Virus record (IMG/VR): IMGVR_UViG_3300028829_003504 | Span: 197,789-261,788 of that record | Direction: 5' to 3' (one strand) | Length of the DNA stretch: 64,000 nucleotides | Shown here: positions 1 through 64,000 of the stretch, in pieces | Numbering within the stretch: position 1 is the first letter of the stretch | Layout of the letters: the number at the start of each line of letters is the position of its first letter | The notes under the pieces: generated by a model | Told to the model about the DNA's origin: nothing | The model's input: only the letters and a program-made list of their open reading frames with translations | The model's database searches: none | Program-made: the position numbers and the translations under genes

Positions 1-2
1 AT

Positions 3-1697
3 AGTACTAAGAGAGCTAAGACCTTATCCTCAGATATTAAAGAACTTAAATCCAAGTTATCTAGGTTATATAAGAAGCAGCAGAAGATTGAAAGTCTACT
101 TGATGATATTGATGACCTCAAAATACTGCAAAAGAAAATAACCAAACTCAAGAAACAATTACCTGATCGTAAGAATTTGAAGGATTACTTGGAACGTCAA
201 GCATCGTTGCATGTAGAGTATGCCAAGTACTCTGACCGCAAAGAAAACTATGACCAGTTAAGTTCCTCAATTACAGAACGTATCGCCTTACTTAAGGAGG
301 AGCTCGGAGATACCCCTCTAGTCGATATAGATGTACTGCGTAAAAAGTACGATACCGTTGATAATAAGCTAGATAGCATTGAAGGCAAACTTAAAAAGGC
401 TCGTAAACATAACGCCTTACTTAAGGAAACGCGTGAAGCATTAGATGACCAAAAAGAAAGTCTCAAGAAGTACGGGTATAAGAGCGCCAAGGCAGTTCCT
501 AAAGATGCAGATGGTTTTGACCTGTCTTTAGCCAGCCATACTATTCGTATTGCTGAAAACTTAGAGCACCATGAACATGCAGGCGGAGAGAAGTGTCCTA
601 CATGTGATAGTACTATAGACGTCGATTCTATTCTTAGCCTGGCCGATAAAGCCCGCGAGCAGCTTAAGAAGCACGCCAACTTAATAAAAGCTATCGCACA
701 TGCCACTGAGATTAAAGCATTGGTTAAGATGCTTAACGGGTGGGAAGGCCCTATTGATACAGTCGGACTCAAAGATACAGAGAAGAAACTACAGAAGAAA
801 CTTAAGGCCATCGAACAGCAAGGCAAGTTAGTTAAAGATTGGAATCATCAACAGGAAATGCTAGGACAGTTGACTAAACCTAAACGCCCTAAGCAGAACC
901 CTAGTAGTAATCACAATGCCGATGAAGTGGAGGCTTTACTGGATACTTTAGATAAACTTACTTCTACTCGTAAAGAGTTGGCTACACTTGAGAAGCGTTT
1001 TGATGGCATTGATATAGGAGACATCGATGGAGAGTCCGCTAAACTAATTAAGAAGATTGACGGGTATAACTCGACGCTAGACGAAGCGCAAGATCAATAC
1101 AGTGCTATCTCAATTAAGAAACGGGAGTATGAAGTCCTGTTCGCCCAACAAACTCAGTTAGAGAGTAAGCTTAAAAAGATTAAGCCTATTATAAAACAGA
1201 AGAAGTTGATTGAGTACTTGTATAAAATGTATGGCGCAACTGAGTTCAAGCTTCAAGCCGCAGCGCAAATATTGAAACTTCTTGAGAGTGCCCTAAATCA
1301 ATACAGCGGTTTAATATTCCCCGAAAAGGTTAAGTTCAAACTCGAACCGTCTTCTCGAGGCATCAGTGCTACGTATAGAACTTCTAAAAACGGTATATGG
1401 GCCGACATACGACACATGAGTGGCGCGGAGCGTAATTGTTTTAGATTGCTATTCGTTGTGGCCTTACTTCCTATGATTCCTGAATCAAGACGTACCAATT
1501 TCATTGTACTAGATGAACCTGATGCAGCATGTTCAGCCGCGGTTAGACGTAGAATGATAGAAGACTTTTTACCTAAGCTACGTCAGATTGTTCCTCACAT
1601 ATTCTGGATAACACCTAAGCCTGCCAACGTGTTTAAAGATGCCGAGGTTTGGGTAGTTGAGAAACGTGACGGTAAGAGTACTATCAATATAAATTAA
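3..1697 (+). CDS. SbcC/Rad50-like (gp46-like) ATPase, C-terminal part; 5' end outside window
   Basis: Frame open from position 3 (track starts at TTG 177); coiled coil, zinc hook CPTC, signature MSGAE, Walker B FIVLDEPD. Confidence 0.9.
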   Translation, partial: STKRAKTLSSDIKELKSKLSRLYKKQQKIESLLDDIDDLKILQKKITKLKKQLPDRKNLKDYLERQASLHVEYAKYSDRKENYDQLSSSITERIALLKEELGDTPLVDIDVLRKKYDTVDNKLDSIEGKLKKARKHNALLKETREALDDQKESLKKYGYKSAKAVPKDADGFDLSLASHTIRIAENLEHHEHAGGEKCPTCDSTIDVDSILSLADKAREQLKKHANLIKAIAHATEIKALVKMLNGWEGPIDTVGLKDTEKKLQKKLKAIEQQGKLVKDWNHQQEMLGQLTKPKRPKQNPSSNHNADEVEALLDTLDKLTSTRKELATLEKRFDGIDIGDIDGESAKLIKKIDGYNSTLDEAQDQYSAISIKKREYEVLFAQQTQLESKLKKIKPIIKQKKLIEYLYKMYGATEFKLQAAAQILKLLESALNQYSGLIFPEKVKFKLEPSSRGISATYRTSKNGIWADIRHMSGAERNCFRLLFVVALLPMIPESRRTNFIVLDEPDAACSAAVRRRMIEDFLPKLRQIVPHIFWITPKPANVFKDAEVWVVEKRDGKSTININ

Positions 1698-1722
1698 ATA
1701 CACTAACCACAAAGGAATCTAT

Positions 1723-2541
1723 ATGCAATTAATAGGTGTTGGCAATCATAGTCCCGAGCAGGTCATTAGCTGGCTGACCCGAAAAGGACATAAGTCTGTA
1801 ACTGTAGTACCGAGCGGAAAGATATTAATCCCAGATGACTCTAGGAAGTACAAGCGCATTATGATATTTTCCACATATCGCGATTTTAGACGCAACTGGA
1901 AGTTAGTAGGTTCTTCTTCCTTTTCTTCGAAAGTATTCTTTGTACATGGTACTCCTAGTAAGCTTCATGAGTTCGACCAGATGTTCTATTCGGACTTCGA
2001 CCCAATTCGCGGACAGCGTAGTTTTGGATTTAAACTACATAGTAAGTTTAAAGAAATTAACTTGAAGAAGATAGGTAAGGACGAACCTACTAGGTCTAAA
2101 ACTAGATACTTTATGCCAAATCTAATAGAGGCCGTAAAGCAAGGAAGCCTACTAAACAAGTTAATGAGCGCCATCTATACTGTAAAAGGTTCAAGTAACC
2201 AAAAGTTGTTAACGCTTACAATATGTCAGTGGTTGTACGGAGGGGAAAGTCCAAACCTACTGCGTAAGCGCATCCAGAATTATGGAGGTCAGCTCCGTAT
2301 TACCGAACTTATGTGTAATCGCTTTGATGATATCCTTTTAACTGAAATAGGTTTTAGCTTCCAAGAAGCATTCGAAGAAGTTATCGACTATAAGAAGAGA
2401 GGAAAGGATGTACCTTTCAGGGAGATAGGTCAGAGCTACGGTATTCCTGATTTTGAGCTTAGATACATTAACGTTAAACTGGATAATGAAAGGACCAACA
2501 AAACCACTATAGACCAACGCACACAGAAGTCCATTAAATAG
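1723..2541 (+). CDS. hypothetical protein between the SbcC-like and SbcD-like genes
   Basis: 272-aa ORF, AAGGA RBS, no recognised motif. Confidence 0.75.
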   Translation: MQLIGVGNHSPEQVISWLTRKGHKSVTVVPSGKILIPDDSRKYKRIMIFSTYRDFRRNWKLVGSSSFSSKVFFVHGTPSKLHEFDQMFYSDFDPIRGQRSFGFKLHSKFKEINLKKIGKDEPTRSKTRYFMPNLIEAVKQGSLLNKLMSAIYTVKGSSNQKLLTLTICQWLYGGESPNLLRKRIQNYGGQLRITELMCNRFDDILLTEIGFSFQEAFEEVIDYKKRGKDVPFREIGQSYGIPDFELRYINVKLDNERTNKTTIDQRTQKSIK

Positions 2542-2610
2542 GCATATAGGGGGCACTGTGACAGTACATATAAATAAGGACGTATATTAAATGAAAAGAG
2601 ATTTAACCTG

Positions 2611-3657
2611 ATGCTACACTTCTTATCAACAAGTGACTTCCATCTTGATGGTTTAAAAAAGTTATTCCCTAATGACCATATACAAAGGCAGATTGCGGAA
2701 GTTGAAAAAATATTCCAATACGCGATGAAGAACGGGATAAAGCATGTGTTTATACCGGGCGACATAGCAGACTCCTATAGCATGTCATGGGAAGCTTACT
2801 TCGGTTTAGTTAATCTGCTTACCAAGTATGACGGCCTACTAAACATTTACTATCTACACGGTAACCATGACTGGGAAGCTGAGAAGAAAACAAGTTTAGA
2901 CTTATTAAACTTGATGTGCCTAAACAACATGTTTAAGACTGTATTCTTATATGCTAATCCTGAGCAGATTGAAATTGACGGCATCGTTATAAACATGTTA
3001 TCCTTCCCAGCAAAGAAAAGTATTAAGAACAAGAAGCCCTGCCTAAACTTTGTCCATGCCTCATTCGACGGAGCTGTCGGAGACAACGGCAGGACGTTAC
3101 GGGTGAAGACTGAAATTGAATGTAACCCGCGCGACTTCACTATAAGTGGTCATATACATCAGTACCAGTACTTGAAGACTAAGCGTGTTTTATACAACGG
3201 TAACCCCTACCAGAAAAACTTCGGTGAGTCATTACCTAAAGGATTTATTGAGTGCAAAGCTAAGTACGTCAATAAGAAACTGGTAGTCAAGCACAAGTTT
3301 ATTAACAACCATCCTGACTTTACTTTGGAGTCCCGCATCATTAGCAGCCAGAAAGATTTTACGGAGTTGAGTACCAGTGACTCTGTTCGCTATCGTCTGT
3401 ACGTTGACCCTAGTGTTGTAGTACCTTCCGACTTAATGGTGAAGTATCCAAACATCAGGCAGTTGTTTGATTCGCAAGGTAAGACTAAAATTAAAGAGCT
3501 TGATTGTGCGGACGAGTTTAAGCAGCAGTCCGTTGACATACCTAAGATAGACCCTACATTCAAGTTAGCTTCTTCTATGAAGAGTGCTGGTTGGAAGAAG
3601 AGAGACTTCGACAAAGCGAAAGCCTTAGTTAAAGAGGCAATGCAAACTAACTATTAG
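2611..3657 (+). CDS. SbcD/Mre11-like (gp47-like) metallophosphoesterase nuclease
   Basis: Motifs DFHLD, PGDIAD, HGNHD, GHIH; near SbcC-like gene. Confidence 0.92.
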   Translation: MLHFLSTSDFHLDGLKKLFPNDHIQRQIAEVEKIFQYAMKNGIKHVFIPGDIADSYSMSWEAYFGLVNLLTKYDGLLNIYYLHGNHDWEAEKKTSLDLLNLMCLNNMFKTVFLYANPEQIEIDGIVINMLSFPAKKSIKNKKPCLNFVHASFDGAVGDNGRTLRVKTEIECNPRDFTISGHIHQYQYLKTKRVLYNGNPYQKNFGESLPKGFIECKAKYVNKKLVVKHKFINNHPDFTLESRIISSQKDFTELSTSDSVRYRLYVDPSVVVPSDLMVKYPNIRQLFDSQGKTKIKELDCADEFKQQSVDIPKIDPTFKLASSMKSAGWKKRDFDKAKALVKEAMQTNY

Positions 3658-3665
3658 TTTATTTT

Positions 3666-3702
3666 AAAAAGCCTAGCCTTCGAAAGTTGTCTAGGCTTTT
3701 TT
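3666..3702 (+). terminator. intrinsic terminator
   Basis: AAAAAGCCTAG / CTAGGCTTTTT inverted repeat with T-run just after the stop at 3657. Confidence 0.8.
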
Positions 3703-3829
3703 AGGTGAGCGGCATGATATTAGAATACTCTAGTTGGATGATTAATGTGCGCTCAATTCTTCCGAATCTTTTTTAGCAAATGCCTCTTAATTTTCGTAAA
3801 TAGTAGTACACCTATGTAATTTCATACTA

Positions 3830-3894
3830 GACAAGACGAAGATCAATCCCGGCTTAATGAATGGGATTTCGGATTGTCGTTAACTCATTCGTTA
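3830..3894 (+). promoter_or_regulatory. structured 5' leader (hairpin plus possible pseudoknot) of the histone-like gene
   Basis: AATCCC 3845-3850 / GGGATT 3863-3868; loop TAATGAAT 3855-3862 complementary to ATTCGTTA 3887-3894; basal GACAA/TTGTC. Confidence 0.4.
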
Positions 3895-3921
3895 AACTAC
3901 AAATACTTAAAGGAGCCTATC

Positions 3922-4587
3922 ATGGCCGTTAAAAAGAAAGCAGCACCTAAGAAAGCAGCACCTAAGAAAACCGCAACTAAGCGAAAAGCAGGCGTTGGTT
4001 CAAAATTCAAAACTACTAATGCACCTACAATGAAGAAGAAAAAACCAGCTAAGGCAGCCACTAAACCTGCTGCTCCGAAAAAACCAGGTACAAGAAAACC
4101 GAAACTTTCTGCTGCCGATCAGAAGAAAAAAGCAGCACGCGCAAAAGTAACAGGTGATCGTCTTAAAGGTAAGAAGACTAAAACTATTAAACAGAAATTA
4201 GCTGAACGTGTTGCTAAGCATGGCGAAGCAATGGCTAATGCTAAAGAAGCTTTTGCTAAGAAAAAAGCTTTAGTTGAAAAAAGCCAGAAGGTAGCTCAAG
4301 GTAACTTAGTTAAAAAGCAAAAAGCTGCATTAATTAACCTTACCCGTGCCTACAACGCTCGCATGAAAGCTAAGAAATCTAGCAAGCCTAAAATCAAAGA
4401 TGGTAAGATCGTAGTTGCTAAAGCGGAAAAGGCTACTTTCAAGAAAGTAACACCTAAGTTAACTAAGCTTCCTTCTTTACGTACTACTAAAGGTGCAGTT
4501 AAGAAACGTTCTGGCGCATCAGCTGGCGCTAAGAAAGCAGGAAAGACTAGAGCTAAAAACAAGAACAAAGCTACTAGAGCGGCTTAA
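3922..4587 (+). CDS. histone H1-like Lys/Ala-rich DNA-binding protein
   Basis: KKAAPKKAAPKK and PAK repeats, very Lys/Ala-rich; ATG 3922 follows AAGGAG (preferred to TTG 3874). Confidence 0.75.
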   Translation: MAVKKKAAPKKAAPKKTATKRKAGVGSKFKTTNAPTMKKKKPAKAATKPAAPKKPGTRKPKLSAADQKKKAARAKVTGDRLKGKKTKTIKQKLAERVAKHGEAMANAKEAFAKKKALVEKSQKVAQGNLVKKQKAALINLTRAYNARMKAKKSSKPKIKDGKIVVAKAEKATFKKVTPKLTKLPSLRTTKGAVKKRSGASAGAKKAGKTRAKNKNKATRAA

Positions 4588-4615
4588 TTCTTCAATAGCG
4601 TTTAGCAAGTAAAAT

Positions 4616-4639
4616 AAAAGCGGACTTAGGTCCGCTTTT
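4616..4639 (+). terminator. intrinsic terminator
   Basis: Perfect 10-bp stem AAAAGCGGAC-TTAG-GTCCGCTTTT. Confidence 0.85.
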
Positions 4640-4680
4640 GTCGTATATAATATATAATTGAATTCGTAGGATATTCTGAT

Positions 4681-5976
4681 ATGTTTCGAGTGAATCAAAA
4701 CTCCGACAATATGAAAGCCATCCGTGACGCCAGAAGCGTTAAGGATATTCAAGCCGTAATAGGTATAATTGAGGCTGACCTGTCTGAGATATCAAAGCAC
4801 ACCTCTGCACTTGAGAAGAGTGTTAGCGGTTCTATAAAAATATCTATTAGCGCACAAGACATAGAGTTGGGCGATTTAAGCCGAACTAAAGGTAAAGGCC
4901 CTTCAGGTGTTATTTCAGATTACAAAGCACCTAACACTAAAGACCTAGTAAAGAATAGTCGTGAGCTTAATCGACTAGCACAAAAGATTGCTGAACTGGA
5001 ATCGGCCAAGCAAGTTATACTAAGCGATGCCTTTTCTCCGTATGCCGATCTCCAGAAGAAGACTATCAAGGCTATTAACGACTTAGTAAAAGTTGCCGCA
5101 CGTGATCGTGACCGCCAAGTCAGAGCGATGGCTAAAATTGGCCGCGAAAGTAAACCTAAAGAACACGTCAAGTTTGTTAAAGGTATTACTGCACATATTA
5201 AAAAAGTACTGTCGGAAGATAATTATTCAGGCACTACTGTTAAGTTGTTCGTACTTAATCCAGTCCCCGATAAGATTTGGTACCAGACTATTATAATTAT
5301 TAACGACCTAGTCAATGACGAAGGTTATAGTTACGACTTCTATTCGGTAGTGGTGACAGCTATTGTTGACCTGGATTCAGGCGAGTTTAATCACTCACTG
5401 ACTACTATAAATCTTAATCGTATACCCGGAAGCTTTGACCCAGGTAAACAGGTAGGCTCAACAGCAGAAGCTAAGCGCCGCATTAACGGATTTTTAGCTG
5501 GCGATAACTTTGTCGCTAAGCATGGGCGTAAGACCCTTAAAGGGTTCCCTCTGAATAAGACACATGACTTCCGTAATTCCGCACTACCTGATTCATCTGA
5601 TCATATCGATGGACTTAGAGTTCAGAACGGCAAGATATACTGTAGACTCGAAAAAGGCGCTGACGCCTCTATTATAAAGACTGCCGTGGACGAAGCCCGC
5701 TCTATACTTAGTATACTGGTTCGTCGTAGAGAGGTCGTAATTAATGACCGAAAGTATGACCGATATCTTAAAGACACTATTGCACATAAAATTGTCAACG
5801 GCAAAAAAGGTCGTAAGTGGATAGAGTTCGTTATTACTCCGTCAGAGCGTGTACAAAAAGGTGACTTGACTCCTAAGATACTTGAGCAGGCAGTTGAGCG
5901 TATGGTTCACATGGACGGTATTTCTAAAGACGAAGCACGACGAGCTATGCAAGCGCTGAGACGGGAATTCATCTAA
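4681..5976 (+). CDS. hypothetical protein, possibly virion-associated (internal KISISA motif)
   Basis: 431-aa ORF with AGGA RBS; TAATG coupling to next gene. Confidence 0.7.
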   Translation: MFRVNQNSDNMKAIRDARSVKDIQAVIGIIEADLSEISKHTSALEKSVSGSIKISISAQDIELGDLSRTKGKGPSGVISDYKAPNTKDLVKNSRELNRLAQKIAELESAKQVILSDAFSPYADLQKKTIKAINDLVKVAARDRDRQVRAMAKIGRESKPKEHVKFVKGITAHIKKVLSEDNYSGTTVKLFVLNPVPDKIWYQTIIIINDLVNDEGYSYDFYSVVVTAIVDLDSGEFNHSLTTINLNRIPGSFDPGKQVGSTAEAKRRINGFLAGDNFVAKHGRKTLKGFPLNKTHDFRNSALPDSSDHIDGLRVQNGKIYCRLEKGADASIIKTAVDEARSILSILVRRREVVINDRKYDRYLKDTIAHKIVNGKKGRKWIEFVITPSERVQKGDLTPKILEQAVERMVHMDGISKDEARRAMQALRREFI

Positions 5977-7085
5977 TGACACATAGACAAATCCAATCTA
6001 ACTTCCGATTAAACTCATGGAGAGGCGTTAAGGGTTCGGCATCTGCCGTATTTAGTGCTGCTGCGGTTAGACAGGAATTGTCTCCTGTCCTAGAGTATAT
6101 CTTACAAGAGTTATATGACGCAGGACATCCAGCGGTTAAATCAGGACTATTTAGTTTAGTTAATATATACAATCCTGATACGCAACACTCTGTCGGTTAT
6201 TCGGAGCGTCCTCACGAAGACCTTGTCAAACCTATGACAGGACTAACGTTGACCTTTAGTATGGTCTCAAGACCTATTATCAAAACTCCTGTCTCAGTCT
6301 ATCAAAATCATTTATCTGATTATACTTTGATGTGGGGACGATCCATAACTAGTGCTACTGATAATCTTATCATATCAGTTCCAAAAGAAATATTGAAAGG
6401 CAGTAAAGTAGCGTGGGGACTAACCAACGACATACTCGCCTTGTATAATCTCATTGGTATTGTTACAAAGAACTATGTTATACATGAATATAACCCTAAA
6501 GCCACATCAGTATTTAAAGTACCTAATACTCCTGAAGGTATCTTAAAGACTAGGTATTTAGAAACATCATTACCTAATCTAATGAAGTCTACACATCCTA
6601 TGTACTGGCCCTTCAACATAGACTTCTGGAATCAAGCAAGTCAATTACTTATGGCCAGGCATTTTAGCACAAAGTTAGATTTATATTTCTGTGTACACAT
6701 GCTTGACCTACTAGGGCCTAGACTTTCACCTATCGCAACTAATTACGTATATGGAGTAGGCGTAGGTACGTTGTCCTACTTTATAATGGACGGTATACGC
6801 GGGTTACTTCAAATACTTAAATCTAAGAGTTTACCCTCAAAAGTAGAAGACTCTGTCTATGGCACATTGCACTTGCTTTATGCTTTAGTAGTACCTGGAG
6901 GTATAGGAGAGACGGACGATTACTTAGAAGTCACCATTGTATTACAAGGAGTCTTAGATAGATTTGAACTAAGACCTGAACTTGAACAGGATTTCATACA
7001 AATGTTTTCATCTATCCAGCAAGCATCTAAACTTATTATTAAGGAAGATGATAGAATGCGAAAATTCCTCGAGGAGATATTCTAA
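5976..7085 (+). CDS. hypothetical protein
   Basis: 369-aa ORF coupled by TAATG on both sides. Confidence 0.7.
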   Translation: MTHRQIQSNFRLNSWRGVKGSASAVFSAAAVRQELSPVLEYILQELYDAGHPAVKSGLFSLVNIYNPDTQHSVGYSERPHEDLVKPMTGLTLTFSMVSRPIIKTPVSVYQNHLSDYTLMWGRSITSATDNLIISVPKEILKGSKVAWGLTNDILALYNLIGIVTKNYVIHEYNPKATSVFKVPNTPEGILKTRYLETSLPNLMKSTHPMYWPFNIDFWNQASQLLMARHFSTKLDLYFCVHMLDLLGPRLSPIATNYVYGVGVGTLSYFIMDGIRGLLQILKSKSLPSKVEDSVYGTLHLLYALVVPGGIGETDDYLEVTIVLQGVLDRFELRPELEQDFIQMFSSIQQASKLIIKEDDRMRKFLEEIF

Positions 7086-8245
7086 TGTCACAATTTAGAG
7101 TCGTTGAAGGCGAAACGCTTTCTATAAAAGAAGAATTCTTAGACAGTATGGATGATCCACTACAGCCTGCTGATGGCTCCGCGGGGCCAGAAGTAATTCT
7201 GTATGACATACGTGGGGAAAAACCTGCCGTAGTCGCCCAAGTCACGGCTACGCCTGATGCCATGCCTGGGCTGTGGGCTGTCGACTTAGGGGTACCTGTA
7301 CTGGACTTAAAGGACTTAACTACTTTCTCTGTGGTGTGGAGATTCGTAGATGACGACCTGGATACGCACACTCTTAAGCACCCATTACTAGTAGAACCTA
7401 GCGCACAGAACCGTGTGACGGATATTGTTATACAGTCGAGGACGGGCGCTAAGATTAACTTCTTTCTACCCTTCCCTTATAACAAAGATGAACACTTGGT
7501 TACTATGACATTATCGAAGGGTAATTCTTATCTTATTGACCAGCTCGATATAACGGACGTCTCCGTTAAGACTAGAGTTGGTGAAGAGATGACTAAGGTA
7601 ACAATGCCTGCTGTCCTGGATGATAAAAATTTAGAACCTCATGTTCTTATTGTTGACTATGAGCATATAAATACTAATCGTCTTGAATCTATGACCTATA
7701 AGGTTTGGGCCGTGACTCCTCAAGTTCTTATGGCCGCCAGTATGATAGAAGACCATATTAACAAGGCTCGATTGCAGAACGTTATTCCTGAATTAGAATA
7801 CACACAACAGGATATACTGACGTATCTACATAGAGGCTTAATGTTGTTTAATCAAATTGCTCCTCGTTTGACCGCCTTTACTGGTATGAACATGCAAGGC
7901 GTTATATTGCAAGCTTGGATTACATGCTCTACATACTACGCACTATCTGCCCAGCTTCAAGCTGAGGGTGCTATGGCCTTTGATTTCTCAGGCCAGACTG
8001 TGAATCTCAATGTAGACCGTTCGCCTTCTATAGAAGCAGCTCTTGGACGAATAGAAGGACAGATAAGTGACCAAGTTAAAGAGACCAAGAAGCTATTAGC
8101 TAAAGCAGGCGTTATATCAGGTGATGGCTCACAAGGCGCCCGTTTAATTTCAGGTGCTATGACTTTCGCTAAACTTGGTATCACTAACTCACCTGTAACT
8201 AAGTACAATTTGACAGCAAGGTCTCCTCTTGTACGTAGAGGTTAG
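7085..8245 (+). CDS. putative virion structural protein (possible neck/head-completion type)
   Basis: 386 aa; beta-rich N-half and helical C-half (YTQQDILTYLHRGL...FDFSGQTVNLNVDRS) that recall phage neck proteins; function uncertain. Confidence 0.4.
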   Translation: MSQFRVVEGETLSIKEEFLDSMDDPLQPADGSAGPEVILYDIRGEKPAVVAQVTATPDAMPGLWAVDLGVPVLDLKDLTTFSVVWRFVDDDLDTHTLKHPLLVEPSAQNRVTDIVIQSRTGAKINFFLPFPYNKDEHLVTMTLSKGNSYLIDQLDITDVSVKTRVGEEMTKVTMPAVLDDKNLEPHVLIVDYEHINTNRLESMTYKVWAVTPQVLMAASMIEDHINKARLQNVIPELEYTQQDILTYLHRGLMLFNQIAPRLTAFTGMNMQGVILQAWITCSTYYALSAQLQAEGAMAFDFSGQTVNLNVDRSPSIEAALGRIEGQISDQVKETKKLLAKAGVISGDGSQGARLISGAMTFAKLGITNSPVTKYNLTARSPLVRRG

Positions 8246-8343
8246 TACGCTAGACGATGTACTAACTATAAAGTAACAAGACATACCCAAATACTAATTT
8301 ACTACCACGTAAACAAACAATCCTTATTAATGGAGAGATACAA

Positions 8344-9165
8344 ATGTCTATCACCGCACACGTAAAACAATCAACTGTATTGGACGGATCAACAGCAATG
8401 GTTACAGCTATTATCACTCACGGTAGTCGTGAAGGTGTTGATGGTAAGTCTGCCGCTTTTGCTCTACAGGCCTCTGTCGATAGCAACTTAATTCCTATTG
8501 AAGGATCTATGCGTGTTATTGAAAATACACCTTACAGAACATCTGTAAGATTAGCGATGTCTGCTGCTAACGAAGTCATACCTTTCGAAGACGGTATGGC
8601 CGGCTTCTCAAGCGTTAGCTCTAATATCTATATGGATAGTAAAGAGAATATCTGGTCACTTCGACAAAACGAAGCAGGTAAAGTTCTTGTTCGATCAAAT
8701 GCTATAGATGATGCCTCAGAAATTGGCCAACTGTTAGAAAGTTGCTCCAATGTAACCGAAGCAACAGCTAATAGCCGAGACCGTCAATTCTTCCAATCTG
8801 TTGCTTCTGCCGGAGTACTTCGAGGCATCAACAAAATAGATAGCCAGGACTTCGTATCTTTTGCACACGCAGGTAAGATGCACAACGGCTTTGTAGTCAC
8901 TGCATTAGTAAATGACCAACATCAACCTACAGGCCATTTATCAGTTATCGCATTTAATGATAATCCCGATCAACAACCTGTTACTATTAGAGAAGAAGCT
9001 ATTGTGCAGAATCACGGTATTCCGGGCTACGAAGAACCTGAATCTATGGAAGTATCTACTTCATCTGCAAATGATTTGATTTCTTACTACCGCAAAATCT
9101 ACGGTCATAACGCTCAGTTCTTCCGTGAGCTGGAAAAACAGATCCGTGGCTACGCCTTCTCGTAG
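8344..9165 (+). CDS. hypothetical, probably structural, protein
   Basis: 273 aa, GGAG RBS, upstream CTAATTT at 8294; contains VSTSSA. Confidence 0.6.
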   Translation: MSITAHVKQSTVLDGSTAMVTAIITHGSREGVDGKSAAFALQASVDSNLIPIEGSMRVIENTPYRTSVRLAMSAANEVIPFEDGMAGFSSVSSNIYMDSKENIWSLRQNEAGKVLVRSNAIDDASEIGQLLESCSNVTEATANSRDRQFFQSVASAGVLRGINKIDSQDFVSFAHAGKMHNGFVVTALVNDQHQPTGHLSVIAFNDNPDQQPVTIREEAIVQNHGIPGYEEPESMEVSTSSANDLISYYRKIYGHNAQFFRELEKQIRGYAFS

Positions 9166-9175
9166 AGGGTATGCT

Positions 9176-9400
9176 ATGATGGATGCAAAGATGCAACGAC
9201 GCATTACAGCCGTTGCAAAAACTTTACGTGTAAACATCACAGATCCTGTCGAGTTCGAACTAGCAAAGGGCTTTATCAGCCCTTTAGTTATGGACTTCGA
9301 GAATGCGGATGTTATACGGCACGTTAGGCCTATCTGGTATTTATACGAGAAGGCCCTACAGGAAATCCGTCTATCTATTGGTCAGATTCCTAAAAAATAG
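9176..9400 (+). CDS. small hypothetical protein
   Basis: ATG 9176 after GAGGG; 74 aa. Confidence 0.55.
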   Translation: MMDAKMQRRITAVAKTLRVNITDPVEFELAKGFISPLVMDFENADVIRHVRPIWYLYEKALQEIRLSIGQIPKK

Positions 9401-9439
9401 GGCGCTTGTCGCCCTATGGTCGTTTCAAGGCGGTACTTT

Positions 9440-10174
9440 ATGGCAGAAGCAATTGAGCTTGGTGATATTCCTAAAAAGAAGAAGCCAGTTAAAAAGAAAA
9501 AGATTTTGAAGAAGGTATCAAATAAGGAAGATACTATTCGTAAACGACCTAGTGCGGAGTCGTTATCAAAGAAAAAGAAAAAGAAGAAACCATCATCTAG
9601 TATTTCCGATATTGACGATGTAATTAAGAAAAAGAAAAAGAAGAAACGTAAGCCTGTTACTCAAGGCGAGTTAATGGTAAGAGCCGAAGCCAAGTCCGAA
9701 GCCATTAAAGGTATGGATGGAATCATTGAGCAGATTGAGAACGAACGTCCTCAAGTAAAAGAGAATGCTCAGTTCCAAGAATACGTCACGATGTTTGAGA
9801 CACTGAAATCTATAGCACGCGTTAAAGAAGGACATTGCTTAAAAGGAGCAGACAGTAAGGATATATATGCTTTGATGCAGGTTTATAACCAGATGCGAGA
9901 TATCATTGCCGACCTACGAGCACTGAAAGATATTACAATGGCCGCTGAGGATTTAGAAGCCAATGTTATGCAGCCTTTTGGACAGCAGTCAGCCGCTGCA
10001 TTAATGAAGTTCTTCCAGAGTGTGAAGAATCAAGCTCAGAAAGATCTTAGTGACGATAAGCTGATTACCTTCCTCAACCAGACTAAGAAGTTTGCCAAAG
10101 AGAGTGGTCTTGATTTACAGGATGCTTTAGACAATGCTTCTGACTCAATATTTAGGGTGTTATCAGAACAATGA
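9440..10174 (+). CDS. hypothetical protein with poly-Lys N-terminus and helical C-terminus
   Basis: Poly-K tracts; ATG 9440 after AAGGCGG. Confidence 0.7.
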   Translation: MAEAIELGDIPKKKKPVKKKKILKKVSNKEDTIRKRPSAESLSKKKKKKKPSSSISDIDDVIKKKKKKKRKPVTQGELMVRAEAKSEAIKGMDGIIEQIENERPQVKENAQFQEYVTMFETLKSIARVKEGHCLKGADSKDIYALMQVYNQMRDIIADLRALKDITMAAEDLEANVMQPFGQQSAAALMKFFQSVKNQAQKDLSDDKLITFLNQTKKFAKESGLDLQDALDNASDSIFRVLSEQ

Positions 10175-10623
10175 CAAATCGAAGACGTACAGGTGCTCCT
10201 CGTGGCGGTGTGGCTTCACGCGGAGGCAATCTATCCGGCCGTACTAGGACAGGTGAGCGATTACGTAGAACTAATTCTAGCCAGTCAGATAACTCTAGGG
10301 GCCTTAGATTGAGGCAGCTAAAGGAAGATAGACTAGAAGTTAATGGATGCACCTGCGATAACTGTAAACGTAGCTTAGATAGACAGCACTATACGGGTAC
10401 TATATATGGTGATCACATAGTACCCGTAGCACAAGGAGGTACTACCTCCAGAGGTAACATACAAATCCTATGTGAACGTTGTCATGAAAACAAAATAGGC
10501 AGTATAAACAGAAAAGGCAGAAACTTACTTAAGGCTAACGCTAAACGAGCTAATGCCCAAAGGAGAAACTCACACGAAGGGACTAAAACTAAACGTGGCG
10601 AGTCTTGGAGGAATTACGAGTAA
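10171..10623 (+). CDS. HNH endonuclease with Arg-rich N-terminus
   Basis: CDNC...GDHIVPVAQGGTTSRGNIQILCERCH. Confidence 0.88.
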   Translation: MTNRRRTGAPRGGVASRGGNLSGRTRTGERLRRTNSSQSDNSRGLRLRQLKEDRLEVNGCTCDNCKRSLDRQHYTGTIYGDHIVPVAQGGTTSRGNIQILCERCHENKIGSINRKGRNLLKANAKRANAQRRNSHEGTKTKRGESWRNYE

Positions 10624-11492
10624 TGAAAATAACACTAACAAGACCCAAGTCAGTTGACGTAGTTAAAGAACTCGACCGAATGGGCGTATCAAAGACGGAT
10701 AGGTCAAAACCTCCTAGTATCACTATGTTTCCACAGGTAGTTGATTTAGATTATCATGATGTTTGGGAGAAGTTCCTTAGTACTCAGACGAGTAATGACC
10801 TATACACTCAGGGTGACTTCCCTGAGCACGGCCTTTATCTGGTATGTTGTGGTTTTATATCATACATGGATAATCAAGCCTCCAGTGCCTACGACAAGTC
10901 TAAGTTTAATTTACTGGATAACTCAAGAAGGCAACTGCATCATAAGTTACTAGGATTCAAGCAAGACCTCGGTACATTTCTTAGGCAGAAAAACTTAAAC
11001 CGCACGTTGTCTATTTACAAAGACGATATATCTATACTTAATCCTGATACTAATGCTTTCATTAATGCCAATATTGATATACAGGCGCAAGTAACTTTAT
11101 TTATGGTACCTAGAAAAAAGTTTATCTTAAAGAAAACAGACTTTGGTAGTACGTCAGAACGCACCTCGTTGGACCCTATATTATATTCCCTAAAGAACTA
11201 TCTATATAGGAATGAATTGCCCTCTCAGATGCAAGGCAAGAAACGTAATTTAAACTCGAACTTATCGAAGACCCGATATCTAACTGAATCCGAAGTATTA
11301 AAAAAGCCAAACCGACAGTGGGCTAGAGTAGATACTAAAGGTATTCATGTACTTGCTTATAGGGCAGGTCGTGACTTATTGGCTCTGAGATTTATTTTAG
11401 ATATACCTATCATATTCTTTGGAGGCAACTTAGGACAGAAAGATGTCTTAGTTGAAATCAAGAAAGTAATTAAAAGAAGTCTACCTATGTGA
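10623..11492 (+). CDS. hypothetical protein
   Basis: TAATG-coupled ATG at 10623; about 289 aa. Confidence 0.65.
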   Translation: MKITLTRPKSVDVVKELDRMGVSKTDRSKPPSITMFPQVVDLDYHDVWEKFLSTQTSNDLYTQGDFPEHGLYLVCCGFISYMDNQASSAYDKSKFNLLDNSRRQLHHKLLGFKQDLGTFLRQKNLNRTLSIYKDDISILNPDTNAFINANIDIQAQVTLFMVPRKKFILKKTDFGSTSERTSLDPILYSLKNYLYRNELPSQMQGKKRNLNSNLSKTRYLTESEVLKKPNRQWARVDTKGIHVLAYRAGRDLLALRFILDIPIIFFGGNLGQKDVLVEIKKVIKRSLPM

Positions 11493-11499
11493 GGAACGT

Positions 11500-12048
11500 A
11501 TGGTTTTTTTAAAACGAACACAAGAAGCTTTATCTAAGACGCTACAAGACGATCCTAGATTAAAGCCCATTATAAATAATATCATAAGTACGTCCAGTGT
11601 AGACGACATAGAATACAGTAACAAGTTCGAAGCTGTTATGTCAATTTTACGTAGTCGTGGCTTGTCTGTGGATTCTCTTGATCCATCAGACCTTGAGGAG
11701 ACTATAGGTCTTCTTATGGGTGCAGTTCTATCTATGAACATGGAACTTACTAGTGCCAAATCCGACGAATTGGATATACCTTTGGATGTAAATCCATTTA
11801 ACGAAGACGATATTTTAGTTTCTATGTACATAGAACGTTGTGAGAATACGTTCCTTGAGAGACTAGGTAAGCTTAAAGCCTATGAACTTAAAGATCTCTT
11901 TAAATCTACCAACTATTGGAAGTCCCTACCTCAGCTTGATAGATGGGTTCAAGCTAAACTACTAATAAATCAATCGGCCTATAGTGAGTATGAACCTCTA
12001 GCTATTTGGACAAAGCTAGCTGACTCTTACGGTTTAATAAAAGGATAA
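11500..12048 (+). CDS. hypothetical protein
   Basis: 182 aa, GAGGA RBS. Confidence 0.7.
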   Translation: MVFLKRTQEALSKTLQDDPRLKPIINNIISTSSVDDIEYSNKFEAVMSILRSRGLSVDSLDPSDLEETIGLLMGAVLSMNMELTSAKSDELDIPLDVNPFNEDDILVSMYIERCENTFLERLGKLKAYELKDLFKSTNYWKSLPQLDRWVQAKLLINQSAYSEYEPLAIWTKLADSYGLIKG

Positions 12049-12052
12049 AAGA

Positions 12053-15000
12053 ATGTTCGAATCTAATGACGATAATCTGGAACTCTTCTCCTATGCGCAG
12101 GGTTTAATCTCGACATCTAAAGACGCAACCTCCGATGTTGCCGACCCTATAGCGGCCTCAATGGCACCAGTGCAGTTGGCTCCTGAAAGCATGAAAGACT
12201 TTATGGGTCACTTCTTTCCTACACGTAAGAAGTCTGCTGCTGCGGGAGGCCCCACAGGTAATGACCTACAAAGGCTCGTACCTGAATTATCTAAAGTCTC
12301 CTACGGTATTAGCAAGTTTTTTGCCTTTGCCCAATACTGTTTAGCTAACGGTAGTACGTTGGAAGACATGGAACGTGGAGATATGATCTCTAACCTAACT
12401 TCTATAGCCAATGCGTTAAATCAAGAAGTCCATAAAGATGAAATGAAACAGCACCTGAGTACTGTATTCGGTGTGCTGAGTCAAGGTCAGCACCACGTAA
12501 TTAAAGACAGTGAGCGTTTTAAGAAAGGTAAGGATATTATCTTTTCTGGCATCCCGGGTTCACAGAAAGCTCTTAAAGGCGGTATTCATTTTCGTGCCCA
12601 ACCTATTGCTGAGATTCAAGTTAACCGTAACCCATCGACTGAAGGTTTCTACGAAAACGAACGTCTTGGTAATTATAGCACTGAACTAAGTCTAGGTGTA
12701 ATAAAAGCGTGTGAGTTTTTACACAAAGAATTGTTCGGTGAGGCTACTACCTTTTCTAAGCAAGACATGCGTAAAGTTCACCAGAAGCGCTGGACTTGGG
12801 ACTTTGAAGCTTTAAATCAAAAGATGGCCGATTACATGGGCCTTCCTCTTAAATTTGAATTCTTCGTCAACCCTGATAAGGACCTTGTTAGCAAGTTTGA
12901 CAAGTATATGTCTTTGGCTTGCATACGGGAAGTAAACAAAAACGTTGCAAAGGAATGGTCATACTATCTAACCCACCAAGACGGCACGGATAAGCCTGAC
13001 AATAGTAAATTGATTACTAAAGAAGGTATGTTGGCGTCGGTTAACTTTGGTATTACTTATTGCTTAAACCTGCCTACAGAATTCGTCAACTACATCTCAC
13101 AGTCTGAGAGCGGTGACCTATCACTATACGCATTGCATACTTGGATAACTACGTGGGGTAAGTACTATATACGACCTGCAGGTTCTTCTACTGGTGGTAT
13201 TACTCGTAAGTTCCTACCTCGATATATCGTTCCAGCTTCACGTACCTCTAATTTGGTTGAAGAACGTAAGAAAGCAGGTTACTATGTCGATGGAGGTAGA
13301 AGTGACGAAGACAGTTTGACTGTTGGACCTATCGGTAGTTTGATGTATGTGCCTAAGCAAGACGCAGCCGACTTTGATAATGCCAAAGCGTACGAGTCTT
13401 CGATGGAAGAATTGATTCGTTTGTCTTATGAACACGGAGTTCCTGTAACTGATAATGTGACGTTGACTGACGAACAAATTGTTGCTTCGGGTTCCGCTGA
13501 TGCCCAAGGGAGCATACGTGCTCAGAAAGAGAAGTTGGAAGAATACAAGGGTACTGTACTTAGTTACTCTTGGGACTACAACACCATCTTAACTGTAGGT
13601 GCTAACAATAGTTTCAAACAAAACAACATTGACTTACAAGGATCTACTGTACCTGATGCGTTGACTGTATCTGATTACTTAGGCTTTGACTTCTCAGAAG
13701 AAGGCGAACTTCCTATAGTTAAAGATTTTGCAGACAGCCTGGCGATGATGATGATGCACATCAAACCCGACGGTACTGACATGCACGTTACTCCAGAATC
13801 AATCAAGTTTGGTTACTGGAAAGATGACGCAGAGAGTGGTTTCTTAGGATTCCCACCGTTCGCTTCATTGCTACGTACTTATACATACATGGCCATAAGA
13901 AAGAAAGTCCCAACCTTGAGTAAGTTGATTGAGGAGGCTGCCGAAGAGCTATCCTTACCAACTCTTGATTCTAATGACTTCGAGCTCGGTTTATATAAAT
14001 CTGTTATCCGTAATGACCTAAGTCTACAAGCTTCCGATGTGATTAAAACAGGTGAGGTCATTAAACGATTAATAACCTATGCTATTAAAGATGCCGAAGC
14101 AGGCCCTGGTAGTAATTTACGTACCCAAGTAATGCGTGAGATTGGCCCTGAGTCTTTCGATGTAGAAATCAAAGATCATCCTCGATTCTTTAATAAAAGA
14201 TCGAGCACACTGGCAGACTTTGGTAATGTTTACGCCTACCTTGGTGGTCGTGTATTCCAGAAGGCTTGTATGGCTCTTACTAAAGTAAGTAGCAAAGACT
14301 TGATGACACAGAACTTCGAAGGCGTAGAAGGCCTGCTAAAAGATGTGACGTTGCCTAGTTTCCAAACTATTAGTATGGAAGTTATGCCTCTTGCAATCAT
14401 GCTTGGTAAGATGGTTCCTCAAGCTACTGAGTACTTTGAGAAAGCAGAAGTCATTATCGATTCATTCCGTAAGGATGACTCCCTAGATGCTGACGACATC
14501 GTTATGCCTGGTCTTGCCGAAGGCAGTCAGATGTTTCCACACCAAATAGATATTCATCGTACATTACGTAAACGCCCTAAGTTCGCTACTATTGATGTTG
14601 CACCTGGTGGAGGTAAGACAATAGCGTTACTAGTCGATATAGGTTGTGTGCAGAACGAAGACCCAGACGGTATACGAGCCCTTGTACTTTGCCCAGACCA
14701 TTTAGTTGGTAACTGGTGTGAAGATATGGTTAAGGTTACTAAAGGTAGTTGGAACGTAGTACCTCTTAAAACAGAAGTATGGAAACGTTGGGGTGACGAG
14801 AAGTTAGCTGCGATGATTCAGGGCGCACCACCTAATACGATATTTGTTGCTGGTTTGAACTTCGTTAAGTCTAAGCCTTTCCTGATGTCTTATGGTACTA
14901 AGTCAATCCATGTTTCTGGTATGGTAGAGTTCTTAAAGCGTTTTGGCTTTAACTACATCGCATTGGACGAATCCCACAAGTGTAAGAACTTAACAAGTAT

Positions 15001-17887
15001 TACACATAAAGCAACTAAGCAACTTACCACACTAAGTAGCGTAAAGTACGTCCGACTGGCTACAGGTACGTTGGTGCATAAAGACATTACTGATGTTGTC
15101 GGCCAAGCAGCCTTATATAGTTCACATATATTCCGTACTACTAACCTTTTTAACTATGAGTTTGATGCTTCTTCTAATGATAGTGCTGCCCGTGTTAGGT
15201 CTAAGCTGGCTAACCATAGTGCTGTTATAACTAAAAAGAAAAAGGAATGGGCATTCATGTTGCCTAACCCTGTTGATATACTTGTTAAGACTTCTATTGC
15301 TGACCCATCTAACCCTGGTTCAGAGATTCACTATGAAGTTTACAACGCCGTACTTAACGATGTTGTAGAGCAATTAGAGAAAGAAATCAATGACAAGAAA
15401 CGAGCCAATGCTATGGACCGACAAGAAGCAGACGATGACGGTATCGACGCTATGGGTGCTGATTCTGATCCGGATTCAATAGGACAGATCGAAGATTTTG
15501 GTTTAGAAGAGGACGACGACGACGAATTATCCAAAGTCGATCCGAACCAGCTTAAGTACTACATGCAACGTTTAGAGCAACTAGTAACAGATCCTTGGGG
15601 CGACCCTTCCGGTCGTGAAGCTTTAGAGAAAGCAGGTATAAAAGAGTTCGTACCGACTAAAGTTAAAGATGTTATAGGCCGTATCGATAATCACTTTACT
15701 ACTTACAAACCAGAAGACCTTAGTGCATTAAATACCTCACATGCTATCGTTTATTGGAACAAAGGTATGACTCATAAAGAATTGGATCTTGTAGAAGATT
15801 CCAATGGTGATACCTATATGGCTCGTAAGTTTGGTGATACTCGTAAACGTTTAGAGTATGACACACCATCTATTAAAGAACCATCGAAAGACCCTGAACG
15901 TTGGAAGCTTGAGATTAGAGGCAAGGTACTTATCTTCTGTCGCTATACACGATCGGTTAACGCAATCTTTGAAGGGTTACCTCCTAAGTACAAATCCATG
16001 GCTAAGAGATTCCATGGATCACTAGATGGTGAAGATAAGTGGGATAACTTAGAAGCGTTTAAAACTGACCCTAACTGTAAGATATTAATTGCTAATGAGC
16101 AATCAATAACTGAAGGTCAGAACCTGCAGATGGCATCACGTATTATCCGTGTAGATAGTCCTTGGTCTCCTGGTGATTACGATCAGTCTACTGCTCGTAT
16201 ATTCCGACCTGACCCTGCTGCTGCAAACATCGGCGAAGACGGTAAGCCTGGTGATATGCCACGTGAAGTAATCTTTATTGACTGGATTATGACTAGTGGT
16301 ACTTCGGAAGTTGCGAAGATCGCCCGACTAATGTGGCGTACAGTAGAGAAAACAAAGTTCGATGAAAAAGGGAATAAGCGCTACGAAGAACTTAATGAAT
16401 TTGACCTAACGCCTATATCAATGAGCCTTGAAACCTTACGTGAGCGTTCGACTATTGAGGACTTCATGGAATACTTTGAAGCCAAGGCAATGCTGAATGA
16501 CATTGAAGGTAACGAGTTTAGTGAGATGCGTAAGACGACCGTTGCTGCAATGATTCCTCTTACTCCTGCTCCGGCAAGAGACGACTTTGCGCTAATGGAC
16601 AGCGTTCCTATTGTAGGTAGTCAACGTATTGCTGACCCTCACGGTTTTGGTTTAAATAGAATGGTTGATTATATGTCGCAACATACAATCGATGACTCAC
16701 GTAAACCTGACGAAATCGCCGATATGATTAAAGGACTTCCTGTTAAAACTGAATTCGGCAACGGTACAGTTGTTGGCGTCAAATTTAGATACAGTAAAGG
16801 CCGTGACTCGGAGGGTAACCGCCGTCTTGAGAAAAGACCTATTCGTTCTGTAGTTGTACGACTTGCTGGTAGTGAGGAACTTGAGACATTCGATGTTTCT
16901 TTAGTTCACATAGCCACTAAGCTTTCTGATAAACAGTTTGATGAATTCTTCCGCGTTGAAAATACTTGGGGCACCGCCAAAGAAAAGAAAGCATTAGATC
17001 GTGCTCAGAAAGAAATCGATGATGCTAGTCGCAAGGAAGCGGACCGCCGTGAGAAAGAAGACGCACGTATTAGCTCAGCCTCTGCTAAAGAAAGTGCAAA
17101 ATCTAAGAAGGCCAAGAAGCGCAAAGAAAATATCGCAGCAGGTAAGCCAATTAATGAAGGTGTTAAGATCATCAAGAAAGGTGAGAAGATGCCTAAGCCG
17201 GCTAAAGACCAGGTTAAGATCATCAAAGCTGATGACAGTAAGACTACTGCTGATAGACGTTTACGTATTATCCCAAGTGTGTATGATGGCTTCATTGCCA
17301 TCCATGCTAACTTGAGAGACCCGGATGCCCATGATATGAAACAATTTAGTTTTGTACCTTTCGGCGATTACTTGTACATTGAAACTAATCGTTATGAAAG
17401 ATTCTGGACCATTGTAGAGTGGATTGAAGCACAGGCTAAGCAGATGAAGATTAAGCTGGACGCTAAATCTGAGAAACGCCTTGAGGTTATCCAAGATGCT
17501 TTTGAAGAACGTAAAGTTATAAATTTTAATGCTCGACTTGCGGCTAAAGTTCAATCTGAGCTTCCTCAGTTCCATAGACAGAGACATATAGAAGCACGCG
17601 ATAGAAAGTCTATTAAAATCTATCCAATGGTTATGCAAGACCGTGTTCGTCTAGCAATTGATTTACGTACTAATCCACTTGTACGTAAATTCATGGACCG
17701 ATCTGTACCAGGTGCTGCATCTAAATGGAAACATCATGAAGGAATGAACATCTTCTTCGCGGTGAACAAAACGGAAGCTAAACGTAAACTTAAGGAGCTT
17801 GTTGAAGCTGGTTATACGATTACCAACATAGACAAAGCGCTTGATTCTATAAGTCAGCTTAAAGTAACTCGTAGCAAATCTAAATAG
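12053..17887 (+). CDS. very large SNF2-family (SF2) ATPase/helicase
   Basis: Walker A APGGGKT, LDESH, motif III ATGT, C-lobe EGQNLQMASRIIRVDSPWSPGDYDQSTARIFR; long N- and C-terminal extensions. Confidence 0.9.
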   Translation: MFESNDDNLELFSYAQGLISTSKDATSDVADPIAASMAPVQLAPESMKDFMGHFFPTRKKSAAAGGPTGNDLQRLVPELSKVSYGISKFFAFAQYCLANGSTLEDMERGDMISNLTSIANALNQEVHKDEMKQHLSTVFGVLSQGQHHVIKDSERFKKGKDIIFSGIPGSQKALKGGIHFRAQPIAEIQVNRNPSTEGFYENERLGNYSTELSLGVIKACEFLHKELFGEATTFSKQDMRKVHQKRWTWDFEALNQKMADYMGLPLKFEFFVNPDKDLVSKFDKYMSLACIREVNKNVAKEWSYYLTHQDGTDKPDNSKLITKEGMLASVNFGITYCLNLPTEFVNYISQSESGDLSLYALHTWITTWGKYYIRPAGSSTGGITRKFLPRYIVPASRTSNLVEERKKAGYYVDGGRSDEDSLTVGPIGSLMYVPKQDAADFDNAKAYESSMEELIRLSYEHGVPVTDNVTLTDEQIVASGSADAQGSIRAQKEKLEEYKGTVLSYSWDYNTILTVGANNSFKQNNIDLQGSTVPDALTVSDYLGFDFSEEGELPIVKDFADSLAMMMMHIKPDGTDMHVTPESIKFGYWKDDAESGFLGFPPFASLLRTYTYMAIRKKVPTLSKLIEEAAEELSLPTLDSNDFELGLYKSVIRNDLSLQASDVIKTGEVIKRLITYAIKDAEAGPGSNLRTQVMREIGPESFDVEIKDHPRFFNKRSSTLADFGNVYAYLGGRVFQKACMALTKVSSKDLMTQNFEGVEGLLKDVTLPSFQTISMEVMPLAIMLGKMVPQATEYFEKAEVIIDSFRKDDSLDADDIVMPGLAEGSQMFPHQIDIHRTLRKRPKFATIDVAPGGGKTIALLVDIGCVQNEDPDGIRALVLCPDHLVGNWCEDMVKVTKGSWNVVPLKTEVWKRWGDEKLAAMIQGAPPNTIFVAGLNFVKSKPFLMSYGTKSIHVSGMVEFLKRFGFNYIALDESHKCKNLTSITHKATKQLTTLSSVKYVRLATGTLVHKDITDVVGQAALYSSHIFRTTNLFNYEFDASSNDSAARVRSKLANHSAVITKKKKEWAFMLPNPVDILVKTSIADPSNPGSEIHYEVYNAVLNDVVEQLEKEINDKKRANAMDRQEADDDGIDAMGADSDPDSIGQIEDFGLEEDDDDELSKVDPNQLKYYMQRLEQLVTDPWGDPSGREALEKAGIKEFVPTKVKDVIGRIDNHFTTYKPEDLSALNTSHAIVYWNKGMTHKELDLVEDSNGDTYMARKFGDTRKRLEYDTPSIKEPSKDPERWKLEIRGKVLIFCRYTRSVNAIFEGLPPKYKSMAKRFHGSLDGEDKWDNLEAFKTDPNCKILIANEQSITEGQNLQMASRIIRVDSPWSPGDYDQSTARIFRPDPAAANIGEDGKPGDMPREVIFIDWIMTSGTSEVAKIARLMWRTVEKTKFDEKGNKRYEELNEFDLTPISMSLETLRERSTIEDFMEYFEAKAMLNDIEGNEFSEMRKTTVAAMIPLTPAPARDDFALMDSVPIVGSQRIADPHGFGLNRMVDYMSQHTIDDSRKPDEIADMIKGLPVKTEFGNGTVVGVKFRYSKGRDSEGNRRLEKRPIRSVVVRLAGSEELETFDVSLVHIATKLSDKQFDEFFRVENTWGTAKEKKALDRAQKEIDDASRKEADRREKEDARISSASAKESAKSKKAKKRKENIAAGKPINEGVKIIKKGEKMPKPAKDQVKIIKADDSKTTADRRLRIIPSVYDGFIAIHANLRDPDAHDMKQFSFVPFGDYLYIETNRYERFWTIVEWIEAQAKQMKIKLDAKSEKRLEVIQDAFEERKVINFNARLAAKVQSELPQFHRQRHIEARDRKSIKIYPMVMQDRVRLAIDLRTNPLVRKFMDRSVPGAASKWKHHEGMNIFFAVNKTEAKRKLKELVEAGYTITNIDKALDSISQLKVTRSKSK

Positions 17888-17892
17888 TATGC

Positions 17893-17918
17893 CGGAGGCC
17901 TCGGCCTCCGCTTAATTT
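17893..17918 (+). terminator. GC-rich hairpin, probable terminator
   Basis: CGGAGGC-CTCG-GCCTCCG followed by CTTAATTT right after the SNF2 stop. Confidence 0.6.
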
Positions 17919-17931
17919 AAGGAAATTTGTA

Positions 17932-18414
17932 ATGAAACAATTTGATACCAACCCCGACCGTCTTAGACGGCAACAGGCTGTTATGTCTCACTTAAAATTC
18001 TATCGTGGTGAGCTAGATGGTATTTGGGGACCGGCTTCTATTAGTGCTAAGAAAGCATTTGAGGTCAGTGGGTCATTCACTGGTGGGCTTCCTAACCAAG
18101 GACTTCCATTTAATCCGAATGCCCAACTGCCCTCAATACTTTATCGTGACCCACAGACAGGACTTGTTTGTCATCCTGAACTAAGTGACGAGAAACTAAC
18201 AGAGATGTTCCGCAGCCGTGGCAATGTTAGTGTAACTAAAGTGTCGGAAACTCAAGTATCTAATGATACTAAGAAAGTTGAACAACCGCATGTGCCTACG
18301 CAGCAGGAACCTCAGCGACAAGAGAACCGTAAGCAGGAACCTCAGCGACAAGAGAACCGTAAGCAGGAACCTCAGCGACAAGAGAAGCTTAAGCAGAAAC
18401 ATCGCCAAGGATAG
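17932..18414 (+). CDS. peptidoglycan-binding-domain protein with C-terminal charged repeats
   Basis: LKFYRGELDGIWGPASISA matches the PGBD DGxxGPxT motif; QEPQRQENRK repeats. Confidence 0.6.
   Translation: MKQFDTNPDRLRRQQAVMSHLKFYRGELDGIWGPASISAKKAFEVSGSFTGGLPNQGLPFNPNAQLPSILYRDPQTGLVCHPELSDEKLTEMFRSRGNVSVTKVSETQVSNDTKKVEQPHVPTQQEPQRQENRKQEPQRQENRKQEPQRQEKLKQKHRQG
18302..18386 (+). repeat. 30-bp coding tandem repeat, about 2.8 copies
   Basis: AGCAGGAACCTCAGCGACAAGAGAACCGTA x2 plus a partial third copy. Confidence 0.95.
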
Positions 18415-18500
18415 TGTACCCATGTGGACTAATAATCGACCAAGGTAGCATAATACAACTTCTATTCCATGAAAAGTGGCCTAAGTAGTTGGAAACAAGC

Positions 18501-18510
18501 AAACTGTAAA
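18501..18510 (+). promoter_or_regulatory. AAACTGTAAA motif (putative phage promoter element)
   Basis: Exact 10-mer also at 30326, 47994 and 62843, each between genes and upstream of a start. Confidence 0.5.
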
Positions 18511-18520
18511 GATACCCTAT

Positions 18521-19369
18521 ATGACTAATTGCTATATAGGGTATTTTTGTATGCAACACCAGTACATCGATTATGTTTATTCTTACGCCGTTAAGAAACG
18601 TGAATTACTCATTCCATATTTAAAAGGCGATAAACACCACATCCCTGAACACTTCCTCTATCCCAATCACCTGATGACTACCTCTGACACCAAAGCATAC
18701 TGTGACTTTATGCTGATGTCCATCAATGACGAAATAGATTTCCACCACTACGATGTAATCAATCGCGTAGACGCAGAACTTCAAAACATATTCGGCGTTG
18801 ACTTTCACCAACACATGATTATGTTCGCACTCGCATTGGCTACATACTTACACGGTGACCCAGAAGCCGTTGACCATGCTCGTAATACAGGCGAACCTTA
18901 TATTGAACATCCTCTTGAGGTGTATTACATTATATCACAGGTCACTAACCGTTATGCCGACCTCAACGAGTTTGAAACAGTAATGGTACTATCTGCTACG
19001 TTACTTCACGATACAATAGAAGGTACTAAGGCAACGGTAGAGCTTTTAGAGATAATATTCGGTAGAGACACTGCCTACTTGGTATGTGGCTGCTCAAAGA
19101 CTGAGTCCCTTATCGATTATCCGTTACCTCTTAGTGTGTTAAATCCTGATCATAGTACCACTGAACACTATGTTAATGGTTCGGAACATGTACAGAATAT
19201 CAAGACAGCCGATGCCATACATAACATAAGTTGCTTCGAAAGAGATAACCCAAAGTACGCACCTGTCTACGCAGAACGAAAAAGTAAGCTGCACGTACAA
19301 TTTCTTAAGGCCGATAAACACTTAATGTCCAAGCTAATGAATTTGATTCACGGTAAAGTATTGGCTTAG
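18521..19369 (+). CDS. HD-domain protein of the RelA/SpoT-hydrolase (Mesh1/SAH)-like family
   Basis: R-x-TGEPYIEHPLEV, LLHDTIEG, KTADAIHN. Confidence 0.8.
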   Translation: MTNCYIGYFCMQHQYIDYVYSYAVKKRELLIPYLKGDKHHIPEHFLYPNHLMTTSDTKAYCDFMLMSINDEIDFHHYDVINRVDAELQNIFGVDFHQHMIMFALALATYLHGDPEAVDHARNTGEPYIEHPLEVYYIISQVTNRYADLNEFETVMVLSATLLHDTIEGTKATVELLEIIFGRDTAYLVCGCSKTESLIDYPLPLSVLNPDHSTTEHYVNGSEHVQNIKTADAIHNISCFERDNPKYAPVYAERKSKLHVQFLKADKHLMSKLMNLIHGKVLA

Positions 19370-19408
19370 TGTGAAAAGGCCTTAACATGCAATAATTAAG
19401 GATGCCGA

Positions 19409-22400
19409 ATGAGTGGAATTAAGTATGCCCCTTTCGATTTTAAAATTTCATCTAAGTTCTCCGATGGAGACGACGATGGATATAGTTATATTGAACTGCC
19501 TAGGCATAGAAAGAAAGGAGCCCCTAAAGTAATGTTTGTTCTCGATCATGTTCCTACTGAGGATTTGGTGAGAGGCAAGTTACTTCAAGGCTTTACAGGC
19601 GAGACTCTTATGGCTATGTTTGACGTAGCGAGAGACGTTTACGGATGCAAAGTATCGGAGAGAGATTTAGATTGGCTGGGTTTTAATTTTAATGCCTTCA
19701 AGACGTATAATAAGTCCCAAGAGTTTATCGAAGAGTCAGAGGAGCTTTTCAAGAAAAGATTAAACTCCGCTATTGTTCAATATAAGCCTGATGTCGTGAT
19801 AACCTTTGGACCTAAGCCCTTTGCCGCGTTGAACAGTACTAAGCTACATTGGGCAAAAGGAAATGTCAGTAACTTCTTAGGCACTTCTATTAACACTAGT
19901 ATTAAGTACAAGGGTAAACGACATTCGTTCAAAAATGTCCCAACGTTGAGCTTAAATTCACTGCTTGGAGGCAAAAGCCAGTTCAATTTAGGGGTGTCTT
20001 CTTATCTTCTAGGGTATGTAACACGAAACCTGATTACAGGCATTGAAGGTAAGATGCGCTACAAAATACCTTCACTTTACCGTAAAGTAGGCGGTGTTAG
20101 AAAGCCTAAGTATAAAACGATTCTCACTGACACAGTAGGTAAGGTTAAGAAGTGTTTAGATCGAATGGCAAAAGCCAAAGTCGTTGCTATAGACACGGAG
20201 ACCGAAAACTTAGCGCGAATTGTGAATAACGTCCTAACGGTTCAAATGAGTGACGATGGCAAAAGTGCCTTTATCATTCCGATTCACCATAAAGACAGCC
20301 CGTTCACGACTAAAGAAAAGAAAATCGTTATTCGGATGCTTAGGGAATACTTTGAGTATGGTAATAACAATGACGTTCAAATCTATGTTAATGGTAAGTT
20401 CGATTTAAACATAATGCGGACTAACTTCAAAATCAAATACTACAAGTCAAACGTATGGGACTTGATTGCTGGCGAATATGTTCTTGATGAAAACATGAAG
20501 ATACTCACCACTATGACTGGCTACGGTTACTACAACTTAGGTAACATGGCAATGCAGTACGGTTGTACCGCGTTTCTTGAGAGTGATTTTGGTAAAGAGA
20601 ACCGAGCTACTATTAAAGATACGGATTTAGATAGACCTCTGTTGGAATATTGTGCGCTTGATGTTATTGTCCCTTTCCATATCTATAAGCAACAACTTAG
20701 GCGGGCTGAGGATGAAGGATATGATTACTATTACCAAATGGTCGCTAATCAAATCAGCGATCAGATTAATGTGTTTAGTACCCTTGAGTGTACCGGAGCC
20801 TTAGCAGATATCGAATACCTGTTCAGACTTAAACTACCTGACAGTCCTATTAACGTAGAACTCAAGAAAGCCGAAGATAGATTGTATAAGTCTAAAGCTG
20901 TAGCTAAAGCGAATGCAATTCTAGGCGCGGATAATAAAGTTCCGACTGAAGGTCTATGGGGGTCATTCAAAGCTACACTGTTTGACCTTACTAAATCCGA
21001 ACATAAGCAAGTACTGTTCTTCGATGTACTTGGATTAAAACCTTTGAAGTTAGGTAAGAACATACGACCTAACGGGGAGAAAGAAGGTGCTATAGGTAAA
21101 GACTTCCAGAAAGCATATAAGGAAGTTAAAGAAGTTTCTTGGTTTGATAAGATAACCAAAGTTAAGAAACTCCGTGACGCCTATGTAAAAAGCTTAATCA
21201 AACTTTGGGGTAGTGACGACGACCTCAAGACTGATAAACGAATCCGACCGACTTACAACTTTAGTAAGATCGTAACGGGTCGTACATCGGCTGAGAAGCC
21301 GAATCTACAGCAGATACCAAGCCGCTCAGAACTTGGTAAGCACATTAAACGATTGTTCATTGCAGGCAAAGGTAAGATACTTATCAAAGTGGATTACTCT
21401 GCACATGAAGTACGTTGTTGGTCAATCATATCTGGAGACCAAGCTGTTGCTGACGTATTCCAAGTAGGTGCCGACTTCCGTAACCGCTATAAGTTATTCC
21501 CAGATCCATTAATATGGAGAAAGATTGATTTAGAAGGTGATGTACATAAAATCAATGCTGCATACTTCTTTGGCGTTGACGTATCTGCCGTTACTAAGTT
21601 CTTACGTGACTCCGTTAAGACCGTAATATTCGGTTTGATATACGGACAAGGTGATAACGGTCTAGCTGCCGCTACCGATAACACGGTTGCTAAGATTGTT
21701 GAGTTAAAGAAACGATTCCTCGAACGATTCCCTGTTGGTGTTAAATGGTTCTCTAAAGTACATGACATAGTTAATAAGTACTTCTTCTGTGAATCACCTA
21801 TCGGCCGTCGCCGTCATCTTTGGGGCTTAGCTTTACCTAAGTCAGTTCCAAACTTAGATGGTATTAATGCAAGGTGCCTAAGGCAGTCTGTTAACTCATT
21901 AGTACAGGGTTTCGGTTCTGATTTAATGATGGTAGGTATCCGTAACGTTGACCGAATGAAGTATGAGCACTTCGAAGAAACTGGACATTATCCTGATATG
22001 GACCTATGTGTATCGGTGCACGATAGTTTAACAGTCGAAGTTGCCTACGAAGATTTCTGGTTAGCGTTAGATTTCATAGATAGAGGCTTAACCTCCGTAG
22101 TTGAAGATAAGATCAAAGAGCGTTATGGTTACAGCTTTGTATCTTCACCTGAAGTTGACTTTGATATTGGACCTACTGAGCGTGACGTTAAAGGTTGGGA
22201 TTTCTCGTTTGAGCAGATGAAGAAGCATGTACGTACCTCCCTTGAATTTCAGAATGAGGAATGGGACCACGAGATAGATATTGATGATGTCATGAATAAT
22301 ATCTTTGAGGAACAATACGATACAATGCCTGAGTTTATGAAGAAGCAACTTTGGGCCACACGTACCAAGATTGATTCTATGGGTGATACAGACCCTCGTT

Positions 22401-22579
22401 CTAAGAAAGAGAGAAAGCTTTCTAAGAAGTACCGTTCAGAACTTTCTGCAAACACACGCCAGTTCATTAAGGAAGAGCGTGAAGAGAAAGAACGTAAGAA
22501 AAAAGAAGAAGTTAAGAAACTTCGTAAAGCCGAGAAAGCTAAAGCCAAGAAAGATAAACGGGCTAAGGAAGCAGCGTGA
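19409..22579 (+). CDS. polA: family A DNA polymerase with 3'-5' exonuclease and N-terminal UDG-like domain
   Basis: ExoI IDTETE, ExoII NGKFD, ExoIII YCALD; motif A DYSAHE, motif B RDSVKTVIFGLIYG, motif C VHDSL; N-terminus KVMFVLD...G.LLQGFTG...KPDVVITFG. Confidence 0.95.
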   Translation: MSGIKYAPFDFKISSKFSDGDDDGYSYIELPRHRKKGAPKVMFVLDHVPTEDLVRGKLLQGFTGETLMAMFDVARDVYGCKVSERDLDWLGFNFNAFKTYNKSQEFIEESEELFKKRLNSAIVQYKPDVVITFGPKPFAALNSTKLHWAKGNVSNFLGTSINTSIKYKGKRHSFKNVPTLSLNSLLGGKSQFNLGVSSYLLGYVTRNLITGIEGKMRYKIPSLYRKVGGVRKPKYKTILTDTVGKVKKCLDRMAKAKVVAIDTETENLARIVNNVLTVQMSDDGKSAFIIPIHHKDSPFTTKEKKIVIRMLREYFEYGNNNDVQIYVNGKFDLNIMRTNFKIKYYKSNVWDLIAGEYVLDENMKILTTMTGYGYYNLGNMAMQYGCTAFLESDFGKENRATIKDTDLDRPLLEYCALDVIVPFHIYKQQLRRAEDEGYDYYYQMVANQISDQINVFSTLECTGALADIEYLFRLKLPDSPINVELKKAEDRLYKSKAVAKANAILGADNKVPTEGLWGSFKATLFDLTKSEHKQVLFFDVLGLKPLKLGKNIRPNGEKEGAIGKDFQKAYKEVKEVSWFDKITKVKKLRDAYVKSLIKLWGSDDDLKTDKRIRPTYNFSKIVTGRTSAEKPNLQQIPSRSELGKHIKRLFIAGKGKILIKVDYSAHEVRCWSIISGDQAVADVFQVGADFRNRYKLFPDPLIWRKIDLEGDVHKINAAYFFGVDVSAVTKFLRDSVKTVIFGLIYGQGDNGLAAATDNTVAKIVELKKRFLERFPVGVKWFSKVHDIVNKYFFCESPIGRRRHLWGLALPKSVPNLDGINARCLRQSVNSLVQGFGSDLMMVGIRNVDRMKYEHFEETGHYPDMDLCVSVHDSLTVEVAYEDFWLALDFIDRGLTSVVEDKIKERYGYSFVSSPEVDFDIGPTERDVKGWDFSFEQMKKHVRTSLEFQNEEWDHEIDIDDVMNNIFEEQYDTMPEFMKKQLWATRTKIDSMGDTDPRSKKERKLSKKYRSELSANTRQFIKEEREEKERKKKEEVKKLRKAEKAKAKKDKRAKEAA

Positions 22580-23496
22580 TGAAGATTAGATATGTAGGTA
22601 TATATGCCGCGCCTTATAAGTATGGACCTCTAGCCGGGCTCCCTACTATACATCTAGAATTATTTGGATGCAATCTTACCTGCTCCGCTATGAATAATCC
22701 TAAGAACGAAGACCTTATCTTTATTGACACTCAAGAAGGTAAAGCTGATAGGACTAGATTTACTGTTGGCTGTAGCCATAGATTTGCATGGGATACTGAT
22801 TATTTCCATGCTACTACTATGGGCGATGCGTACCACATAGCAGATGCAATACTTAAGCTTGTAGGACCTAAGGGCTTCTTCAACCGGAGTTCAGTAGTTC
22901 TAAGTATAGGTGGAGGCGAACCTTTACTACAGCAAGAAAGTATAGTCGAGATTCTTAAGGCCTTAGATAGACGATGCGCGGTAGCTAGACTAATTCCACC
23001 TTCTGTTGTTTCCATAGAAACCAACTCTACACAACATCTTAAGTCTAGTTTTAAATCCTATCTAACAAGATGGCGCGACCGTTACTCGGATATTGAGCAA
23101 GCTCAAAGGACGGTACACTTCTTGAATTCACCTAAGCTTTCCATATCGGGTGAGGATACGGACATGAGTATAATGCCTAGTATTATATTAGAGCAGTTTA
23201 CGTCGAACTTCGGCGTTAGTTTGGTATTCCCTACAAGATACAAGACCCAAGATTTCGACGATATTGTTTCTTACTTTGATGTGTGTAAGGAGTACATTAA
23301 AACTATGGGGACTACGTGGATTAATAGCGGTGACACTTCGGACTACATGACACGTCTTCTAAGTATCGTTCCTTACGTATTTCCCGTAGGTATTACACCT
23401 CCTACCGAGAAGGCACACGAGCACATGGCTATGCGATATGGCTTTATATATAACAGGAACTACCAAGTTAGCGAGGTGACAGATTGTCTGAGCTAA
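22576..23496 (+). CDS. QueE-like radical SAM protein
   Basis: LFGCNLTC...GCS split Cys motif, GGGEPLLQ, SIETN, SPKL. Confidence 0.7.
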   Translation: MMKIRYVGIYAAPYKYGPLAGLPTIHLELFGCNLTCSAMNNPKNEDLIFIDTQEGKADRTRFTVGCSHRFAWDTDYFHATTMGDAYHIADAILKLVGPKGFFNRSSVVLSIGGGEPLLQQESIVEILKALDRRCAVARLIPPSVVSIETNSTQHLKSSFKSYLTRWRDRYSDIEQAQRTVHFLNSPKLSISGEDTDMSIMPSIILEQFTSNFGVSLVFPTRYKTQDFDDIVSYFDVCKEYIKTMGTTWINSGDTSDYMTRLLSIVPYVFPVGITPPTEKAHEHMAMRYGFIYNRNYQVSEVTDCLS

Positions 23497-23852
23497 AAAT
23501 AAAAGAAGGCATGGCAGAAAGATTAAGTCAATTGCTTCTCTTAGACCCACTGAACACCGTGTCTATGGTACGTCAACTTAGTATGTTTAGCTTTGACGTG
23601 GCTATGCACCCTATCGAAACAACACCATTGAATGCTCGGATTCTGATTTCAGATTCCCTCGGCATCATCAATGGACTTGTAGGCGATAATAAATACCAGA
23701 TAGTTGCCGTATACAATAAACAAGGTTCTATTGCTTGCTTCGAAGTTAAGCCTACGGATCGTACTAAGATAGCAACTGTAAAACAACTAGAAGAACTACA
23801 AAAACGCAAAGAGGTTGATGATGGCATTAAAGCCCTTGAAGATACAGAATAA
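23484..23852 (+). CDS. hypothetical protein
   Basis: 122 aa, TTG start after GAGG. Confidence 0.6.
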   Translation: MSELKIKEGMAERLSQLLLLDPLNTVSMVRQLSMFSFDVAMHPIETTPLNARILISDSLGIINGLVGDNKYQIVAVYNKQGSIACFEVKPTDRTKIATVKQLEELQKRKEVDDGIKALEDTE

Positions 23853-25005
23853 AGGCAGCGGTTTCTCGTTCACGGTCCACGCTAAGAAGATGGTGGAGAA
23901 GATCCAACGTATAATGGAAGTGACAGGCTACAGTAGTAAATCCGATGTAGGTCGTTTCCATTTAATCGTTAGTGACGGCGAAAGTGCTTACGTGGTAGGA
24001 TATAGCGACGAGACTCATGGAGTTCTTGAGTTACCTGACGTTGAAGTTGAAGGTAAGGGTTCATTTATTATATCCGAGCCGGAGGTATTCGTTAAGTTAA
24101 TGAAAACCCGGGAGGCTATGTCGTTCGCTTACAATGGCGGTAGCTTAAACTATAAAGCGGTTAAAGGTAAGTTTACAGGTGACGTAAATACGGTTAAGAT
24201 TGCTGATGATCAGGTCATTCGTGTTAACTCCATGTTTAAAGGTGTGGACGGCGGTAGTAAGTTAAGCCCTGAACTTATGATAAAGATACGTGAAGGTGTC
24301 AAGCGTACTCGTATCAATGACCTATATCAAAACAAAATAGTTTTAAGCTGTGTTCGTTTCTCTGATAATGTACTGACAGTTAGTACTGCGGATGAACTAC
24401 ACCTAGCCCACTACGAAGCTAAGTTGAAAGTTAAAGATAGGCCATTTCAGTTGGCTCTACCTGCTCAGTTGTTTACTACCGTTGACAAGTTCACAGGCGA
24501 TACGGAATCAAACTTCTCAATGACCAGTAAAGGTTTTGCGGTATACGGAGATGATTACCTGATCGGATTCCCTCCTCTACAGGCTGATGACGAGTTGTAC
24601 CGTAAAGTACCTATGTATATTGCAGCGCTGGATAAACCTGTTTGCATGTTTGAGACAGGAGCCAAGTTAATTGAGACACAGAAGAGCATTAGCTCTCTTG
24701 CCCACAAAGGTAGCCGATACATATTCAACATCGTTAAAAAAGGTCTCGTTAAGATTAGTTTGAAGACTGATAGCGGTAGTGGTAGCGATTCATTTAAAGT
24801 ATCAAACCTAAAAATGAAAGCCTCTAAGCTTGAAATTCGAATCGATCCAATTATATTTGAAGATTTAATTACTTTGGCTGATAAAGATTGTATACCCATG
24901 TCTCTTTACACACGTAAAGGTGGACTTGATGTTAAAATGTATACCGTGAAAGCAACCCCTAGTAAAGGCTCTAAATTAACTCTTATGGGAAGTGTGAGTC
25001 AGTAA
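23815..25005 (+). CDS. putative sliding clamp (DnaN/beta-like)
   Basis: About 390 aa with a repeated beta-alpha-beta pattern; LTVSTADELHL resembles DnaN VATDGHRL; in replication cluster. Confidence 0.55.
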   Translation: MMMALKPLKIQNKGSGFSFTVHAKKMVEKIQRIMEVTGYSSKSDVGRFHLIVSDGESAYVVGYSDETHGVLELPDVEVEGKGSFIISEPEVFVKLMKTREAMSFAYNGGSLNYKAVKGKFTGDVNTVKIADDQVIRVNSMFKGVDGGSKLSPELMIKIREGVKRTRINDLYQNKIVLSCVRFSDNVLTVSTADELHLAHYEAKLKVKDRPFQLALPAQLFTTVDKFTGDTESNFSMTSKGFAVYGDDYLIGFPPLQADDELYRKVPMYIAALDKPVCMFETGAKLIETQKSISSLAHKGSRYIFNIVKKGLVKISLKTDSGSGSDSFKVSNLKMKASKLEIRIDPIIFEDLITLADKDCIPMSLYTRKGGLDVKMYTVKATPSKGSKLTLMGSVSQ

Positions 25006-25475
25006 TGGAACTGCCTAATAGTATATCCCCAATACGAAACTTAGGTAAGAGTTTTGCCGTTAATGGTGACATGGTCGCATTAGATACATTTACTGCTCTA
25101 GGTAAGGCTACTAAAGGAAGATACCATATAGTATTATTCCATAGGGATACTCTAGACTGGAGAGACCTAAAGGTTGATGTGGAGTCAGAGATAGCCCATA
25201 GTGGATCATTGACCCAGTACTTAATAAAATCAATTGAAGGGGTATACATAGGCAGTCTACTAGTAGTTAACCCTAGACTATGCCTATACGCGCCCTACAG
25301 AGTATCAATTAAGGACAAAGATACGGCCACCGAATTTAACTGTAAAGGTGAAGGCGGTACGGGCGGCGTATTGGTATACAACGACGACTCTAGTAATTCT
25401 GTGGCAATAGCACTGAGTACGAAACGTAACTCATTCTTAGTAACCGTAGGTAATGAAAGTCGTGGAGATTCATAA
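25005..25475 (+). CDS. hypothetical protein
   Basis: 156 aa, TAATG coupled. Confidence 0.65.
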   Translation: MELPNSISPIRNLGKSFAVNGDMVALDTFTALGKATKGRYHIVLFHRDTLDWRDLKVDVESEIAHSGSLTQYLIKSIEGVYIGSLLVVNPRLCLYAPYRVSIKDKDTATEFNCKGEGGTGGVLVYNDDSSNSVAIALSTKRNSFLVTVGNESRGDS

Positions 25476-26020
25476 TGGCTAGCAAAGAAGAAATATCCAG
25501 AGTTAGAAGAAAGATAAAGAAAGATAAACGGTACAAGCAGATGGATGCGGCGCTTGAGCTGAATCGGGACAAGATACAAACAAAGGCTTGGCGAAACGAG
25601 ATGAAAGTAAATCATCAGACTCGCTCCGTAGGCAAGCTTCGTGTTAAAGACCCGAACTTCTTTAAGAAGATGGCTAAGGCTTGTGCCTTCGAAGTAGCTG
25701 CACGTTCCCGTCTTGCCGAAATGGCCGTTGTGTGTTCTGAGATAGAGCGCTCGTTGAAGTCGCACTTAGACCATTTTAGCGACTACGTAATGTTAACATA
25801 CAGCGCCGACTTAAAACTGTTTAGTACAATTAAAGAGCGAACCAAACTTATCGATACCATCCTTAGGGATTTTCATACGTACCTCGATGATATTACGTCA
25901 TTACGTACACAGATTTATATCTACATTGAAGATATTGATAAGACAGGTTACGCAGTTAAAAATATGGTTAGTGTCTTCGAAGTTGTTATACGCAACGAAG
26001 GCCGCATCAACATGAAATAG
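25475..26020 (+). CDS. hypothetical helical protein
   Basis: 181 aa, GGAG RBS, TAATG coupled. Confidence 0.65.
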   Translation: MASKEEISRVRRKIKKDKRYKQMDAALELNRDKIQTKAWRNEMKVNHQTRSVGKLRVKDPNFFKKMAKACAFEVAARSRLAEMAVVCSEIERSLKSHLDHFSDYVMLTYSADLKLFSTIKERTKLIDTILRDFHTYLDDITSLRTQIYIYIEDIDKTGYAVKNMVSVFEVVIRNEGRINMK

Positions 26021-26028
26021 GAAACGTT

Positions 26029-26712
26029 ATGCTACAATATCCGAAGAATACAAATCGTCCAGAAGTATTTGAACACCAACAGAAAGAAATTAATGGTATT
26101 ACGGCAATGCGTACAGGTATTGCAGAATGCAATCCACACTCAGGTAAAACTAGGTCAGGCAGTGTGACTGGAGCTAAAGTAGAAAATCCATTGCACAAGG
26201 CGGGCCGCAAGTTGATAGACACTCTCGTGGCGCACCACGGTAAAGAAGGCGCACAGCGAATACTTACCCAACGCATTAAAGAATCTAAAGCAAAACAGTT
26301 GATGGAATCTGTTACACTTATTGCTAAGGTAGTACGTACCTTTGCTCCGCCTACCCCTCAGCAAGTTATCGACTTTGAATTACATCAAAAGGTTGTTCGC
26401 TATTTGCAGCACTACCAAGTACAGCAAAGAATACGTGAACGTAGAATCGAACGTGCCGATGCTGCCGTGCAAGATGTTTCAGATGCTTTTGTACCTACCA
26501 ACGAGCAGCTATCCCACTTAAAGGATATGGTTTCTAGCGGCAGACCTCGTGGTATGGCTACCTCAATGGTTCATATGGACACGGTGGGTTTTCAGAATGG
26601 CAATGCTTCCTCCGATATAGATGATGATTATGGAAGCAATGCAGGTACTAACAGCGATGACCTTGACGATGAAGAAGCTGCCTCCGATATAACGTATGCG
26701 CTAAAAGTGTAA
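26029..26712 (+). CDS. hypothetical protein with acidic C-terminus
   Basis: 227 aa, AGGA RBS. Confidence 0.65.
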   Translation: MLQYPKNTNRPEVFEHQQKEINGITAMRTGIAECNPHSGKTRSGSVTGAKVENPLHKAGRKLIDTLVAHHGKEGAQRILTQRIKESKAKQLMESVTLIAKVVRTFAPPTPQQVIDFELHQKVVRYLQHYQVQQRIRERRIERADAAVQDVSDAFVPTNEQLSHLKDMVSSGRPRGMATSMVHMDTVGFQNGNASSDIDDDYGSNAGTNSDDLDDEEAASDITYALKV

Positions 26713-26846
26713 TTTAGTTCCTAAAATATTGTAGGTTCATTACGATTATTCAAATTTACTGATAGTGATACGCACTTAATCCCGTCCAATGATAGACTGT
26801 GGCCTATAGTGTAAATGCAAGTAACGTAGAATAACCCGGGAGTATA

Positions 26847-28526
26847 ATGGCTAAAATCATTCTTCGTGAAGGTATCTTCATACCCACGAAATTTATAGAT
26901 GAAGAAGAGGCCGTTGAAGCCTACACTAATCACATGTATGAGGAAAGTATTTGTAAGAATTGCGAATACAGGCATCAACGCCATTCTTCCGTATGCGACG
27001 AGTGCGAGCATGGCGGATATAAAGGTAGTATATGTACGGCCAAAGAAGTTAGGAGACAAGGCAAATCATTCTACAAGTTCCCTATCGGTGATAGGCTGAA
27101 TCTTGAAAAGAAAGTAGGCATTGACTTCGAAGACTTCACAATAAAAGATTTACGTTCACAGCCTAAATTCAAGCATAAGGTTAAGTTTACAGCCGAACTT
27201 CGTGATTACCAAGAACCAGTGTTCTCTAACTGGCTAAAGTTCGGCTACGGACTTACAAAGTCTGCACCCCGCACAGGCAAAACCGTTATGGGAACTGCCG
27301 GAGGTATTGCCCTAGGATGTAGAGTACTGATAGTAGCCGATCAGAAAGACTTCTTAGATGGTTTCTACGAGACTATCATGGGTGGTGATAACAATCCTCC
27401 TATGACTAACTTACCTGAGCTTGAAGAGAAAGCAGGTAAACCTCTTTGCGGCTTTCTCAAGAAAGAATCAGACTTCAAGAACTTTGAGATAGGCCTATGT
27501 ACTATTCAGAGTTTCTATGCAGGTACTTCGGGCGCTAAACGAGTTAAGTGGGCGAATGAAAACTTCGGTACGTTAATTATAGATGAAGTACACCGCGGTA
27601 ATGCCAGTGAGTTCTCCCGTACTATATCAAAGTTAGCCATGCGTTATAAGTTTGGGCTTACGGCCACACCTAAACGTAAAGATCGTAAGGAGTTTTTAAT
27701 TGAACAATTAGTAGGTCCTGTCACCGCTGAGACTTCGGTTAAAGCCATGAGTCCTAAGCTTTATATCTATGAGACTGAGGGTGTAAAGAGTAAGAGTGCT
27801 TACTCTGGTCCTGCGGGCTTCGTTTATTGTGAAAACTTTTTAAGTGGTCATGAGAAACGAAACGAACAAATTATGTCATGTGTTATGCGAGATGTCAAAG
27901 CAGGGCGAAGTGTTGTAGTAGCCTTGAAGCGTAAGAACCATATTCTTGATTTTGTAGCTGAGTTGAATCTTAGAGCAGGGAAAGAGATTGCGGCAGAGTT
28001 TGTCGGTGGTGCTAAGTCCAAGAACAGACGTAAAGATGTTGTAGGCCTCGCACGTTCAGGTAAGATTAAAGTTGTGGTCGGATACAGACCGCTACTTCAA
28101 TTAGGTATTAATATACCTCGTTGGGACACACTATACTATTGTATGCCTATGGCGAATGAACCTAACTGGGAACAAGAGTCCAATCGAGTATGTACTCCAA
28201 TGCCCGGCAAGAAGCAACCTATAGTTAGAATGTTTGTTGACCCAGACATAGGACTTAGTATTGGCTGCTTTAGAAAGACAGTCGGCTTTAGTAAAAATCT
28301 GGGACATAAGTTCAGTAAGCAGGCAATAAAGAAACTAAAAGGTCTAATGGCTGGTAGCCGTGACGCCTATAAGTTTAATGACATGTCACACATAGAACAA
28401 GGCGTTGATACTAAACTAACATACGGTAGAAAGAAACAAGGTGATGGTGATTTACCTTATGAAGGCTTAGGCGTCTCTACTAAGTCTATAGGTAATGTAG
28501 GCGGCAGACGCTTCGGGAGAAAATAA
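26847..28526 (+). CDS. SF2 DExH helicase (UvsW/XPB-like) with N-terminal Zn-binding motif
   Basis: CxxC...CxxC, Walker A APRTGKT, IDEVH, LTAT, LQLGINIP. Confidence 0.9.
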   Translation: MAKIILREGIFIPTKFIDEEEAVEAYTNHMYEESICKNCEYRHQRHSSVCDECEHGGYKGSICTAKEVRRQGKSFYKFPIGDRLNLEKKVGIDFEDFTIKDLRSQPKFKHKVKFTAELRDYQEPVFSNWLKFGYGLTKSAPRTGKTVMGTAGGIALGCRVLIVADQKDFLDGFYETIMGGDNNPPMTNLPELEEKAGKPLCGFLKKESDFKNFEIGLCTIQSFYAGTSGAKRVKWANENFGTLIIDEVHRGNASEFSRTISKLAMRYKFGLTATPKRKDRKEFLIEQLVGPVTAETSVKAMSPKLYIYETEGVKSKSAYSGPAGFVYCENFLSGHEKRNEQIMSCVMRDVKAGRSVVVALKRKNHILDFVAELNLRAGKEIAAEFVGGAKSKNRRKDVVGLARSGKIKVVVGYRPLLQLGINIPRWDTLYYCMPMANEPNWEQESNRVCTPMPGKKQPIVRMFVDPDIGLSIGCFRKTVGFSKNLGHKFSKQAIKKLKGLMAGSRDAYKFNDMSHIEQGVDTKLTYGRKKQGDGDLPYEGLGVSTKSIGNVGGRRFGRK

Positions 28527-28702
28527 TGTACAGATTAATTCAAGTAGTGTGCCTAGGCCTCTCAATCGTAGCCGCAATTTTAGCTTTAGACCCGGGCATA
28601 CTACCCTACCAGTTGTCTACTATTATGGGTCTAGTGACGTTCCTTCTACTAATAAATTTATTGATGGATAGATATGGCAGAAAAACAACAAAGTGGCAAT
28701 GA
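28526..28702 (+). CDS. small two-TM membrane protein (absent from ORF track)
   Basis: TAATG-coupled; MYRLIQVVCLGLSIVAAILALDPGILPYQLSTIMGLVTFLLLINLLMDRYGRKTTKWQ (58 aa). Confidence 0.6.
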   Translation: MYRLIQVVCLGLSIVAAILALDPGILPYQLSTIMGLVTFLLLINLLMDRYGRKTTKWQ

Positions 28703-29336
28703 GATTGACTTAATTAACACTAAGTTCAATTCCGATACGTTAAAGCGTATGAAGACTCACGGTCTGGATAGATCGGTACTAGGGGGACGGAATAGTTTCC
28801 GCTTGGAGGATGCTATCATAGCTTTCAAGCCTAAGTTTGAAGCTATGAAGACTTCCCAGATTTCATCAAGTAAGCAACAAACTTCACTTGAGAAGATTTT
28901 CGACAATCCTCTTAAGGGGAGCGGCTTAACTGTCATCACTAGTTATCCTACAGACACTAGGAGTAAAATGCTTGCTGCAAATATATTCGCCGCAGCTATT
29001 GAGGAGTATGATGGTATGTCAGCCAGGTCCAAGATAGGCAAAGCATCTCCTGTATGGCATAGACTTACAGGAAGTTACCAAGACCCCTATCGTGACGGCA
29101 AAAAAGACAAACCTTCAATGTTGATAATGTCTAACATCGTGGAGACCTCCTCACATGTTAAGTTAGAGAAGCTTAGGGACTTGCTTGAGATTTATAGTGA
29201 TATACCTAGGATAGTGGTAATGGGTAGTACAATGGACCCTGTTACTTTTATCGGCACTAAGCTGTATTGCTCAGTGGACAATGCTATTTACTTAACTGGA
29301 CAGAACGTGGTACAAAAGACCTTACTGGATTTATAA
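28674..29336 (+). CDS. hypothetical protein, possibly a degenerate DnaC/IstB-like P-loop fold
   Basis: GSGLTVITSYPTDTRSKMLA and KPSMLIMSNI fall where Walker A and B would be but lack the canonical residues. Confidence 0.4.
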   Translation: MAEKQQSGNEIDLINTKFNSDTLKRMKTHGLDRSVLGGRNSFRLEDAIIAFKPKFEAMKTSQISSSKQQTSLEKIFDNPLKGSGLTVITSYPTDTRSKMLAANIFAAAIEEYDGMSARSKIGKASPVWHRLTGSYQDPYRDGKKDKPSMLIMSNIVETSSHVKLEKLRDLLEIYSDIPRIVVMGSTMDPVTFIGTKLYCSVDNAIYLTGQNVVQKTLLDL

Positions 29337-29396
29337 TGAATACTATATTCTATGTAGGCACTTTGATTTAAAATATAAAGCAAGGAAAAATCTCGG

Positions 29397-29552
29397 ATGG
29401 AAGTTGAATCTATTCTTTACCAACCACATAGAACCTTAGAAGCGCTTGAGGAAGCTAGTTCTAGTTTTCAATTTGAGGACGTACATAGAACTCGTAAAGC
29501 TCGATTGAAAAGAAGTAAAGCCAGAGCTAAGCGTAAGCGAAGGAGTAGGTAA
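29397..29552 (+). CDS. small basic protein (absent from ORF track)
   Basis: 51 aa ending RLKRSKARAKRKRRSR; AAGGA upstream; TAATG coupling to next gene. Confidence 0.55.
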   Translation: MEVESILYQPHRTLEALEEASSSFQFEDVHRTRKARLKRSKARAKRKRRSR

Positions 29553-29836
29553 TGTCTAACTTTGAATACCAAGGTAAAGGGTTCTATATGGCAAGAACTC
29601 AAGCTGGTTTGAAGAAAGCTATTAAGCATGCCGTCGGTGACGATGATTTTAGGAACCTTGCTATCGAGGGTTACCCTGAGAGTTACCCTTGCTTGGTTCA
29701 CATATACATTGTGTACAGAGGCTCTAGGTCAATAGTTGTTGATGCCTTACACTTCAACACTTTACGTAAGGCAATGGATGAATCAGATGCTAATCATATT
29801 GCTAATTCAGAAATCGTAAATAACCATTTTGGCTAG
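29552..29836 (+). CDS. hypothetical protein
   Basis: 94 aa, AAGGAG upstream. Confidence 0.7.
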   Translation: MSNFEYQGKGFYMARTQAGLKKAIKHAVGDDDFRNLAIEGYPESYPCLVHIYIVYRGSRSIVVDALHFNTLRKAMDESDANHIANSEIVNNHFG

Positions 29837-29861
29837 ACTCAGTAGCCGCACGGAGAAAATA

Positions 29862-30305
29862 ATGACCGGAACTTACATAGGATTGAAACCTACCAAAGAA
29901 TCAAAAGACGATATTAAGAAATTCGCTGAAAGCTTAGGCATCAAAAATTTACTACCCTCCGACAAGTACCACGTCACCATGTTATACGCTCCTGATGACG
30001 AAATAAAGTATACTGCTAAACCCAATCGCAAGTTTACTGCTCAGGTTACTGGAGCGGCGGTCTTAGGAGAAGGTAAATGGCAGGGTCTTGTATTGAAGAT
30101 GCGGAGCGCAGAACTACATCGACGACACATGGCTATCAAGAAACTATACGGTGAGATTCATTCATACCCTGATTTCACTCTGCATATTACGCTTAAGTAT
30201 AAGCCTGATACTAAGGACATCGAAGTACTCAAAGCACAACTGCCTGGAAGTATGAAGCTATCCTTCACAGGCGAGTACGTAGAGGAGCTTAAAGGCGATG
30301 GTTAG
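29862..30305 (+). CDS. acb1: 2H phosphoesterase, Acb1/T4 gp57B-like anti-CBASS nuclease
   Basis: Two HxT motifs (YHVTMLY, LHITLKY); GTY, LVLKMRSAELHRRH and EYVEELK match my recollection of T4 Acb1; ATG 29862 after GGAG. Confidence 0.8.
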   Translation: MTGTYIGLKPTKESKDDIKKFAESLGIKNLLPSDKYHVTMLYAPDDEIKYTAKPNRKFTAQVTGAAVLGEGKWQGLVLKMRSAELHRRHMAIKKLYGEIHSYPDFTLHITLKYKPDTKDIEVLKAQLPGSMKLSFTGEYVEELKGDG

Positions 30306-30325
30306 CCTAATTGCTACTAAATTTG

Positions 30326-30335
30326 AAACTGTAAA
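30326..30335 (+). promoter_or_regulatory. AAACTGTAAA motif
   Basis: Intergenic, upstream of 30402. Confidence 0.5.
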
Positions 30336-30401
30336 TAAGTAGTATACAAGCATTCTAAGGATAACCTTAGGTACGATTAACTAAAGTAGAGAAATACCAC
30401 C

Positions 30402-30806
30402 ATGCAAAAAATTATAAGAACTGTTACTAAAAACCGATGGTTTGTTAAACGTGTCTGGGTCCCAATGACCTTCATACAGGAAGCTGAGGTATTACAAACC
30501 TCCACCGACCTCCCCTTAGCTACGTTACAGGAACCTACTTTCGAAGAAATAAGAGTAGGTTATGGACAGCGTGTTTGCTGTATGGTTGCCTTGAATCTTA
30601 AAAATCCAACACCTGTATTAAAGTACATGACTATAGATAGAGCGGAAAGTCTGTGGATCCGAGAAGCTACTAATTTAATTATTCAAAATAATCTTGCTTC
30701 ATCGGATGATGGTGCTAGTCACGATGCTATGTTGTTACTCCGACGCTACTCCCTTGAGTACACGGCTGCTGAGGCTATTAACGATTTTTATAAAGATGCC
30801 TTATAG
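30402..30806 (+). CDS. hypothetical protein
   Basis: 134 aa ORF. Confidence 0.6.
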   Translation: MQKIIRTVTKNRWFVKRVWVPMTFIQEAEVLQTSTDLPLATLQEPTFEEIRVGYGQRVCCMVALNLKNPTPVLKYMTIDRAESLWIREATNLIIQNNLASSDDGASHDAMLLLRRYSLEYTAAEAINDFYKDAL

Positions 30807-30818
30807 GGGAATAATATA

Positions 30819-31007
30819 ATGTTAGACGAATTGAATACCTTGTTAGAGGATAGAGACTTAGATTTACCGTTTCATAAACGCCAAGTCAGTCGCTCTGGTA
30901 ATAACTTAGCTTGGTTGAAGAAACATGCCGCAAAACGCAATCAAATAAGTGTAAGGTTAAAACAGTTACTTGATATGCCAATACAACAGCTAGTTGCGCA
31001 ACAATAA
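30819..31007 (+). CDS. small hypothetical protein
   Basis: 62 aa, GGGGA RBS. Confidence 0.65.
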   Translation: MLDELNTLLEDRDLDLPFHKRQVSRSGNNLAWLKKHAAKRNQISVRLKQLLDMPIQQLVAQQ

Positions 31008-31055
31008 ACAGACGGGGGCCTACGTCCCTTAGTCTTCGATAGGAACCCTAACCCT

Positions 31056-31952
31056 ATGTTCAATATTATGAAAAATCCATTATTAATCCCTTGCACGTCC
31101 CTGGTAGTTTACGAAGACCCTGAGACTGAGCAAAACTTACAGACTCAAATCGAGAAGATAAAGACTGACATTAACTACCTTCGGGATGCTTTGGACAAGG
31201 AGCAAGAATTCCGCGACACCATGTTCGGGGAACTTAATCCATCTTTATACGAAGAGATTGCAAAACTAGATGCCTTGACTGCAAGACATGAAGCTTACTT
31301 ACACGAAGCTAAATCCCAAGTGACGGAAGGTACCTTCCGTCCTGACTTACTGGACGATGAGGATTTTATTGGCTGTGGCTCTGATAAAGACTTTATTGAA
31401 GGAACTGGTTCTCAAGAGCCTGACTTAGGTGGTAGGGAAACAAGAAAAGCCTGTGCTCGACTGTTTAAAAAGATCAGTAACTTGTGCCACCCAGATAAGA
31501 ACGGTGGGAGTACGATACTTACTGATACATTCCATACGGCGTATGGAGCGTACAAATCCAATGACCTTGAAACTCTTGAATCCTTATGGGTTACTCTACA
31601 GGACTCTAAGTCTAAAATTAAGAGCAGGTCAAGCAAGGCTAAAGAGCGCCTATTGCTTTTACTGTCTGAGTACAAAAAGGTATATGCTTCGGTTGAGCGT
31701 GACTGGAGAGACTTCATGCAAACGGAAGATGCCTTAATCACTTCTATTTATAGGAAGTCTGGTACAGGTCCTGCTACTGATGCTTATCGTAGAATGATAC
31801 TACTAAGTATAGGGGAATTTGAAAAGGCCATTGAGAATATTCGTGCCGCTTCAAGTAACCGCAGCGTCTACGATGATATAGATACTTCTTTTCAATCCGA
31901 GGGAGATGGAGATGGAGATGACGACTGGGATTGGGATTTGAATGAATCTTAA
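31056..31952 (+). CDS. J-domain (DnaJ-like) protein with internal J-domain and coiled coils
   Basis: RLFKKISNLCHPDKNGG...FHTAYGAYK (HPD motif). Confidence 0.8.
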   Translation: MFNIMKNPLLIPCTSLVVYEDPETEQNLQTQIEKIKTDINYLRDALDKEQEFRDTMFGELNPSLYEEIAKLDALTARHEAYLHEAKSQVTEGTFRPDLLDDEDFIGCGSDKDFIEGTGSQEPDLGGRETRKACARLFKKISNLCHPDKNGGSTILTDTFHTAYGAYKSNDLETLESLWVTLQDSKSKIKSRSSKAKERLLLLLSEYKKVYASVERDWRDFMQTEDALITSIYRKSGTGPATDAYRRMILLSIGEFEKAIENIRAASSNRSVYDDIDTSFQSEGDGDGDDDWDWDLNES

Positions 31953-32005
31953 GAAGACCTACAAACAGTCTACTGTTTATTGATATATAAAATACGTACT
32001 CTAAG

Positions 32006-32031
32006 AAAGCCTGCACTTTGCGGGTTTTTTT
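32006..32031 (+). terminator. intrinsic terminator
   Basis: GCCTGCA-CTT-TGCGGGT followed by T-run. Confidence 0.8.
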
Positions 32032-32073
32032 GTGTCTCCTTTCCCTCAAAACTGACCTCCCTGTGTCTTTTTG

Positions 32074-32080
32074 CTAATTT
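32074..32080 (+). promoter_or_regulatory. CTAATTT candidate late-promoter motif
   Basis: Also at 8294 and 46142; GTAATTT at 3816 and 40866; all upstream of likely structural or abundant genes; short and AT-rich. Confidence 0.35.
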
Positions 32081-32126
32081 AACTTTATGTTTAATAGGCT
32101 AAACACATCCAAAGGAGGAAGGTATA

Positions 32127-33782
32127 ATGCCAATTGCATCACCAAACGCTTCTGCAGGCGTCTACACCCAGACTATAGATTTATCTCAGCGAGTTGCTGC
32201 GGTTTCTACTAGTATAGGTGCTATCGTCGGCGAAGCTCCAAAAGGGCCTGTACTAAAGACAACTTTAGTGACAGACCACGTAGAATATACTAGTAAGTTT
32301 GGTCACGGTACTCCAGGCAAGTTTGGATTTATGGCACAATGCGTAGACCCTTTCCTAGATGTTTCGAAACGCCTTCAAGTTGTCCGTGTAGTTAACGGTG
32401 CTTTAAGTGCAGGTGCTTATTGGACAACCGATGATCCAAATGCACATAACCCTAAGTTCGCCTTGAACAACTTCGATGACGGATCTAACAGACCTTTAGG
32501 TATTGAAGCTCCTGAAGACAACTTAGAATTTACGCCAGCTACACCGGGTGTAAGCTTAATACTGGCTGCATTTTATTCTATCGATCCAGGCAAGTGGAAC
32601 AACAGTATATCTGTACGCATCCGACCTGCTAATCCTGATGGGGTTGCCTTACGTGGCAATGGGCACGATGCTAAATGGTTTTACGTCGAAGTGTTCTTAA
32701 ACTACCAAGGAGGTGAATTTGAAGCTCCTTTAGAGAAGTTCCTGTGTTCTCGTGAGGAACAGGTTGACGGCGAAGGTAACCAACTATTTATCGAAGACGT
32801 TATTAATAACCCAACAAGCGGATCTAAACACATCCGTGTCCTTAATAACCCTTATTGTGAAAATCTTGATGTCGTTACAGATGCTTTCGAGCGTTTTGAT
32901 GGAGGCTCTGACGGATTAAGAGTGACACAGGACCAAATAGCTTTAGCCTGGGAGTTGTTTGAAGACATAGATTCAATTGATGTAAACATTCTTATCAATG
33001 CAGGTTATGCTAATCCTACAGTACATCGTTCTATGGAAAGACTGGCAAGATTACGTGGTGACGCGTTTGCTGTGTTGGATATGCCATCAGATAAACAAGA
33101 GACCTCTGCCGCAAACGTATACAAGGTTAATGAACTTAACCTTGATAGCTCCTACGCAGGCTTATATACTCCTAATGTAAACGTTACGGATTCGAATAGC
33201 GGCAAGAAACTAAGTGTACCACCGTCGGGATTCATTGCGGGTGTAATGGCCTATACTGATCAACAACGGGGTGTGTGGTTTGCACCGGCAGGTATTAACC
33301 GAGGCCGCCTGAGTGTTGGAGGACTAGCCGTTCATTACGGCCAAGGTCACCGTGACTCTTTATCCGAAGTCCAAGTCAACTGCATAAGAAACATACCCGG
33401 CCAAGGTTTTGTTGTATGGGATCAGCAGACTACTCAGCGTATGGCTAGTGCTTTGCAGTGGGTTAACGTGCGCCGTTTAACAAACTACATACTTAAAGCA
33501 ACAAGCTTAGCAGCACGTTACAAACTGTTTGATCCAAATGATAACCGATTGCGTACAGAATTACGTATGATGGTTGAGAAGTTCATGGATCCTATACGTA
33601 CAGGACGTGGCGTATACGAGTACAAAGTTGTTTGTTCTGAGGTAAACAATACACCTGACATCATCGCCAACGGCGATTTAGTTATTGATCTATACTATAC
33701 GCCTACGATTGCAGTTAAGCGTGTGCATGTCGCCTTCAACATAAACCCTACTGGTTCTCGCGTAACGGCCGACGAACTTTAA
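32127..33782 (+). CDS. contractile tail sheath protein
   Basis: SAGVYTQTID, VPPSGFIAG, WFAPAG, VNVRRL and C-terminal fold pattern typical of sheaths. Confidence 0.95.
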   Translation: MPIASPNASAGVYTQTIDLSQRVAAVSTSIGAIVGEAPKGPVLKTTLVTDHVEYTSKFGHGTPGKFGFMAQCVDPFLDVSKRLQVVRVVNGALSAGAYWTTDDPNAHNPKFALNNFDDGSNRPLGIEAPEDNLEFTPATPGVSLILAAFYSIDPGKWNNSISVRIRPANPDGVALRGNGHDAKWFYVEVFLNYQGGEFEAPLEKFLCSREEQVDGEGNQLFIEDVINNPTSGSKHIRVLNNPYCENLDVVTDAFERFDGGSDGLRVTQDQIALAWELFEDIDSIDVNILINAGYANPTVHRSMERLARLRGDAFAVLDMPSDKQETSAANVYKVNELNLDSSYAGLYTPNVNVTDSNSGKKLSVPPSGFIAGVMAYTDQQRGVWFAPAGINRGRLSVGGLAVHYGQGHRDSLSEVQVNCIRNIPGQGFVVWDQQTTQRMASALQWVNVRRLTNYILKATSLAARYKLFDPNDNRLRTELRMMVEKFMDPIRTGRGVYEYKVVCSEVNNTPDIIANGDLVIDLYYTPTIAVKRVHVAFNINPTGSRVTADEL

Positions 33783-33801
33783 AACTAAAAAGCATTAGTA
33801 G

Positions 33802-33831
33802 TACCACTAGGGGAAGTACCTTCTAGTGGTA
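33802..33831 (+). terminator. hairpin after sheath gene
   Basis: TACCACTAG ... CTAGTGGTA inverted repeat. Confidence 0.55.
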
Positions 33832-33868
33832 TCTTCGTTCAACATAAAGAAAAAGAGGTTTTAAAACT

Positions 33869-34516
33869 ATGGAACTTTTACTCCAGAGATATATAGCAGG
33901 ACTTGAAGTAGTTTCTGATGCAGCTAACTTATCAGAAGAAACACCGCAGGTAATGCGTCGAACCAATACAAGCATAGGCAAAACTAGTACGTTCGTTTGT
34001 GCTTTAAAAGAACCGTGGAATATGATTCTTCCACTAAACGTTATTTGGATTGACTTTAATCCAAATAGTTCTACTTACCGCCATGCACTAAAGCGTGTCA
34101 GTAAAGATGCCGATGGACTTAACGCAGAGTATAATCATACTTGGGAAGTTCTTTATTACTTAGAGAATATATGGGACGAGCAGTTTTACGATACCGACGA
34201 TTTATCTTCTATAGGTAGTGGTGAGACTGCGGGTGCCGCATCTACGACAGAGATGGGAATTGTACTTATTTCACATGATGCTCCCGATGGGTCTACACCT
34301 GTAGCCGTAGTTCAGGGTGACCCGCGTTTAGACGATGCGCGTGAGCCTTTACCTCATGAACATGCAGAGATTCCTGCAACTGAATTGCAACATGCGACAG
34401 GTGTTGTCGCTATTTCTAACGGTACTCCTGCCGTAGGCTCAGTACTTAAAGCTACTAGCTCTACAAGCGCAGGCTGGGGCAAGTTAATGGCAGCAGATAT
34501 TACCGCTGCTCCTTAA
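33869..34516 (+). CDS. putative tail-fibre-associated structural protein
   Basis: GAASTTEMGIV...GDPRLDDAREPLPHEH fibre-type motif; N-terminus paralogous to 34540 gene. Confidence 0.55.
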   Translation: MELLLQRYIAGLEVVSDAANLSEETPQVMRRTNTSIGKTSTFVCALKEPWNMILPLNVIWIDFNPNSSTYRHALKRVSKDADGLNAEYNHTWEVLYYLENIWDEQFYDTDDLSSIGSGETAGAASTTEMGIVLISHDAPDGSTPVAVVQGDPRLDDAREPLPHEHAEIPATELQHATGVVAISNGTPAVGSVLKATSSTSAGWGKLMAADITAAP

Positions 34517-34539
34517 TTTAATTAATTCTGTAGGAGATT

Positions 34540-37500
34540 ATGATGGCAGATGAACAGTTAAAGAGTTTCATTTCGAACTACTTGTATTTATCAGATCTAC
34601 GTAATGTAGACAAGACTAATCCACTAACTTTCGAACTTGAACCAGATCACAGAACATTTTTGATGGTAAGTTCTTATGACGAACCTACTTTTTCGCAATT
34701 ACCTTACAACGTATTATGGCTTGTGTGTGACCCAGAAGACCCTTGGTATAATACAGTATATCGTCGTACTAATCATACTAACGCTGATGGTAGAAAGAGT
34801 ACGTGGGAAGAAATCACTACCTTTGATATGCTTTACGTAGTAGACCAATACTATCAAGCAATTAGTGATGCTGACCCATTTGAATTAGGTATTGAAGGTG
34901 AGTTCTCTTTAGGGCCTGCCTCAACTCTGAAAGCAGGTCTTATATTGATACCTGAAGTCCAAGGCGGCGACCCTGTTGTTGTTACTTTTGACTACCCTGG
35001 ATTTTTAGGCGCCCGCACACCTAAAGAGCATACACATCCTGATAAGCCACGGACTATGGTACACATCGACGGAGAATACTCTATCGATGAAAACTATCCT
35101 GACTCTGTAGGCGATACAGACACCTTCGTTTCATTTGATTACTCTCAGCTTCCAGAAGAAGGTTCCGTGTTCTTCTTAACTGGGAATAACCCTGATCGTA
35201 CGAACGAATGGTTCGGTGAGTGGCGTCTTCCCACAGAAGATGATGTAACGTACTTCATTCCTACTCTCATAGCTGTTGATGCGAGGCTAGCCTCAGGTGC
35301 AGTTGAGCTGGGTGATAACGCTACAGGTCAAGTAGAGGCCGACGGCGTATTCGATGATAACACTAGGGATATCAATCCTTCTGACATTGTTTGGACAATT
35401 GAAAATAACGCAGAAGGTATTACTATTGATCAGAGCGGTGTAATTACTATTCCTGACATAAGTTCTGATACTACTATAACCGTTAACGCTAAACTTGAGG
35501 ATAAGTACCATCCTGGGACTTTCGTTAATGGACTCTTAGTTATCAATGTTAAAGACCTATTTACCCCAGTGGTTCCACAATCACTTGCAATCATAGGTAA
35601 CGAGACGCAACCTGAGCAAACTACAGGCAGCTACGTGTTCCGTGTGACGTACTCCGATGGAGCAACTTCGGATATAACACCAGATACCGCTAGTAGCTCA
35701 GCACCTATTGCCACATTTGGTATTAACGGTGACTTAACTGCAATGGACATTACTAATGACACCCCTACAGTTTTAAGTGCGTCATCAGCTATCGAAGGTA
35801 TTATACTTAGTGCCTCATTACCTGTTACCATACTGGCGGAAGTAATTCCAGTTAGTTTGACCATCACAGGTCTTGCTACTGTACAGGAAGAAGGCACTTA
35901 CACCTACGATTTCGTCGTTTCTTACTCTGATGGAACTACTCAGGATATATCTATGGTAGACGGCGCTACTTCTAGTGACGTTACATCAGGTATATTTAAT
36001 ACGGATGGTGAATTAACTACTTTAGACATAGTTAATGATACGTCTATTGTCCTAGAAGCCTCATTTGCAGTTGACGGTATTCTACTTGATGCTTCACTAA
36101 CTGTTAATATTGTTGCCGACTCAATTCCTTCGAGCATAGAGATTATAGGAGCCAGTAGCATTGACGAAGGTGAAACCGAATCTTATACATTCCAAGTTAC
36201 TTATTCGGATAGCACAACTCGAATGTTAGATTTAGAGGACCTGGACTCATTCATTTCGGACAGTGTTGATTTGGTAGTCGCAGGTTCAGTTGCCTCAGTA
36301 GGTGATATTAATGCAAATGGTTCAGCCATACTGACTGTTAGTTATACGGAGTTAGGCCATACTATTACAGATACTCACAACGTTACTTTGGTAGCAGACC
36401 CCGTCCCTCAGTCATTAGTTATACTAGGAGCCAGTAGTATTAGAGAAGGTGAAACCGAATCTTATACGTACCAAGTTACTATGACAGATGGAAGTACCAA
36501 AATGGTTACTGTATCTGATTTAGCCTCTGATAATGCGGACTTGACAGTAGTAGGCGATGATGCCACAGTAGGTTCAATACTAGCTGATGGTGCCGCTGAA
36601 CTATCCGCATCTTACACGGAAGATGGCATTACGGTTAACGCTACGCACCCTGTAGGTTTAATTGCTGCCTCAGCCCCTCAGTCATTAGCCATACTAGGAG
36701 CCAGTAGTATTGACGAAGGTGAGACCGAATCTTATACATTCCAAGTTACCTATTCAGATGGAACTACGTCATTGGTTACAGTCTCGGACTTCGCCTCTGA
36801 TAATGTAGACTTAGTTATTACGGATTCTGACGCCACTGTAGGTTCAATACTGGTTAACGGTTCAGCTGGCCTAACTGCTTCTTATACGGAAGACGGTGTT
36901 ACAGTCAGTGCATCCTTACCTGTGGATTTAGTAGCTGCGCCTGCACCTCAATCTCTGGAGATTCTAGGTTCTTCGACATCGATTGAGTCTGGTGTAGAGC
37001 TATATACGTTTAAGTTAACTTATTCAGATGGAACTACGTCTTTAGTTGATGTAACGGACTTCGCCTCTGATAATGTGGACGTTTCTATATCAGGTAATAA
37101 TACGGCGACTGTGGGTTCTATTACTTCTGACGGATCGGCTATTCTATCTGCTTCTTACACGGAAGACGGTGTCACTGTTAGCGACACTCATGAATTGACC
37201 TACGTGGCTAATGCGGCTCCTACGTCCCTTAAGATCATAGGTGCAGACACTATACAGGAAGGTGACCAAGAAACGTTTACGTTTGAAGTTACATACTCTG
37301 ATGGTTCTACTTCATTAGTCTCAGTGGCTGACTTTTCTTCTGATGGAGCTGCAGGCGTAGTCTCAGATAACAGTGTGGTTACTGGTGGTGATATTGACGC
37401 AGATACTTCGGTGGTACTCTCTGCTTCTTATGAGGAGGATGGGGTCTCTGTTACGGACACACACAACCTTAATATTGAAGCATTACCTGTACCTACAAGT

Positions 37501-38994
37501 ATGGAGATATTGGGCACAGACTCTATAAATGAGAATGACTCCAGTACGTATACTTTCCAAGTTACAATGAGTGACTCAACTACTAAAATGGTTACGGTTA
37601 CTGATTTTGCTTCGGACGATGTATCTAAAGCTACGGTATTAAATAACACTACTGTTAATACAATGGACATTTCATCTGACACCACAGTATCCGTATCCGC
37701 TTCGTATGAAGAAGAAGGAACCACTGTTAGTGCTAGTAAGACAATTAACATTGTTGCTGATGTAGTACCTACCTCGATTGAAATTACAGGTCCTATTAGT
37801 GTGGATGAGGAGTCTATAACTTCTTATACGTTCCAAGTTACAATGAGTGACTCAACTACCAAAACGGTTACGGCCAGTACGGCAAGTGCCGACACAGGTG
37901 CCTTCTCAACGGCAGGTAGTTTTACTGCACCTACTGTTACCGGTCCTAGTAGTGTTGTCCTTTCCGCTTCTTACACGGAAGGCGATGTTACTGTAGATGA
38001 CACACATGTAGTTAGTATAGGAAACACACTGAACCCATTAATCAGTATTTCGTTATCAGGTCTAGCTCAGTTGGATGAAGGAGGTAACACTACACCTCTG
38101 ACTGTAACGGCAACATTTGAAGACTCCACTACGTCTGTCGTAACAGGTTCTTCTGACTACGTGATTTTATCTGGAGGTACTTACGGATCTATATCAGATA
38201 ACATTGTTACCTCAGGTAACGTGACAGAAAACTCGAACATGGTGTTAGAAGCAACTTATACTATAGGTGGGGTTACTAAGACGGCCGAACACACTATATC
38301 AATTAGAGCTGTAGCGCCTATTCCTGTTAGCGTTGAGATATCAGGGCCTTCTGAGGTAGATGAAGGTCAGACTGGTAGTTTAATTGCTGTGGTAACTTAC
38401 GATGATAACTCTACTGCGGCAGTAACTACTTCGGGTACCTGGTCATTTGCAGGTCCATCCGAAGGAGCTAGCGTGGATTCCAGCGGTATATTTTCTGCTC
38501 CTGCTGACGTAGGAAATGATACATCGGTTACTGTTAGTTTTACGTACACTGAGAACGGCACCACACTAGATGATAGTCACTCTATACTAGTTAAAGATAT
38601 TCCAGTTAGTGGACTTTCTGCTGCTTGGGGTTATGACGAGTCAGGTGCTGATATTTGGCCATACACGCAAGCGTTTATAGAAGCTCTACCTAATAAGTTA
38701 GCTTCGCCTGTTATAGGTCAGACGTTGACGTTTGGTACTAGTGGACACACCTACTTGGCTATACCTGAATCGGAATTATCCCCAGGTAAAGCCTTGTGGT
38801 ACTATTGGAACGGAGGAACAAATCCTAGTATTTTGGGTGGAGCTACGTGGCCTCTTGTTGGGTTCTTGGGCTCCAATAAACCTGCTATCATTAGCATTGC
38901 TGGCGAGAACTGGCATATCTATCGTTCTGACTTCGCGGGCGTACTTGGACCTGATACTTACGCCTTTTTTGAAGACAATATGCCATCATTCTAA
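34540..38994 (+). CDS. large Ig-like-repeat virion protein (fibre/appendage)
   Basis: About 12 repeats of ~90 aa (PxSLxIxGxxxIxEGxTxSYTFQVTYSDG); acidic, Ser/Thr-rich. Confidence 0.8.
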   Translation: MMADEQLKSFISNYLYLSDLRNVDKTNPLTFELEPDHRTFLMVSSYDEPTFSQLPYNVLWLVCDPEDPWYNTVYRRTNHTNADGRKSTWEEITTFDMLYVVDQYYQAISDADPFELGIEGEFSLGPASTLKAGLILIPEVQGGDPVVVTFDYPGFLGARTPKEHTHPDKPRTMVHIDGEYSIDENYPDSVGDTDTFVSFDYSQLPEEGSVFFLTGNNPDRTNEWFGEWRLPTEDDVTYFIPTLIAVDARLASGAVELGDNATGQVEADGVFDDNTRDINPSDIVWTIENNAEGITIDQSGVITIPDISSDTTITVNAKLEDKYHPGTFVNGLLVINVKDLFTPVVPQSLAIIGNETQPEQTTGSYVFRVTYSDGATSDITPDTASSSAPIATFGINGDLTAMDITNDTPTVLSASSAIEGIILSASLPVTILAEVIPVSLTITGLATVQEEGTYTYDFVVSYSDGTTQDISMVDGATSSDVTSGIFNTDGELTTLDIVNDTSIVLEASFAVDGILLDASLTVNIVADSIPSSIEIIGASSIDEGETESYTFQVTYSDSTTRMLDLEDLDSFISDSVDLVVAGSVASVGDINANGSAILTVSYTELGHTITDTHNVTLVADPVPQSLVILGASSIREGETESYTYQVTMTDGSTKMVTVSDLASDNADLTVVGDDATVGSILADGAAELSASYTEDGITVNATHPVGLIAASAPQSLAILGASSIDEGETESYTFQVTYSDGTTSLVTVSDFASDNVDLVITDSDATVGSILVNGSAGLTASYTEDGVTVSASLPVDLVAAPAPQSLEILGSSTSIESGVELYTFKLTYSDGTTSLVDVTDFASDNVDVSISGNNTATVGSITSDGSAILSASYTEDGVTVSDTHELTYVANAAPTSLKIIGADTIQEGDQETFTFEVTYSDGSTSLVSVADFSSDGAAGVVSDNSVVTGGDIDADTSVVLSASYEEDGVSVTDTHNLNIEALPVPTSMEILGTDSINENDSSTYTFQVTMSDSTTKMVTVTDFASDDVSKATVLNNTTVNTMDISSDTTVSVSASYEEEGTTVSASKTINIVADVVPTSIEITGPISVDEESITSYTFQVTMSDSTTKTVTASTASADTGAFSTAGSFTAPTVTGPSSVVLSASYTEGDVTVDDTHVVSIGNTLNPLISISLSGLAQLDEGGNTTPLTVTATFEDSTTSVVTGSSDYVILSGGTYGSISDNIVTSGNVTENSNMVLEATYTIGGVTKTAEHTISIRAVAPIPVSVEISGPSEVDEGQTGSLIAVVTYDDNSTAAVTTSGTWSFAGPSEGASVDSSGIFSAPADVGNDTSVTVSFTYTENGTTLDDSHSILVKDIPVSGLSAAWGYDESGADIWPYTQAFIEALPNKLASPVIGQTLTFGTSGHTYLAIPESELSPGKALWYYWNGGTNPSILGGATWPLVGFLGSNKPAIISIAGENWHIYRSDFAGVLGPDTYAFFEDNMPSF
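35575..38600 (+). repeat. degenerate ~270-290-bp tandem units encoding Ig-like domains
   Basis: Shared DNA blocks, e.g. ATACTAGGAGCCAGTAGTATT at 36421 and 36691, GTTACAATGAGTGACTCAACTAC twice. Confidence 0.8.
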
Positions 38995-39004
38995 GGAGGT
39001 TGCT

Positions 39005-39766
39005 GTGCCTGTATTTTTACAATCGTTCCTGTTGCCCTCGTTTCCTCAGCTCCCCTTCTTACTTGAAGATAAATATTTACGTGGTGGCTTTCAATCTCTG
39101 ACTACGTTAGTCGAACGTGATGATATGCACATAGTTAAGAAGAAGCCCGGTATGTTAGTCTACGTAAAAGAGACTAGCGCCTACTACCAAATGTCTGATG
39201 ACCTCTCAGAGTGGCTTGACGCTTCTCTGGGAGGGGGCATCGGAGAAGTTGTTGCTCCGATGCTAATTAACGAAGACGGCGCCCTTGCCATCGACATCAA
39301 TCGTATTTTACCCTCTGGAGGTTCGCCAGGGCAACTGGCTCAGAAACAGCTTGATGGTTCTATACAATGGGTTGACGCTGCGACTAATGCCGGAGCCCGG
39401 GGGACTTCCGAGTTGGAGTGTCCCTTACAGTTATCAACGGGTGAGGTATATGACTTTGAGCTACCTTTAGCTAAAACGTTAATGTTACTTAAAGTCATAC
39501 TGAATGCCCCTGATATACAACTAACGGGATACACCACGTCCATGCGTGATGATAAGAACCCTTTCACCTTCATTAGTCACATAGACTTTATGCAGGATGA
39601 GGGTGTTCTTCTAGTCGATGCAAGCACTAAAGAGTACAAGCGTAGATTCTCGTTTATGGCTAACTTAGAAACACCTGTTAGTGATAAGCTTTATTTTACG
39701 TTTAAGAACTTGGGCGTGGCTCCTGTCACTCCCAAAGTAATTATAGACTATCTGGCCATGCAATAG
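39005..39766 (+). CDS. putative structural protein
   Basis: GTG 39005 follows AAGGAGG; the 38732 start in the track overlaps the upstream gene and is unlikely. Confidence 0.65.
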   Translation: MPVFLQSFLLPSFPQLPFLLEDKYLRGGFQSLTTLVERDDMHIVKKKPGMLVYVKETSAYYQMSDDLSEWLDASLGGGIGEVVAPMLINEDGALAIDINRILPSGGSPGQLAQKQLDGSIQWVDAATNAGARGTSELECPLQLSTGEVYDFELPLAKTLMLLKVILNAPDIQLTGYTTSMRDDKNPFTFISHIDFMQDEGVLLVDASTKEYKRRFSFMANLETPVSDKLYFTFKNLGVAPVTPKVIIDYLAMQ

Positions 39767-39783
39767 GTCGAGGAGAACCCATA

Positions 39784-40845
39784 ATGGGTATTAGTATTGA
39801 ACGTAATAACTTTGTAAGCTTACAGCTTATGTGGAAATCCATAGTAGACGCTATGGTATCAGGAGGCTTCGAAGTGGAACTAGCAGCCGATGCAACAGGA
39901 GGTGTACTTAATATAAGTAGTGCAGGGACGTCCTACTCCGATAGTACTGTGTTGTACGTCCTTAAACCTACTACTGATGTTGATGCTCTTGCTGATACCC
40001 AACCTTGGCGTATAGTGATTCGCATCGAGAATATATCTGACGAGGTGGCTAACTCTTATTCAGTTAACGTAGTAACGCCAACTCAGATAATGTATGTACC
40101 GGGGTCGTCATTTGCTATAGCAGCACCTGATGAAGACAAGGAGCAAGGCTTACTTAACGTGGACGGGGATTCTACGGATTATAATCGTAGTTTCTTCCAC
40201 AGAGAGCCTGGTTCTTCTACTTGGAGTTGTTTTCCCTCAGAAACAAATGTAGAAGCAGTACCTCTATCGTATCGTATATCCGTATCCGATCATGGTATTG
40301 TATTGTTTACTTGGGCGGAAGCGCAAGATAGAGCAGGCGATTGTTTTAACTGGTTCTGTATACAGAGAGCCGTAGATTCAGATGGTGTAGTTCTTGTAGA
40401 CGGCCATGCCCCTTTATGGTGCGTGTTCTCTCAGGATGGGGGAGGCGGCTCTAACCTTGATACAGTTGACGCTGAGGGTATACGTAAGTTTGTAGTACGT
40501 GAAGACGATGTAAACGCACCTACAGAATCGGTTAGCGCTGTTGTACCTACAGCCGATTCCAGCCCTATAATAAATCCTATCCAGCAGGTCGCTATTAGCG
40601 AGAGTAATAAGTATATGTTGAACTTTCCACAAGGAATAAATACTCAACGTTACGCATACCCGCACCAACTGGATATGATATGCTATACGTCCGCAGATGT
40701 AATATCGCAGTACAGTGAGCCTTCGCTCCTTATCTACGGTGAAACACAGCCGCGGACGTATAAGGCTATGAATGCCAACTTCAAGGATAACAAAGGCATG
40801 CGAATGCTTATGTTGATCGTGGGTTCAGGTATTTCTGCCACTTAG
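39784..40845 (+). CDS. putative structural protein, paralog family copy 1
   Basis: Shares SYRxxV..HGI, WFCIQR, PLxCVxSxxGGG, FVxRExD, GLNxxRYxYP, YxAMxAN...NxGMR with the 40936 and 54495 genes. Confidence 0.7.
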   Translation: MGISIERNNFVSLQLMWKSIVDAMVSGGFEVELAADATGGVLNISSAGTSYSDSTVLYVLKPTTDVDALADTQPWRIVIRIENISDEVANSYSVNVVTPTQIMYVPGSSFAIAAPDEDKEQGLLNVDGDSTDYNRSFFHREPGSSTWSCFPSETNVEAVPLSYRISVSDHGIVLFTWAEAQDRAGDCFNWFCIQRAVDSDGVVLVDGHAPLWCVFSQDGGGGSNLDTVDAEGIRKFVVREDDVNAPTESVSAVVPTADSSPIINPIQQVAISESNKYMLNFPQGINTQRYAYPHQLDMICYTSADVISQYSEPSLLIYGETQPRTYKAMNANFKDNKGMRMLMLIVGSGISAT

Positions 40846-40935
40846 TATTTGCATGCCTCAAACATGTAATTTTTAGTATGATATCTTGAAGTGGGATATC
40901 TAAATTTAATTCTAAATAAATTAGGAGTACCCGTA

Positions 40936-42096
40936 ATGGCTACTATTGAAAAACGTAATCTGGTAGGAATGGAAGCAGTTGTCCAATCACTAGTGACAGA
41001 CTTGGCCGCTAATGGCTTTGAGATAATGAACGTGAACGACAATGATAGCAATTTAACTATTGACGGTGAGTCGAAGCGAATTTTAATGCGACCTACAACG
41101 GCAGTAGATCCTCTTGCTATTGAAGAGTCTGATTCGGGGAATGCGTCTTATGACTCTAGACAACCTTGGCGTTTAATGTTTGAAGTAGATAACGATGAAG
41201 GTGGCTTTCGTATTTGGGCTAATACACCTACAAACGTTATGGTTGATAGTGCTACTAAAGAAGTAACTATGTCTAAGAGCGTAAGCGTAGGTGATACAGA
41301 CTTCGCTACATCAGGTTTACTTACATATAAATCGTTAGACAAATCCGCGCAGAACACCAGAAAGGTTTTAGCGCCTGAAGGTGATTTAGCCTCAGCAGCT
41401 CAGAGTAAGTGCTACACAATGAACGTTGCTTATTGGGGAATCGATCTAACTAAAATAGATTACGAATCATTTCCTATGTCGTACCGTCTAACTGTTACGC
41501 CTCGAGGTATAATGGTAATGGTATGGGTAGAATCACGCGATAATCATGGTGCATCTTACGGTTGGTTCTGTATTCAACGTATGGTTGACGTTACAGGCGG
41601 AGCGGTATTGGACGGTAAAGCTCCTCTATTTTGTGTATTCTCTGAGAATGGTGGTGGTGGTGCTAGAGCTGATGGTACAGGAACTATAGCGTTAGACGGT
41701 ACTACCTATGACGCGTTAAACGCTCCTGAGCCTGATGGTATTAACCAGTTTGTTATACGTGAAGGCGATATAAATGCACCAGATATTCCGCACAGTGCGG
41801 TAATTGACACAGCAGATGCAACCCGTATTATTAACAGTACTCAGCAAGTAAGTACGTCGGAAGATAACCAGTTTATCCTTAATTTCGCAAAAGGTTTAAA
41901 TACTCAACGTTACTCTTACCCTCATGAGCTTGACCTATTCGCTTATACTTCTGCGGATGTTATTTCTCAATGGTCAGAAACTGAGGTAACCGTATACGGC
42001 GAATCTACACCACGTAAGTACAAAGCAATGAATGCCAACCACATTAACAACAAAGGTATGCGTATCTTAATGTTAGTAGAAGGCGGCGGCGTTTAA
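40936..42096 (+). CDS. putative structural protein, paralog family copy 2
   Basis: Same motifs; ATG 40936 after AGGAG. Confidence 0.7.
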   Translation: MATIEKRNLVGMEAVVQSLVTDLAANGFEIMNVNDNDSNLTIDGESKRILMRPTTAVDPLAIEESDSGNASYDSRQPWRLMFEVDNDEGGFRIWANTPTNVMVDSATKEVTMSKSVSVGDTDFATSGLLTYKSLDKSAQNTRKVLAPEGDLASAAQSKCYTMNVAYWGIDLTKIDYESFPMSYRLTVTPRGIMVMVWVESRDNHGASYGWFCIQRMVDVTGGAVLDGKAPLFCVFSENGGGGARADGTGTIALDGTTYDALNAPEPDGINQFVIREGDINAPDIPHSAVIDTADATRIINSTQQVSTSEDNQFILNFAKGLNTQRYSYPHELDLFAYTSADVISQWSETEVTVYGESTPRKYKAMNANHINNKGMRILMLVEGGGV

Positions 42097-42117
42097 TTAG
42101 GTAGTACTTTGAATAGG

Positions 42118-42150
42118 GGGTGTGTCTTTTAGTGAGGCACGCCCATTTCT
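42118..42150 (+). terminator. probable terminator
   Basis: GGGTGTGTCT / AGGCACGCCC stem (with G-U pairs) followed by ATTTCTTGTTT. Confidence 0.55.
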
Positions 42151-42171
42151 TGTTTCCATAGGAATTTAGCT

Positions 42172-45100
42172 ATGCTATACGAATTAGGTTATAGGTCAGG
42201 TGTGTCTCTCGGAGAAGAGGTAATTGGTCTTGAGTTCAAGGTAACTACTCAGTCACTTTCATCAGAAACTATGAGCGTAGACCTTGGTGGCCTGTCTGTC
42301 AATGGATCCAGAAAAGGGCCTAGCGCAGAAGTATATGCAGGTGATACGGTAAGCGTATACGTAAGCGCTTCTACTACTAAAGGGACCCCAGTCTTCGTTA
42401 ACGTACTGCAAGACGGAATATTAGCAGGGACTTTTGTTGTAATATCCGAAGCAGTTTCAGGGTCTATCTTCGATGAAGAATATTTAGATCTAGAGCCTTA
42501 TGAAGTTTTACCTGATAGTAACTGGACGGCATCACCTTTAAGGGGGATTTCTGTCTACGATAAAGTAGACTTAACCTTAAAGACTACGGTACCTCTCTCA
42601 GACTCACCTATATTAGATTTACCTGAATATAGAACACATATCCATGACTACCATAGAGATATGACGTATGTCTTGGACAGTACTGCCTATTTTAGGGATG
42701 AACCAATATTTAAGGGTATTATACCTACTGATTTATTAGGCCCAGTATCAGACTTTACCTTATTTGACACGGCTGGTGTACGCTATGGATTCGCAGTAGC
42801 CTACCGTAAAAGTAATAAGATAGTCATATTTGATGAATCTTATAATGTGAAATTGGAAATTGAATCTCAGGATCCTTTGAAAGTTTCAGGTACCGATGGT
42901 ACTATTTTCATTTTAGAGAAAGGCGCTACCAGTTTAAGAAAGATTGAATTCGATGATGTTTTTGCCTATACAGAAACACCATTGGAGTACGGAATTGTCA
43001 TTAAAGATTTCGTAGTGAACACCGAGACTATTAGTGCGGCCATTGTATCAGGTACTACAGTTGTCGATTTCGACGGTACTGTTTACTCAGGTATGTCACG
43101 TAACGCCTTCAAAGTTTACTATGAGCCTGTGTCGGACGTAATACTAGTTAACCATGGTCTTGAAGGTGGTCAGACTTATTTCAGAGGTGAGACAGGTCTT
43201 AGGACTAGAACTCTGAAAGAGACTAATATTAAATACCATACTTATACTGAGATTCGACGCGATGGAGGTACGGAGGTTATATACGTAGATGACGTAGGTC
43301 ATAATCTGTATACCCAGGACATAGTCGACCCCCCAGGATTGGTTAAACAGGCCGCTACTACGGAAGGACCTTCCTACGGTATAGCGATACTAGGCAATTT
43401 AGTATTCATACCTAACCTTTACGCAGACATTGATTTAAAGATTCTTGATTATGATACCGAGCCTGACTTATACAATTTAGGTGAAAGCCAGTTAGGTTAT
43501 GTAGGTACTGTAGTAGACTCCATCCCTGTCACGTTAGAGGGCATTAATGTAGATACCCAAGTATTTTTACCTGAAATAACCACGCAAGAGACTGAACTAC
43601 TTGTAAACGGAGTCCCCTCAGGTAAGAGCGCCACAGTTGTGGCAGGTGATACGCTGGCTATACGTACAACATCTATACGAGAAACAGGTCAGGATGATTT
43701 AATTCCTGTTGTGATAGGTCAAACGATATATAGCTACACACTACTACCTAACACACCTAACATACTGCCCAGATATACAGTGTTCTTACCTAAGGTAGTA
43801 GCAGCAAATACTGAGATTTGTTTGGATTCAAATACAGTATTCGGACTAGGTTTAGGTGTAACCCAGACGGTAACTACGGATAATGGTTTACTCATGGTGA
43901 ACGGAGATGCGGACTCTAAGGCCGCATCTGTGGATATCGAAGACGGAGATAGTCTGTCCTTATGTTTGACCTCAGGGCCGGATGCTTATGATGTAGTATC
44001 AGCCAACATTACATACGCGGATATATTCACGTCCCCTGTCTATATAACTACAGTTGATACTACAGTAGAGCCAAATCCTGTAGTAGCTGACTTGGACTTC
44101 CAAGACCCTGACTCTTTAGATATAATGAATAGAGTCCTCAATGTTAAATTAGGGCAATCTGTTATAAGCTCACCTGCTATAGTGGAGCTTACTGACTTTG
44201 ATGCAGAAGTCGATGTAAAGATACCTGACATATATGATTCGTTCTTGGTAATTAACGGTATTCAGTTACCTGGCCATACAGCAAAAGTTAAACATGGTGA
44301 TACTATATCCATAGGATTAACCTCTACGTTTAACTACCTGACTGACCATTCCATTCCAATGGTTCTAGGTAATAGTACATTTTATTTTATCGCCCAGACA
44401 ATACCAGATTACGTACCTAATGGTTTTTACTTTGGTTTCAAGGAAAACCTGCACATAGCAGATAGAGTTTTATCTGATATAGTTACGGTAAGTGGTTTAA
44501 TGGAGGGTACTTATGTCCCTCTTGTAATACCTTACGGAACTGTACCTATTATAGACGGCGTTAGACTTGATATAGCTAACCACCTTCTAGACTATAGAGG
44601 TGTCCTTACAGACGATTTCCATCATATAATTTCTAATGGATCTACCTTACAGCTTGAAGGATTCGCTAGACCTACTTACGGTGACCGTAATGTACTGGAA
44701 GTAACTATCGGCTATAGGACAGGCCTATGGGAATTATCTACTTTTGAAGTCGAAGAGTATGAAAGTAATATTCTGCCTGATGTAGTCTCAATAGACCGTC
44801 CTGATTATGCTACTACTTTCATGAGAAAGCCTGTTTTAGTAGAAAGAACTCTAAATACGTCTATTGTAAGTGTTAGTACACGACCAGTTTTGACACCCCT
44901 AAGAGTGGCGTCTATACCCTCCAAGGGCGCCACTATTAAAGCCTCAAAAGCTATCTCAGTCGTCAACCCATCAGTAAGTACGTATGCTGATACTTCACCT
45001 ATATCAGCCTTAGTAGGCTCAAGTTCCGTACTAGTAGACAGACAGGGATCTATACTAGGATCTCTTTCATCGAGCAAGGCATTATCTTCAATTGCTTACG

Positions 45101-46140
45101 GCAAGAATAAGTCAACTTCTCTAGTTTCAAATAACTTGAGAAGAGAGACTCATGGCAGTAACGATGTGATGTCTCTTTTTAGAGGCGCACATAGGGAGCT
45201 AGTGAATGGGTACGAGGCATTTAAGTCAGAAGGGTCCGCGCCTAAGATAGGAACTAGGCACGACGGTGTGACTGTGTTTATCCATAACCCTGTAAGCTTT
45301 AGTGCGTCTGATATACGTGACCTACAGGCAGTTATATTTCCGGATAGTCCTGCGGCATTAATGCCGGCCATACCTTGGGCTAAAGACGAGCTTAGACAGC
45401 CTGTACTTGTCAGCTATAACTCGGATTCAACTATATATCCTAGAGCGGAAACTATTAAGTTTGAACGTTCTTTTGTTGTATATCAGGAGACACCTAATAA
45501 CATTAAGGCTTACAGACCTGAAGCCATAGCCTACGATAACAGCGGATATAAGCGTGCAGCTAGGCAGGATACTATAGTAAACGTACATCCTGAAATCAAG
45601 TGGGCTACTCCATATAAATTTAATGCACCTGTTCCTCCTGCACTGGCAGAAAGAATTTTTAAAGTAATAGCCCCTAAAAAACCTGTCGCAGGACCTAGGT
45701 TATTTAAAGTATTAAAAAATAGTACAGTAGTAGTTGGAGCTAGACCTTCGATCCAATCTTACAACGTACATCCTGTAGTAGTAACCAGGTCTCCTATAGT
45801 AGTACCTATACCAGTACCTGTTAAATGGACTAGGCCTGATACCATTGTGCCTGATTACTCAAGACTTACAATATCGCGCCCTGACACAGTAGTCATTACT
45901 AACCCTACGGTTTATATGTCTTCTAAGTCAGAGGTCTTCTTTGATAAATTTACTGACAGCTATTTGGACGGAACATTTGAGACTGCCGAAATTGCAGAAC
46001 AGGCAGCGGAAGCGAAAGGCCTTGTCGATAACGACTATTCAATAGTTCCGTATGGCGGTAGATTTATTTGGATTAGAGTTTTGCCCTGTGAAAATATGTG
46101 TTATGATTGTCCTCCAGCAGGATATATACAAGGCGGTTAA
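42172..46140 (+). CDS. large virion protein (fibre/baseplate-like, beta-rich)
   Basis: 1322 aa; repeated beta modules (V.ING...ATV..GD...I), Cys-containing C-terminus; structural neighbourhood. Confidence 0.6.
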   Translation: MLYELGYRSGVSLGEEVIGLEFKVTTQSLSSETMSVDLGGLSVNGSRKGPSAEVYAGDTVSVYVSASTTKGTPVFVNVLQDGILAGTFVVISEAVSGSIFDEEYLDLEPYEVLPDSNWTASPLRGISVYDKVDLTLKTTVPLSDSPILDLPEYRTHIHDYHRDMTYVLDSTAYFRDEPIFKGIIPTDLLGPVSDFTLFDTAGVRYGFAVAYRKSNKIVIFDESYNVKLEIESQDPLKVSGTDGTIFILEKGATSLRKIEFDDVFAYTETPLEYGIVIKDFVVNTETISAAIVSGTTVVDFDGTVYSGMSRNAFKVYYEPVSDVILVNHGLEGGQTYFRGETGLRTRTLKETNIKYHTYTEIRRDGGTEVIYVDDVGHNLYTQDIVDPPGLVKQAATTEGPSYGIAILGNLVFIPNLYADIDLKILDYDTEPDLYNLGESQLGYVGTVVDSIPVTLEGINVDTQVFLPEITTQETELLVNGVPSGKSATVVAGDTLAIRTTSIRETGQDDLIPVVIGQTIYSYTLLPNTPNILPRYTVFLPKVVAANTEICLDSNTVFGLGLGVTQTVTTDNGLLMVNGDADSKAASVDIEDGDSLSLCLTSGPDAYDVVSANITYADIFTSPVYITTVDTTVEPNPVVADLDFQDPDSLDIMNRVLNVKLGQSVISSPAIVELTDFDAEVDVKIPDIYDSFLVINGIQLPGHTAKVKHGDTISIGLTSTFNYLTDHSIPMVLGNSTFYFIAQTIPDYVPNGFYFGFKENLHIADRVLSDIVTVSGLMEGTYVPLVIPYGTVPIIDGVRLDIANHLLDYRGVLTDDFHHIISNGSTLQLEGFARPTYGDRNVLEVTIGYRTGLWELSTFEVEEYESNILPDVVSIDRPDYATTFMRKPVLVERTLNTSIVSVSTRPVLTPLRVASIPSKGATIKASKAISVVNPSVSTYADTSPISALVGSSSVLVDRQGSILGSLSSSKALSSIAYGKNKSTSLVSNNLRRETHGSNDVMSLFRGAHRELVNGYEAFKSEGSAPKIGTRHDGVTVFIHNPVSFSASDIRDLQAVIFPDSPAALMPAIPWAKDELRQPVLVSYNSDSTIYPRAETIKFERSFVVYQETPNNIKAYRPEAIAYDNSGYKRAARQDTIVNVHPEIKWATPYKFNAPVPPALAERIFKVIAPKKPVAGPRLFKVLKNSTVVVGARPSIQSYNVHPVVVTRSPIVVPIPVPVKWTRPDTIVPDYSRLTISRPDTVVITNPTVYMSSKSEVFFDKFTDSYLDGTFETAEIAEQAAEAKGLVDNDYSIVPYGGRFIWIRVLPCENMCYDCPPAGYIQGG

Positions 46141-46177
46141 TCTAATTTATAGTTATATATAAAAAAGGAATATTTCT

Positions 46178-47995
46178 ATGTTAAGCGAATCCGCTAAGTT
46201 TGAAAACTTAGACCAATTCAAATGGTACACCTATACAGGTCGTAATAAGAATCTGGTAGCAAGAAAGCATGAGAGACTATTAGTGAAAGGTGCCGTATAC
46301 GGCATGAAAGCCATTAGGGGTGATAAATTCTATATAGTCTTTCCTGAAGACTACCACATTGACTTTACGGTTACTAAGCGTGTAGGCCTTAATATATCTA
46401 AAAACTCTAAACTTAAGCGTAAGCCACCTCCACTGACTAATAACAAGGGAGAGGGAGGTCGTGCTTCTCGCACACTAGGGCCTAAAGGCCTTGGTAGAGT
46501 CCAAAAGGCCCAAGAGAAGTCTAAGTGGGATGCTACTTACTTCAAGCCGCAAGCTCGGGTAGGGGATGAATTGAAGAACGGTATAAGTTTCGAGAATTAC
46601 CAATGGCGTAATTTTACGGACATAACTCCCATTAGGAAGCGTAATGGTACCAAGGTTGTTCACTCATTCCCAAAGAAGTCTATTGTAGGTGTCCGCTTCT
46701 TACGTGATAGTAAAGGAGCTAAACTAGTTACTACTGATGGTAAAGTACTTACTATAAGTAAAGAGCAGTTTGATATGGTACTTAACGCATCGAAAGTAAT
46801 GCCTAAGAATAAATGGCCTGAAGGGACCATCTCTGTTGAAGAAATGGCTGAGAACCTTCAGTACGAAAAAGAATCGGACAAGGCCCGACGCATTTCTGAT
46901 AGAAACCTAGCCAGAGCCGATAACGAAGCAGCTAGGCGTGAAAAGAAGAATCAGGAGCGTAAGAAGAGACGGGAGGATCAAGAAGCCATTAGGTCCGAAC
47001 GCGAGAGATTGAAGCGAAGACTTGAGGGCCGTAAGAAAGAAGTCAATCTTACTATGAAACCTAAGACCAGTAAAGAGCTTGCGGATATATTAGTGCAGGG
47101 TAAAAAGCCTAAAGAGGACGAGGGCGTATTATCTGATATGGATCTGCAAGAGAATCTAGACGCCCTTAAGCAGATGGACTTGGATTCAGATGATACTCAG
47201 GACTACGATGACGAAGAGTCTGGAGGGGAAGGTGGTACTTCTAATGACTTCGATGATAGTGACCTGTCGGACGCAGATATGCCTGACCCTGAAAACCGTG
47301 ACTTCGATGATAACGAATCCGATAAACTTATGGACGACCTTGACGAATTAATCGAGCAGCGACACGAGCAGGCATTTAGTTTAGGTGACCTTGACGGCGA
47401 AGACGAAGAGGAAGACCTTGACGAAGAGGAAGACCTTGACGAAGAGGAAGACCCGGACGAAGAGGAAGACCCGGACGACCTTGACGAAGAGGAAGACCCG
47501 GACGACCTTGACGAAGAGGAAGACCCGGACGACCTTGACGAAGAGGAAGACCTTGACGAAGAGGAAGACCCGGACGACCTTGACGAAGAGGAAGACCCGG
47601 ACGAAGAGGAAGACCCGGACGTCGCTATTGCTGAGGAGGAGCTAGGAGAAGAAGGAGAAGAGGAAGACCTGGACGAAGAAGGTGACTCTAATCCTAAAGA
47701 CTATGTATCAGAAGAAGGTGACGTGGTTTTATTCCTAAGTGATGATAGCGATAAACGTGAGTACGTACTACTTGACATATTCCCACTACCTGCAAACAAT
47801 AACATCACTGTGTATAAGGTGTACGATGTAACCAACAAGCCTGACGTGTTCAATACTGTCCGTGTAGCAAAAGGCTCTCGTAATAAGTTTGAGAATATGG
47901 TTAAGTTCCTGCGCAAAATGAATCCAAAAGAATATAGTGGCTACTATACCTCAGCCGAACTTATGGATAGGTCTAAGAGTCCTATTAACAGCTAA
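46178..47995 (+). CDS. putative internal virion protein with basic N-half and acidic repeat region
   Basis: Starts MLSESA; DEEEDL/DEEEDP repeats. Confidence 0.65.
   Translation: MLSESAKFENLDQFKWYTYTGRNKNLVARKHERLLVKGAVYGMKAIRGDKFYIVFPEDYHIDFTVTKRVGLNISKNSKLKRKPPPLTNNKGEGGRASRTLGPKGLGRVQKAQEKSKWDATYFKPQARVGDELKNGISFENYQWRNFTDITPIRKRNGTKVVHSFPKKSIVGVRFLRDSKGAKLVTTDGKVLTISKEQFDMVLNASKVMPKNKWPEGTISVEEMAENLQYEKESDKARRISDRNLARADNEAARREKKNQERKKRREDQEAIRSERERLKRRLEGRKKEVNLTMKPKTSKELADILVQGKKPKEDEGVLSDMDLQENLDALKQMDLDSDDTQDYDDEESGGEGGTSNDFDDSDLSDADMPDPENRDFDDNESDKLMDDLDELIEQRHEQAFSLGDLDGEDEEEDLDEEEDLDEEEDPDEEEDPDDLDEEEDPDDLDEEEDPDDLDEEEDLDEEEDPDDLDEEEDPDEEEDPDVAIAEEELGEEGEEEDLDEEGDSNPKDYVSEEGDVVLFLSDDSDKREYVLLDIFPLPANNNITVYKVYDVTNKPDVFNTVRVAKGSRNKFENMVKFLRKMNPKEYSGYYTSAELMDRSKSPINS
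47402..47620 (+). repeat. coding tandem array of 18-bp units with 9-bp GACGACCTT inserts
   Basis: GACGAAGAGGAAGACC(TT/CG) about 12 times, encoding DEEEDL/P. Confidence 0.95.
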
Positions 47996-48003
47996 ACTGT
48001 AAG
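47994..48003 (+). promoter_or_regulatory. AAACTGTAAA motif
   Basis: Upstream of ligase; near-copy TACTGTAAAT at about 48013. Confidence 0.5.
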
Positions 48004-48052
48004 GATTCCTTATACTGTAAATCACGTATTATGCGAATTACGGAAGTATACT

Positions 48053-50014
48053 ATGACACAAAGGTTAAGTAAAAGACAATTGATTGCAGACCCAGTAGGG
48101 TACGCACAATCACTAGAAAAGCCATTACTAGAAAGTCTGTTGGATAGATTGGACAAAGCTTTCCACAATGATATGGACCCCTTAATTTCCGACTATAGCT
48201 ACGAAGAGATTATGGACTGGTATAGAGATAAGTGGCCTAAAGCTAAAAGGTTAAAGCAGACAGGTATTAGGCTTGGTAATAAGCAAGAGGAGGTAAAGCT
48301 TCCTAACTTCATGCCTAGTTTATTGAAGGTTAAACCTGATACAAAAGAGTTTTCGTCCTACGTAGATAACTATATAGGTCCGTACGTACTAACTGACAAA
48401 CTCGACGGCATTAGTCTTCAAATTATATACGAAGGCGGACGCCCTACTAAAGTTTATACGCGCGGTAACGGACTTATGGGTAAAGACGTTTCTCGTCACA
48501 TACCGAACTTTAAGATACCTAAACGTATTAGCACTAAATCACGTATTGCCGTTAGAGCCGAAGCTATTCTTAATGAAAGTACGTTCCAGCGTAAGTTCAG
48601 TAAAGACAGTGGCGGTAAGTATACCGCAGCACGTAATACAGCGGGTGGGTTTATTAATAACACCAAAGGCGATAGCACTGGTCTAAAGTCAGTTGATGTT
48701 ATTGTCTATGAAATGCTCGAAGGGCCGAACGCCAATAAGAAGCTTAGCACGCAGTTGAAGTATATGGAGAAACTTGGATTCAAAGTAGTCCATCATCGGA
48801 CAGTTAAATCAATTGATAGCGCCAAGCTCAGTAAGTACTACGCAGATCGCGTTAAGAACAGCAAGTACGAAATTGACGGTATAGTTGTAGCCAATAATGC
48901 GCCCTATGTGAGACGTTCCTCGTTACCTAAACACGCTAAAGCCTTTAAAGAAAACTCACGTTCTGATATGAAAGACGTTAAGGTACTTAAAGTATCTTGG
49001 GAGTTATCTAAAGGCGGTAAGATTATCCCACGTATATGGTATGCTAAGACCACATTAGGAGGTGTCAGTAATGATAAAGCTACAGGACATAATGCGTTCT
49101 TCGTTATTAATGGCTTTAGGCAAAAAGAGATTAAAGATAACAAGCCAGTTATGCCGCTCGGACCTGGCGCTGTTGTCCGAATCGTCCGTAGTGGTAAAGT
49201 TATACCACATATTGTTGAAGTCGTTAAAGCTGCTCGTGGCCGCAAGCCTCAAATGCCTGATGTACCTTATGTTCTTCGTGGTGCTGATGCTTATTACTCT
49301 GGTGAGCGTCACGGTGATACTTATGCAAAGCAGATTACACACTTTTTCGTTACGATAGGTGTTGACGGATTGAAGCTTACTTCGGTTAAGAAGCTAATAG
49401 ACGCAGGTCTAGATTCAGTTAAGAAAATAATTGAAGCCACCGAAGAAGATTATGCCTCTATTGATGGTATCGGTGAAGTTAAAGCTAAACAGTGGTCCCG
49501 TCAGATTAAGATTAAACTTAAACAGACGGATGCAGCCACATTGGCGGATGCCTCTGCAATTTTCATAGGCTTTAGTAAAAGTAGGCTAGATACTCTGTTT
49601 AGTATATTCCCTAGTACTTTAGCTATGAGCAAGTGGACTAAATCTAAGGTTCTAGCTAGGATACACGGTTCAACTACAGGCTTTAAGAAACTTGCCGATA
49701 ACTTCGTTGATATGCTACCTAAGTTTATAGACTTTGTAGAAGATAACGAGTTGATTTTACGTAAACCTAAGAAAGCACCTAAGCCTAAAGGTAATAAGTT
49801 CAGTACTTATAAGATTACGTTCACTGGTGTTAGAGATAAAGACCTGCAGCATTATATTGAGGAGCAGGGAGGTATTGTTCAGAACATGAAGTCCGATACT
49901 AACATGCTGCTTATTAAAGATGATTCATATACTTCAAGTAAGATAGATAAAGCCAATGCTAAAGGTATACCTGTTCTTACCTTGATTCAGTTCAAAAAGA
50001 AATTTAAAATGTAA
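48053..50014 (+). CDS. ligA: NAD+-dependent DNA ligase
   Basis: Domain Ia ISDYSY, KLDG adenylation motif, RGNG, EIDGIV, SGKVIP, HhH region, C-terminal BRCT (ITFTG). Confidence 0.92.
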   Translation: MTQRLSKRQLIADPVGYAQSLEKPLLESLLDRLDKAFHNDMDPLISDYSYEEIMDWYRDKWPKAKRLKQTGIRLGNKQEEVKLPNFMPSLLKVKPDTKEFSSYVDNYIGPYVLTDKLDGISLQIIYEGGRPTKVYTRGNGLMGKDVSRHIPNFKIPKRISTKSRIAVRAEAILNESTFQRKFSKDSGGKYTAARNTAGGFINNTKGDSTGLKSVDVIVYEMLEGPNANKKLSTQLKYMEKLGFKVVHHRTVKSIDSAKLSKYYADRVKNSKYEIDGIVVANNAPYVRRSSLPKHAKAFKENSRSDMKDVKVLKVSWELSKGGKIIPRIWYAKTTLGGVSNDKATGHNAFFVINGFRQKEIKDNKPVMPLGPGAVVRIVRSGKVIPHIVEVVKAARGRKPQMPDVPYVLRGADAYYSGERHGDTYAKQITHFFVTIGVDGLKLTSVKKLIDAGLDSVKKIIEATEEDYASIDGIGEVKAKQWSRQIKIKLKQTDAATLADASAIFIGFSKSRLDTLFSIFPSTLAMSKWTKSKVLARIHGSTTGFKKLADNFVDMLPKFIDFVEDNELILRKPKKAPKPKGNKFSTYKITFTGVRDKDLQHYIEEQGGIVQNMKSDTNMLLIKDDSYTSSKIDKANAKGIPVLTLIQFKKKFKM

Positions 50015-50023
50015 GGTACACTA

Positions 50024-50470
50024 ATGGACATATTTGTTTCAAATAACCAAACACTAGACAGCGCCTTCGAGTCCCATTTAATAAAGGATGCGGAGCGTAT
50101 GAGCAGGAACAAAAGGAGTCGTGAGACTTTAATTTATCTTAATCCAAAGGACTTTCTAAAACTAGCGGAAGGAGTAAGGCACTATGACGAAGCTAAGCAC
50201 GATACGGTAAAAGGGGTCTTATCTAGAGGTGAGAGCTTCGACGCACTTCCCTACCTAAAGACTAAATTAATCAATGGCCGTGAGTTTAAGGTGACAGGTC
50301 ATGAGGGTCGTCATCGTAGTATTTACTTACATCAAAAGTTCCCTAATAAACTAATACCGATTAGACTTATAGATTCATCAATGCGTTGGGGTGAAGACGG
50401 TCTAAGTAATTCTGAGATTACTCTAGAAGCCGAATCTTCTAGACTCAGAATTAACGTAATAGTTCCTTAA
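50024..50470 (+). CDS. hypothetical protein with ParB/Srx-like motif
   Basis: LPYL...VTGHEGRHR; N-terminus MDIFVSNN. Confidence 0.45.
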   Translation: MDIFVSNNQTLDSAFESHLIKDAERMSRNKRSRETLIYLNPKDFLKLAEGVRHYDEAKHDTVKGVLSRGESFDALPYLKTKLINGREFKVTGHEGRHRSIYLHQKFPNKLIPIRLIDSSMRWGEDGLSNSEITLEAESSRLRINVIVP

Positions 50471-50485
50471 GGCAGAGGATTTAAC

Positions 50486-51646
50486 TTGATACTTATGAAT
50501 GGGATACTCCTAGGGACTTTAATCGCACTGCATGGAATTCTAGCAGTAGGACTAGGTGTATTGTTAAATGGCGATTTAATAAAAGCAAAATCATTAAGGC
50601 AGTTTCAGTTATACTTCGTATCTGTAGCCTTAACTTGGACAGTTCTTTATTTAAAAGGTCCAATCGTACAAGAAGGATGGATAGGTACACTAGGGTATTT
50701 ACCTTTCTTTCTGAGTTATATACTTCTATTAGCGGCAGTATGTTTACATGCAGGACATAAAGCACCTGTTAGACGGAGTCTTATAGCATCTGCGTTAATT
50801 GCCTTCTATCTAGCCTTACTATACTGCTCACGAAGTTCAGTAATACATATTACGGATATGTATCAAGTATTAGCTTTAGGTTATTGTTGGAATCTATGTA
50901 GATTGAGGTATGAAAGGACGCATAACATCGGAGACCATTACCTATCTAACTTTATGTTACTTGGCATCATTACTTTAAGTGCCCGAACTCTGTATGTTTA
51001 TGTTAACGGGAACCTCGGATCGGGTTTTGTATACACAGCCGTAGCATTTACATTAGTTAACGTAGGTATATGCTTATCTATAATGGCTAGTTACTTCCTA
51101 GAAGTAAAAGTGGCTCTTGAGAAACAGGCAAATACGGATAGTCTCACAGGAGTGTATAATCGACGGTACTTTACGTCTAGCTTGGAGCAAACACACGCGT
51201 CCTGTAAGAGACGCAATTCCACATACTCTATTATTATTTGTGATATTGATTTATTTAAGAATGTTAATGATACTTATGGTCATATTTGTGGAGACTTAGC
51301 TTTAATTAAAGTCGCTCGATGCTTAGACAAAATTAAAAGATGCGAGGATACCCTATCTAGGTATGGAGGAGAGGAGTTTGTATTTCTGCTTCCTGATACA
51401 AAGCTTGAAGAGGCTACTAAGTTGGCTGAACGCTTCCGTCGCAAAGTAGCGGATCTGACAATCGACCTGGGTCAGAAGTCCCTATCATTGACCATGAGCT
51501 TTGGAGTAGCCGGAGTGTACGGTATGTCGGATCCCTCTGATGTAGTCGGAGACGCGGACATAGCCCTTCTGTATGCTAAAGGTGACGGAAGGAATGGAGT
51601 CTATTACTCGGATCGTGGAGTGCTTCATTCAGGAAAGACCCTATAA
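50486..51646 (+). CDS. membrane-bound diguanylate cyclase (multi-TM plus GGDEF domain)
   Basis: About 7 hydrophobic segments; ANTDSLTGVYNRR, CDIDLFKNVNDTYGHICGD, RCED I-site, SRYGGEEF, TMSFGVA, ADIALLYAK..GRN; start may be ATG 50495. Confidence 0.95.
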   Translation: MILMNGILLGTLIALHGILAVGLGVLLNGDLIKAKSLRQFQLYFVSVALTWTVLYLKGPIVQEGWIGTLGYLPFFLSYILLLAAVCLHAGHKAPVRRSLIASALIAFYLALLYCSRSSVIHITDMYQVLALGYCWNLCRLRYERTHNIGDHYLSNFMLLGIITLSARTLYVYVNGNLGSGFVYTAVAFTLVNVGICLSIMASYFLEVKVALEKQANTDSLTGVYNRRYFTSSLEQTHASCKRRNSTYSIIICDIDLFKNVNDTYGHICGDLALIKVARCLDKIKRCEDTLSRYGGEEFVFLLPDTKLEEATKLAERFRRKVADLTIDLGQKSLSLTMSFGVAGVYGMSDPSDVVGDADIALLYAKGDGRNGVYYSDRGVLHSGKTL

Positions 51647-51671
51647 GCACCTTGTTCTAGGAACATAATAA

Positions 51672-51700
51672 ACCTTGCTGTGTTCACATGGCGAGGTCTT
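51672..51700 (+). terminator. probable terminator after DGC
   Basis: ACCTTGC ... GCGAGGT stem followed by CTTT. Confidence 0.45.
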
Positions 51701-51755
51701 TGGTATCTAATGTCAATAATTGGTACCAAATTTAACCTTTTTAGTAGGACATAAT

Positions 51756-52814
51756 ATGTATAAGAAACATATGGTAGGCACTGAGAGCTGGAGGGACTTC
51801 ATAGCGGAAGCACCTAACTTTAGACTTGAAATATACTCAGGCATACCTTTCTATTTGGACCTGCAGCAACTGCTGATACAAGGGGCTGTAAGTTTTGAAG
51901 GTGAGAGCCCTATACCAGATTTAAGTACCCATATTGGGGATGACGGCCAACCGTTAGGAGACCCTCTTCTATATACCGTAGAAGAGCTCCCCTTACGTGG
52001 ATGGAACTATATACCTATAACGATTATGGACCCAGTTAATGCCATAGTCAGAAACACTAGAGACCGACGCGGCTGGGTGATAACGGCCGCTCCAGGATAT
52101 GAAGGTGAAGACTGCTTTAACTACTTTCTAACAAACGGCTTTCAGGCATCCGGGTATGGTAAAGTAGAACTTATAATACTTCCTTGGTATGAGTTACTTG
52201 TCGAGATACAATATAATCCAGATACAGGTCAGTATAGATTCGAAGCGGATATTAAAGTACCCTCAGGTGCCGAAGTACCTACCTTCCAATCCTATAGATG
52301 GACTTTCTTAGGACCTAATGACTACGACGGAGATAACCTAGTTTCTTTTGATGAAACAGGTGTCTTTATGAGTACGTTCTATAAGATTGAAACATTCGGT
52401 ACTTGGAGACGTAGCTACGATAAAGCTGTAGTGTACCGCACTGGTAAAGATACAGGTTGGATTACAGTACCTTCGGACACAGATGTGGATGGAATGAAGG
52501 ACCCTATGACCGGTCTACCTTACTCGGCTAATGGTACCTTATTGGATATAGTTATAGAAGTAGACTTGTACTTAGATGGTACTAGTACTCTACCTAATTT
52601 CAGTCCTACTGGTCGGACTTATACAATAAGGAAAAAGCTAAGTGACCTCCTCGGTATGTCTGACTGGTCAAAATCAGGACTGATAGATAACCTAAGTAAA
52701 CCTACTGTAGATGAAGCTTCCGGTAATGTCTCTCCTCCTTATGCAATTGAGACCGAAGCTCGGACACATTCTGTCGATGACCCTTACGTCCCAGACGTAG
52801 ACTCCCCTGTATAG
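51756..52814 (+). CDS. putative structural/fibre-associated protein
   Basis: ATG 51756 after AGGA; beta-rich, acidic. Confidence 0.55.
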   Translation: MYKKHMVGTESWRDFIAEAPNFRLEIYSGIPFYLDLQQLLIQGAVSFEGESPIPDLSTHIGDDGQPLGDPLLYTVEELPLRGWNYIPITIMDPVNAIVRNTRDRRGWVITAAPGYEGEDCFNYFLTNGFQASGYGKVELIILPWYELLVEIQYNPDTGQYRFEADIKVPSGAEVPTFQSYRWTFLGPNDYDGDNLVSFDETGVFMSTFYKIETFGTWRRSYDKAVVYRTGKDTGWITVPSDTDVDGMKDPMTGLPYSANGTLLDIVIEVDLYLDGTSTLPNFSPTGRTYTIRKKLSDLLGMSDWSKSGLIDNLSKPTVDEASGNVSPPYAIETEARTHSVDDPYVPDVDSPV

Positions 52815-54485
52815 GTGAAATATATGTATTTAAGATTCAATTTAGCTGATAACTTACCGTATCTGTACGATATGAAATATTTTAACAATTCCGACTCCGA
52901 GTTATATACGGATGATGGTATTGAGATGAACCTGACGGATATAGGACCTATTGCTAGTGGATGCTACGCAGGTAAGGGTAGACTCAGGAAGGGAGAAGAT
53001 GCACAAGCCATGCAGGATAGGGTAGACTATCCTATTTTCTTGAAAGCCCAACATGATTTTAAAGAACATTTAGGTGAATTTAGAGATTACTATATTGAAG
53101 TACCTATTGTACTTAACAGTGATATACTAACTCAGTATAGCTACAAGATTAGGCATAATGGTTTGGACTCACCTACAGAGCCTCTATTTTGGACAGAATC
53201 CGATTGGGAGACTTATTGGGACCTGACACCCGGCTCATTCAATAGTTCAGTGCATGGTCAGAACTTCCACAAAAAGATAAGTATAGCCGACCCGAAGCAG
53301 AACCCTGGTATATTTTATTTAATGCACCCTTATTACGGACCTATACCTGGCGAGTCTGACTTCGAAGAAGAATACTACCAAGGCGAGGCCAGCCTAATAG
53401 CTAGCGTAGCTACAGGTGGTTCTATTCCTCAGGAATTCATACTGGGTAATTGCTTTAACTATGCAGCGAGAGAGAGAACTACGCCTGACTACGAGGCCTT
53501 CTTGAAGGTAAGTATAATACGGGACGAAGACTCCAACGGAACGGTCGATATAGTAGACGGATATAAATCCGTAATCTATAATATGTTAGATAGGCCCTCT
53601 GATTATAAGGTCAGCGGGTTGGGTATTCGTATAACACTAACTACACCTTTACCGCGTGATTTAGATTTCATAATATCGCTGGAGCCCGCCTTTAGTACTT
53701 TGACTGGTGTAGACCTTATTGACAGTATACCTGTACTTGAAGAAGTTTACGGACTTACCGATGATACTATCATGTCTGTGATTCCTACGCCTTCAGGCAT
53801 ACCTAACACAGAGTTTAAGTCGGAATTAAAGACCACTACAATATTGGCAGGATCTACGATTTCCTTATTACCTATTACTTTGAATCGACCTGTCGATGGG
53901 CGTTACGCACTAGTAGCGCGAGTCCACTCCTTTGATAATCGCGATGGTTTAAAAATACTTAACAATGATATATTAATAACAAATACTATGCACACCGCCG
54001 ATACTTACGACGATAGTGACTTGGCCGTTAGTACTCGTATAAATATTTATGACTCATCCCATGCTTTGGTGTTTACTTCCGATTCGCTATCTTCTATTCA
54101 AGCTACGTTGCCTAAAGGTGACGACTACCTTGTCGAGTTCGTTCATGAGTACTTCAATAGGTTAAAAACTGAATATAGATTAGGCCAAGGATTATCCCCT
54201 AGTATAACGGATAGGTATACGGCGGAGAAGCATCATAAATTCTCCGTGACTACAAAGTCTGACGGCAATTTAACAGTAATTGATAGTGTGGACAACGCTC
54301 CCTCTAGAGTTATTAGCGGTTGGCTAATAGCTGGAGGTAGTACGTCCAAGAGCTTATACAGTTTACCTAGTTCGATATCAGGAAGTGCTATTTCATTTGA
54401 GTGTAACTTTGGTTATAACTACGGTATAGTAGATAGTACAGTTACTACTAACGCCACAATACTATTAAACATAAACTTAACTTAA
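52815..54485 (+). CDS. putative fibre/adhesin-like protein with Calx-beta-like segment
   Basis: 556 aa; IRITLTTPLPRDL...ILAGST pattern. Confidence 0.5.
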   Translation: MKYMYLRFNLADNLPYLYDMKYFNNSDSELYTDDGIEMNLTDIGPIASGCYAGKGRLRKGEDAQAMQDRVDYPIFLKAQHDFKEHLGEFRDYYIEVPIVLNSDILTQYSYKIRHNGLDSPTEPLFWTESDWETYWDLTPGSFNSSVHGQNFHKKISIADPKQNPGIFYLMHPYYGPIPGESDFEEEYYQGEASLIASVATGGSIPQEFILGNCFNYAARERTTPDYEAFLKVSIIRDEDSNGTVDIVDGYKSVIYNMLDRPSDYKVSGLGIRITLTTPLPRDLDFIISLEPAFSTLTGVDLIDSIPVLEEVYGLTDDTIMSVIPTPSGIPNTEFKSELKTTTILAGSTISLLPITLNRPVDGRYALVARVHSFDNRDGLKILNNDILITNTMHTADTYDDSDLAVSTRINIYDSSHALVFTSDSLSSIQATLPKGDDYLVEFVHEYFNRLKTEYRLGQGLSPSITDRYTAEKHHKFSVTTKSDGNLTVIDSVDNAPSRVISGWLIAGGSTSKSLYSLPSSISGSAISFECNFGYNYGIVDSTVTTNATILLNINLT

Positions 54486-54494
54486 GGAATCTGT

Positions 54495-56024
54495 ATGGGT
54501 ATATCATTAACTCGAAATAACTACACCTCACTACAGAAGATGGTGCACGACGTCCATCAGGACTTGGTTGCGGGAGGATTTAAGCTTATTCTACAAAGAG
54601 ACGCAATTGAAATGGAGGATGACTCTATGGTTATTAGTCCTGAGATTGTGGAGGTAGCGCCTGACTGGACTAAAGCAGGATTATATGTGTTTGAGGCAAG
54701 TCCTTCTGTTGATCCTTTTGCCGTATATGAGCCTTACAACATAGTGTTTATGGTTCATAGGAAATGGTGGAAGGTATTCGTATGCACTCCAGTAGGTTTA
54801 ATCTACGACACGTTCAATGACACGTTCTCCGTAGAGTCCTACACAGATGAATACTGGCCGTTCGCAAGCATAGGGGAAGACCAGCAAAGATGGGTAGGTG
54901 CCTTAACCGTAGACGGCGTATCTTCCGACACAGGGATCGGACAGCAATTTTTAAGCTTCCATAGCGAGTTTTCTACATGGCCATCTTTAAGACAGAATGC
55001 AGTAGACGAGCACGGAGTATTAGAGTTAGAATCGTCCCCTCTAAGTTACAGAATTACAGTAGAGGCACATGGCATTGTATTTTGCACATGGGCTGAAAAC
55101 ATGGATGATAGAGGAGATTGCCATTCTTGGTTTTGCATACAGCGACCTAAACAGTCAGACGGTGAAATATTACCCTATACGGGTAAGCATCCGCTGTGGT
55201 GTGTATACTCTCAAAATGGTGGCGGGAATCCTAATGATATGTCAGCCTTTCCTTCAATGGATGTAAACGGTATAAGACAGTTCGTTGTCAGAGAGCGTGA
55301 CATAGATTTACCTAGCCACAGTTGTAGTGCTGTACTGGGAGAAGGTGAGCACTCAGCCATAATAAATCCTATGGAGCAAACCAGCTTACAGGAGGACGGA
55401 ACGTACTTACTTAATATACCTAGCGGCTTGAACTCATGGAGATATGTATATCCTTACTTATTGGATTTAATTGCATTCTCAAGCGCAGACCTATCCGCTC
55501 ACGGTTATAATGTAACACATGACGTATTTGGTAATGGCGAACCTATTACATACTACGCTATGAAAGCCAATAGACCTGAGAACAGAGGCATGAGGATGTT
55601 CATGAAAGGACCTGATGTTAATGCTGCGGACGAGCAAGAGCCTTTCGAAGTACCTTTATACTTTTACGTACGTCACCTTTTCCGTGCAGCTACAGAATCT
55701 AACGTGATGCCTCTAATATTTGTAGAAATTGAATTAATGGAAGGCGTTACTTCTACCAGCTACCCTGCACCTAGGGATATAGAAATACCTTTCACTATAG
55801 ATCCTAGTAGCACTGCGTTAGAGGGAATTGATTACGTACTAACCTCACATAATAACCATATACTTATTCCTGCAGGCAGCACTAAAGGTAGACTATACGG
55901 ACAGATACTTCCGCGATCAGGAGATAATGGTACGAGGTCTGTGACGTTTATACTAACAGATAACCTAGGTGAAGGTAACTTACTAAGTAGTCCTATATTC
56001 ACCATACAAGACAGTATTGTCTAA
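54495..56024 (+). CDS. paralog family copy 3 with C-terminal Calx-beta-like domain
   Basis: Family motifs as in 39784 and 40936, plus TALEGIDY...LIPAGST...RSVTFIL. Confidence 0.7.
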   Translation: MGISLTRNNYTSLQKMVHDVHQDLVAGGFKLILQRDAIEMEDDSMVISPEIVEVAPDWTKAGLYVFEASPSVDPFAVYEPYNIVFMVHRKWWKVFVCTPVGLIYDTFNDTFSVESYTDEYWPFASIGEDQQRWVGALTVDGVSSDTGIGQQFLSFHSEFSTWPSLRQNAVDEHGVLELESSPLSYRITVEAHGIVFCTWAENMDDRGDCHSWFCIQRPKQSDGEILPYTGKHPLWCVYSQNGGGNPNDMSAFPSMDVNGIRQFVVRERDIDLPSHSCSAVLGEGEHSAIINPMEQTSLQEDGTYLLNIPSGLNSWRYVYPYLLDLIAFSSADLSAHGYNVTHDVFGNGEPITYYAMKANRPENRGMRMFMKGPDVNAADEQEPFEVPLYFYVRHLFRAATESNVMPLIFVEIELMEGVTSTSYPAPRDIEIPFTIDPSSTALEGIDYVLTSHNNHILIPAGSTKGRLYGQILPRSGDNGTRSVTFILTDNLGEGNLLSSPIFTIQDSIV

Positions 56025-56090
56025 ACATACAATCCCGACAGGACAAGGATGATGTAGGGTTAAGGACGACCCGCTACTAAAAGGCTATTT

Positions 56091-57221
56091 ATGAAAATCG
56101 CTATATATGCAATATGTAAGAACGAGCAGCATAACATTGTTTCATTTTTAAAAAATACAATGTATGCAGACACTATAATAATAACCGACACAGGTAGTAC
56201 CGATGATACCGTACGGATATTAGAAGAGCAATCTTTGATTAATTCTAAAATTGTACTACATAAGGCTGAATTTGAACCCTTCTCATTCTCAGGCGCCCGT
56301 AACTTCTGTCTAGCTCAGGTACCTGAGGATATAGATTACTGTTTATATTTAGACTTAGATGAAAGACTTGAGGAGGACTGGCTTAAGAAGTTAGAGCCTC
56401 TATTGGCACATCAGCCTACCCACATCACTATGGACATGGTAACTTCTCGTGATGAATCAGGTAACGTAGCTTCCTCTTATTACCAAACACGATGCCATAG
56501 ACGCGAAGGATATAGATGGCGTTACCCTTGCCATGAAGTCTTGCAGTGCGAATGGACTAATGGTGACAAACGTACTATAAGTAGTGCCATACAAGTAGAG
56601 CACTATCCTACGTTAGATAAAGAACGTAACTACTTGGGTTTACTGGAGCAAGGCGTAGTCGAATACCCAAACGACCAACGTATGCTTTATTATTACGGCC
56701 GTGAGCTTTACATGGCCAAGAACTATCTTGACGCGATAGCTGCGCTAGACAAAGCCTGTTATGCGACAGAACTTTGGTGGGATAGACAAACTGCATCCTG
56801 CTTTAAGTATATGGCCTTATGTGCCGTAGAGCTGAAAGACCATAAGTTGGCTGAAACTTACTATTTAAAGTATTTAAGCTACAGTACGGATGAGGCTGAA
56901 TCGTGGTACGAAGTAGCCATGTTCTACTACTCCCAAGGGCTCTACCACTTGGCTTTAGGTTATTCAAAAAGATGTATAGATTTAGGTCAATCTAAGACAA
57001 AACCTAGTAATTTCTTATTTAGAGACTTGAGTTGCTGGACATGGAAACCCCATGATTTAGCAGCTTACTGCTCCTACCATCTTAAAGATAGTTCTGGATA
57101 TGCAGCACATGCCACACTGGCTTGTAACCATAATCCTCAGGATGGGCGTCTACAAGCTAATATGGAAGACGCACTCAGGAATGTTACAGTAGTAAAAAGG
57201 ACCGTGGATGAAGATACTTGA
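56091..57221 (+). CDS. GT2 glycosyltransferase with C-terminal TPR repeats
   Basis: ICKNE, DTGSTDDT, FSGARN, LDLDE (DxD), HEVL; YYYGRE and TPR-like helices. Confidence 0.9.
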   Translation: MKIAIYAICKNEQHNIVSFLKNTMYADTIIITDTGSTDDTVRILEEQSLINSKIVLHKAEFEPFSFSGARNFCLAQVPEDIDYCLYLDLDERLEEDWLKKLEPLLAHQPTHITMDMVTSRDESGNVASSYYQTRCHRREGYRWRYPCHEVLQCEWTNGDKRTISSAIQVEHYPTLDKERNYLGLLEQGVVEYPNDQRMLYYYGRELYMAKNYLDAIAALDKACYATELWWDRQTASCFKYMALCAVELKDHKLAETYYLKYLSYSTDEAESWYEVAMFYYSQGLYHLALGYSKRCIDLGQSKTKPSNFLFRDLSCWTWKPHDLAAYCSYHLKDSSGYAAHATLACNHNPQDGRLQANMEDALRNVTVVKRTVDEDT

Positions 57222-58380
57222 TATAAGACCTACATCTGAATCTGCCGATAAGCCTCCAGGCTGGTGGATTAGGAAAGGCAAAGGCTCTAGACAAGCCTAC
57301 ATTAAACGGCATCCTAAATCTAAATGGTCTAAGTTTTTAGAATACGGGTTGAAGTCAACTAAGCCTCAATCTAGTAAGAAGAAACCTAGCCCTGCAGGAA
57401 AGGGTACTAAGGATAAGCCTGTTGCTTCTGGCAAAGGTAGCTCCACAAAGAAAAAAATTAATGAAGTTAAAGGTAAAGCTAAACTAAAGGTCTCTCGCTC
57501 GAAAAGAATTAAAGAGATGGCCTCCAAAAAGGCGCCTTTAATTGCAAGTAACCTAAACAAAGGTCTAAATAAACTTGTCACTAAAGCTCCTGCTTATGCG
57601 TCTAAGATAAAAGACAGTATAAGTAAAGCAACTTCTAGCAAGGTGGGTAACTTCTTTAAGAAGAAACTTACCGGTGGAGAAGTAGACGAAGCCGAAAAAG
57701 AGGCAGTTATATCGACACTAACACCTGTGTTGAAGGCTGTCTTAGGTGTCGCAGTACTTGGCGCTTTGGCTGTCGGTGCCGCACCATTGGTAGCCGCTCT
57801 TGCTAATACCTATTCCTCCTCACTGGATAACCTTATGACCTCAGAGTCCTCTGAGTTAAACACCGATGAACCCGTGGATTTACTTATCCATGATTTCATG
57901 CGTTGGTTTAGTAAGATAGATAAGAATGTATTAGCTGAGAAGATAGCAGAGCTACAAGTCCTCGAGGAATTCGGGGAGGGTGAAGCCGAAGAATCCGAAA
58001 CTTCTGTAGAAGGCGACGAAGAAGACCCTGATTTTACATCGGAGTCTGCCGTCGTTAAACGGGTTTCGTTCAGAGTCTCTCCTCTACAGCGTAGAGTTGT
58101 TGCTAACTTAAGAACTAAGTTCGAAGTGATTTTCGATAAAGAGGTCGTAGGTCATATTGAGTCCGACCCTAAGATTAAAGGTGATGGTTTCCAGAACCGA
58201 TGTTGGGTTGTGACGCTACGCGATGGTTTTAATGAATCGTCGTATACGAGTGGATATAGATCAGACGAACCTTTTACCTCCGTCAGGGGTGATGACGTGT
58301 TGCTGAGAAATCCACAAAGAATGACAATGCCAGAAGCTCGAGGATGGGTAAAAGGCGCACTAGTAAGGAGTTTCCTTTGA
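57208..58380 (+). CDS. putative virion protein with three SES[A/S] motifs and a hydrophobic helix
   Basis: RPTSESAD, MTSESSE, FTSESAV; basic N-half. Confidence 0.65.
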   Translation: MKILDIRPTSESADKPPGWWIRKGKGSRQAYIKRHPKSKWSKFLEYGLKSTKPQSSKKKPSPAGKGTKDKPVASGKGSSTKKKINEVKGKAKLKVSRSKRIKEMASKKAPLIASNLNKGLNKLVTKAPAYASKIKDSISKATSSKVGNFFKKKLTGGEVDEAEKEAVISTLTPVLKAVLGVAVLGALAVGAAPLVAALANTYSSSLDNLMTSESSELNTDEPVDLLIHDFMRWFSKIDKNVLAEKIAELQVLEEFGEGEAEESETSVEGDEEDPDFTSESAVVKRVSFRVSPLQRRVVANLRTKFEVIFDKEVVGHIESDPKIKGDGFQNRCWVVTLRDGFNESSYTSGYRSDEPFTSVRGDDVLLRNPQRMTMPEARGWVKGALVRSFL

Positions 58381-59039
58381 AACGACTAAATATTAATATT
58401 ACAACTACCGATGTTTTTCATCCAGTAGATAAGCTAGGTACCTTTGATAGATCACAACTACGTACCTTATTCCTACAACTTAATGCCGTTGCTTCCACTG
58501 CGGCAGATTGCGCTGAGCAATGCCAATCAATACCTAATGACTTAGTCGAACTGGGTTTAGATGATTTAGACGTATCGCCCCCGCACTTACGCAACTACTA
58601 CGAGCGAGTGGAGGCCGAAGCAGTTTCATTAAGTGACGCCGTGGCTAATCGCTTACAGGCTTCGGCCTCCACTGCTCACATGCAAGACGGTTTTGTGCGA
58701 CATCAGTTCTATAAAGCATTTGAAATAAGTAATAAGTTTGGATCTAATCAGTATAGTGGTATTAGATCTAGAGTACTTGACGCTATAGATAACCTACCTG
58801 TTACAGGTTTAGGGCACGACGACAGTACAGTAGAGGTAGCCTCATATAGTCCTTGTACACCAAGACCTGAACCTGCCCACGCTAAGTACTCGGCCTTGGT
58901 ATCTACTGCCGTTGTACTAGAAGCGTTCAATACGGCCTTACGTAAGTTTAAGGCCGTAGCGGTTGCTTCGCTGGACATGCCTTGCGATCAAGGTATTCAC
59001 GATGAAGCTAAAGCACTGTTGTACGGAGCTGAATTATAA
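58377..59039 (+). CDS. hypothetical (putative virion) protein
   Basis: TTG 58377 after AAGGAG, overlapping upstream TGA. Confidence 0.6.
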   Translation: MKRLNINITTTDVFHPVDKLGTFDRSQLRTLFLQLNAVASTAADCAEQCQSIPNDLVELGLDDLDVSPPHLRNYYERVEAEAVSLSDAVANRLQASASTAHMQDGFVRHQFYKAFEISNKFGSNQYSGIRSRVLDAIDNLPVTGLGHDDSTVEVASYSPCTPRPEPAHAKYSALVSTAVVLEAFNTALRKFKAVAVASLDMPCDQGIHDEAKALLYGAEL

Positions 59040-59827
59040 TGAAGTCAATTACTGTAGGCCGTCCTCAGCATAGATTCTCAAGTGAGGCCTTTGATGTAGG
59101 TTCATTGGCCCCTGCTACCGAAATGCTTGATGCTAGTAGAACATCGAAATCGATACAATTAAAGCCTGAAATTACTGGTGGCCAATCTGTTGACCTAGAC
59201 GTTAACGCTTGGCTTCCAATGGCCTCGGAAGTATATAACATAAGTCCTGATATTAGAGACTATGTTCTTGCTCCCATCCCAGCCATGATTACAGGTATGC
59301 CGAATACGAATGGTGACAGTGCGACGACAAGAGAAATGTTACGCTTTCAACCAGACCATGGTATGCCGAGCTACAAAACGTTTAAGGGTAAACCTACTCA
59401 CGTTGAGCATAACAATAAAGATTATACGATTGCTAAAGGTATTATCTTTGACAGTTACTTGCAACGTCTGCCTCAGTTTAAAGGCGACCACGCCAGATTA
59501 ACATTGCTATTAGGATTTGATCGCAGACGCGACCCAGATTTAGCAAATGCCATCGCAGCTAATAAAATAAACACATATAGCATAGGTATGTTCTTTAATT
59601 CCTATCGCTGCTCTATATGTAGTCATGTAGTGCAGCAAGGTACGATGCACATGTGTAGTCATACCCGACCACGCAGACCGACTTACTTGCATGATAGCGG
59701 TGTTCTTTCTTACCGAGAATGTCAGAATATAGTTGGCTTTGAATGTAGTTCTGTAGGAGACCCTGCCTATGTATCAGCCCATCATAACCCCGACCAGGTC
59801 ATAAACGTCCAAGACTTTAGGAATTAA
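59039..59827 (+). CDS. putative prohead (maturation) serine protease, HK97 gp4/assemblin-like
   Basis: NTNGD, FKGKPTHVEHN (His), YSIG (Ser), FECSSVGDPA; CSIC...CSH Zn insert. Confidence 0.7.
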   Translation: MKSITVGRPQHRFSSEAFDVGSLAPATEMLDASRTSKSIQLKPEITGGQSVDLDVNAWLPMASEVYNISPDIRDYVLAPIPAMITGMPNTNGDSATTREMLRFQPDHGMPSYKTFKGKPTHVEHNNKDYTIAKGIIFDSYLQRLPQFKGDHARLTLLLGFDRRRDPDLANAIAANKINTYSIGMFFNSYRCSICSHVVQQGTMHMCSHTRPRRPTYLHDSGVLSYRECQNIVGFECSSVGDPAYVSAHHNPDQVINVQDFRN

Positions 59828-59829
59828 TC

Positions 59830-60138
59830 ATGGCAGAAATATTTGCAAAGAAACAGGAAAGCGAGAGTGCCAATGTAGGCGGTAAACGTGTAGAGAAAGC
59901 AATCACAAAACTGTTCAACGACAACGGAGGTAACGGGGAAGACTTAATGTTTGACCTAGCCGACTATTTCATAGTTGACGCACCCTTCAATGAACTTAAA
60001 CGCTTGAAGACCACTCTGTTAGGCCGAGTAGCTTTAGGTCTTATCTTGAAAGAAGAATTCTACAACGATGAACTTCTTGAAGACCAGCCTCGAGCACGGC
60101 GTACAGCCCTAGCTGAACTGGGTTTCCCAAGAGGTTAA
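59830..60138 (+). CDS. small putative head protein (QESESAN)
   Basis: 102 aa; N-terminal SESA. Confidence 0.65.
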   Translation: MAEIFAKKQESESANVGGKRVEKAITKLFNDNGGNGEDLMFDLADYFIVDAPFNELKRLKTTLLGRVALGLILKEEFYNDELLEDQPRARRTALAELGFPRG

Positions 60139-60139
60139 T

Positions 60140-60381
60140 ATACAAATATTCATAAGTGAGTCAGCCTCTGTGGAATCTCTGATAAAGCAGAAGGCCAATA
60201 AAGCAATAAAGCAGTTGTTGAAGAAGAACCAATTTGAGGTTCTAAATGACAATGACGTTAGCATTGACGTAACTGATTATCCTCAAATGACTTCTACGTA
60301 GGCGTTGATGGACTAAGCTTCACGGTGAAAGTTAAAGTACGTAAGCCTATGGAGATGCCCAAACGAACTGTAAACTTATAG
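60140..60381 (+). pseudogene. disrupted small gene of the IFISESA family (ATA in start position, -1 shift near 60287)
   Basis: IQIFISESASVESLIKQK...PQMTST* (60140-60301); -1 frame continues NDFYVGVDGLSFTVKVKVRK...VNL* to 60381. Confidence 0.5.
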
Positions 60382-60546
60382 TATAGCCAAATCTTAAACG
60401 TTCGTATTGTATATCATACGAACATTGAAGGAGGTGGGCCCACGTCTCCCAGACTACTACCTCTGGGTAATAAAAATGTAGTAGAGCGATGTCTCGGCCC
60501 TCCTAATAAGAGGGCTTCCTTAATTAAATTGGAGTGGTATGTGAAC
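60371..60546 (+). repeat. structured intergenic element, long copy
   Basis: Collinear with 60944-61027 apart from two insertions (12 nt and about 80 nt) and a few substitutions. Confidence 0.85.
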
Positions 60547-60581
60547 CCACCCATCATAATCCAAAACTTTAGGAATTAACT

Positions 60582-60959
60582 ATGAAAGTTATATTAGTAA
60601 GCCAGTCATCCGTTAAAATGGAAAACAACGCTATCGTCATATTCGGCAGACGCGGTAAGAAGATTGCAGAAGAACTGAAGGCAGTAGCTGACTTAAGTAA
60701 GAAAGTTAAAGGCTCAGTTCCTATGATGGATACTGACATAATGAAAGTAGTAGGACTTCTGCAGGTAAGCAAACAGAAAATTGCAGAGATACCTGCGGAT
60801 AACTTAAAAACATTACGTGACTACGGCCCTAAATTGCTTTCCTACTGCAAGATGTATAAGAAATTAAATGCAGCCTCTTATGAACGTGACGATTGGTTAA
60901 AAAGTGCAGGTAAGAGTAAATCGCAAATAGGCAATATAAGCACTAAACTTAGAGTATAG
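60582..60959 (+). CDS. small protein (MKVILVSQSS)
   Basis: 125 aa, AGGA RBS. Confidence 0.75.
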   Translation: MKVILVSQSSVKMENNAIVIFGRRGKKIAEELKAVADLSKKVKGSVPMMDTDIMKVVGLLQVSKQKIAEIPADNLKTLRDYGPKLLSYCKMYKKLNAASYERDDWLKSAGKSKSQIGNISTKLRV

Positions 60960-61027
60960 CCAAATCTTAAACGTTCGTACGGACATTGAAGGATGGCTTC
61001 CTTAATTAAATTGGAGTGGTATGTGAA
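60944..61027 (+). repeat. structured intergenic element, short copy
   Basis: TAAACTTAGAGTATAGCCAAATCTTAAACGTTCGTACGGACATTGAAGGATGGCTTCCTTAATTAAATTGGAGTGGTATGTGAA. Confidence 0.85.
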
Positions 61028-61034
61028 ACCTATT

Positions 61035-61478
61035 ATGATAGCACTTAGCGCAGGGTTGCACTTTGATGATTTTGTACGCGGGTCATTCAAAGCAGAAACA
61101 ATAGAAAAAGAAGGCAGTGCATTAGTCTTCACCACCACTCTAGTCGGCAAGGCAACTAAAGCCCCTGACTATAAGAAGAACCAGCTTATACGGAACTTCT
61201 TAATTAAACTAGGTGAGTGGACTCAAGCCCATCTAGATGAATTACATTCACAGGGTATTAAAGAAATACGAGTATCACCTATAGTAGAAGACCTTATGGG
61301 TAGACTACGAAGAACATCAGGTAGCTCTAGATTCTACTTGAACAGCAAAGAGACTTCGTTTCATATTGTTGTTGGTAAAAACTACTTATTACTATCTGTT
61401 CCTGAGAAGAAAGTCAGCACGATTGACAACAAGGCACAGCTAGCCAATCTACGTAACATATTAAAGGGTAACACCTAA
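61035..61478 (+). CDS. small protein (MIALSAG)
   Basis: ATG 61035 preferred because the 60993 start lies inside the repeat element. Confidence 0.6.
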   Translation: MIALSAGLHFDDFVRGSFKAETIEKEGSALVFTTTLVGKATKAPDYKKNQLIRNFLIKLGEWTQAHLDELHSQGIKEIRVSPIVEDLMGRLRRTSGSSRFYLNSKETSFHIVVGKNYLLLSVPEKKVSTIDNKAQLANLRNILKGNT

Positions 61479-61819
61479 TGAAAATCTTTATAAGTCAAAG
61501 CGGTACTGGTACTCCTAAGAACATAGCTAAACTTTTAACAGGCCGTGAAGCGGAGCAGATTACACAAGCATTGAAAGTAGTTAAGAAGGACTTAGCCCTT
61601 ACCTTTACTCAAAGGGGTACTCCTAACGTATACGTACCTAATCGTGACGTTCAGAGTTTAGAGCAAGACTTTTTGATTGAAATCTTCGAAACCGAAAATA
61701 GACATAAGAATCTGGGTTTGATGACCGACTCTAAAGATAGAAACATATTCTACATAGTAGATGCCGATACTGACGAAGCCTCGCCTCGTAGGTTAGGCGC
61801 TCTATTCACTAAGGCTTAG
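61478..61819 (+). CDS. small protein (MKIFISQSG)
   Basis: 113 aa, TAATG coupled. Confidence 0.75.
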   Translation: MKIFISQSGTGTPKNIAKLLTGREAEQITQALKVVKKDLALTFTQRGTPNVYVPNRDVQSLEQDFLIEIFETENRHKNLGLMTDSKDRNIFYIVDADTDEASPRRLGALFTKA

Positions 61820-61827
61820 GAGCTATC

Positions 61828-62844
61828 ATGAAGAAAGTAGAATTTCTAAGGTTCCAGTGGTACGTATACTTACAATCTAAGCCCGTCGCACTGAATGACA
61901 TACATGGTACTGACGGAGAAGAATACGACATTGATGTAGACCGTAAAGAGAAGTTTGGATTACACTTCGACGGTAAGAAGTATTGGTTCATGATGGACGA
62001 CCCTCTAGATGTAGCCTTTGAGATAGATAAGCATAACGCTGAACTGCTAACAAAGAACAGTCGTGGCTTTACAGGCAAGATTGGAGGCAAGGTAGTTGTT
62101 AAAGGAGGTGACTTTGCCTCTCTTGATAAGAAGCCTAATGGTACTGGTCCTGCTAGAGGAGACTCTGACAAAGGTCCTAAACGCTCTGGTGTAGGTGTTA
62201 CTAAAGTGATTAGTTACGTACAGAAATCCCTTAATGCACGACCTAAGCCTAAGCAAGTTAAGATTAGTTTACGTGCCGTTGAAGAAGACGTTAAGTTCAC
62301 TTTCGGTTTATCACACCCACCTAGCCAAGCTATATGGGATATGGTTAAAGAAGCTGAACCTTACCTAGGGTTAAAGATTAAAATCAATACTGACGTGGTT
62401 CTTATTTGTGAAAGCGAGAAAGTACCTACTGCATTGATAACTACCTTTAGTAAGAAGCTCGGTCGTAAAGCAATCTACATTAACTTGACGCCTAGTGAGT
62501 TAGCATCTATCAGTCATACAGGTAGAGTTGACCCCGCCCAGTGTGCAGCAGCCATTACCCATGAGCTTGCCCATTACGTGTATCACGAGGCTATTCGCAA
62601 TTCAGATCTAAGGAAGTGGAAACTTGAAGTGGCTGCGTTGAAATTTCACGCAGACCAATATAACCACGGTCAAGGTTATCCCTGGCATGATGAACACTTT
62701 GCGATGCTTTGTGAGCATATGGTCCATGGCCATTCAGCCCGTAGGTTAAATTCTACAATAGGATTAGGTATTGCGGAAAAGTACTTCGATAATGTCTTTT
62801 TGAAAGGCGATGAAAACAGTAAACTATATCCACCTAAGAAGTAA
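61828..62844 (+). CDS. putative Zn metallopeptidase (HExxH) with N-terminal beta domain
   Basis: AITHELAHYV, downstream DEHFA; AGGAG RBS. Confidence 0.7.
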   Translation: MKKVEFLRFQWYVYLQSKPVALNDIHGTDGEEYDIDVDRKEKFGLHFDGKKYWFMMDDPLDVAFEIDKHNAELLTKNSRGFTGKIGGKVVVKGGDFASLDKKPNGTGPARGDSDKGPKRSGVGVTKVISYVQKSLNARPKPKQVKISLRAVEEDVKFTFGLSHPPSQAIWDMVKEAEPYLGLKIKINTDVVLICESEKVPTALITTFSKKLGRKAIYINLTPSELASISHTGRVDPAQCAAAITHELAHYVYHEAIRNSDLRKWKLEVAALKFHADQYNHGQGYPWHDEHFAMLCEHMVHGHSARRLNSTIGLGIAEKYFDNVFLKGDENSKLYPPKK

Positions 62845-62852
62845 ACTGTAAA
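62843..62852 (+). promoter_or_regulatory. AAACTGTAAA motif
   Basis: Overlaps upstream stop, precedes endonuclease leader. Confidence 0.5.
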
Positions 62853-62859
62853 GCATAAC

Positions 62860-62942
62860 CAACTAGTTAGGGACAGGGCCGGCCAGCCTTTCAAAGAACC
62901 CTTTATTCTGAGATTACCTACTAGTTGTTTTCTATAAAGGGT
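62860..62942 (+). promoter_or_regulatory. RBS-sequestering leader structure
   Basis: ACCCTTTAT 62898-62906 / ATAAAGGGT 62934-62942 covers the AAGGG RBS; CAACTAGT 62860-62867 / ACTAGTTG 62920-62927 is a crossing helix. Confidence 0.5.
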
Positions 62943-62948
62943 AGAACT

Positions 62949-63785
62949 ATGTCAAAATCAAATAGACTACAAGAATTCAATTCTTGGCTGGTCTCTAAAC
63001 CGAACATCACTATCGTAGGTGATATCCCCAATAAAGCTTGGACTAAGGTGACTCTGACCTGTTCAGACCATGCGTTTACTTGGAGTACAAGTCCCGGTAA
63101 CATAAGACCTGATCGTATAGGCTGTAAGCACTGCGCCTCGAATAAATTCATAAAGCCTTTCTGGACTAAATACAATTCACTAGAACACCTACGCATAATT
63201 AAAGGGGTGCCTTTAAAGGGCTCTGATTCAATTACGTTCCACTGCACTAAGCACGAACATGTTTGGGACATGACAGTACAATCATTTGCTAGGTGGAAAC
63301 ACGGATGTAAGCTCTGTGCCCAAGAAGCTAGTATATCGTCATCTAACGGTTATACTAATTGGAAATCAGTTAGACTGGGCGACACCTGTGTTAAAGTTCA
63401 CGGGTACGAAGACCACGCCATTCGCTATGTGCTAAGTAAGAACATTAAAGCCAATGACCTTCTAGTTCACGGTTCTCATAAAGTACCTACTATTCGCTAC
63501 AACGGCAATAGAAACTATTTCCCGGACTTGTTTATACCTAGTATGAATCGCATAGTTGAAGTTAAATCTTTGTATACTCTAGGCTTCAACCTTAGGGCGA
63601 CTACTGAGGATTCTATATTTAGAGGTAAAAGACGATTCGACAATCTTTTACAGAAACGTCTAGCAGTTCGCCAATCTGGCTTTAAGTTTAAGCTATTGGT
63701 TTTTAACAACGCAGGAGCGTTAATAGGGCTACCTAAGAAATGGTGGACTTATTCATACTCTGACCTTAAACAAACATTTACATAG
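62949..63785 (+). CDS. putative homing endonuclease: two Zn-finger repeats plus PD-(D/E)xK nuclease
   Basis: CxxH...W...GCxxC x2; YFPDLFIPSMNRIVEVKS. Confidence 0.65.
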   Translation: MSKSNRLQEFNSWLVSKPNITIVGDIPNKAWTKVTLTCSDHAFTWSTSPGNIRPDRIGCKHCASNKFIKPFWTKYNSLEHLRIIKGVPLKGSDSITFHCTKHEHVWDMTVQSFARWKHGCKLCAQEASISSSNGYTNWKSVRLGDTCVKVHGYEDHAIRYVLSKNIKANDLLVHGSHKVPTIRYNGNRNYFPDLFIPSMNRIVEVKSLYTLGFNLRATTEDSIFRGKRRFDNLLQKRLAVRQSGFKFKLLVFNNAGALIGLPKKWWTYSYSDLKQTFT

Positions 63786-63793
63786 GATCTAAT

Positions 63794-64000
63794 ATGAAAG
63801 TCTTTGTGTCTAATAGTGGGGAGGTTAGAGTATTACCTTTCCCTAAAATACAAAACTATAATCAAGCGTTACGTTTAGCTAAGACACTAGCACCTCGCTT
63901 ACCTGAAGTTAGAGTGGATATATCACCTGACGTATTAGTTAAGGCCGCCTTTGATATAGCACAGATTGTTCAGGCACTATCTAGATTCGTTGACGATAGT
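63794..64000 (+). CDS. protein starting MKVFVSNSG, truncated by window end
   Basis: AGGA RBS, ATG 63794, frame open to the end. Confidence 0.7.
   Translation, partial: MKVFVSNSGEVRVLPFPKIQNYNQALRLAKTLAPRLPEVRVDISPDVLVKAAFDIAQIVQALSRFVDDS

What the first reader, a model, noticed from the sequence alone, without database searches (positions are those of the whole stretch)
46178..64000. Shared N-terminal S-x-S-[A/S/G] leader motif on otherwise unrelated proteins clustered around the prohead protease: candidate capsid targeting/cleavage code
Seen in sequence: MLSESA (46178), MKILDIRPTSESA plus internal TSESS and TSESA (57208), MAEIFAKKQESESA (59830), IQIFISESA (60140), MKVILVSQSS (60582), MKIFISQSG (61478) and MKVFVSNSG (63794). 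Variants are MIALSAG (61035), MDIFVSNN (50024), and internal KISISA (4681) and VSTSSA (8344). Beyond the leader these proteins share no visible similarity, and several have a hydrophobic beta-like M-K-[IV]-[FI]-[ILV] stretch before the motif. Established: T4 gp21 and phiKZ gp175 cleave head proteins at short motifs ending in Glu, and T4 internal proteins carry an N-terminal capsid-targeting sequence. Inference: this phage uses a Ser-based code (cleavage after S-x-S?) read by the 59039 protease, and the small genes form a variable array of head-packaged, possibly injected, effectors.
Basis: partly seen in the sequence, partly recalled or inferred. Interest (0 to 1): 0.8.

Follow-up and report, generated by a model that had tools for sequence, protein, structure and literature searches.

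The report
Serine-motif leader on phage head-module proteins
Many unrelated proteins encoded beside the capsid-maturation protease of this giant phage and its relatives share a short N-terminal tag ending in Ser-x-Ser-Ala, which most likely marks them for trimming, and perhaps loading, during capsid assembly, much like the tag-and-cut system of phage T4.

Summary
In the window, 6 of the 20 proteins encoded at 46-64 kb carry S-x-S-[ASG] within their first 12 residues (0.23 expected; 0 of 2000 shuffles reach 6). None of the other 40 proteins does.

It replicates in relatives at about 50-60% protease identity (Phage NCTB, Erwinia/Dickeya jumbo phages, metagenomic contigs):
- Arrays of BLAST-unrelated genes next to the protease start M-K-I-x-[IVL]-...-S-x-S-A.
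- The scaffold-position protein carries 7-21 internal copies.
- The major capsid protein often has the motif at the junction between propeptide and mature domain.
- In the 57208 family, three sites keep their positions inside unalignable, low-confidence (probably disordered) linkers.
- The domain after the third site is a separate gene in other clades.
- Ser codons switch between AGY and TCN, so selection acts on the peptide.

Best reading: a removable leader and processing signal, hydrophobic-x-[S/A]-x-S-[A/S/G], read during head assembly, probably by the 59039 protease. This is a Ser-based counterpart of the T4 capsid-targeting sequence and of the phiKZ S/A/G-x-E code.

Cleavage, the scissile bond, packaging and injection are all inferred, not shown. 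An adjacent invariant HExxH metallopeptidase (61828) is a rival enzyme. I found no description of this motif in the literature searched.

The parts
46178..47995 (+). 605-aa protein with leader M-L-S-E-S-A (motif at nt 46184-46195), followed directly by a KMPT-N domain, then an acidic repeat region.
   Evidence: Pfam KMPT-N, E = 4.7e-12, residues 14-67. Orthologs keep the motif just before the domain: Yoloswag MHSLSAT, L098 VALSAKFE, NCTB LLSISAR, L093 LESVSV.
57208..58380 (+). 390-aa multi-site protein. Motif copies at residues 10-13 (nt 57235-57246), 212-215 (nt 57841-57852) and 278-281 (nt 58039-58050). It has a basic N-terminal part, a hydrophobic segment around residues 170-205, and a C-terminal globular domain from residue 283.
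   Evidence: All three sites are conserved in position in NCTB, L093, L096 and L098, inside otherwise unalignable linkers (A6). phrog_31537 starts at residue 283. That domain is a separate gene in L045, L100, L039 and Lu11. AF2 gives low pLDDT at 1-12, 208-220 and 258-281.
59039..59827 (+). Head maturation (prohead) serine protease, the candidate reader of the motif. Its own N-terminus has S-E-A-F at residues 16-19, where relatives have S-x-S-F.
   Evidence: phrog_18299, E = 3e-95. AF2 pLDDT 85.5, with residues 1-16 of low confidence. BFVD fold hits to prohead serine proteases, COG3740 and phage G gp19. H124 and S181 are invariant. N-terminal S-x-S-F in relatives.
59830..60138 (+). 102-aa protein with a 14-residue leader ending E-S-E-S-A (nt 59860-59871). 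It is the first gene after the protease.
   Evidence: Weak paralog of the 60140 product.
60140..60301 (+). 54-codon frame beginning I-Q-I-F-I-S-E-S-A (motif at nt 60155-60166). It has an ATA at the start position with a Shine-Dalgarno 5 nt upstream. It is either a gene with a non-canonical start or a decaying paralog.
   Evidence: Residues 15-53 match the leader-bearing genes that follow the protease in L092 (1339) and L098 (10751).
60582..60959 (+). 125-aa protein, leader M-K-V-I-L-V-S-Q-S-S (motif at nt 60600-60611).
   Evidence: No homolog in the fetched loci.
61035..61478 (+). 147-aa protein, variant leader M-I-A-L-S-A-G (A-x-S-A, nt 61041-61052). The ORF formally opens at 60993.
   Evidence: Ortholog L092:2412 (E = 1.4e-12) starts MMTISISLN. 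60992-61030 belongs to an intergenic DNA repeat.
61478..61819 (+). 113-aa ORFan, leader M-K-I-F-I-S-Q-S-G (motif at nt 61493-61504).
   Evidence: Only itself was found among 5.8 billion proteins. No lead from the protein atlas.
61828..62844 (+). 338-aa KMPT-N plus HExxH (T-H-E-L-A-H-Y) putative zinc metallopeptidase. It has no leader. It is the rival candidate enzyme.
   Evidence: Homolog of Yoloswag gp141 and NCTB BN7874_226. HExxH is invariant in all 26 distinct full-length homologs. KMPT-N E = 1e-30 in Yoloswag gp141 but only 0.16 here.
63794..64000 (+). Gene cut by the window end (75 aa in full on contig L003). Leader M-K-V-F-V-S-N-S-G (motif at nt 63809-63820).
   Evidence: Ortholog L092:4862 starts MLPISISMS (E = 5e-8).
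50024..50470 (+). 148-aa protein starting M-D-I-F-V-S-N-N. It looks leader-like but lacks the second Ser. Membership is doubtful.
   Evidence: No homologs. L098 has a leader-bearing gene (MKLVLNLKTLESTSA) at the same position after the ligase.
56091..57221 (+). GT2 glycosyltransferase with TPR repeats, conserved in the head module. It is relevant only to the rival reading of the motif as a glycosylation sequon.
   Evidence: Pfam Glycos_transf_2, E = 5e-12, plus TPR. Homologs in 43 loci, including clades that do not use S-x-S.

Best explanation
The motif, in full hydrophobic-x-[S/A]-x-S-[A/S/G], is a proteolytic processing signal of virion assembly.

At N-termini it closes a short, removable, beta-strand-like leader (M-K-I-x-[IVL]-...). 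That leader tags a changing set of otherwise unrelated proteins encoded around the prohead protease. Internally it sits in flexible linkers of multi-domain head proteins: the 57208 family, the scaffold-position protein, and the major capsid protein junction in relatives.

The 59039 prohead serine protease most likely binds the extended motif and cuts in or just after it. That would remove leaders, separate domains and dismantle the scaffold inside the procapsid. By analogy with the T4 capsid-targeting sequence, the leader may also bring its cargo into the prohead.

Shown: the motif's existence, its enrichment, its positional conservation, selection at the peptide level, and its location in linkers.

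Inferred: cleavage itself, the enzyme, the scissile bond (after the first Ser, or after the second Ser with small residues at P3 and P1), and packaging.
For: 1. N-terminal enrichment in the window: 6 observed against 0.23-0.73 expected, and 0 of 2000 shuffles reach 6.
2. Independent replication: motif starts peak at residues 6-10 in 1455 proteins of 114 related loci.
3. 114 leader-bearing proteins fall into 56 BLAST families when only the protein body is compared.
4. The closest relatives carry leader-gene arrays between the protease and the scaffold-position gene. L098 has four adjacent genes that all start MKIKVFVSES on unrelated bodies. L092, L093, L096 and NCTB show the same pattern.
5. 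In L098 the leader codons differ at synonymous sites and the upstream DNA is unrelated. In the window, Ser codons use both the AGY and the TCN box. Selection is therefore on the peptide.
6. In the 57208 family, three sites are conserved in position within unalignable linkers. All three fall in low-pLDDT segments just before ordered parts. The domain after site 3 is a free-standing gene in L045, L100, L039 and Lu11, starting 2-3 residues after the motif.
7. The scaffold-position 'ATPase' has 7-21 copies per roughly 680 aa. In NCTB it is the most motif-rich protein of the genome.
8. In 119 MCP representatives, S.S[ASG] occurs 0.5 times per sequence in the 28-aa propeptide/mature junction bin, against 0.06 or less in any later (mature-part) bin; two upstream propeptide bins have 0.13-0.19. 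55 of 119 have it at the junction. PaBG MCP loses about 20% of its mass on maturation (PMC7412058). The PDB chain of phage G MCP starts at the position aligned to Yoloswag residue 75 or so, next to HSESS(66-69) and SVSA(73-76).
9. The proteases of relatives carry S-x-S-F just after a low-confidence N-terminus, which could be an autoprocessing site.
10. Genome-wide in NCTB, 5 of 7 strict leaders lie in the 26-kb head/tail-tube region, where 0.67 are expected (p = 0.0006).
11. Precedent: phiKZ S/A/G-x-E and SPN3US A-x-E with Ser at P1' leave N-terminal propeptides on head and ejection proteins (PMC13282480, PMC10052503).
Against: - There is no proteomic or biochemical evidence for cleavage in this phage or in any relative. 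The only virion proteome read here (PaBG) gives no cleavage sites.
- The window phage's own MCP could not be recovered, so its maturation site is unknown.
- Some leaders would leave propeptides of only 5-9 residues.
- One leader family (MLILLSESARK in the Erwinia clade, MLISLSAA in NCTB) is encoded between tail-tube genes, not head genes.
- MCPs of PaBG- and Lu11-type phages lack strict S-x-S at the junction, although those clades have some MKIxISLS leaders.
- The centre residue and the fourth residue vary a good deal, so the motif is loose. Many internal matches in ordinary proteins are background.
- The fold search ties 59039 to prohead proteases only at TM 0.4-0.5 beyond its own clade.
Confidence: 0.6

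Rival explanations
1. The motif is a processing signal, but the enzyme that reads it is the KMPT-N/HExxH metallopeptidase encoded at 61828 (Yoloswag gp141 family), not the serine prohead protease.
For: - The gene is conserved in the protease's gene cluster in the window, L092, L098, the NCTB-like contigs and the whole Erwinia/Dickeya clade: immediately downstream in the Erwinia/Dickeya clade, a few genes downstream elsewhere. These are the clades with the strictest S-x-S usage.
- T-H-E-L-A-H is invariant in all 26 distinct full-length homologs.
- Several leader proteins carry the same KMPT-N domain right after the leader.
Against: - M-K-I-x-I-S-L-S-type leaders, S-x-S-F at the protease N-terminus, and motif-rich scaffold-position proteins also occur in clades with no detectable homolog of this peptidase: L045, L052, L077, L084, L103.
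- The distribution follows phylogeny, so the correlation carries little weight.
- No family assignment reaches the curated threshold. M48 and SprT matches have E > 0.1.
Confidence: 0.12
2. The motif is functional but not a cleavage site. It could be a docking tag, for example a beta-strand that pairs with scaffold, portal or protease to recruit cargo. Or it could be a sequon for a modification of Ser, such as O-glycosylation by the conserved GT2-TPR enzyme at 56091, or phosphorylation.
For: - The alternating hydrophobic/polar leader (K-I-x-I-S-L-S) looks like an amphipathic strand.
- A GT2 glycosyltransferase with TPR repeats is conserved inside the head module.
- The two Ser residues are the invariant positions.
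Against: - The position pattern fits processing sites better than modification sites. Copies sit at extreme N-termini, at domain boundaries that are gene boundaries in other clades, and at the MCP propeptide junction. There are also many copies in the scaffold-position protein, which in other phages is destroyed rather than decorated.
- The glycosyltransferase is equally present in clades that do not use S-x-S.
- Docking and cleavage are not exclusive. The T4 targeting sequence does both.
Confidence: 0.15
3. There is no shared function. The N-terminal similarity reflects common start-of-gene composition (M-K-I is frequent in AT-rich genomes), a first beta-strand of unrelated folds, and chance matches to a loose four-residue pattern picked post hoc.
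For: - The pattern is short and degenerate.
- Genome-wide in NCTB, the number of strict N-terminal matches (7) equals the composition-based expectation (about 6.8). The signal there lies only in their clustering.
- The tail sheath family gives a conserved but probably unrelated match, NGSSTSAG.
- The small window proteins are too short for sensitive homology tests.
Against: - 0 of 2000 shuffles reach the observed number in the window.
- There is a sharp positional peak at residues 6-10 in independent loci.
- The motif is conserved at aligned positions while its flanks diverge.
- Identical ten-residue leaders sit on unrelated bodies, with synonymous codon differences.
- The motif is concentrated at the MCP junction.
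Confidence: 0.05

Closest known systems
Phage T4 capsid targeting sequence (CTS) on internal proteins IPI-III, Alt, gp67 and gp68, removed by the gp21 prohead protease at L/I-x-E
   Same: A leader of about 10 residues is shared by unrelated proteins and ends in the protease's motif. The same motif cuts the scaffold and the major capsid protein. Cargo genes are variable between related phages. (My own knowledge; Mullaney and Black 1996 is cited in PMC10052503.)
   Different: - The conserved residues here are Ser-x-Ser-[A/S/G] after a hydrophobic residue, not Glu at P1.
- The leader is beta-strand-like (M-K-I-x-I-S) and shows no sequence similarity to the T4 leader.
- The cargo genes sit in an array directly next to the protease.
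- No match to a solved structure, T4 gp21 included, was found for the protease.
- Packaging and cleavage are untested.
phiKZ gp175 and SPN3US gp245 prohead proteases, with S/A/G-x-E (A-x-E) processing of head, inner-body and ejection proteins
   Same: This is also a jumbo-phage setting. Many head proteins have N-terminal propeptides and multi-site propeptides. P3 is small (Ser/Ala/Gly), and SPN3US prefers Ser at P1'. The protease also cuts itself (PMC13282480, PMC10052503).
   Different: - The phage lineage differs: jumbo subgroup 2.2, the Lu11/PaBG/NCTB/Erwinia Y3 group (PMC7824862, PMC7412058).
- Glu is common at the centre of the motif but dispensable. L, V, I, M, T, N, Q and H also occur there.
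- If the S-x-S register matches S-x-E, then P1 has changed from Glu to Ser.
HK97-type prohead serine proteases (MEROPS S78, COG3740) and herpesvirus assemblin
   Same: BFVD fold hits include 'prohead serine protease', COG3740, XkdF and phage G gp19, at probability 1.0. His and Ser are invariant. Assemblin cuts at (V/L/I)-x-A|S, that is a hydrophobic P3, a small P1 and Ser at P1' (my own knowledge). That pattern resembles hydrophobic-x-S|x-S.
   Different: - TM-scores beyond the protein's own clade are only 0.4-0.5.
- There is no PDB match.
- The protein has a Cys-x2-Cys...Cys-x-His cluster that I do not know from those enzymes.
- HK97 has no leader-tagged cargo array.
Staphylococcal phage 80alpha capsid and scaffold N-terminal leader, shared with ribosomal protein L27 and removed by the host Prp cysteine protease
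   Same: A short hydrophobic N-terminal leader is shared by several assembly proteins and is cut just before Ala followed by basic residues (my own knowledge). Here the residues after the motif are also enriched in Arg and Lys.
   Different: The leader sequence, the enzyme class and the host group all differ. No Prp-like gene was seen here.

Membership tests
Prohead (head maturation) serine protease, HK97 gp4/COG3740-like: the 59039 product | Sequence or profile match to a curated head-protease family | tested here: met
   phrog_18299 'head maturation protease', E = 3.4e-95, full length. No Pfam family at E <= 0.01.
Prohead (head maturation) serine protease, HK97 gp4/COG3740-like: the 59039 product | Protease fold shared with known prohead proteases | tested here: inconclusive
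   The AF2 model has pLDDT 85.5. BFVD hits include phage G gp19 (E = 2e-12) and many 'prohead serine protease'/COG3740 models (E 1e-5 to 1e-7, TM 0.35-0.5). No solved structure matches at E < 1, and sequence search of the PDB finds nothing.
Prohead (head maturation) serine protease, HK97 gp4/COG3740-like: the 59039 product | Conserved catalytic Ser and His | tested here: inconclusive
   H124 and S181 are invariant in 31-34 homologs down to 29% identity. Their equivalence to the catalytic residues of a solved protease was not established.
Prohead (head maturation) serine protease, HK97 gp4/COG3740-like: the 59039 product | Gene located in the head module, upstream of the scaffold and major capsid protein genes | tested here: met
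   In Yoloswag, Lu11, phiRSL1 and NCTB the order is protease, scaffold-position 'ATPase', virion protein, MCP. In the window the downstream part lies beyond the contig end.
T4-type capsid targeting sequence / prohead-protease propeptide system | Short N-terminal leader shared by proteins that are otherwise unrelated | tested here: met
   56 BLAST families among 114 leader-bearing proteins. Identical MKIKVFVSES on four unrelated L098 proteins. Window proteins are unrelated beyond the leader, except the 59830/60140 pair.
T4-type capsid targeting sequence / prohead-protease propeptide system | The leader ends in the same motif that marks maturation sites of the scaffold and the major capsid protein | tested here: met
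   7-21 copies in scaffold-position proteins. The motif is concentrated at the MCP junction in 55 of 119 representatives. The sites are predicted, not mapped.
T4-type capsid targeting sequence / prohead-protease propeptide system | The leader is removed by the prohead protease | not testable with these tools
   This needs N-terminomics or in vitro cleavage. No such data were found for this clade.
T4-type capsid targeting sequence / prohead-protease propeptide system | The leader is sufficient to load cargo into proheads, and the cargo is present in virions | not testable with these tools
   The only hint is PaBG virion protein gp83, encoded next to the scaffold-position gene, which starts MLIKINLLEA (Table 1 of PMC7412058).
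T4 gp21 / phiKZ gp175 Glu-specific cleavage code | Glu at P1 of every site (L/I-x-E or S/A/G-x-E) | tested here: not met
   The centre residue is Glu in only 24% of N-terminal copies and 14% of internal copies. Many conserved sites have no Glu at all: SLSA, SVSA, SISA, SQSG, SHSG.
Sec or lipoprotein signal peptide | Hydrophobic core of 7-15 residues before a small-x-small site, or a lipobox Cys | tested here: not met
   The leaders have 3-6 hydrophobic residues and no Cys, read directly from the sequences.

The most novel reading that the evidence does not exclude
A whole lineage of jumbo phages (subgroup 2.2: NCTB, Erwinia/Dickeya 'hairy' phages, this marine or aquatic phage) uses a prohead protease whose recognition code has moved from Glu at P1 to small Ser/Ala residues. 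It is paired with a portable 8-14-residue beta-strand leader (M-K-I-x-I-S-x-S-A). That leader loads a fast-evolving array of cargo proteins into the capsid for delivery into the host. This would be an independent, Ser-based counterpart of the T4 internal-protein system.
Probability: 0.3. Interest if true: 0.75.

Novelty: new variant of a known kind. Interest (0 to 1): 0.62.

Why it matters
If the motif is the processing and targeting code of this lineage, sequence alone would predict three things:
- the mature ends of capsid, scaffold and internal proteins in dozens of poorly annotated jumbo phages;
- which ORFans are virion cargo, and therefore candidates for early-acting, possibly anti-defence, proteins;
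- how the specificity of the prohead protease family can drift from Glu to small residues.

A short portable leader would also be a practical tag for loading foreign proteins into large capsids, as the T4 sequence has been used. The claim can be tested directly by mass spectrometry on cultivable relatives (Erwinia and Dickeya phages).

Tried and rejected
- DNA similarity of 57-63 kb to known phages: no match. The phage is known only from metagenomic contigs.
- Recovering the phage's own major capsid protein failed. Three assemblies all end at or just after the window end. The viral-contig scan with an MCP alignment and the 5.8-billion-protein search with the Yoloswag MCP did not return a protein from the 262-kb contigs.
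- The first idea for the MCP site, that S-x-S replaces a T4-like I/V-x-E, was dropped. It rested on the alignment with Lu11 and PaBG. The larger MCP set shows the recurrent element is S/A-x-S/A-S/A a few residues before the conserved E-R-R-E start of the mature part.
It was redone with 4 sequences.
It was redone without them.
- PDB fold and sequence searches with the protease found nothing.
- Function of the small cargo proteins: no Pfam or PHROG family, no homolog of 61478, and no credible atlas lead.
- Literature on Yoloswag, Y3, AD1, PaBG, Lu11 and RSL1 gave no cleavage-site data. The phage G paper did not state the mature N-terminus.
- Rfam scan of the window: no family.

Full report
**What the window is.** All substantial ORFs lie on the + strand. 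The sequence belongs to a jumbo myophage of about 262 kb, known only from metagenomic assemblies. Three of those assemblies end at or within 314 nt of the window's end. It has no nucleotide-level relative among deposited phages. By protease protein identity its nearest named relatives are:
- Phage NCTB (51%);
- the Erwinia/Dickeya jumbo phages Yoloswag, Y3, AD1 and JA29 (46-51%).

These belong to jumbo subgroup 2.2, the Lu11/PaBG group of PMC7824862 and PMC7412058. Gene order around the finding matches NCTB and Yoloswag: giant protein, 46178 homolog, NAD-ligase, GT2 glycosyltransferase, 57208 homolog, protease, then the 61828 homolog. The 59039 product matches phrog_18299, 'head maturation protease', at E = 3e-95.

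**Checking the observation.**
- Every quoted string is present.
- Six of 60 window proteins have S-x-S-[ASG] starting within the first 12 residues, against 0.73 expected from shuffles.
- All six are among the 20 proteins of 46-64 kb, where 0.23 is expected. 0 of 2000 shuffles reach six.
- Fisher test against the other 40 proteins: p = 0.0008.
- Two further instances need qualification. The 60140 frame (IQIFISESA) opens with ATA, 5 nt after an AGAGG Shine-Dalgarno. It is homologous to the leader-bearing genes that follow the protease in L092 and L098.
- The 60993 ORF most likely starts at 61035 (MIALSAG). Its ortholog starts MMTISISLN, and 60992-61030 is part of a DNA repeat also found upstream of 60582.
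- 50024 (S-N-N) and 8344 (not conserved in NCTB) are probably not instances. 4681 (IKISISA at residue 53; NCTB has ITINLSSA there) is suggestive only.

**Replication in independent sequences.** The motif was chosen after looking at this window, so I tested it elsewhere.

I fetched 79 loci centred on the major capsid protein (MCP) from viral contigs. I fetched 30 loci centred on the protease from metagenomes. Over 1455 distinct proteins from 114 loci, motif starts peak at residues 6-10, at 9.1 per 1000 against about 2 per 1000 elsewhere. That is 66 observed against about 17 expected.

The closest relatives show arrays of leader genes between the protease and the scaffold-position gene:
- L098 (56%): MKINVMISESAG, then MKIKVFVSESAV, MKIKVFVSESSS, MKIKIFVSESSA, MKIKVFVSESAG.
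- L092 (60%): MKISVSAAK, MKIQVSMTSESAT, MLIQVKLTSESAT, MLPISISMS.
- L093 and L096: MKINLNLSSESAT, MNILISVSAP, MIITLNSESAG, MYIQILSESAR.
- NCTB: MKVFLSESK, MKIISISAR, MKIVSISAQ.

With the leader removed, 114 leader-bearing proteins fall into 56 BLAST families. The extended consensus has these features:
- a hydrophobic residue two positions before the first Ser;
- Glu (24%) or Leu (20%) at the centre;
- Ala (66%) at the fourth position;
- basic residues after it.

Looser M-K-I-x-I-S-L-S leaders occur across the wider group.

**Selection is on the peptide.**
- In the window, the Ser codons of the motif use both the AGY and the TCN box.
- In L098 the four identical ten-residue leaders differ at synonymous sites and have unrelated upstream DNA.
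- This rules out a DNA-level repeat or a cassette boundary as the cause.

**Internal sites behave like processing sites.** The 57208 family gives the clearest case.
- Its three copies (residues 10-13, 212-215, 278-281) align with S-x-S-[A/N/G] in NCTB, L093, L096 and L098. The surrounding acidic or basic linkers cannot be aligned and vary in length.
- In the AF2 model the low-confidence segments are 1-12, 48-94, 182-190, 208-220 and 258-281. Each site sits in a low-confidence (probably disordered) linker just before an ordered part.
- The C-terminal domain (phrog_31537) begins at residue 283.
- In L045, L100, L039 and Lu11 that domain is a free-standing gene whose product starts 2-3 residues after the position of the motif. 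Cutting at site 3 would therefore release the same unit that other phages encode separately.
- The protein at the scaffold position is labelled 'ATPase' in RefSeq. It carries 7-21 copies in about 680 residues in Yoloswag, Y3, AD1, L098, L093, L103 and NCTB. In NCTB it is the most motif-rich protein of the genome.

**The major capsid protein.**
- Across 119 MCP representatives, S.S[ASG] occurs 0.5 times per sequence in the 28-residue bin between the conserved propeptide block (..GE-I-NA..) and the conserved start of the mature part.
- The rate is 0.06 or less in any later (mature-part) bin; the two upstream propeptide bins have 0.13 and 0.19. 55 of 119 sequences have the motif at the junction.
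- In the Erwinia/Dickeya clade the junction reads G-x-[LI]-V-[HQ]-S-x-S-[SGA], with x being E, N, T, H, Q or V.
- Two observations place maturation near there. PaBG MCP loses about 20% of its mass (PMC7412058).
- Second, the deposited 280-residue chain of phage G MCP (6wkk_A) aligns from its residue 7 to Yoloswag residue 81, so its first residue corresponds to about residue 75. I could not verify that the deposited chain is the mature form.
- PaBG- and Lu11-type MCPs have A/S-x-A/S-S rather than strict S-x-S at this place. The wider rule may therefore be small-x-small.
- The window phage's own MCP lies beyond the contig end and was not recovered.

**The enzyme.**
- AF2 on 31 homologs gives a confident model: pLDDT 85.5, with residues 1-16 of low confidence.
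- It has no PDB match.
- It does match predicted structures of PaBG, phiRSL1 and phage G gp19, and then many 'prohead serine protease', COG3740 and XkdF proteins.
- H124 and S181 are invariant.
- Relatives carry S-x-S-F (the window has S-E-A-F; Lu11-type phages have A-x-A/G-F) exactly where the ordered part begins. This could be an autoprocessing site.

A second candidate enzyme is the 61828 product. It combines a KMPT-N domain with an invariant T-H-E-L-A-H motif. However, leaders and motif-rich scaffold-position proteins also occur in clades without it.

**Genome-wide control.** I fetched the whole NCTB genome. It has 328 ORFs.
- Strict N-terminal matches number 7, which equals the composition-based expectation of about 6.8.
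- Five of the 7 lie in the 26-kb head/tail-tube region, where 0.67 are expected (p = 0.0006).
- The signal is therefore specific to the virion module and is not a general property of N-termini.
- One leader family lies between tail-tube genes. That does not fit a purely capsid role.

**Interpretation.** The best-supported reading is a processing signal, plus a removable N-terminal leader, used in head assembly and most probably read by the 59039 protease. It is a Ser-based variant of the T4 capsid-targeting sequence with gp21, and of the phiKZ/SPN3US S/A/G-x-E system (PMC13282480, PMC10052503).
- The scissile bond is open. Cutting after the first Ser would mirror T4 and assemblin: hydrophobic P3, small P1.
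- Cutting after the second Ser would mirror phiKZ: small P3.
Its content differs in every relative, and it includes an ORFan.
- Packaging and injection remain inference.
- A 2026 review of jumbo-phage biology mentions only the phiKZ and SPN3US codes. None of the papers read on this clade reports cleavage sites. The motif therefore appears to be undescribed.

Noticed in passing
window 60371-60406 / 60944-60979 and 60510-60548 / 60992-61030: A two-part DNA repeat (97% and 95% identical) lies upstream of both 60582 and 61035. In the first copy the two parts are separated by a 103-nt GC-richer insert. That insert folds better than shuffles (z = -2.9) and matches no Rfam family. It could be a promoter or 5' leader element, or a remnant of a duplication.
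   Followed up: partly
window 60136-60170: The 60140 frame has a good Shine-Dalgarno (AGAGG) and a complete leader, but ATA in place of a start codon, one base after the TAA stop of 59830. It is either a rare non-canonical start or a freshly inactivated paralog of 59830.
   Followed up: partly
window 61828-62844: A putative zinc metallopeptidase with an invariant T-H-E-L-A-H motif and an N-terminal KMPT-N domain. It is conserved next to the prohead protease in several clades. Its role in head assembly is unknown. Small proteins with a KMPT-N domain but no HExxH are its paralogs, for example the MLILLSESARK family between the tail-tube genes.
   Followed up: partly
window 50486-51646: A membrane-anchored GGDEF diguanylate cyclase (Pfam E = 6e-44, hydrophobic N-terminal half) is inserted in the virion module. 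No homolog was found in any related locus, so it is probably a recently acquired host-manipulation gene.
   Followed up: no
window 57208-58380 versus L045:3882-4241, L100:9666-10013, L039:4107-4454: The C-terminal domain of the 57208 family is a separate small gene in other clades (gene fusion or fission). The window protein also has a transmembrane-like hydrophobic stretch around residues 170-205.
   Followed up: yes
window 47360-47692: A long in-frame array with 9/18/27-nt periodicity encodes an extremely acidic E/D/L/P repeat (EEDLDEEEDPD...) inside the 46178 protein.
   Followed up: no
window 39784-40845, 40891-42096, 54495-56024 (and 32127-33782): Three paralogs match a 'tail sheath' PHROG (phrog_12249), in addition to the canonical sheath at 32127. 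Relatives such as Erwinia phage Y3 are described as having hair-like tail appendages.
   Followed up: no
window 62925-63785 and the window end (L003:14983-15276): An HNH/DUF7487 endonuclease gene sits inside the leader-gene array. Three independent assemblies end at or within 314 nt of the window end, just after a terminator-like hairpin with a T-run. This may be a genome terminus or a repeat that breaks assemblies.
   Followed up: partly
window 22576-23496: A QueE-like radical SAM gene. NCTB also encodes QueD and GTP cyclohydrolase I, which hints at 7-deazaguanine modification of the phage DNA.
   Followed up: no
L008:2266-3954 (PaBG gp84) and homologs in L036, L042, L046, L079: The phage-type topoisomerase I of PaBG-like phages starts M-H-[IT]-S-L-S-A-V. 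This is a leader-like N-terminus on a DNA enzyme and might mean that it is packaged.
   Followed up: no

What the first reader, a model, noticed from the sequence alone, without database searches (positions are those of the whole stretch)
50486..51646. Phage-encoded, apparently intact membrane diguanylate cyclase
Seen: multi-TM N-terminus, DSLTG linker, metal-binding D and K/N/D in DIDLFKNVND, GGEEF active site and RxxD inhibitory site. The gene sits between a ParB-like gene and fibre-like genes and is followed by a hairpin. Established: c-di-GMP represses flagella, remodels pili and induces exopolysaccharide, and some phage receptors depend on it. DGCs are ordinary bacterial genes but, to my knowledge, rare in lytic phages. 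Inference: the phage raises c-di-GMP to remodel the host surface (superinfection exclusion, aggregation of hosts, or induction of a glycan receptor). The TM domain may sense envelope state.
Basis: partly seen in the sequence, partly recalled or inferred. Interest (0 to 1): 0.78.

Follow-up and report, generated by a model that had tools for sequence, protein, structure and literature searches.

The report
Jumbo-phage membrane diguanylate cyclase gene
An uncultured 260-kb phage and its relatives carry an intact, selection-maintained gene for a membrane enzyme that should make the bacterial signal c-di-GMP, so the virus probably alters host behaviour or surface, though this is untested.

Summary
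Window 50486-51646 (+) encodes a 386-aa protein with seven predicted N-terminal membrane helices and a complete GGDEF domain (Pfam E=6e-44). Every residue needed for c-di-GMP synthesis is present, and so is the RxxD product-inhibition site.

It is a real phage gene, not a chimera. The window is the end of a 261-kb contig syntenic with jumbo phages NCTB and PaBG. The identical gene sits in the same context in four assemblies. Four diverged homologues (50-65% identity) sit at the same place, downstream of the DNA ligase and directly after a 148-aa gene. Selection is purifying (dN/dS 0.07 in the only unsaturated pair), composition is phage-typical, and the five proteins form one clade with no close bacterial relative.

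The membrane module has no sequence relative among 1.84 billion representatives, but its predicted fold resembles bacterial 7TM-GGDEF proteins. NCTB, PaBG and other cultured relatives lack the gene.

It is not unique as a kind. Jumbo phages G and SP-15, and several large viral contigs, also carry GGDEF proteins with intact active and inhibitory motifs. I found no experimental study of any of them.

Host, timing of expression, activity and purpose are unknown. The same window also encodes an Acb1-like protein and a RelA/SpoT-type HD protein.

The parts
50486..51646 (+). Phage diguanylate cyclase gene, 386 aa (gene callers give 383 aa from the ATG at 50495)
   Evidence: ORF list; Pfam GGDEF E=6e-44; identical gene in four assemblies; conserved TTG/GTG start
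50474..50479 (+). Shine-Dalgarno-like AGAGGA, 6 nt upstream of the TTG start
   Evidence: Sequence; equivalent GGAG/AGGA plus GTG arrangement in L003, L007, L008, L010
50486..51103 (+). Seven-helix membrane module (aa 1-206), predicted N-out/C-in, with no periplasmic domain; no sequence relative outside this phage clade
   Evidence: Hydropathy and charge distribution (9 K/R in inside loops against 2 outside); AF2 helices; no Pfam family; profile search of 1.84e9 representatives finds only its own cluster; predicted fold resembles bacterial 7TM-GGDEF clusters, TM 0.82-0.85
51104..51151 (+). Short helical linker continuing TM7 (aa 207-217) into the DSLTG motif (aa 218-222)
   Evidence: AF2 continuous helix 177-215; invariant NTDSLT
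51128..51595 (+). GGDEF catalytic domain (aa 215-370)
   Evidence: Pfam; TIGR00254; AF2 pLDDT about 88; Foldseek hits to SiaD, WspR, DgcR, PleD, DgcZ, E 1e-15 to 1e-12
51242..51271 (+). DIDLFKNVND: metal-binding Asp (D253), K258 and N261. The guanine-specific Asp D270 follows at 51293-51295
   Evidence: Alignment to PleD; invariant in all five homologues
51338..51349 (+). I-site RCED (R285-D288), five residues upstream of GGEEF
   Evidence: Sequence; R285, E287, D288 invariant; aligns to PleD R359xxD362
51365..51379 (+). A-site GGEEF (aa 294-298)
   Evidence: Sequence; invariant
51672..51697 (+). Hairpin downstream of the gene (11-bp stem, weak T-tract); terminator function doubtful
   Evidence: z=-1.4; no equivalent in L007
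50024..50470 (+). 148-aa gene always immediately upstream of the DGC. It is specific to the same phage clade and is possibly of ParB/Srx-like fold
   Evidence: Adjacent in window, L003, L007, L008, L009; only three clusters in 5.8e9 proteins; not homologous to the small ORFs at this position in PaBG or NCTB; weak ParB_N leads
48053..50014 (+). NAD-dependent DNA ligase. Anchors the synteny and heads the tightly packed ligase / 148-aa / DGC gene string
   Evidence: Pfam; 39% to Phage NCTB and 37% to PaBG; intergenic gaps of 9 and 15 nt

Best explanation
A clade of uncultured PaBG/NCTB-related jumbo phages acquired, once and long ago, a gene for a membrane-anchored diguanylate cyclase and has kept it under purifying selection.

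Shown:
- It is a phage gene.
- It has seven predicted TM helices with the C-terminus in the cytoplasm, and a short helical linker.
- Its GGDEF domain carries every catalytic, metal-binding and guanine-specifying residue, plus the RxxD feedback site.

Inferred:
- During infection the protein inserts into the host inner membrane and dimerises through the 7TM bundle.
- It converts 2 GTP to c-di-GMP up to a ceiling set by I-site product inhibition.
- The raised, possibly membrane-local, c-di-GMP pool drives the host's own effectors. In typical Pseudomonadota hosts this means motility off and adhesins, pili and exopolysaccharide changed.
- That would benefit the phage by keeping the infected cell in a host-rich patch and/or removing receptors so that later phages are excluded.
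- Packing directly behind the DNA ligase gene suggests co-expression with replication genes rather than with late structural genes.
- The always-adjacent 148-aa protein may be a partner.
For: Enzyme:
- Pfam and TIGRFAM GGDEF score far above threshold.
- All PleD-equivalent residues are present and invariant across five homologues that differ by up to 50%.
- The model has a confident GGDEF fold matching active DGC structures.

Phage origin:
- Tail sheath, family A DNA polymerase, SNF2 helicase, ligase and Acb1 lie in the window.
- Gene order matches PaBG and NCTB.
- The contig is 261 kb, the same element is in IMG/VR, and a relative is on a 311-kb contig whose name ends in '_c', which I read as circular.

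Retention:
- The position is the same in five lineages.
- dN/dS is 0.07 for the only unsaturated pair. Elsewhere pN is 0.2-0.35 with pS saturated, equally in the TM and GGDEF halves.
- Divergence is similar to the neighbours': DGC 65% against ligase 72% and glycosyltransferase 71%.
- GC and codon usage are at the window median.
- The five proteins are monophyletic, SH-aLRT 99.

Topology: positive-inside rule, 9 against 2.

Precedent that phages profit from c-di-GMP manipulation: phage peptides that bind the P. aeruginosa cyclase YfiN (PMC8085984) and N4's c-di-GMP-dependent glycan receptor (PMC8669472), both listed.
Against: - There is no biochemical, expression or host information.
- The biological pay-off is extrapolated from bacterial c-di-GMP physiology. 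It would fail in a host with little c-di-GMP signalling.
- The closest cultured relatives (NCTB, PaBG, Lu11, the Erwinia, Dickeya and Yersinia phages) do without the gene, so it is accessory.
- Dimerisation and constitutive activity are assumed, not modelled.
- The N-terminal three helices of the model are low-confidence (pLDDT 40-50).
Confidence: 0.6

Rival explanations
1. Counter-defence by signal jamming. The phage makes c-di-GMP to interfere with host cyclic-nucleotide immunity. It could act as a competitive ligand for CBASS-type receptors, or switch c-di-GMP-responsive regulators so that defence genes or abortive-infection responses are repressed. Behaviour or surface change would not be the purpose.
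For: - The same 64-kb window encodes a strong Acb1 homologue (PF23474, E=9e-27, 94 bits against a cutoff of 27).
- It also encodes a RelA/SpoT-type HD protein. This phage therefore already invests in nucleotide-signal warfare.
- Acb1 is reported to need an adenosine at the scissile site (review PMC10419184), so it should spare c-di-GMP.
- The same review describes a phage nucleotidyltransferase that makes 3'3'-cGAMP to compete with c-di-GMP at TIR-STING. That is a precedent for phage-made cyclic dinucleotides as decoys.
Against: - No known defence effector is reported to be inhibited by c-di-GMP. Bacterial TIR-STING is activated by it, which would make the enzyme suicidal in such hosts.
- The I-site limits output to signalling-range concentrations rather than flooding.
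- There are no PADLOC hits and no linkage to the Acb1 gene, which lies 20 kb away.
Confidence: 0.13
2. Glycan control. The c-di-GMP activates a membrane glycan synthase, either the host's (cellulose, Pel, PNAG or MSHA-type systems) or one cooperating with the phage's own GT2-TPR glycosyltransferase. The result builds or masks a surface polysaccharide: a receptor for progeny, or a shield against competitors. The membrane anchor would serve local signalling.
For: - A GT2 glycosyltransferase with TPR repeats lies 4.4 kb downstream (56091-57221).
- Jumbo phage SP-15 has its standalone GGDEF gene embedded among glycosyltransferase and sugar-nucleotide genes.
- N4 infection depends on a c-di-GMP-dependent glycan (PMC8669472).
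Against: - The GT2 gene is conserved in PaBG and NCTB, which have no DGC, so the two are not an obligate pair.
- No PilZ or other known c-di-GMP-binding domain was found in any window ORF scanned.
Confidence: 0.12
3. Carrier-state fitness factor. The phage persists (pseudolysogeny or chronic carriage) and the DGC acts as a conversion gene, making carrier cells sessile or biofilm-forming, rather than acting in a lytic cycle.
For: Most GGDEF hits in IMG/VR are on contigs of roughly 5-85 kb, some from isolate genomes, a size range compatible with prophages. A comparative-genomics paper on jumbo phages lists prevention of superinfection during pseudolysogeny among their strategies (abstract of PMC7824862).
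Against: No integrase or repressor was seen in the 64 kb examined. All genes are co-oriented in a lytic-type layout and the gene is packed with replication genes. Only a quarter of the genome was inspected.
Confidence: 0.08
4. Not a working cyclase: a degenerate receptor-type GGDEF, an enzyme with another product (a Hypr-type cGAMP synthase), or an assembly chimera with host DNA.
For: No activity data exist. The gene is absent from cultured relatives.
Against: - The A-site, metal site and I-site are intact and invariant.
- The specificity position is Asp (D270 = PleD D344), not the Ser that I recall for Hypr enzymes.
- The gene has an identical context in four assemblies and conserved synteny at 50-65% identity.
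- Composition is phage-typical and selection is strongly purifying.
Confidence: 0.04

Closest known systems
Bacterial membrane-bound GGDEF diguanylate cyclases with multi-TM N-terminal modules (about 400-aa 7TM-GGDEF proteins of Pseudomonadota). Catalytic-domain references: PleD, WspR, SiaD, DgcR
   Same: - The architecture matches: seven TM helices, a short helix, then GGDEF.
- Atlas structural neighbours include a 371-member cluster in which every member carries GGDEF, TM 0.83.
- The catalytic domain is 31-40% identical to SiaD, WspR, DgcR and PleD in the Foldseek alignments, with the same A-site, I-site and guanine-specific residues.
   Different: - It is encoded by a phage.
- The TM module has no detectable sequence relative outside the phage clade.
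- It passes no NCBIfam equivalog for any named cyclase.
- No bacterial homologue exceeds about 48% identity, and then only in the GGDEF domain.
GGDEF genes of cultured jumbo phages: Bacillus phage G gp350, Bacillus phage SP-15 SP15_150, Microcystis phage MaAM05 EMOOHJMP_00052
   Same: All are very large phages carrying a GGDEF gene. G and SP-15 also keep RxxD plus GG(D/E)EF.
   Different: - They are independent acquisitions, only 33-36% identical in the domain.
- SP-15's is a 183-aa GGDEF-only protein and G's is 254 aa with about 2 TM segments. MaAM05's lacks the canonical motif.
- Hosts are Bacillota or cyanobacteria.
- None has the 7TM module or the 148-aa neighbour.
GGDEF proteins on large IMG/VR viral contigs (L045 181 kb, L090 329 kb, L024 190 kb, L039 81 kb)
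   Same: They carry RxxD plus GGEEF. L045 and L039 have at least 5 TM segments and L090 has 2; L024 has none. L090, L024 and L045 sit in phage-like neighbourhoods.
   Different: They are 27-40% identical and have unrelated N-termini and unrelated phage backbones. Their viral status was checked only by a few PHROG hits, and L039's neighbourhood was not checked.
Phage modulators of host c-di-GMP that are not enzymes (the YfiN-binding peptides of Pseudomonas phages, PMC8085984)
   Same: The target pathway is the same: a phage altering host c-di-GMP.
   Different: Those act by binding a host cyclase. Here the phage brings its own synthase.
PaBG (Baikalvirus) and Phage NCTB jumbo phages
   Same: The backbone is shared. 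Ligase is 37-39% identical and DNA polymerase 53% identical to NCTB. The order of the large 1322-aa protein, the KMPT-N protein, the ligase, the 364-aa protein's homologue and the GT2 gene is shared with NCTB; for PaBG only the KMPT-N protein, the ligase, the GT2 gene and two downstream genes were detected.
   Different: They have no GGDEF gene at the locus, and none anywhere at E<=1e-6. The 148-aa gene, the DGC and the 556-aa gene have no counterpart at this locus in either, and the 509-aa gene matches only a paralogue gene elsewhere in the NCTB stretch.

Membership tests
GGDEF diguanylate cyclase (PF00990 / TIGR00254) | Domain model above the curated threshold | tested here: met
   PF00990 150 bits against 23.8; TIGR00254 155.5 against 37.4
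GGDEF diguanylate cyclase (PF00990 / TIGR00254) | Active-site GG(D/E)EF, metal-binding Asp (PleD D327), K332, and guanine contacts N335 and D344 | tested here: met
   GGEEF 294-298, D253, K258, N261, D270. Aligned to PleD and invariant in five homologues
GGDEF diguanylate cyclase (PF00990 / TIGR00254) | GGDEF (palm-like) fold | tested here: met
   AF2 pLDDT about 88 over aa 215-380. Foldseek hits to 3ign, 6tts and 4zvh with target TM 0.88-0.95, rmsd 1.1-2.1
GGDEF diguanylate cyclase (PF00990 / TIGR00254) | Converts 2 GTP to c-di-GMP as a dimer | not testable with these tools
   Needs an enzyme assay. Dimerisation through the 7TM bundle is inferred only
I-site (product-inhibited) DGC subclass | RxxD exactly five residues upstream of GG(D/E)EF | tested here: met
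   R285-C-E-D288, then TLSRY, then GGEEF; invariant
Hypr GGDEF (cGAMP-producing) enzymes | Ser in place of the guanine-specific Asp (PleD D344 position). This criterion is recalled from the literature | tested here: not met
   The position is D270, invariant
Named DGC orthologue groups (SiaD, PleD, DgcA, DgcR, DgcN/YfiN, DgcQ, AdrA, DgcJ and others) | NCBIfam equivalog score above the curated cutoff | tested here: not met
   The best is SiaD at 160.7 against a cutoff of 290. All hits cover the GGDEF domain only
Described membrane sensor domains (MASE1-9, 7TMR-DISM_7TM, 5TMR-LYT, HisKA_7TM) | Pfam model match in the N-terminal 210 aa | tested here: not met
   No family even at E<=10 in four homologues. 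The profile search finds only its own cluster. There are only language-model leads at 0.75-0.77 to 7TMR-DISM_7TM and HisKA_7TM
Generic bacterial 7TM-receptor fold fused to GGDEF | Seven-helix bundle superposable on bacterial 7TM-GGDEF models | tested here: inconclusive
   Atlas TM 0.82-0.85 over 208 residues. Both sides are predictions, helical bundles match easily, and my own model has pLDDT 40-50 for helices 1-3
PaBG/NCTB-like jumbo phages (group around Baikalvirus) | Shared backbone genes in conserved order; genome about 260 kb | tested here: met
   contig 261,472 bp. Identities of 37-53% place it outside the genus
ParB/Srx N-terminal domain (for the 148-aa neighbour) | PF02195 match or ParB/Srx fold with the GxxRxxA-type motif | tested here: inconclusive
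   No Pfam or PDB hit and AF2 pLDDT 47. In the Atlas, 18 of 100 feature hits carry ParB_N and structural TM is 0.40-0.45 over aa 31-121. The motif is GHEGRHRS

The most novel reading that the evidence does not exclude
The 148-aa protein and the 7TM-DGC form a phage-private, two-gene second-messenger module found only in this clade. The phage would produce c-di-GMP at the membrane and read it with its own nucleotide-binding (ParB/Srx-like) partner or other phage proteins, either to time its own programme or to jam host cyclic-nucleotide immunity alongside Acb1 and the SpoT-like hydrolase. On this reading a virus uses c-di-GMP as its own signal rather than merely perturbing the host's.
Probability: 0.12. 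Interest if true: 0.85.

Novelty: new member of a known kind. Interest (0 to 1): 0.5.

Why it matters
c-di-GMP governs the switch between motile and sessile life, and much of the cell surface, in most bacteria. Phages are known to depend on these traits or to tamper with them indirectly.

A virus-encoded, feedback-regulated synthase kept for a long evolutionary time would be direct evidence that large phages reprogram host behaviour through the host's own second messenger. GGDEF genes also occur in several unrelated jumbo phages (G, SP-15 and large IMG/VR contigs), and none that I could find has been studied. That points to a general, untested strategy.

This clade offers five natural variants with a compact 386-aa protein, which suits expression, mutational and c-di-GMP reporter tests. 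The sequence-orphan 7TM module is a candidate new input domain.

Tried and rejected
- Megablast of 48000-54000 against 50,697 phage records gave no match, so the phage has no close cultured relative.
- N-terminal module: Pfam on four homologues at E<=10 gave nothing. A five-sequence profile against 1.84e9 representatives found only itself. The apparent full-length 27% BLASTP alignment to an IMG/VR protein (L039) is anchored by the GGDEF half and is not evidence for TM homology.
- 148-aa neighbour: the profile search against PDB gave only spurious ribosomal S15 hits at E 0.2. Pfam found nothing. AF2 pLDDT was 47, so I ran no fold search. hhalign to the small ORFs at the same position in PaBG and NCTB gave probability 0.1.
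- Host or donor inference failed. Cluster look-up returned no taxon names. The best bacterial hit is Marinomonas ostreistagni, 40% over aa 147-375, among a taxonomically mixed list. The tree shows no supported sister. The careful search did not finish, so I used the quick IQ-TREE tree with all 120 rows kept. No tRNA genes. Sample identifiers are not in the literature library.
- Terminator: the hairpin is not significantly stable and is not conserved. Sigma-70-like promoter counts do not exceed shuffles.
- PADLOC gave no defence-family hit for the DGC, its neighbours, the HD protein or Acb1.
- 'Escherichia phage vB_EcoS-683R6 diguanylate cyclase' turned out to be E. coli DgcM in host flank DNA, so I rejected it as a precedent. 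The Acinetobacter, Listeria, Salmonella and 'Bacteriophage sp.' records among the hits are whole-genome contigs or unannotated fragments, and I did not count them as precedents.
- Literature: nine searches found no experimental study of a phage-encoded GGDEF enzyme. The library lacks most subscription journals, so this is not proof of absence.
Full report
**1. What is there**

The ORF at 50486-51646 (+) exists as described and encodes 386 aa. Pfam places a full-length GGDEF domain at aa 215-370 (E=6e-44), and NCBIfam's domain model TIGR00254 agrees.

The sequence carries four motifs:
- DSLTG (aa 218-222)
- DIDLFKNVND (aa 253-262)
- RCED (aa 285-288), followed five residues later by
- GGEEF (aa 294-298)

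A residue-by-residue alignment to PleD maps D253, K258, N261, D270, R285xxD288 and GGEEF onto PleD D327, K332, N335, D344, R359xxD362 and 368-372. The PleD numbering is from my knowledge of the PleD literature. The specificity position is Asp, not the Ser that I recall for cGAMP-forming Hypr enzymes, so the expected product is c-di-GMP.

AlphaFold2 on a five-sequence alignment gives a confident GGDEF fold (pLDDT about 88). It is preceded by seven helices between aa 2 and 215; the first three are low-confidence. Foldseek finds SiaD, WspR, DgcR, PleD, DgcZ and DosC.

Hydropathy and charge distribution give seven TM segments. Nine Lys/Arg lie in the predicted inside loops against two outside. This puts the N-terminus outside and the GGDEF domain in the cytoplasm. 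Outside loops are only 6-9 residues long, so there is no periplasmic sensor domain.

**2. Start codon and surroundings**

Gene callers start the protein at the ATG at 50495 (383 aa). In all five lineages, however, a TTG or GTG lies nine bases upstream of that position, with a Shine-Dalgarno 6-8 nt before it. In two lineages the ATG position reads ACG.

The gene follows a 148-aa gene after 15 nt, and that gene follows the NAD-dependent DNA ligase after 9 nt.

A hairpin lies at 51672-51697. It is no more stable than shuffled sequence (z=-1.4), lacks a good T-run and has no counterpart in a relative.

The downstream genes are not demonstrably fibres. The 364-aa and 556-aa proteins are unknown. 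The 509-aa protein belongs to a PHROG annotated 'tail sheath' and has two paralogues upstream.

**3. It is a phage gene, not a chimera**

The window carries these phage-type genes:
- a tail sheath
- a family A DNA polymerase
- a 1944-aa SNF2 helicase
- an HNH endonuclease
- an Acb1 homologue

All large ORFs are co-oriented.

The ligase and polymerase are closest to Phage NCTB (39% and 53%), and then to PaBG, Lu11 and the Erwinia, Dickeya and Yersinia jumbo phages. Gene order around the ligase matches NCTB and PaBG.

The protein's own contig is 261,472 bp. From the reported coordinates the window is its last 64 kb. The same gene, with identical nucleotides where compared, sits in the same context in a JGI metagenome, a Logan assembly and an IMG/VR genome of 261,788 bp.

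GC content and codon usage of the gene are at the window's median.

**4. A conserved clade-specific gene**

Only four other proteins in 5.8 billion share the whole length, at 65, 61, 60 and 50% identity. All four lie in the same position: ligase, then up to two small genes, then the 148-aa gene, then the DGC. One is on a 311-kb contig whose name ends in '_c', which I read as circular.

Catalytic and I-site residues are invariant, and so are many polar residues of the membrane module:
- N28-G29-D30 and AKSLR in the first cytoplasmic loop
- H16 and H88
- T123-D124
- N147, G149 and D150
- N192

The one pair that is not saturated gives dN/dS 0.07. The other pairs have pS of about 0.8 with pN 0.2-0.35, alike in both halves.

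Divergence matches the neighbours: against L003 the DGC is 65% identical, the ligase 72% and the GT2 gene 71%. A domain tree puts the five together (SH-aLRT 99) with no supported bacterial sister. No bacterial genome holds anything closer than about 48% in the GGDEF domain.

I read this as a single, old acquisition followed by vertical descent.

NCTB and PaBG have neither the DGC nor the 148-aa gene at this locus. None of the cultured relatives appears among the 106 phage records with a GGDEF match at E<=1e-6.

**5. The membrane module**

It matches no Pfam family. A profile of it finds only its own cluster among 1.84 billion representatives. By predicted structure it resembles the N-terminal modules of bacterial 7TM-GGDEF and 7TM-HTH proteins, with TM 0.79-0.85.

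It is therefore a sequence-orphan version of a common bacterial architecture. It is as strongly constrained as the catalytic half, which argues for more than a passive anchor. The signal, if any, would be intramembrane or at the cytoplasmic face.

**6. The 148-aa neighbour**

It is restricted to the same clade and is always adjacent to the DGC. It has no Pfam, PDB or PADLOC match and models poorly.

Its GHEGRHR motif and repeated weak Atlas hits to ParB_N families make a ParB/Srx-like nucleotide-binding fold a lead, not a finding.

**7. How it probably works**

Shown: an intact, I-site-bearing, membrane-anchored GGDEF enzyme encoded by a phage and maintained by selection.

Inferred:
- The protein inserts into the host inner membrane and dimerises.
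- It makes c-di-GMP up to the level allowed by product inhibition.
- Host c-di-GMP effectors are engaged, giving motility arrest and changes to pili, adhesins and exopolysaccharide.
- The phage benefits through retention in host-rich patches and/or receptor loss that excludes later phages.
- The gene is co-transcribed with the ligase.

I give the overall statement 0.6. The enzymatic part alone I would put near 0.85, and the specific pay-off near 0.4.

The rivals are:
- interference with cyclic-nucleotide immunity (0.13). This is made more interesting by the Acb1 homologue and the SpoT-type HD protein in the same window, and by the reported adenosine requirement of Acb1 (PMC10419184)
- local activation of glycan synthesis (0.12)
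- a carrier-state conversion function (0.08)
- inactivity, another product, or an assembly artefact (0.04)

**8. Comparison with what is known**

As an enzyme it is a member of the GGDEF family with an I-site. It is not a member of any named cyclase orthologue group, nor of the Hypr subclass.

As a phage feature it has precedents that were annotated but, as far as nine literature searches show, never studied. Bacillus phage G gp350 (254 aa, about 2 TM) and SP-15 SP15_150 (183 aa, set among sugar-modification genes) both have RxxD plus GG(D/E)EF. Microcystis phage MaAM05 has a degenerate copy.

IMG/VR holds at least 151 viral contigs with relatives, mostly of roughly 5-85 kb, a size range compatible with prophages. 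It also holds contigs of 181-329 kb carrying intact GGDEF proteins in phage-like neighbourhoods; one of these proteins has at least five TM segments and another two.

All cultured phages that I could identify as carriers are jumbo phages. Other 'phage' hits are unreliable as precedents: one is a host flank, and others are whole-genome contigs or unannotated fragments that I did not count.

**9. Verdict**

It is a new member of a known enzyme kind, in a context that is uncommon, recurrent in very large phages and experimentally unexplored. Its function in infection remains inference.

Interest is moderate (0.5). It is not a new mechanism, but it gives a clean, testable entry to the question of whether phages write the host's c-di-GMP signal themselves.

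Noticed in passing
window 29829-30305 (+): A 158-aa protein matches the anti-CBASS nuclease Acb1 (PF23474, E=9e-27, 94 bits against cutoff 27) and more weakly the 2H 2'-5' RNA ligase superfamily. This phage probably degrades host cyclic-oligonucleotide immune signals.
   Followed up: partly
window 18521-19369 (+): A 282-aa protein has an HD_4 domain (E=5e-8) that aligns to the N-terminal hydrolase region of RelA/SpoT (TIGR00691 positions 11-82). It is a candidate small alarmone, (p)ppGpp, hydrolase, lying just upstream of the DNA polymerase gene.
   Followed up: partly
window 56091-57221 (+): GT2 glycosyltransferase fused to TPR repeats (PHROG 'beta-1,4-glycosyltransferase', E=2e-79). It is conserved in PaBG, NCTB and the 311-kb relative, so it does not depend on the DGC.
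   Followed up: partly
window 46178-47995 (+), repeats at 47398-47621: A 605-aa protein has an N-terminal KMPT-N domain and an extremely acidic C-terminal half. That half is encoded by imperfect 18/27/45-bp tandem repeats (DLDEEEDPD-type units). It is 74% identical to the L003 homologue over the N-terminal 402 residues, the extent of the best alignment.
   Followed up: partly
window 39784-40845, 40891-42096 and 54495-56024 (+): Three paralogous genes all hit the same single NCTB gene (BN7874_241). The third matches PHROG 12249 'tail sheath'. The canonical sheath (PF04984) is a different gene, at 32127-33782.
   Followed up: no
window 34540-38994 (+): A 1484-aa protein lies just after the sheath gene and a 215-aa gene, the place where PaBG has its 'tail fiber/intimin-like' gene. 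It has weak partial hits to Rib and HORMA models; the HORMA hit covers only about 30 residues and is probably spurious.
   Followed up: no
window 10171-10623 (+): A free-standing HNH endonuclease gene overlaps its neighbours' ends, like a homing-endonuclease insertion. It lies about 1.4 kb upstream of the 1944-aa SNF2 helicase gene.
   Followed up: no
L003 11133-11678 and L009 3327-3872: In two relatives a 181-aa ORF of unknown function overlaps the 3' end of the DGC gene by 32 nt. L003 has a further 425-aa gene after it, and L009 has another ORF that runs off the contig end. The window phage, L007 and L010 lack the 181-aa ORF. The region downstream of the ligase is a hotspot for accessory genes.
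   Followed up: no
L172 (ON470595.1, Escherichia phage vB_EcoS-683R6): The 'diguanylate cyclase' annotated in this phage record is E. coli DgcM flanked by ttcA, dbpA and zntB, so it is host chromosome included in the record. Other GGDEF hits in the phage collection come from records that are whole-genome bacterial contigs (Salmonella) or unannotated fragments labelled Acinetobacter phage MD-2021a, Listeria phage LM or Bacteriophage sp.; I did not check those individually.
   Followed up: partly
L171 (Bacillus phage SP-15, 133541-134092 of KT624200.1): SP-15's 183-aa GGDEF-only protein keeps RxxD and GGEEF. It sits inside a cluster of UDP-glucose dehydrogenase, UTP-glucose-1-phosphate uridylyltransferase, glycosyltransferases and a glycerophosphotransferase, which may link it to sugar or DNA-modification pathways.
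   Followed up: no

What the first reader, a model, noticed from the sequence alone, without database searches (positions are those of the whole stretch)
60371..61027. Duplicated structured intergenic element whose two copies differ by insertions at hairpin tips
Seen: copy 2 (60944-61027) is an 84-nt core. Copy 1 (60371-60546) is the same core with 12 nt added inside hairpin GTTCGTA...TACGAAC (copy 2: GTTCG-TA-CGGAC) and about 80 nt replacing the loop of the ATTGAAGGA/TCCTTAAT stem. Length variation confined to stem tips is typical of homologous structured RNAs. Both copies overlap the stop of the upstream gene, end in GGAG-TGGT-ATG-TGA (RBS plus start-stop), and bracket one cargo gene (60582). 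I could not match it to a family I know. It could be an ncRNA or processing signal, a translational re-initiation device, or a recombination site that shuffles single-gene cassettes in this variable array.
Basis: partly seen in the sequence, partly recalled or inferred. Interest (0 to 1): 0.7.

Follow-up and report, generated by a model that had tools for sequence, protein, structure and literature searches.

The report
Phage leader RNA and its recombination scar
The long copy is a previously undescribed, conserved, pseudoknotted leader RNA found once per genome in a small clade of marine jumbo phages, and the short copy is a gutted remnant left when recombination with a related phage inserted one extra gene.

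Summary
The repeat is real. Its flanks are 36 nt (97% identical) and 39 nt (95%), and the 262-kb phage genome holds only these two copies.

The "80-nt insert" of copy 1 is the conserved core of a ~145-nt RNA motif. I found this motif in six other related marine jumbo-phage contigs. It lies downstream of the prohead-protease gene in the five contigs that include it, and directly upstream of one gene family (gene3, 61023-61478) or a remodelled gene3-type start.

Three hairpins covary. The core is nearly invariant and contains a 10-nt perfect Shine-Dalgarno sequence paired to an anti-SD-like strand, plus a predicted H-type pseudoknot. There is no Rfam match, even at E<=10.

Copy 2 lacks the core, the P1 hairpin tip and the promoter-like motif. 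My covariance model does not detect it.

After copy 1 comes the gene3 start fused to a remnant of a protease 3' end, then gene2. A relative (L114) carries exactly the predicted donor order: protease, gene2 homolog, full RNA. The duplication is therefore a recombination scar.

The function of the RNA is inferred, not shown. My best guess is a cis-acting translational leader. The ATG-TGA "start-stop" is not conserved; GTG is the real gene3 start.

The parts
59039..59827 (+). Prohead (head maturation) protease gene. Its last ~20 nt plus the next start codon (59808-59832) form a second two-copy repeat with 60560-60584.
   Evidence: phrog_18299, E 3e-95; repeat D11
59830..60138 (+). gene1 (102 aa), one of three alternative small genes that fill the slot after the protease in relatives. 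Its homolog occupies the slot in L005.
   Evidence: BLASTP 30% identity, E 4e-12 to L005 4948-5277
60143..60380 (+). Decayed gene (geneX). The start codon is lost, there is a frameshift near 60290-60301, and the 3' part is truncated. It is the homolog of the intact 173-aa gene that fills the slot in L004.
   Evidence: 71% nt identity to L004 8798-9005; frames read; the same sequence occurs in independent assemblies
60367..60374 (+). Promoter-like motif ACTGTAAA, with TA at +15/+16, directly 5' of the RNA motif. Copy 2 lacks it (ACTAAAC there).
   Evidence: 41 copies in the genome against about 14 expected. 26 lie within 80 nt upstream of an ORF. Consensus AAACTGTAAAta..N..tA. L004 has AGTGTAAA-N7-TA at the same place.
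60387..60529 (+). Conserved leader RNA motif (copy 1), the covariance-model hit. Its parts are: 5' box CCNAAUCUUA; P1 60400-60407/60416-60423; SD-like GAAGGAGGUGG 60427-60437; P0 60429-60431/60518-60520; P2 60432-60437/60443-60447; P3 60448-60453/60462-60467; pseudoknot 60455-60460 with 60478-60483; P4 60484-60486/60493-60495; P5 60496-60502/60510-60516.
   Evidence: R1 133 bits, E 5e-31; single hit in the genome; pair counts; RNAalifold
60531..60579 (+). RBS GGAG (60531-60534) and the gene3-type GTG start (60541) open a 12-codon chimeric mini-ORF. It begins as the gene3 start, continues as a remnant of a protease 3' end (about 60547-60579, with an internal ~20-nt deletion), and stops 2 nt before the gene2 ATG.
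   Evidence: The translation MNPPIIIQNFRN* compares with the protease C-terminus ...HNPDQVINVQDFRN*. Alignment of protease tails.
60582..60959 (+). gene2 (125 aa), the inserted cargo. Its homolog lies directly after the protease in L114.
   Evidence: tblastn 49% and 40% identity in two frames, E 1e-15, to L114 1558-1829; no Pfam or PHROG match
60944..61030 (+). Copy 2, a vestigial element. It keeps the 5' box, a 4-bp stump of P1, the P0 stem capped by a short loop, the RBS and the GTG. It lacks the promoter-like motif, the P1 tip and the whole core (P2, P3, pseudoknot, P4, P5).
   Evidence: Not found by R1 at E<=1. Fold z +0.62.
61023..61478 (+). gene3 (151 aa, GTG start), the gene family that the RNA motif normally precedes. 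Its function is unknown.
   Evidence: Homologs in L004, L005, L113, L115, L158, L160, L007. AF2 pLDDT 83 with only weak GNAT-like similarity, Z<=6.8.

Best explanation
Copy 1 is the single functional copy of a roughly 145-nt sense-strand RNA motif that belongs to a clade of marine jumbo phages. It lies downstream of the prohead-protease gene and a slot of alternative small genes, and it is fused to the ribosome-binding site and first codons of gene3. In the window a phage promoter-like motif directly precedes it, so it is most likely the 5' leader of the gene3 transcript. Its anatomy is as follows. P1 is a hairpin conserved in structure but free in sequence. The core is compact and nearly invariant, closed by a short stem (P0). 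Inside the core, a 10-nt perfect Shine-Dalgarno sequence (UAAGGAGGUG) pairs through invariant G-U wobbles with an anti-SD-like strand (C-R-UCUCC). Next comes an H-type pseudoknot (stem CCCWG/CWGGG, loop ACUAC pairing with GUAGU across an A-rich linker), and then a GC hairpin (P5) that ends about 27-33 nt before the start codon. My inference is that the motif controls 30S ribosome access to the downstream start site, or the stability of the mRNA 5' end, in cis. The duplication has a separate cause. A related phage with the order protease, gene2, RNA, gene3 recombined with this lineage through a short imperfect homology between the gene3 start (CCTATTATGAT) and the protease 3' end (CCCATCATAA). 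That placed [protease tail + gene2 + a second element] between the RNA and gene3. The second element (copy 2) then lost, or already lacked, the promoter-like motif, the P1 tip and the 80-nt core, and kept only what gene3 needs for translation. gene2 is now read behind the leader through a 12-codon chimeric mini-ORF that stops 2 nt before its ATG. SHOWN: the repeat, the homologs, the covariation of P1, P3 and P5, the single copy per genome, the protease-tail remnant, and the donor-type arrangement in L114. INFERRED: the transcript start, the pseudoknot, any role in translation, and the order of the deletions.
For: The 80-nt stretch of copy 1 matches L004 9384-9483, which lies in front of the gene3 homolog. 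Full homologs occur in L004, L005, L109, L114, L115 and L160, scoring 124-148 bits with model R1. Covariation: 95% of cells are paired against 83% in shuffles. 14 pairs carry changes on both sides, against 2-5 when partners are slid (P1 8, P3 2, P5 4). G-U pairs fit only the + strand. Core identity is 63-80%, equal to or above that of the protease gene (57-79%), while the P1 sequence is 17-46% identical. No frame stays open across all homologs. There is one hit in the 262-kb genome. The downstream gene is gene3 in L004, L005, L115 and L160. L109 and L114 keep a gene3-type start before other sequence. Promoter-like motif. Scar: the protease-tail remnant; L114 shows protease, gene2 homolog, full RNA; L113, from the same sample, has gene3 behind a bare RBS. 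The slot gene is gene1-like in L005 and geneX in L004. The arrangement is identical in other assemblies, and gene2 depth equals flank depth.
Against: There are only 7 distinct sequences. P2, the pseudoknot, P4 and P0 never vary, so they have no covariation support, and the alignment was fitted to the model. No RNA data could be listed, so the transcript, its 5' end and any processing are unknown. The promoter-like motif is clear only in the window and L004. Each downstream gene has its own SD, so the role of the upstream SD-like sequence is undefined. The motif is absent from some relatives that have gene3 (L007, L113, L158), so it is dispensable. gene3 gave no informative fold, so nothing points to an RNA-binding partner. 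I cannot tell whether copy 2 decayed after the insertion or arrived already reduced.
Confidence: 0.6

Rival explanations
1. One reading: the 84-nt form is the functional core of a structured RNA, and the 12-nt and 80-nt pieces are optional expansions at hairpin tips.
For: The differences do lie at the tips of P1 and of the closing stem. The P1 loop varies in length among homologs.
Against: All 7 homologs carry the 80-nt part, and it holds almost all the invariant positions. No relative has the short form. R1 does not detect copy 2. Copy 2 folds no better than shuffles.
Confidence: 0.05
2. The element's function is recombination. It would be a dedicated cassette-exchange site, like PeSLs of T4-type phages or an att-like site, that moves single genes, possibly through mini-circles formed between copies.
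For: The element and the protease tail bound every gene replacement seen among relatives. Direct repeats bracket one gene here. PeSLs have the same layout of stop codon, promoter, stem-loop, SD and start, and they mediate such shuffling (PMC2839356, PMC4122927).
Against: There is one full copy per genome rather than dozens. The invariant pseudoknotted core and the sense-strand G-U pairs point to an RNA function. The actual junction lies in coding sequence at a short imperfect homology, not inside the element. None of the 9 neighbouring ORFs is a recombinase. No joints appear in the contigs. Recombination at conserved blocks is an expected by-product.
Confidence: 0.12
3. It is an independent small non-coding RNA, transcribed from the ACTGTAAA motif and ended at P5, which acts in trans on host or phage targets.
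For: A promoter-like motif lies just upstream. P5 is a GC hairpin followed by a pyrimidine/U-rich tail. The core is highly conserved in sequence. The SD-like 10-mer could bind 16S rRNA or mimic an mRNA.
Against: The tail is not a canonical U-tract, and the terminator scan does not flag it. The motif always abuts a translation start and travels with it through recombination. The promoter-like motif is not evident in 4-5 of the relatives.
Confidence: 0.13
4. It is a riboswitch or transcription attenuator. The core would bind a ligand or factor, and P5 plus its tail would decide whether transcription continues into gene3.
For: The order is promoter, conserved pseudoknotted core, hairpin, U/C-rich tail, RBS. 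Single-stranded and junction nucleotides are invariant.
Against: No Rfam family matches even at E<=10. I found no alternative anti-terminator pairing. The U-tract is weak. gene3 has no recognisable metabolic role.
Confidence: 0.08

Closest known systems
PeSL regulatory cassettes of T4-type phages (Arbiol et al. 2010, PMC2839356; Comeau et al. 2014, PMC4122927)
   Same: Both are intergenic blocks that run from the stop codon of one gene through a promoter and stem-loop(s) to the SD and start of the next gene. Both are conserved while the flanking small genes are swapped among related phages. Both can leave direct repeats bracketing a single ORF.
   Different: PeSLs are many per genome and consist of a sigma-70-type promoter plus a simple terminator hairpin. 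Here there is one full copy per genome, no sigma-70 consensus, and a multi-helix pseudoknotted core with invariant nucleotides. The crossover that made this repeat lies in coding sequence.
T4 gene 32 mRNA translational operator, with E. coli rpsO as a cellular analogue (review PMC3014915)
   Same: Both have an H-type pseudoknot some 60-90 nt upstream of the start codon in a phage leader, followed by an A+U-rich stretch that reaches the RBS. In the window this stretch reads UUAAUUAAAUU.
   Different: In T4 the encoded protein gp32, an ssDNA-binding protein, is the repressor. Here gene3 has no SSB-like or RNA-binding fold match. The motif is larger (5-6 helices) and carries an SD/anti-SD-like helix. 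No binding has been tested.
Split SD / structured translation initiation regions of T4 genes 25 and 38 (PMC3014915)
   Same: In both, an SD sequence lies far upstream of the start codon and folded RNA lies between them.
   Different: In T4 the fold brings the SD to 5-11 nt from the AUG. Here, even with the core looped out, the SD-like sequence stays at least ~20 nt away and is itself paired. The gene also has its own SD at normal spacing.
Variable internal-protein (ip) locus of T-even phages, with a shared N-terminal capsid-targeting sequence (from my own knowledge, not checked in a paper here)
   Same: Both have a slot next to head genes that holds alternative small genes sharing a short conserved N-terminus. 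Here that N-terminus is M-x-I/V-F-I/V-S-E/Q-S, which ends in an I-S-E motif like a gp21-type cleavage site.
   Different: Neither packaging nor cleavage of these proteins has been tested. This concerns the cargo genes, not the RNA.

Membership tests
Any Rfam 15 family | Covariance-model score at or above the gathering threshold | tested here: not met
   No hit in the window at gathering thresholds, and none in 60300-61100 even at E<=10.
PeSL (T4-type phages) | Sigma-70-like -35/-10 promoter inside the cassette | tested here: not met
   No sigma-70-type site at 60340-60546. A different, phage-specific promoter-like motif (ACTGTAAA) is present instead.
PeSL (T4-type phages) | Many copies per genome, concentrated in hyperplastic regions | tested here: not met
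   One full copy plus one vestige in 262 kb.
PeSL (T4-type phages) | Gene insertions and replacements between related genomes are bounded by the motif | tested here: met
   The slot gene differs among L004, L005, L114 and the window. The downstream gene is remodelled in L109, L114 and the window.
PeSL (T4-type phages) | Mini-circles or deletion products from exchange between neighbouring copies | tested here: inconclusive
   Only assembler contigs of two DNA runs were available. They show no joints, and gene2 depth equals flank depth. Rare forms would be missed.
Gene 32-type autogenous translational operator | H-type pseudoknot in the leader upstream of the RBS | tested here: inconclusive
   Stem P3 covaries (2 pairs). 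The second stem ACUAC/GUAGU is present in all 7 but never varies, so it has no covariation support.
Gene 32-type autogenous translational operator | The regulated gene encodes the RNA-binding repressor | not testable with these tools
   The gene3 model (pLDDT 83) shows only weak GNAT-like similarity, Z<=6.8 and Foldseek E>0.02.
Split-SD translation initiation region (T4 genes 25/38) | Folding brings a distant SD to 5-11 nt from the start codon | tested here: not met
   With P0 closed, the SD-like sequence is at least ~20 nt from the GTG and is paired in P0/P2. A local GGAG lies 6 nt before the GTG.
Riboswitch | Ligand-dependent switch between alternative structures | not testable with these tools
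   This needs in-line probing or SHAPE. No known aptamer family matches.
Mobile element (MITE-like) for the 80-nt piece | Several copies, terminal inverted repeats, target-site duplication | tested here: not met
   The piece is single-copy in the genome. It sits at the orthologous place in relatives. No further copies were found in IMG/VR or GenBank phages.

The most novel reading that the evidence does not exclude
The core is a new class of sensor leader. A perfect 10-nt Shine-Dalgarno sequence is held in a deliberately weakened helix (invariant G-U wobbles) with an anti-SD mimic, next to a pseudoknot. It would respond directly to free 30S subunits, or to a ligand, and so set translation of a head-module gene in jumbo phages: a ribosome-sensing or riboswitch-like device with no described relative.
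Probability: 0.15. Interest if true: 0.75.

Novelty: new member of a known kind. Interest (0 to 1): 0.5.

Why it matters
The finding adds a candidate RNA family, with a covariance model and 7 members, to the very few structured cis-acting RNAs known from jumbo phages. Its invariant SD/anti-SD-like helix plus pseudoknot is a concrete and testable design. The window also offers a natural control, because the same flanks occur with and without the core in a single genome. Separately, the locus records step by step how phage gene arrays grow. Three genes that are alternatives in relatives are stacked here, joined at conserved regulatory and coding boundaries, and one of them has already decayed.

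Tried and rejected
- **Rfam:** no hit at gathering thresholds or at E<=10.
- **ARAGORN:** no tRNA or tmRNA in the window.
- **Exact and degenerate pattern scans of IMG/VR:** searches gave nothing. Searches gave 101 and 42 loci, all chance hits by nhmmer. L155 was examined and is GC-rich coding sequence.
- **GenBank phages:** no DNA match to the locus or the element, and no protein match to gene3. The protease finds Erwinia Y3-, Yoloswag- and NCTB-like jumbo phages at about 50% identity, but their protease loci lack the motif.
- **The search for related loci with the protease alone:** nothing.
- **RNA-seq:** no run was listed.
- **Sigma-70 promoter and intrinsic terminator scan:** nothing at the element.
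- **Coding hypothesis for the element:** rejected. Indels are not multiples of three, and no frame is open in all homologs.
- **Self-cleaving ribozyme classes (HDV-like, hammerhead, twister, pistol, hatchet):** I checked the HDV-like fold and the hammerhead consensus by eye, and the Rfam scan gave no hit at E<=10.
- **Programmed frameshift or bypass linking the upstream gene to gene3:** rejected, because the upstream genes differ among homologs.
- **Pairing of the 5' box with the 3' tail, and a TAAGAT/ATCTTA hairpin upstream:** not conserved.
- **gene3 fold searches (PDB, BFVD, VIA-wide, ESM Atlas):** nothing above background.

Full report
**Setting.** The window is the last 64 kb of a 261,788-bp virus record with a 144-bp terminal direct repeat, i.e. 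a circularly closed assembly. The source is a marine metagenome. The prohead protease (59039-59827; phrog_18299, E 3e-95) is about 50% identical to those of Erwinia phages Y3 and Yoloswag and of phage NCTB. This is therefore an uncultured jumbo phage of that broad group. The finding lies in the head-gene module, just downstream of the protease.

**Observation.** The repeat is as described. Flanks of 36 nt (97% identical) and 39 nt (95%) are shared by 60371-60548 and 60944-61030, and these are the only two places in the genome. Copy 1 has 12 extra nt in the first hairpin, and 80 nt where copy 2 has a single T. Two other JGI assemblies are 100% identical over 5.5-6.9 kb, and an ENA assembly has the same gene layout. 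Contigs of two DNA runs break at the shared 33-mer, which has about double depth. The depth of gene2 equals that of its flanks, and no alternative joints appear.

**The long form is the conserved one.**
- I fetched contigs that encode close protease homologs. I also ran one degenerate pattern scan of metagenome contigs.
- The "80-nt insert" of copy 1 aligns to L004 9384-9483, in the gap before the gene3 homolog.
- Full-length homologs of copy 1 occur in L004, L005 (identical to L006), L109, L114, L115 and L160. In the five of these contigs that include a protease gene, that gene is 57-88% identical in protein to the window's.
- A covariance model built from the seven sequences scores them at 124-148 bits. 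It finds exactly one hit in the whole genome. Copy 2 is not detected.
- None of the six homolog-bearing contigs carries the short form.
- The motif is absent from IMG/VR apart from the window's own record and from GenBank phages. It is also absent from the loci of several relatives that do have gene3: L007, L113 and L158.

**Structure.**
- RNAalifold and my pair counts agree on three covarying hairpins. P1 shows changes on both sides at all 8 pairs, and its sequence is only 17-46% identical between homologs. P3 is CCCWG/CWGGG, with 2 covarying pairs. P5 alternates among GCCCUC/GAGGGC, GCCCUG/CAGGGC, GCCCCG/CGGGGC and GCUUCC/GGAAGC, with 4 covarying pairs.
- Overall, 95% of cells are paired against 83% in shuffles. 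Fourteen pairs have double changes, against 2-5 when partners are slid.
- The rest of the core never varies, so covariation neither supports nor contradicts it. This covers UAAGGAGGUG paired to C-R-UCUCC through two invariant wobble positions (P2, with P0 closing the domain). It also covers the loop ACUAC of P3 paired to GUAGU across an A-rich linker, which is classic H-type pseudoknot geometry, and the block GAGC-N3-GUCUC.
- G-U pairs place the structure on the sense strand.
- Indels are not multiples of three, and no frame is open in all homologs.
- Core identity (63-80%) equals or exceeds that of the essential protease gene (57-79%). That argues for purifying selection on a non-coding RNA.
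- Single-sequence folds give z-scores of -1.5 to -4.1. Copy 2 gives +0.62.
- No Rfam family matches, even at E<=10.

**Context of the motif.**
- In L004, L005, L115 and L160 the next gene is the gene3 family.
- In L109 a 13-codon remnant of a gene3-type start precedes the real gene3 start. In L114 an unrelated gene carries a gene3-type N-terminus.
- The motif, the RBS and the first codons therefore travel together. This is why I favour a role at the translation initiation region.
The GTG and the following K-P/Q-I/V codons are conserved.
- An 8-mer, ACTGTAAA, occurs 41 times in the genome against about 14 expected. Twenty-six copies lie within 80 nt upstream of an ORF, and the motif follows gene orientation. 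It has a second conserved TA at +15/+16.
- One copy (60367-60374, with the TA) sits immediately 5' of the motif. L004 has AGTGTAAA-N7-TA at the same place. The other relatives are unclear on this point.
- Copy 2 reads ACTAAAC there and so lacks the motif.

**Origin of the duplication.**
- After the GTG of copy 1, the sequence reads as a 12-codon ORF, MNPPIIIQNFRN*. Its DNA aligns to the 3' end of protease genes (...HHNP...FRN*) with an internal ~20-nt deletion. It stops 2 nt before the gene2 ATG.
- The junction lies where the gene3 start (CCTATTATGAT) resembles the protease end (CCCATCATAA).
- L114 shows the predicted donor order: protease, gene2 homolog (there frameshifted), full RNA motif. 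L113, from the same sample, shows gene3 behind a bare RBS.
- In relatives the slot after the protease holds a gene1 homolog in L005, geneX in L004 or gene2 in L114. The window stacks all three, and geneX is already decayed: its start is lost, it is frameshifted, and it is truncated.
- The repeat is therefore the scar of an unequal exchange between two related genomes. Of the second element, only the parts that gene3 needs for translation survive.
- The deletions end at the bases of helices. That would fit hairpin-promoted slippage in DNA (from my own knowledge), but the cause was not tested.

**Mechanism.** The function of the RNA is inferred. The points in favour of a cis-acting leader are:
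- its fixed position 27-33 nt before a start codon;
- its co-transfer with that start through recombination;
- the promoter-like motif just upstream;
- a perfect anti-SD complement held in a wobble-weakened helix;
- a pseudoknot at the distance seen in the T4 gene 32 operator (PMC3014915).

I put about 0.4 on control of translation initiation or of 5'-end stability. The alternatives get less: an independent sRNA 0.13, an attenuator or riboswitch 0.08, and a dedicated recombination site 0.12. gene3 itself gave a confident model (pLDDT 83) but no informative fold match. No RNA run could be listed.

**Comparison with known systems.**
- As a recombination boundary, the closest analogue is the PeSL cassette of T4-type phages (PMC2839356, PMC4122927). 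The layout and the consequences are the same. However, PeSLs are multi-copy units of a sigma-70 promoter plus a terminator hairpin, and both of those features were tested here and not met.
- As an RNA, the closest analogues are the gene 32 pseudoknot operator and the structured start regions of T4 genes 25 and 38 (PMC3014915). Membership in those groups is not met or not testable.

**Verdict.** It is wrong in polarity, because the "insert" is the core and the "core" is a vestige. The RNA is a new family of a known kind, and the duplication is an ordinary recombination scar, though an unusually legible one.

Noticed in passing
Whole genome; in the window e.g. 2179, 10361, 18503, 30328, 48014, 60367, 62845: The promoter-like motif AAACTGTAAAta-N-TA occurs 41 times against about 14 expected. 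26 copies lie within 80 nt upstream of an ORF, and the motif follows gene orientation. It is probably this phage's own (middle or late) promoter consensus.
   Followed up: partly
window 60582, 61478, 63794, 50024, 59830; genome positions 10628, 11337, 25926, 27136, 176533: At least 8-10 genes begin with M-x-I/V-F-I/V-S-E/Q/N-S (e.g. MRIFISES, MEIFISES, MKIFISQS). The three alternative genes of the slot after the protease share this start. It may be a capsid-targeting propeptide cut by the prohead protease after I-S-E, like the T4 internal proteins.
   Followed up: partly
window 60143-60380: A pseudogene: the homolog of an intact 173-aa gene in L004, with a lost start codon, a frameshift near 60290-60301 and a truncated 3' part. 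It is identical in independent assemblies, so this is not a sequencing error.
   Followed up: yes
L114 1552-1934: The gene2 homolog of this relative is itself split by a frameshift (53 + 79 aa). Slot genes seem to decay often.
   Followed up: partly
L109 2374-2415: A 13-codon remnant of a gene3-type start (MLSLYISTSEIGI*) sits between the RNA motif and the real gene3 start. This is a second, independent scar of recombination at the same boundary.
   Followed up: partly
window 62925-63785: An ORF with HNH/endonuclease PHROG hits, DUF7487 and a weak treble-clef zinc-finger hit. It looks like a homing-endonuclease-type gene, 2 kb downstream of the array. A DUF7487 gene also lies in the same module of L160.
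   Followed up: no
window 36073-38008; 47360-47692; 18302-18403: Three sets of tandem repeats: protein-domain repeats of 270-279 nt (six to seven units), a run of 9-nt-period repeats, and three 30-nt repeats. All lie inside long ORFs of the structural region.
   Followed up: no
window 63857-64000 and the genome start: The record ends in an exact 144-bp direct terminal repeat of its first bases, which marks a circularly closed assembly rather than defined physical ends.
   Followed up: partly
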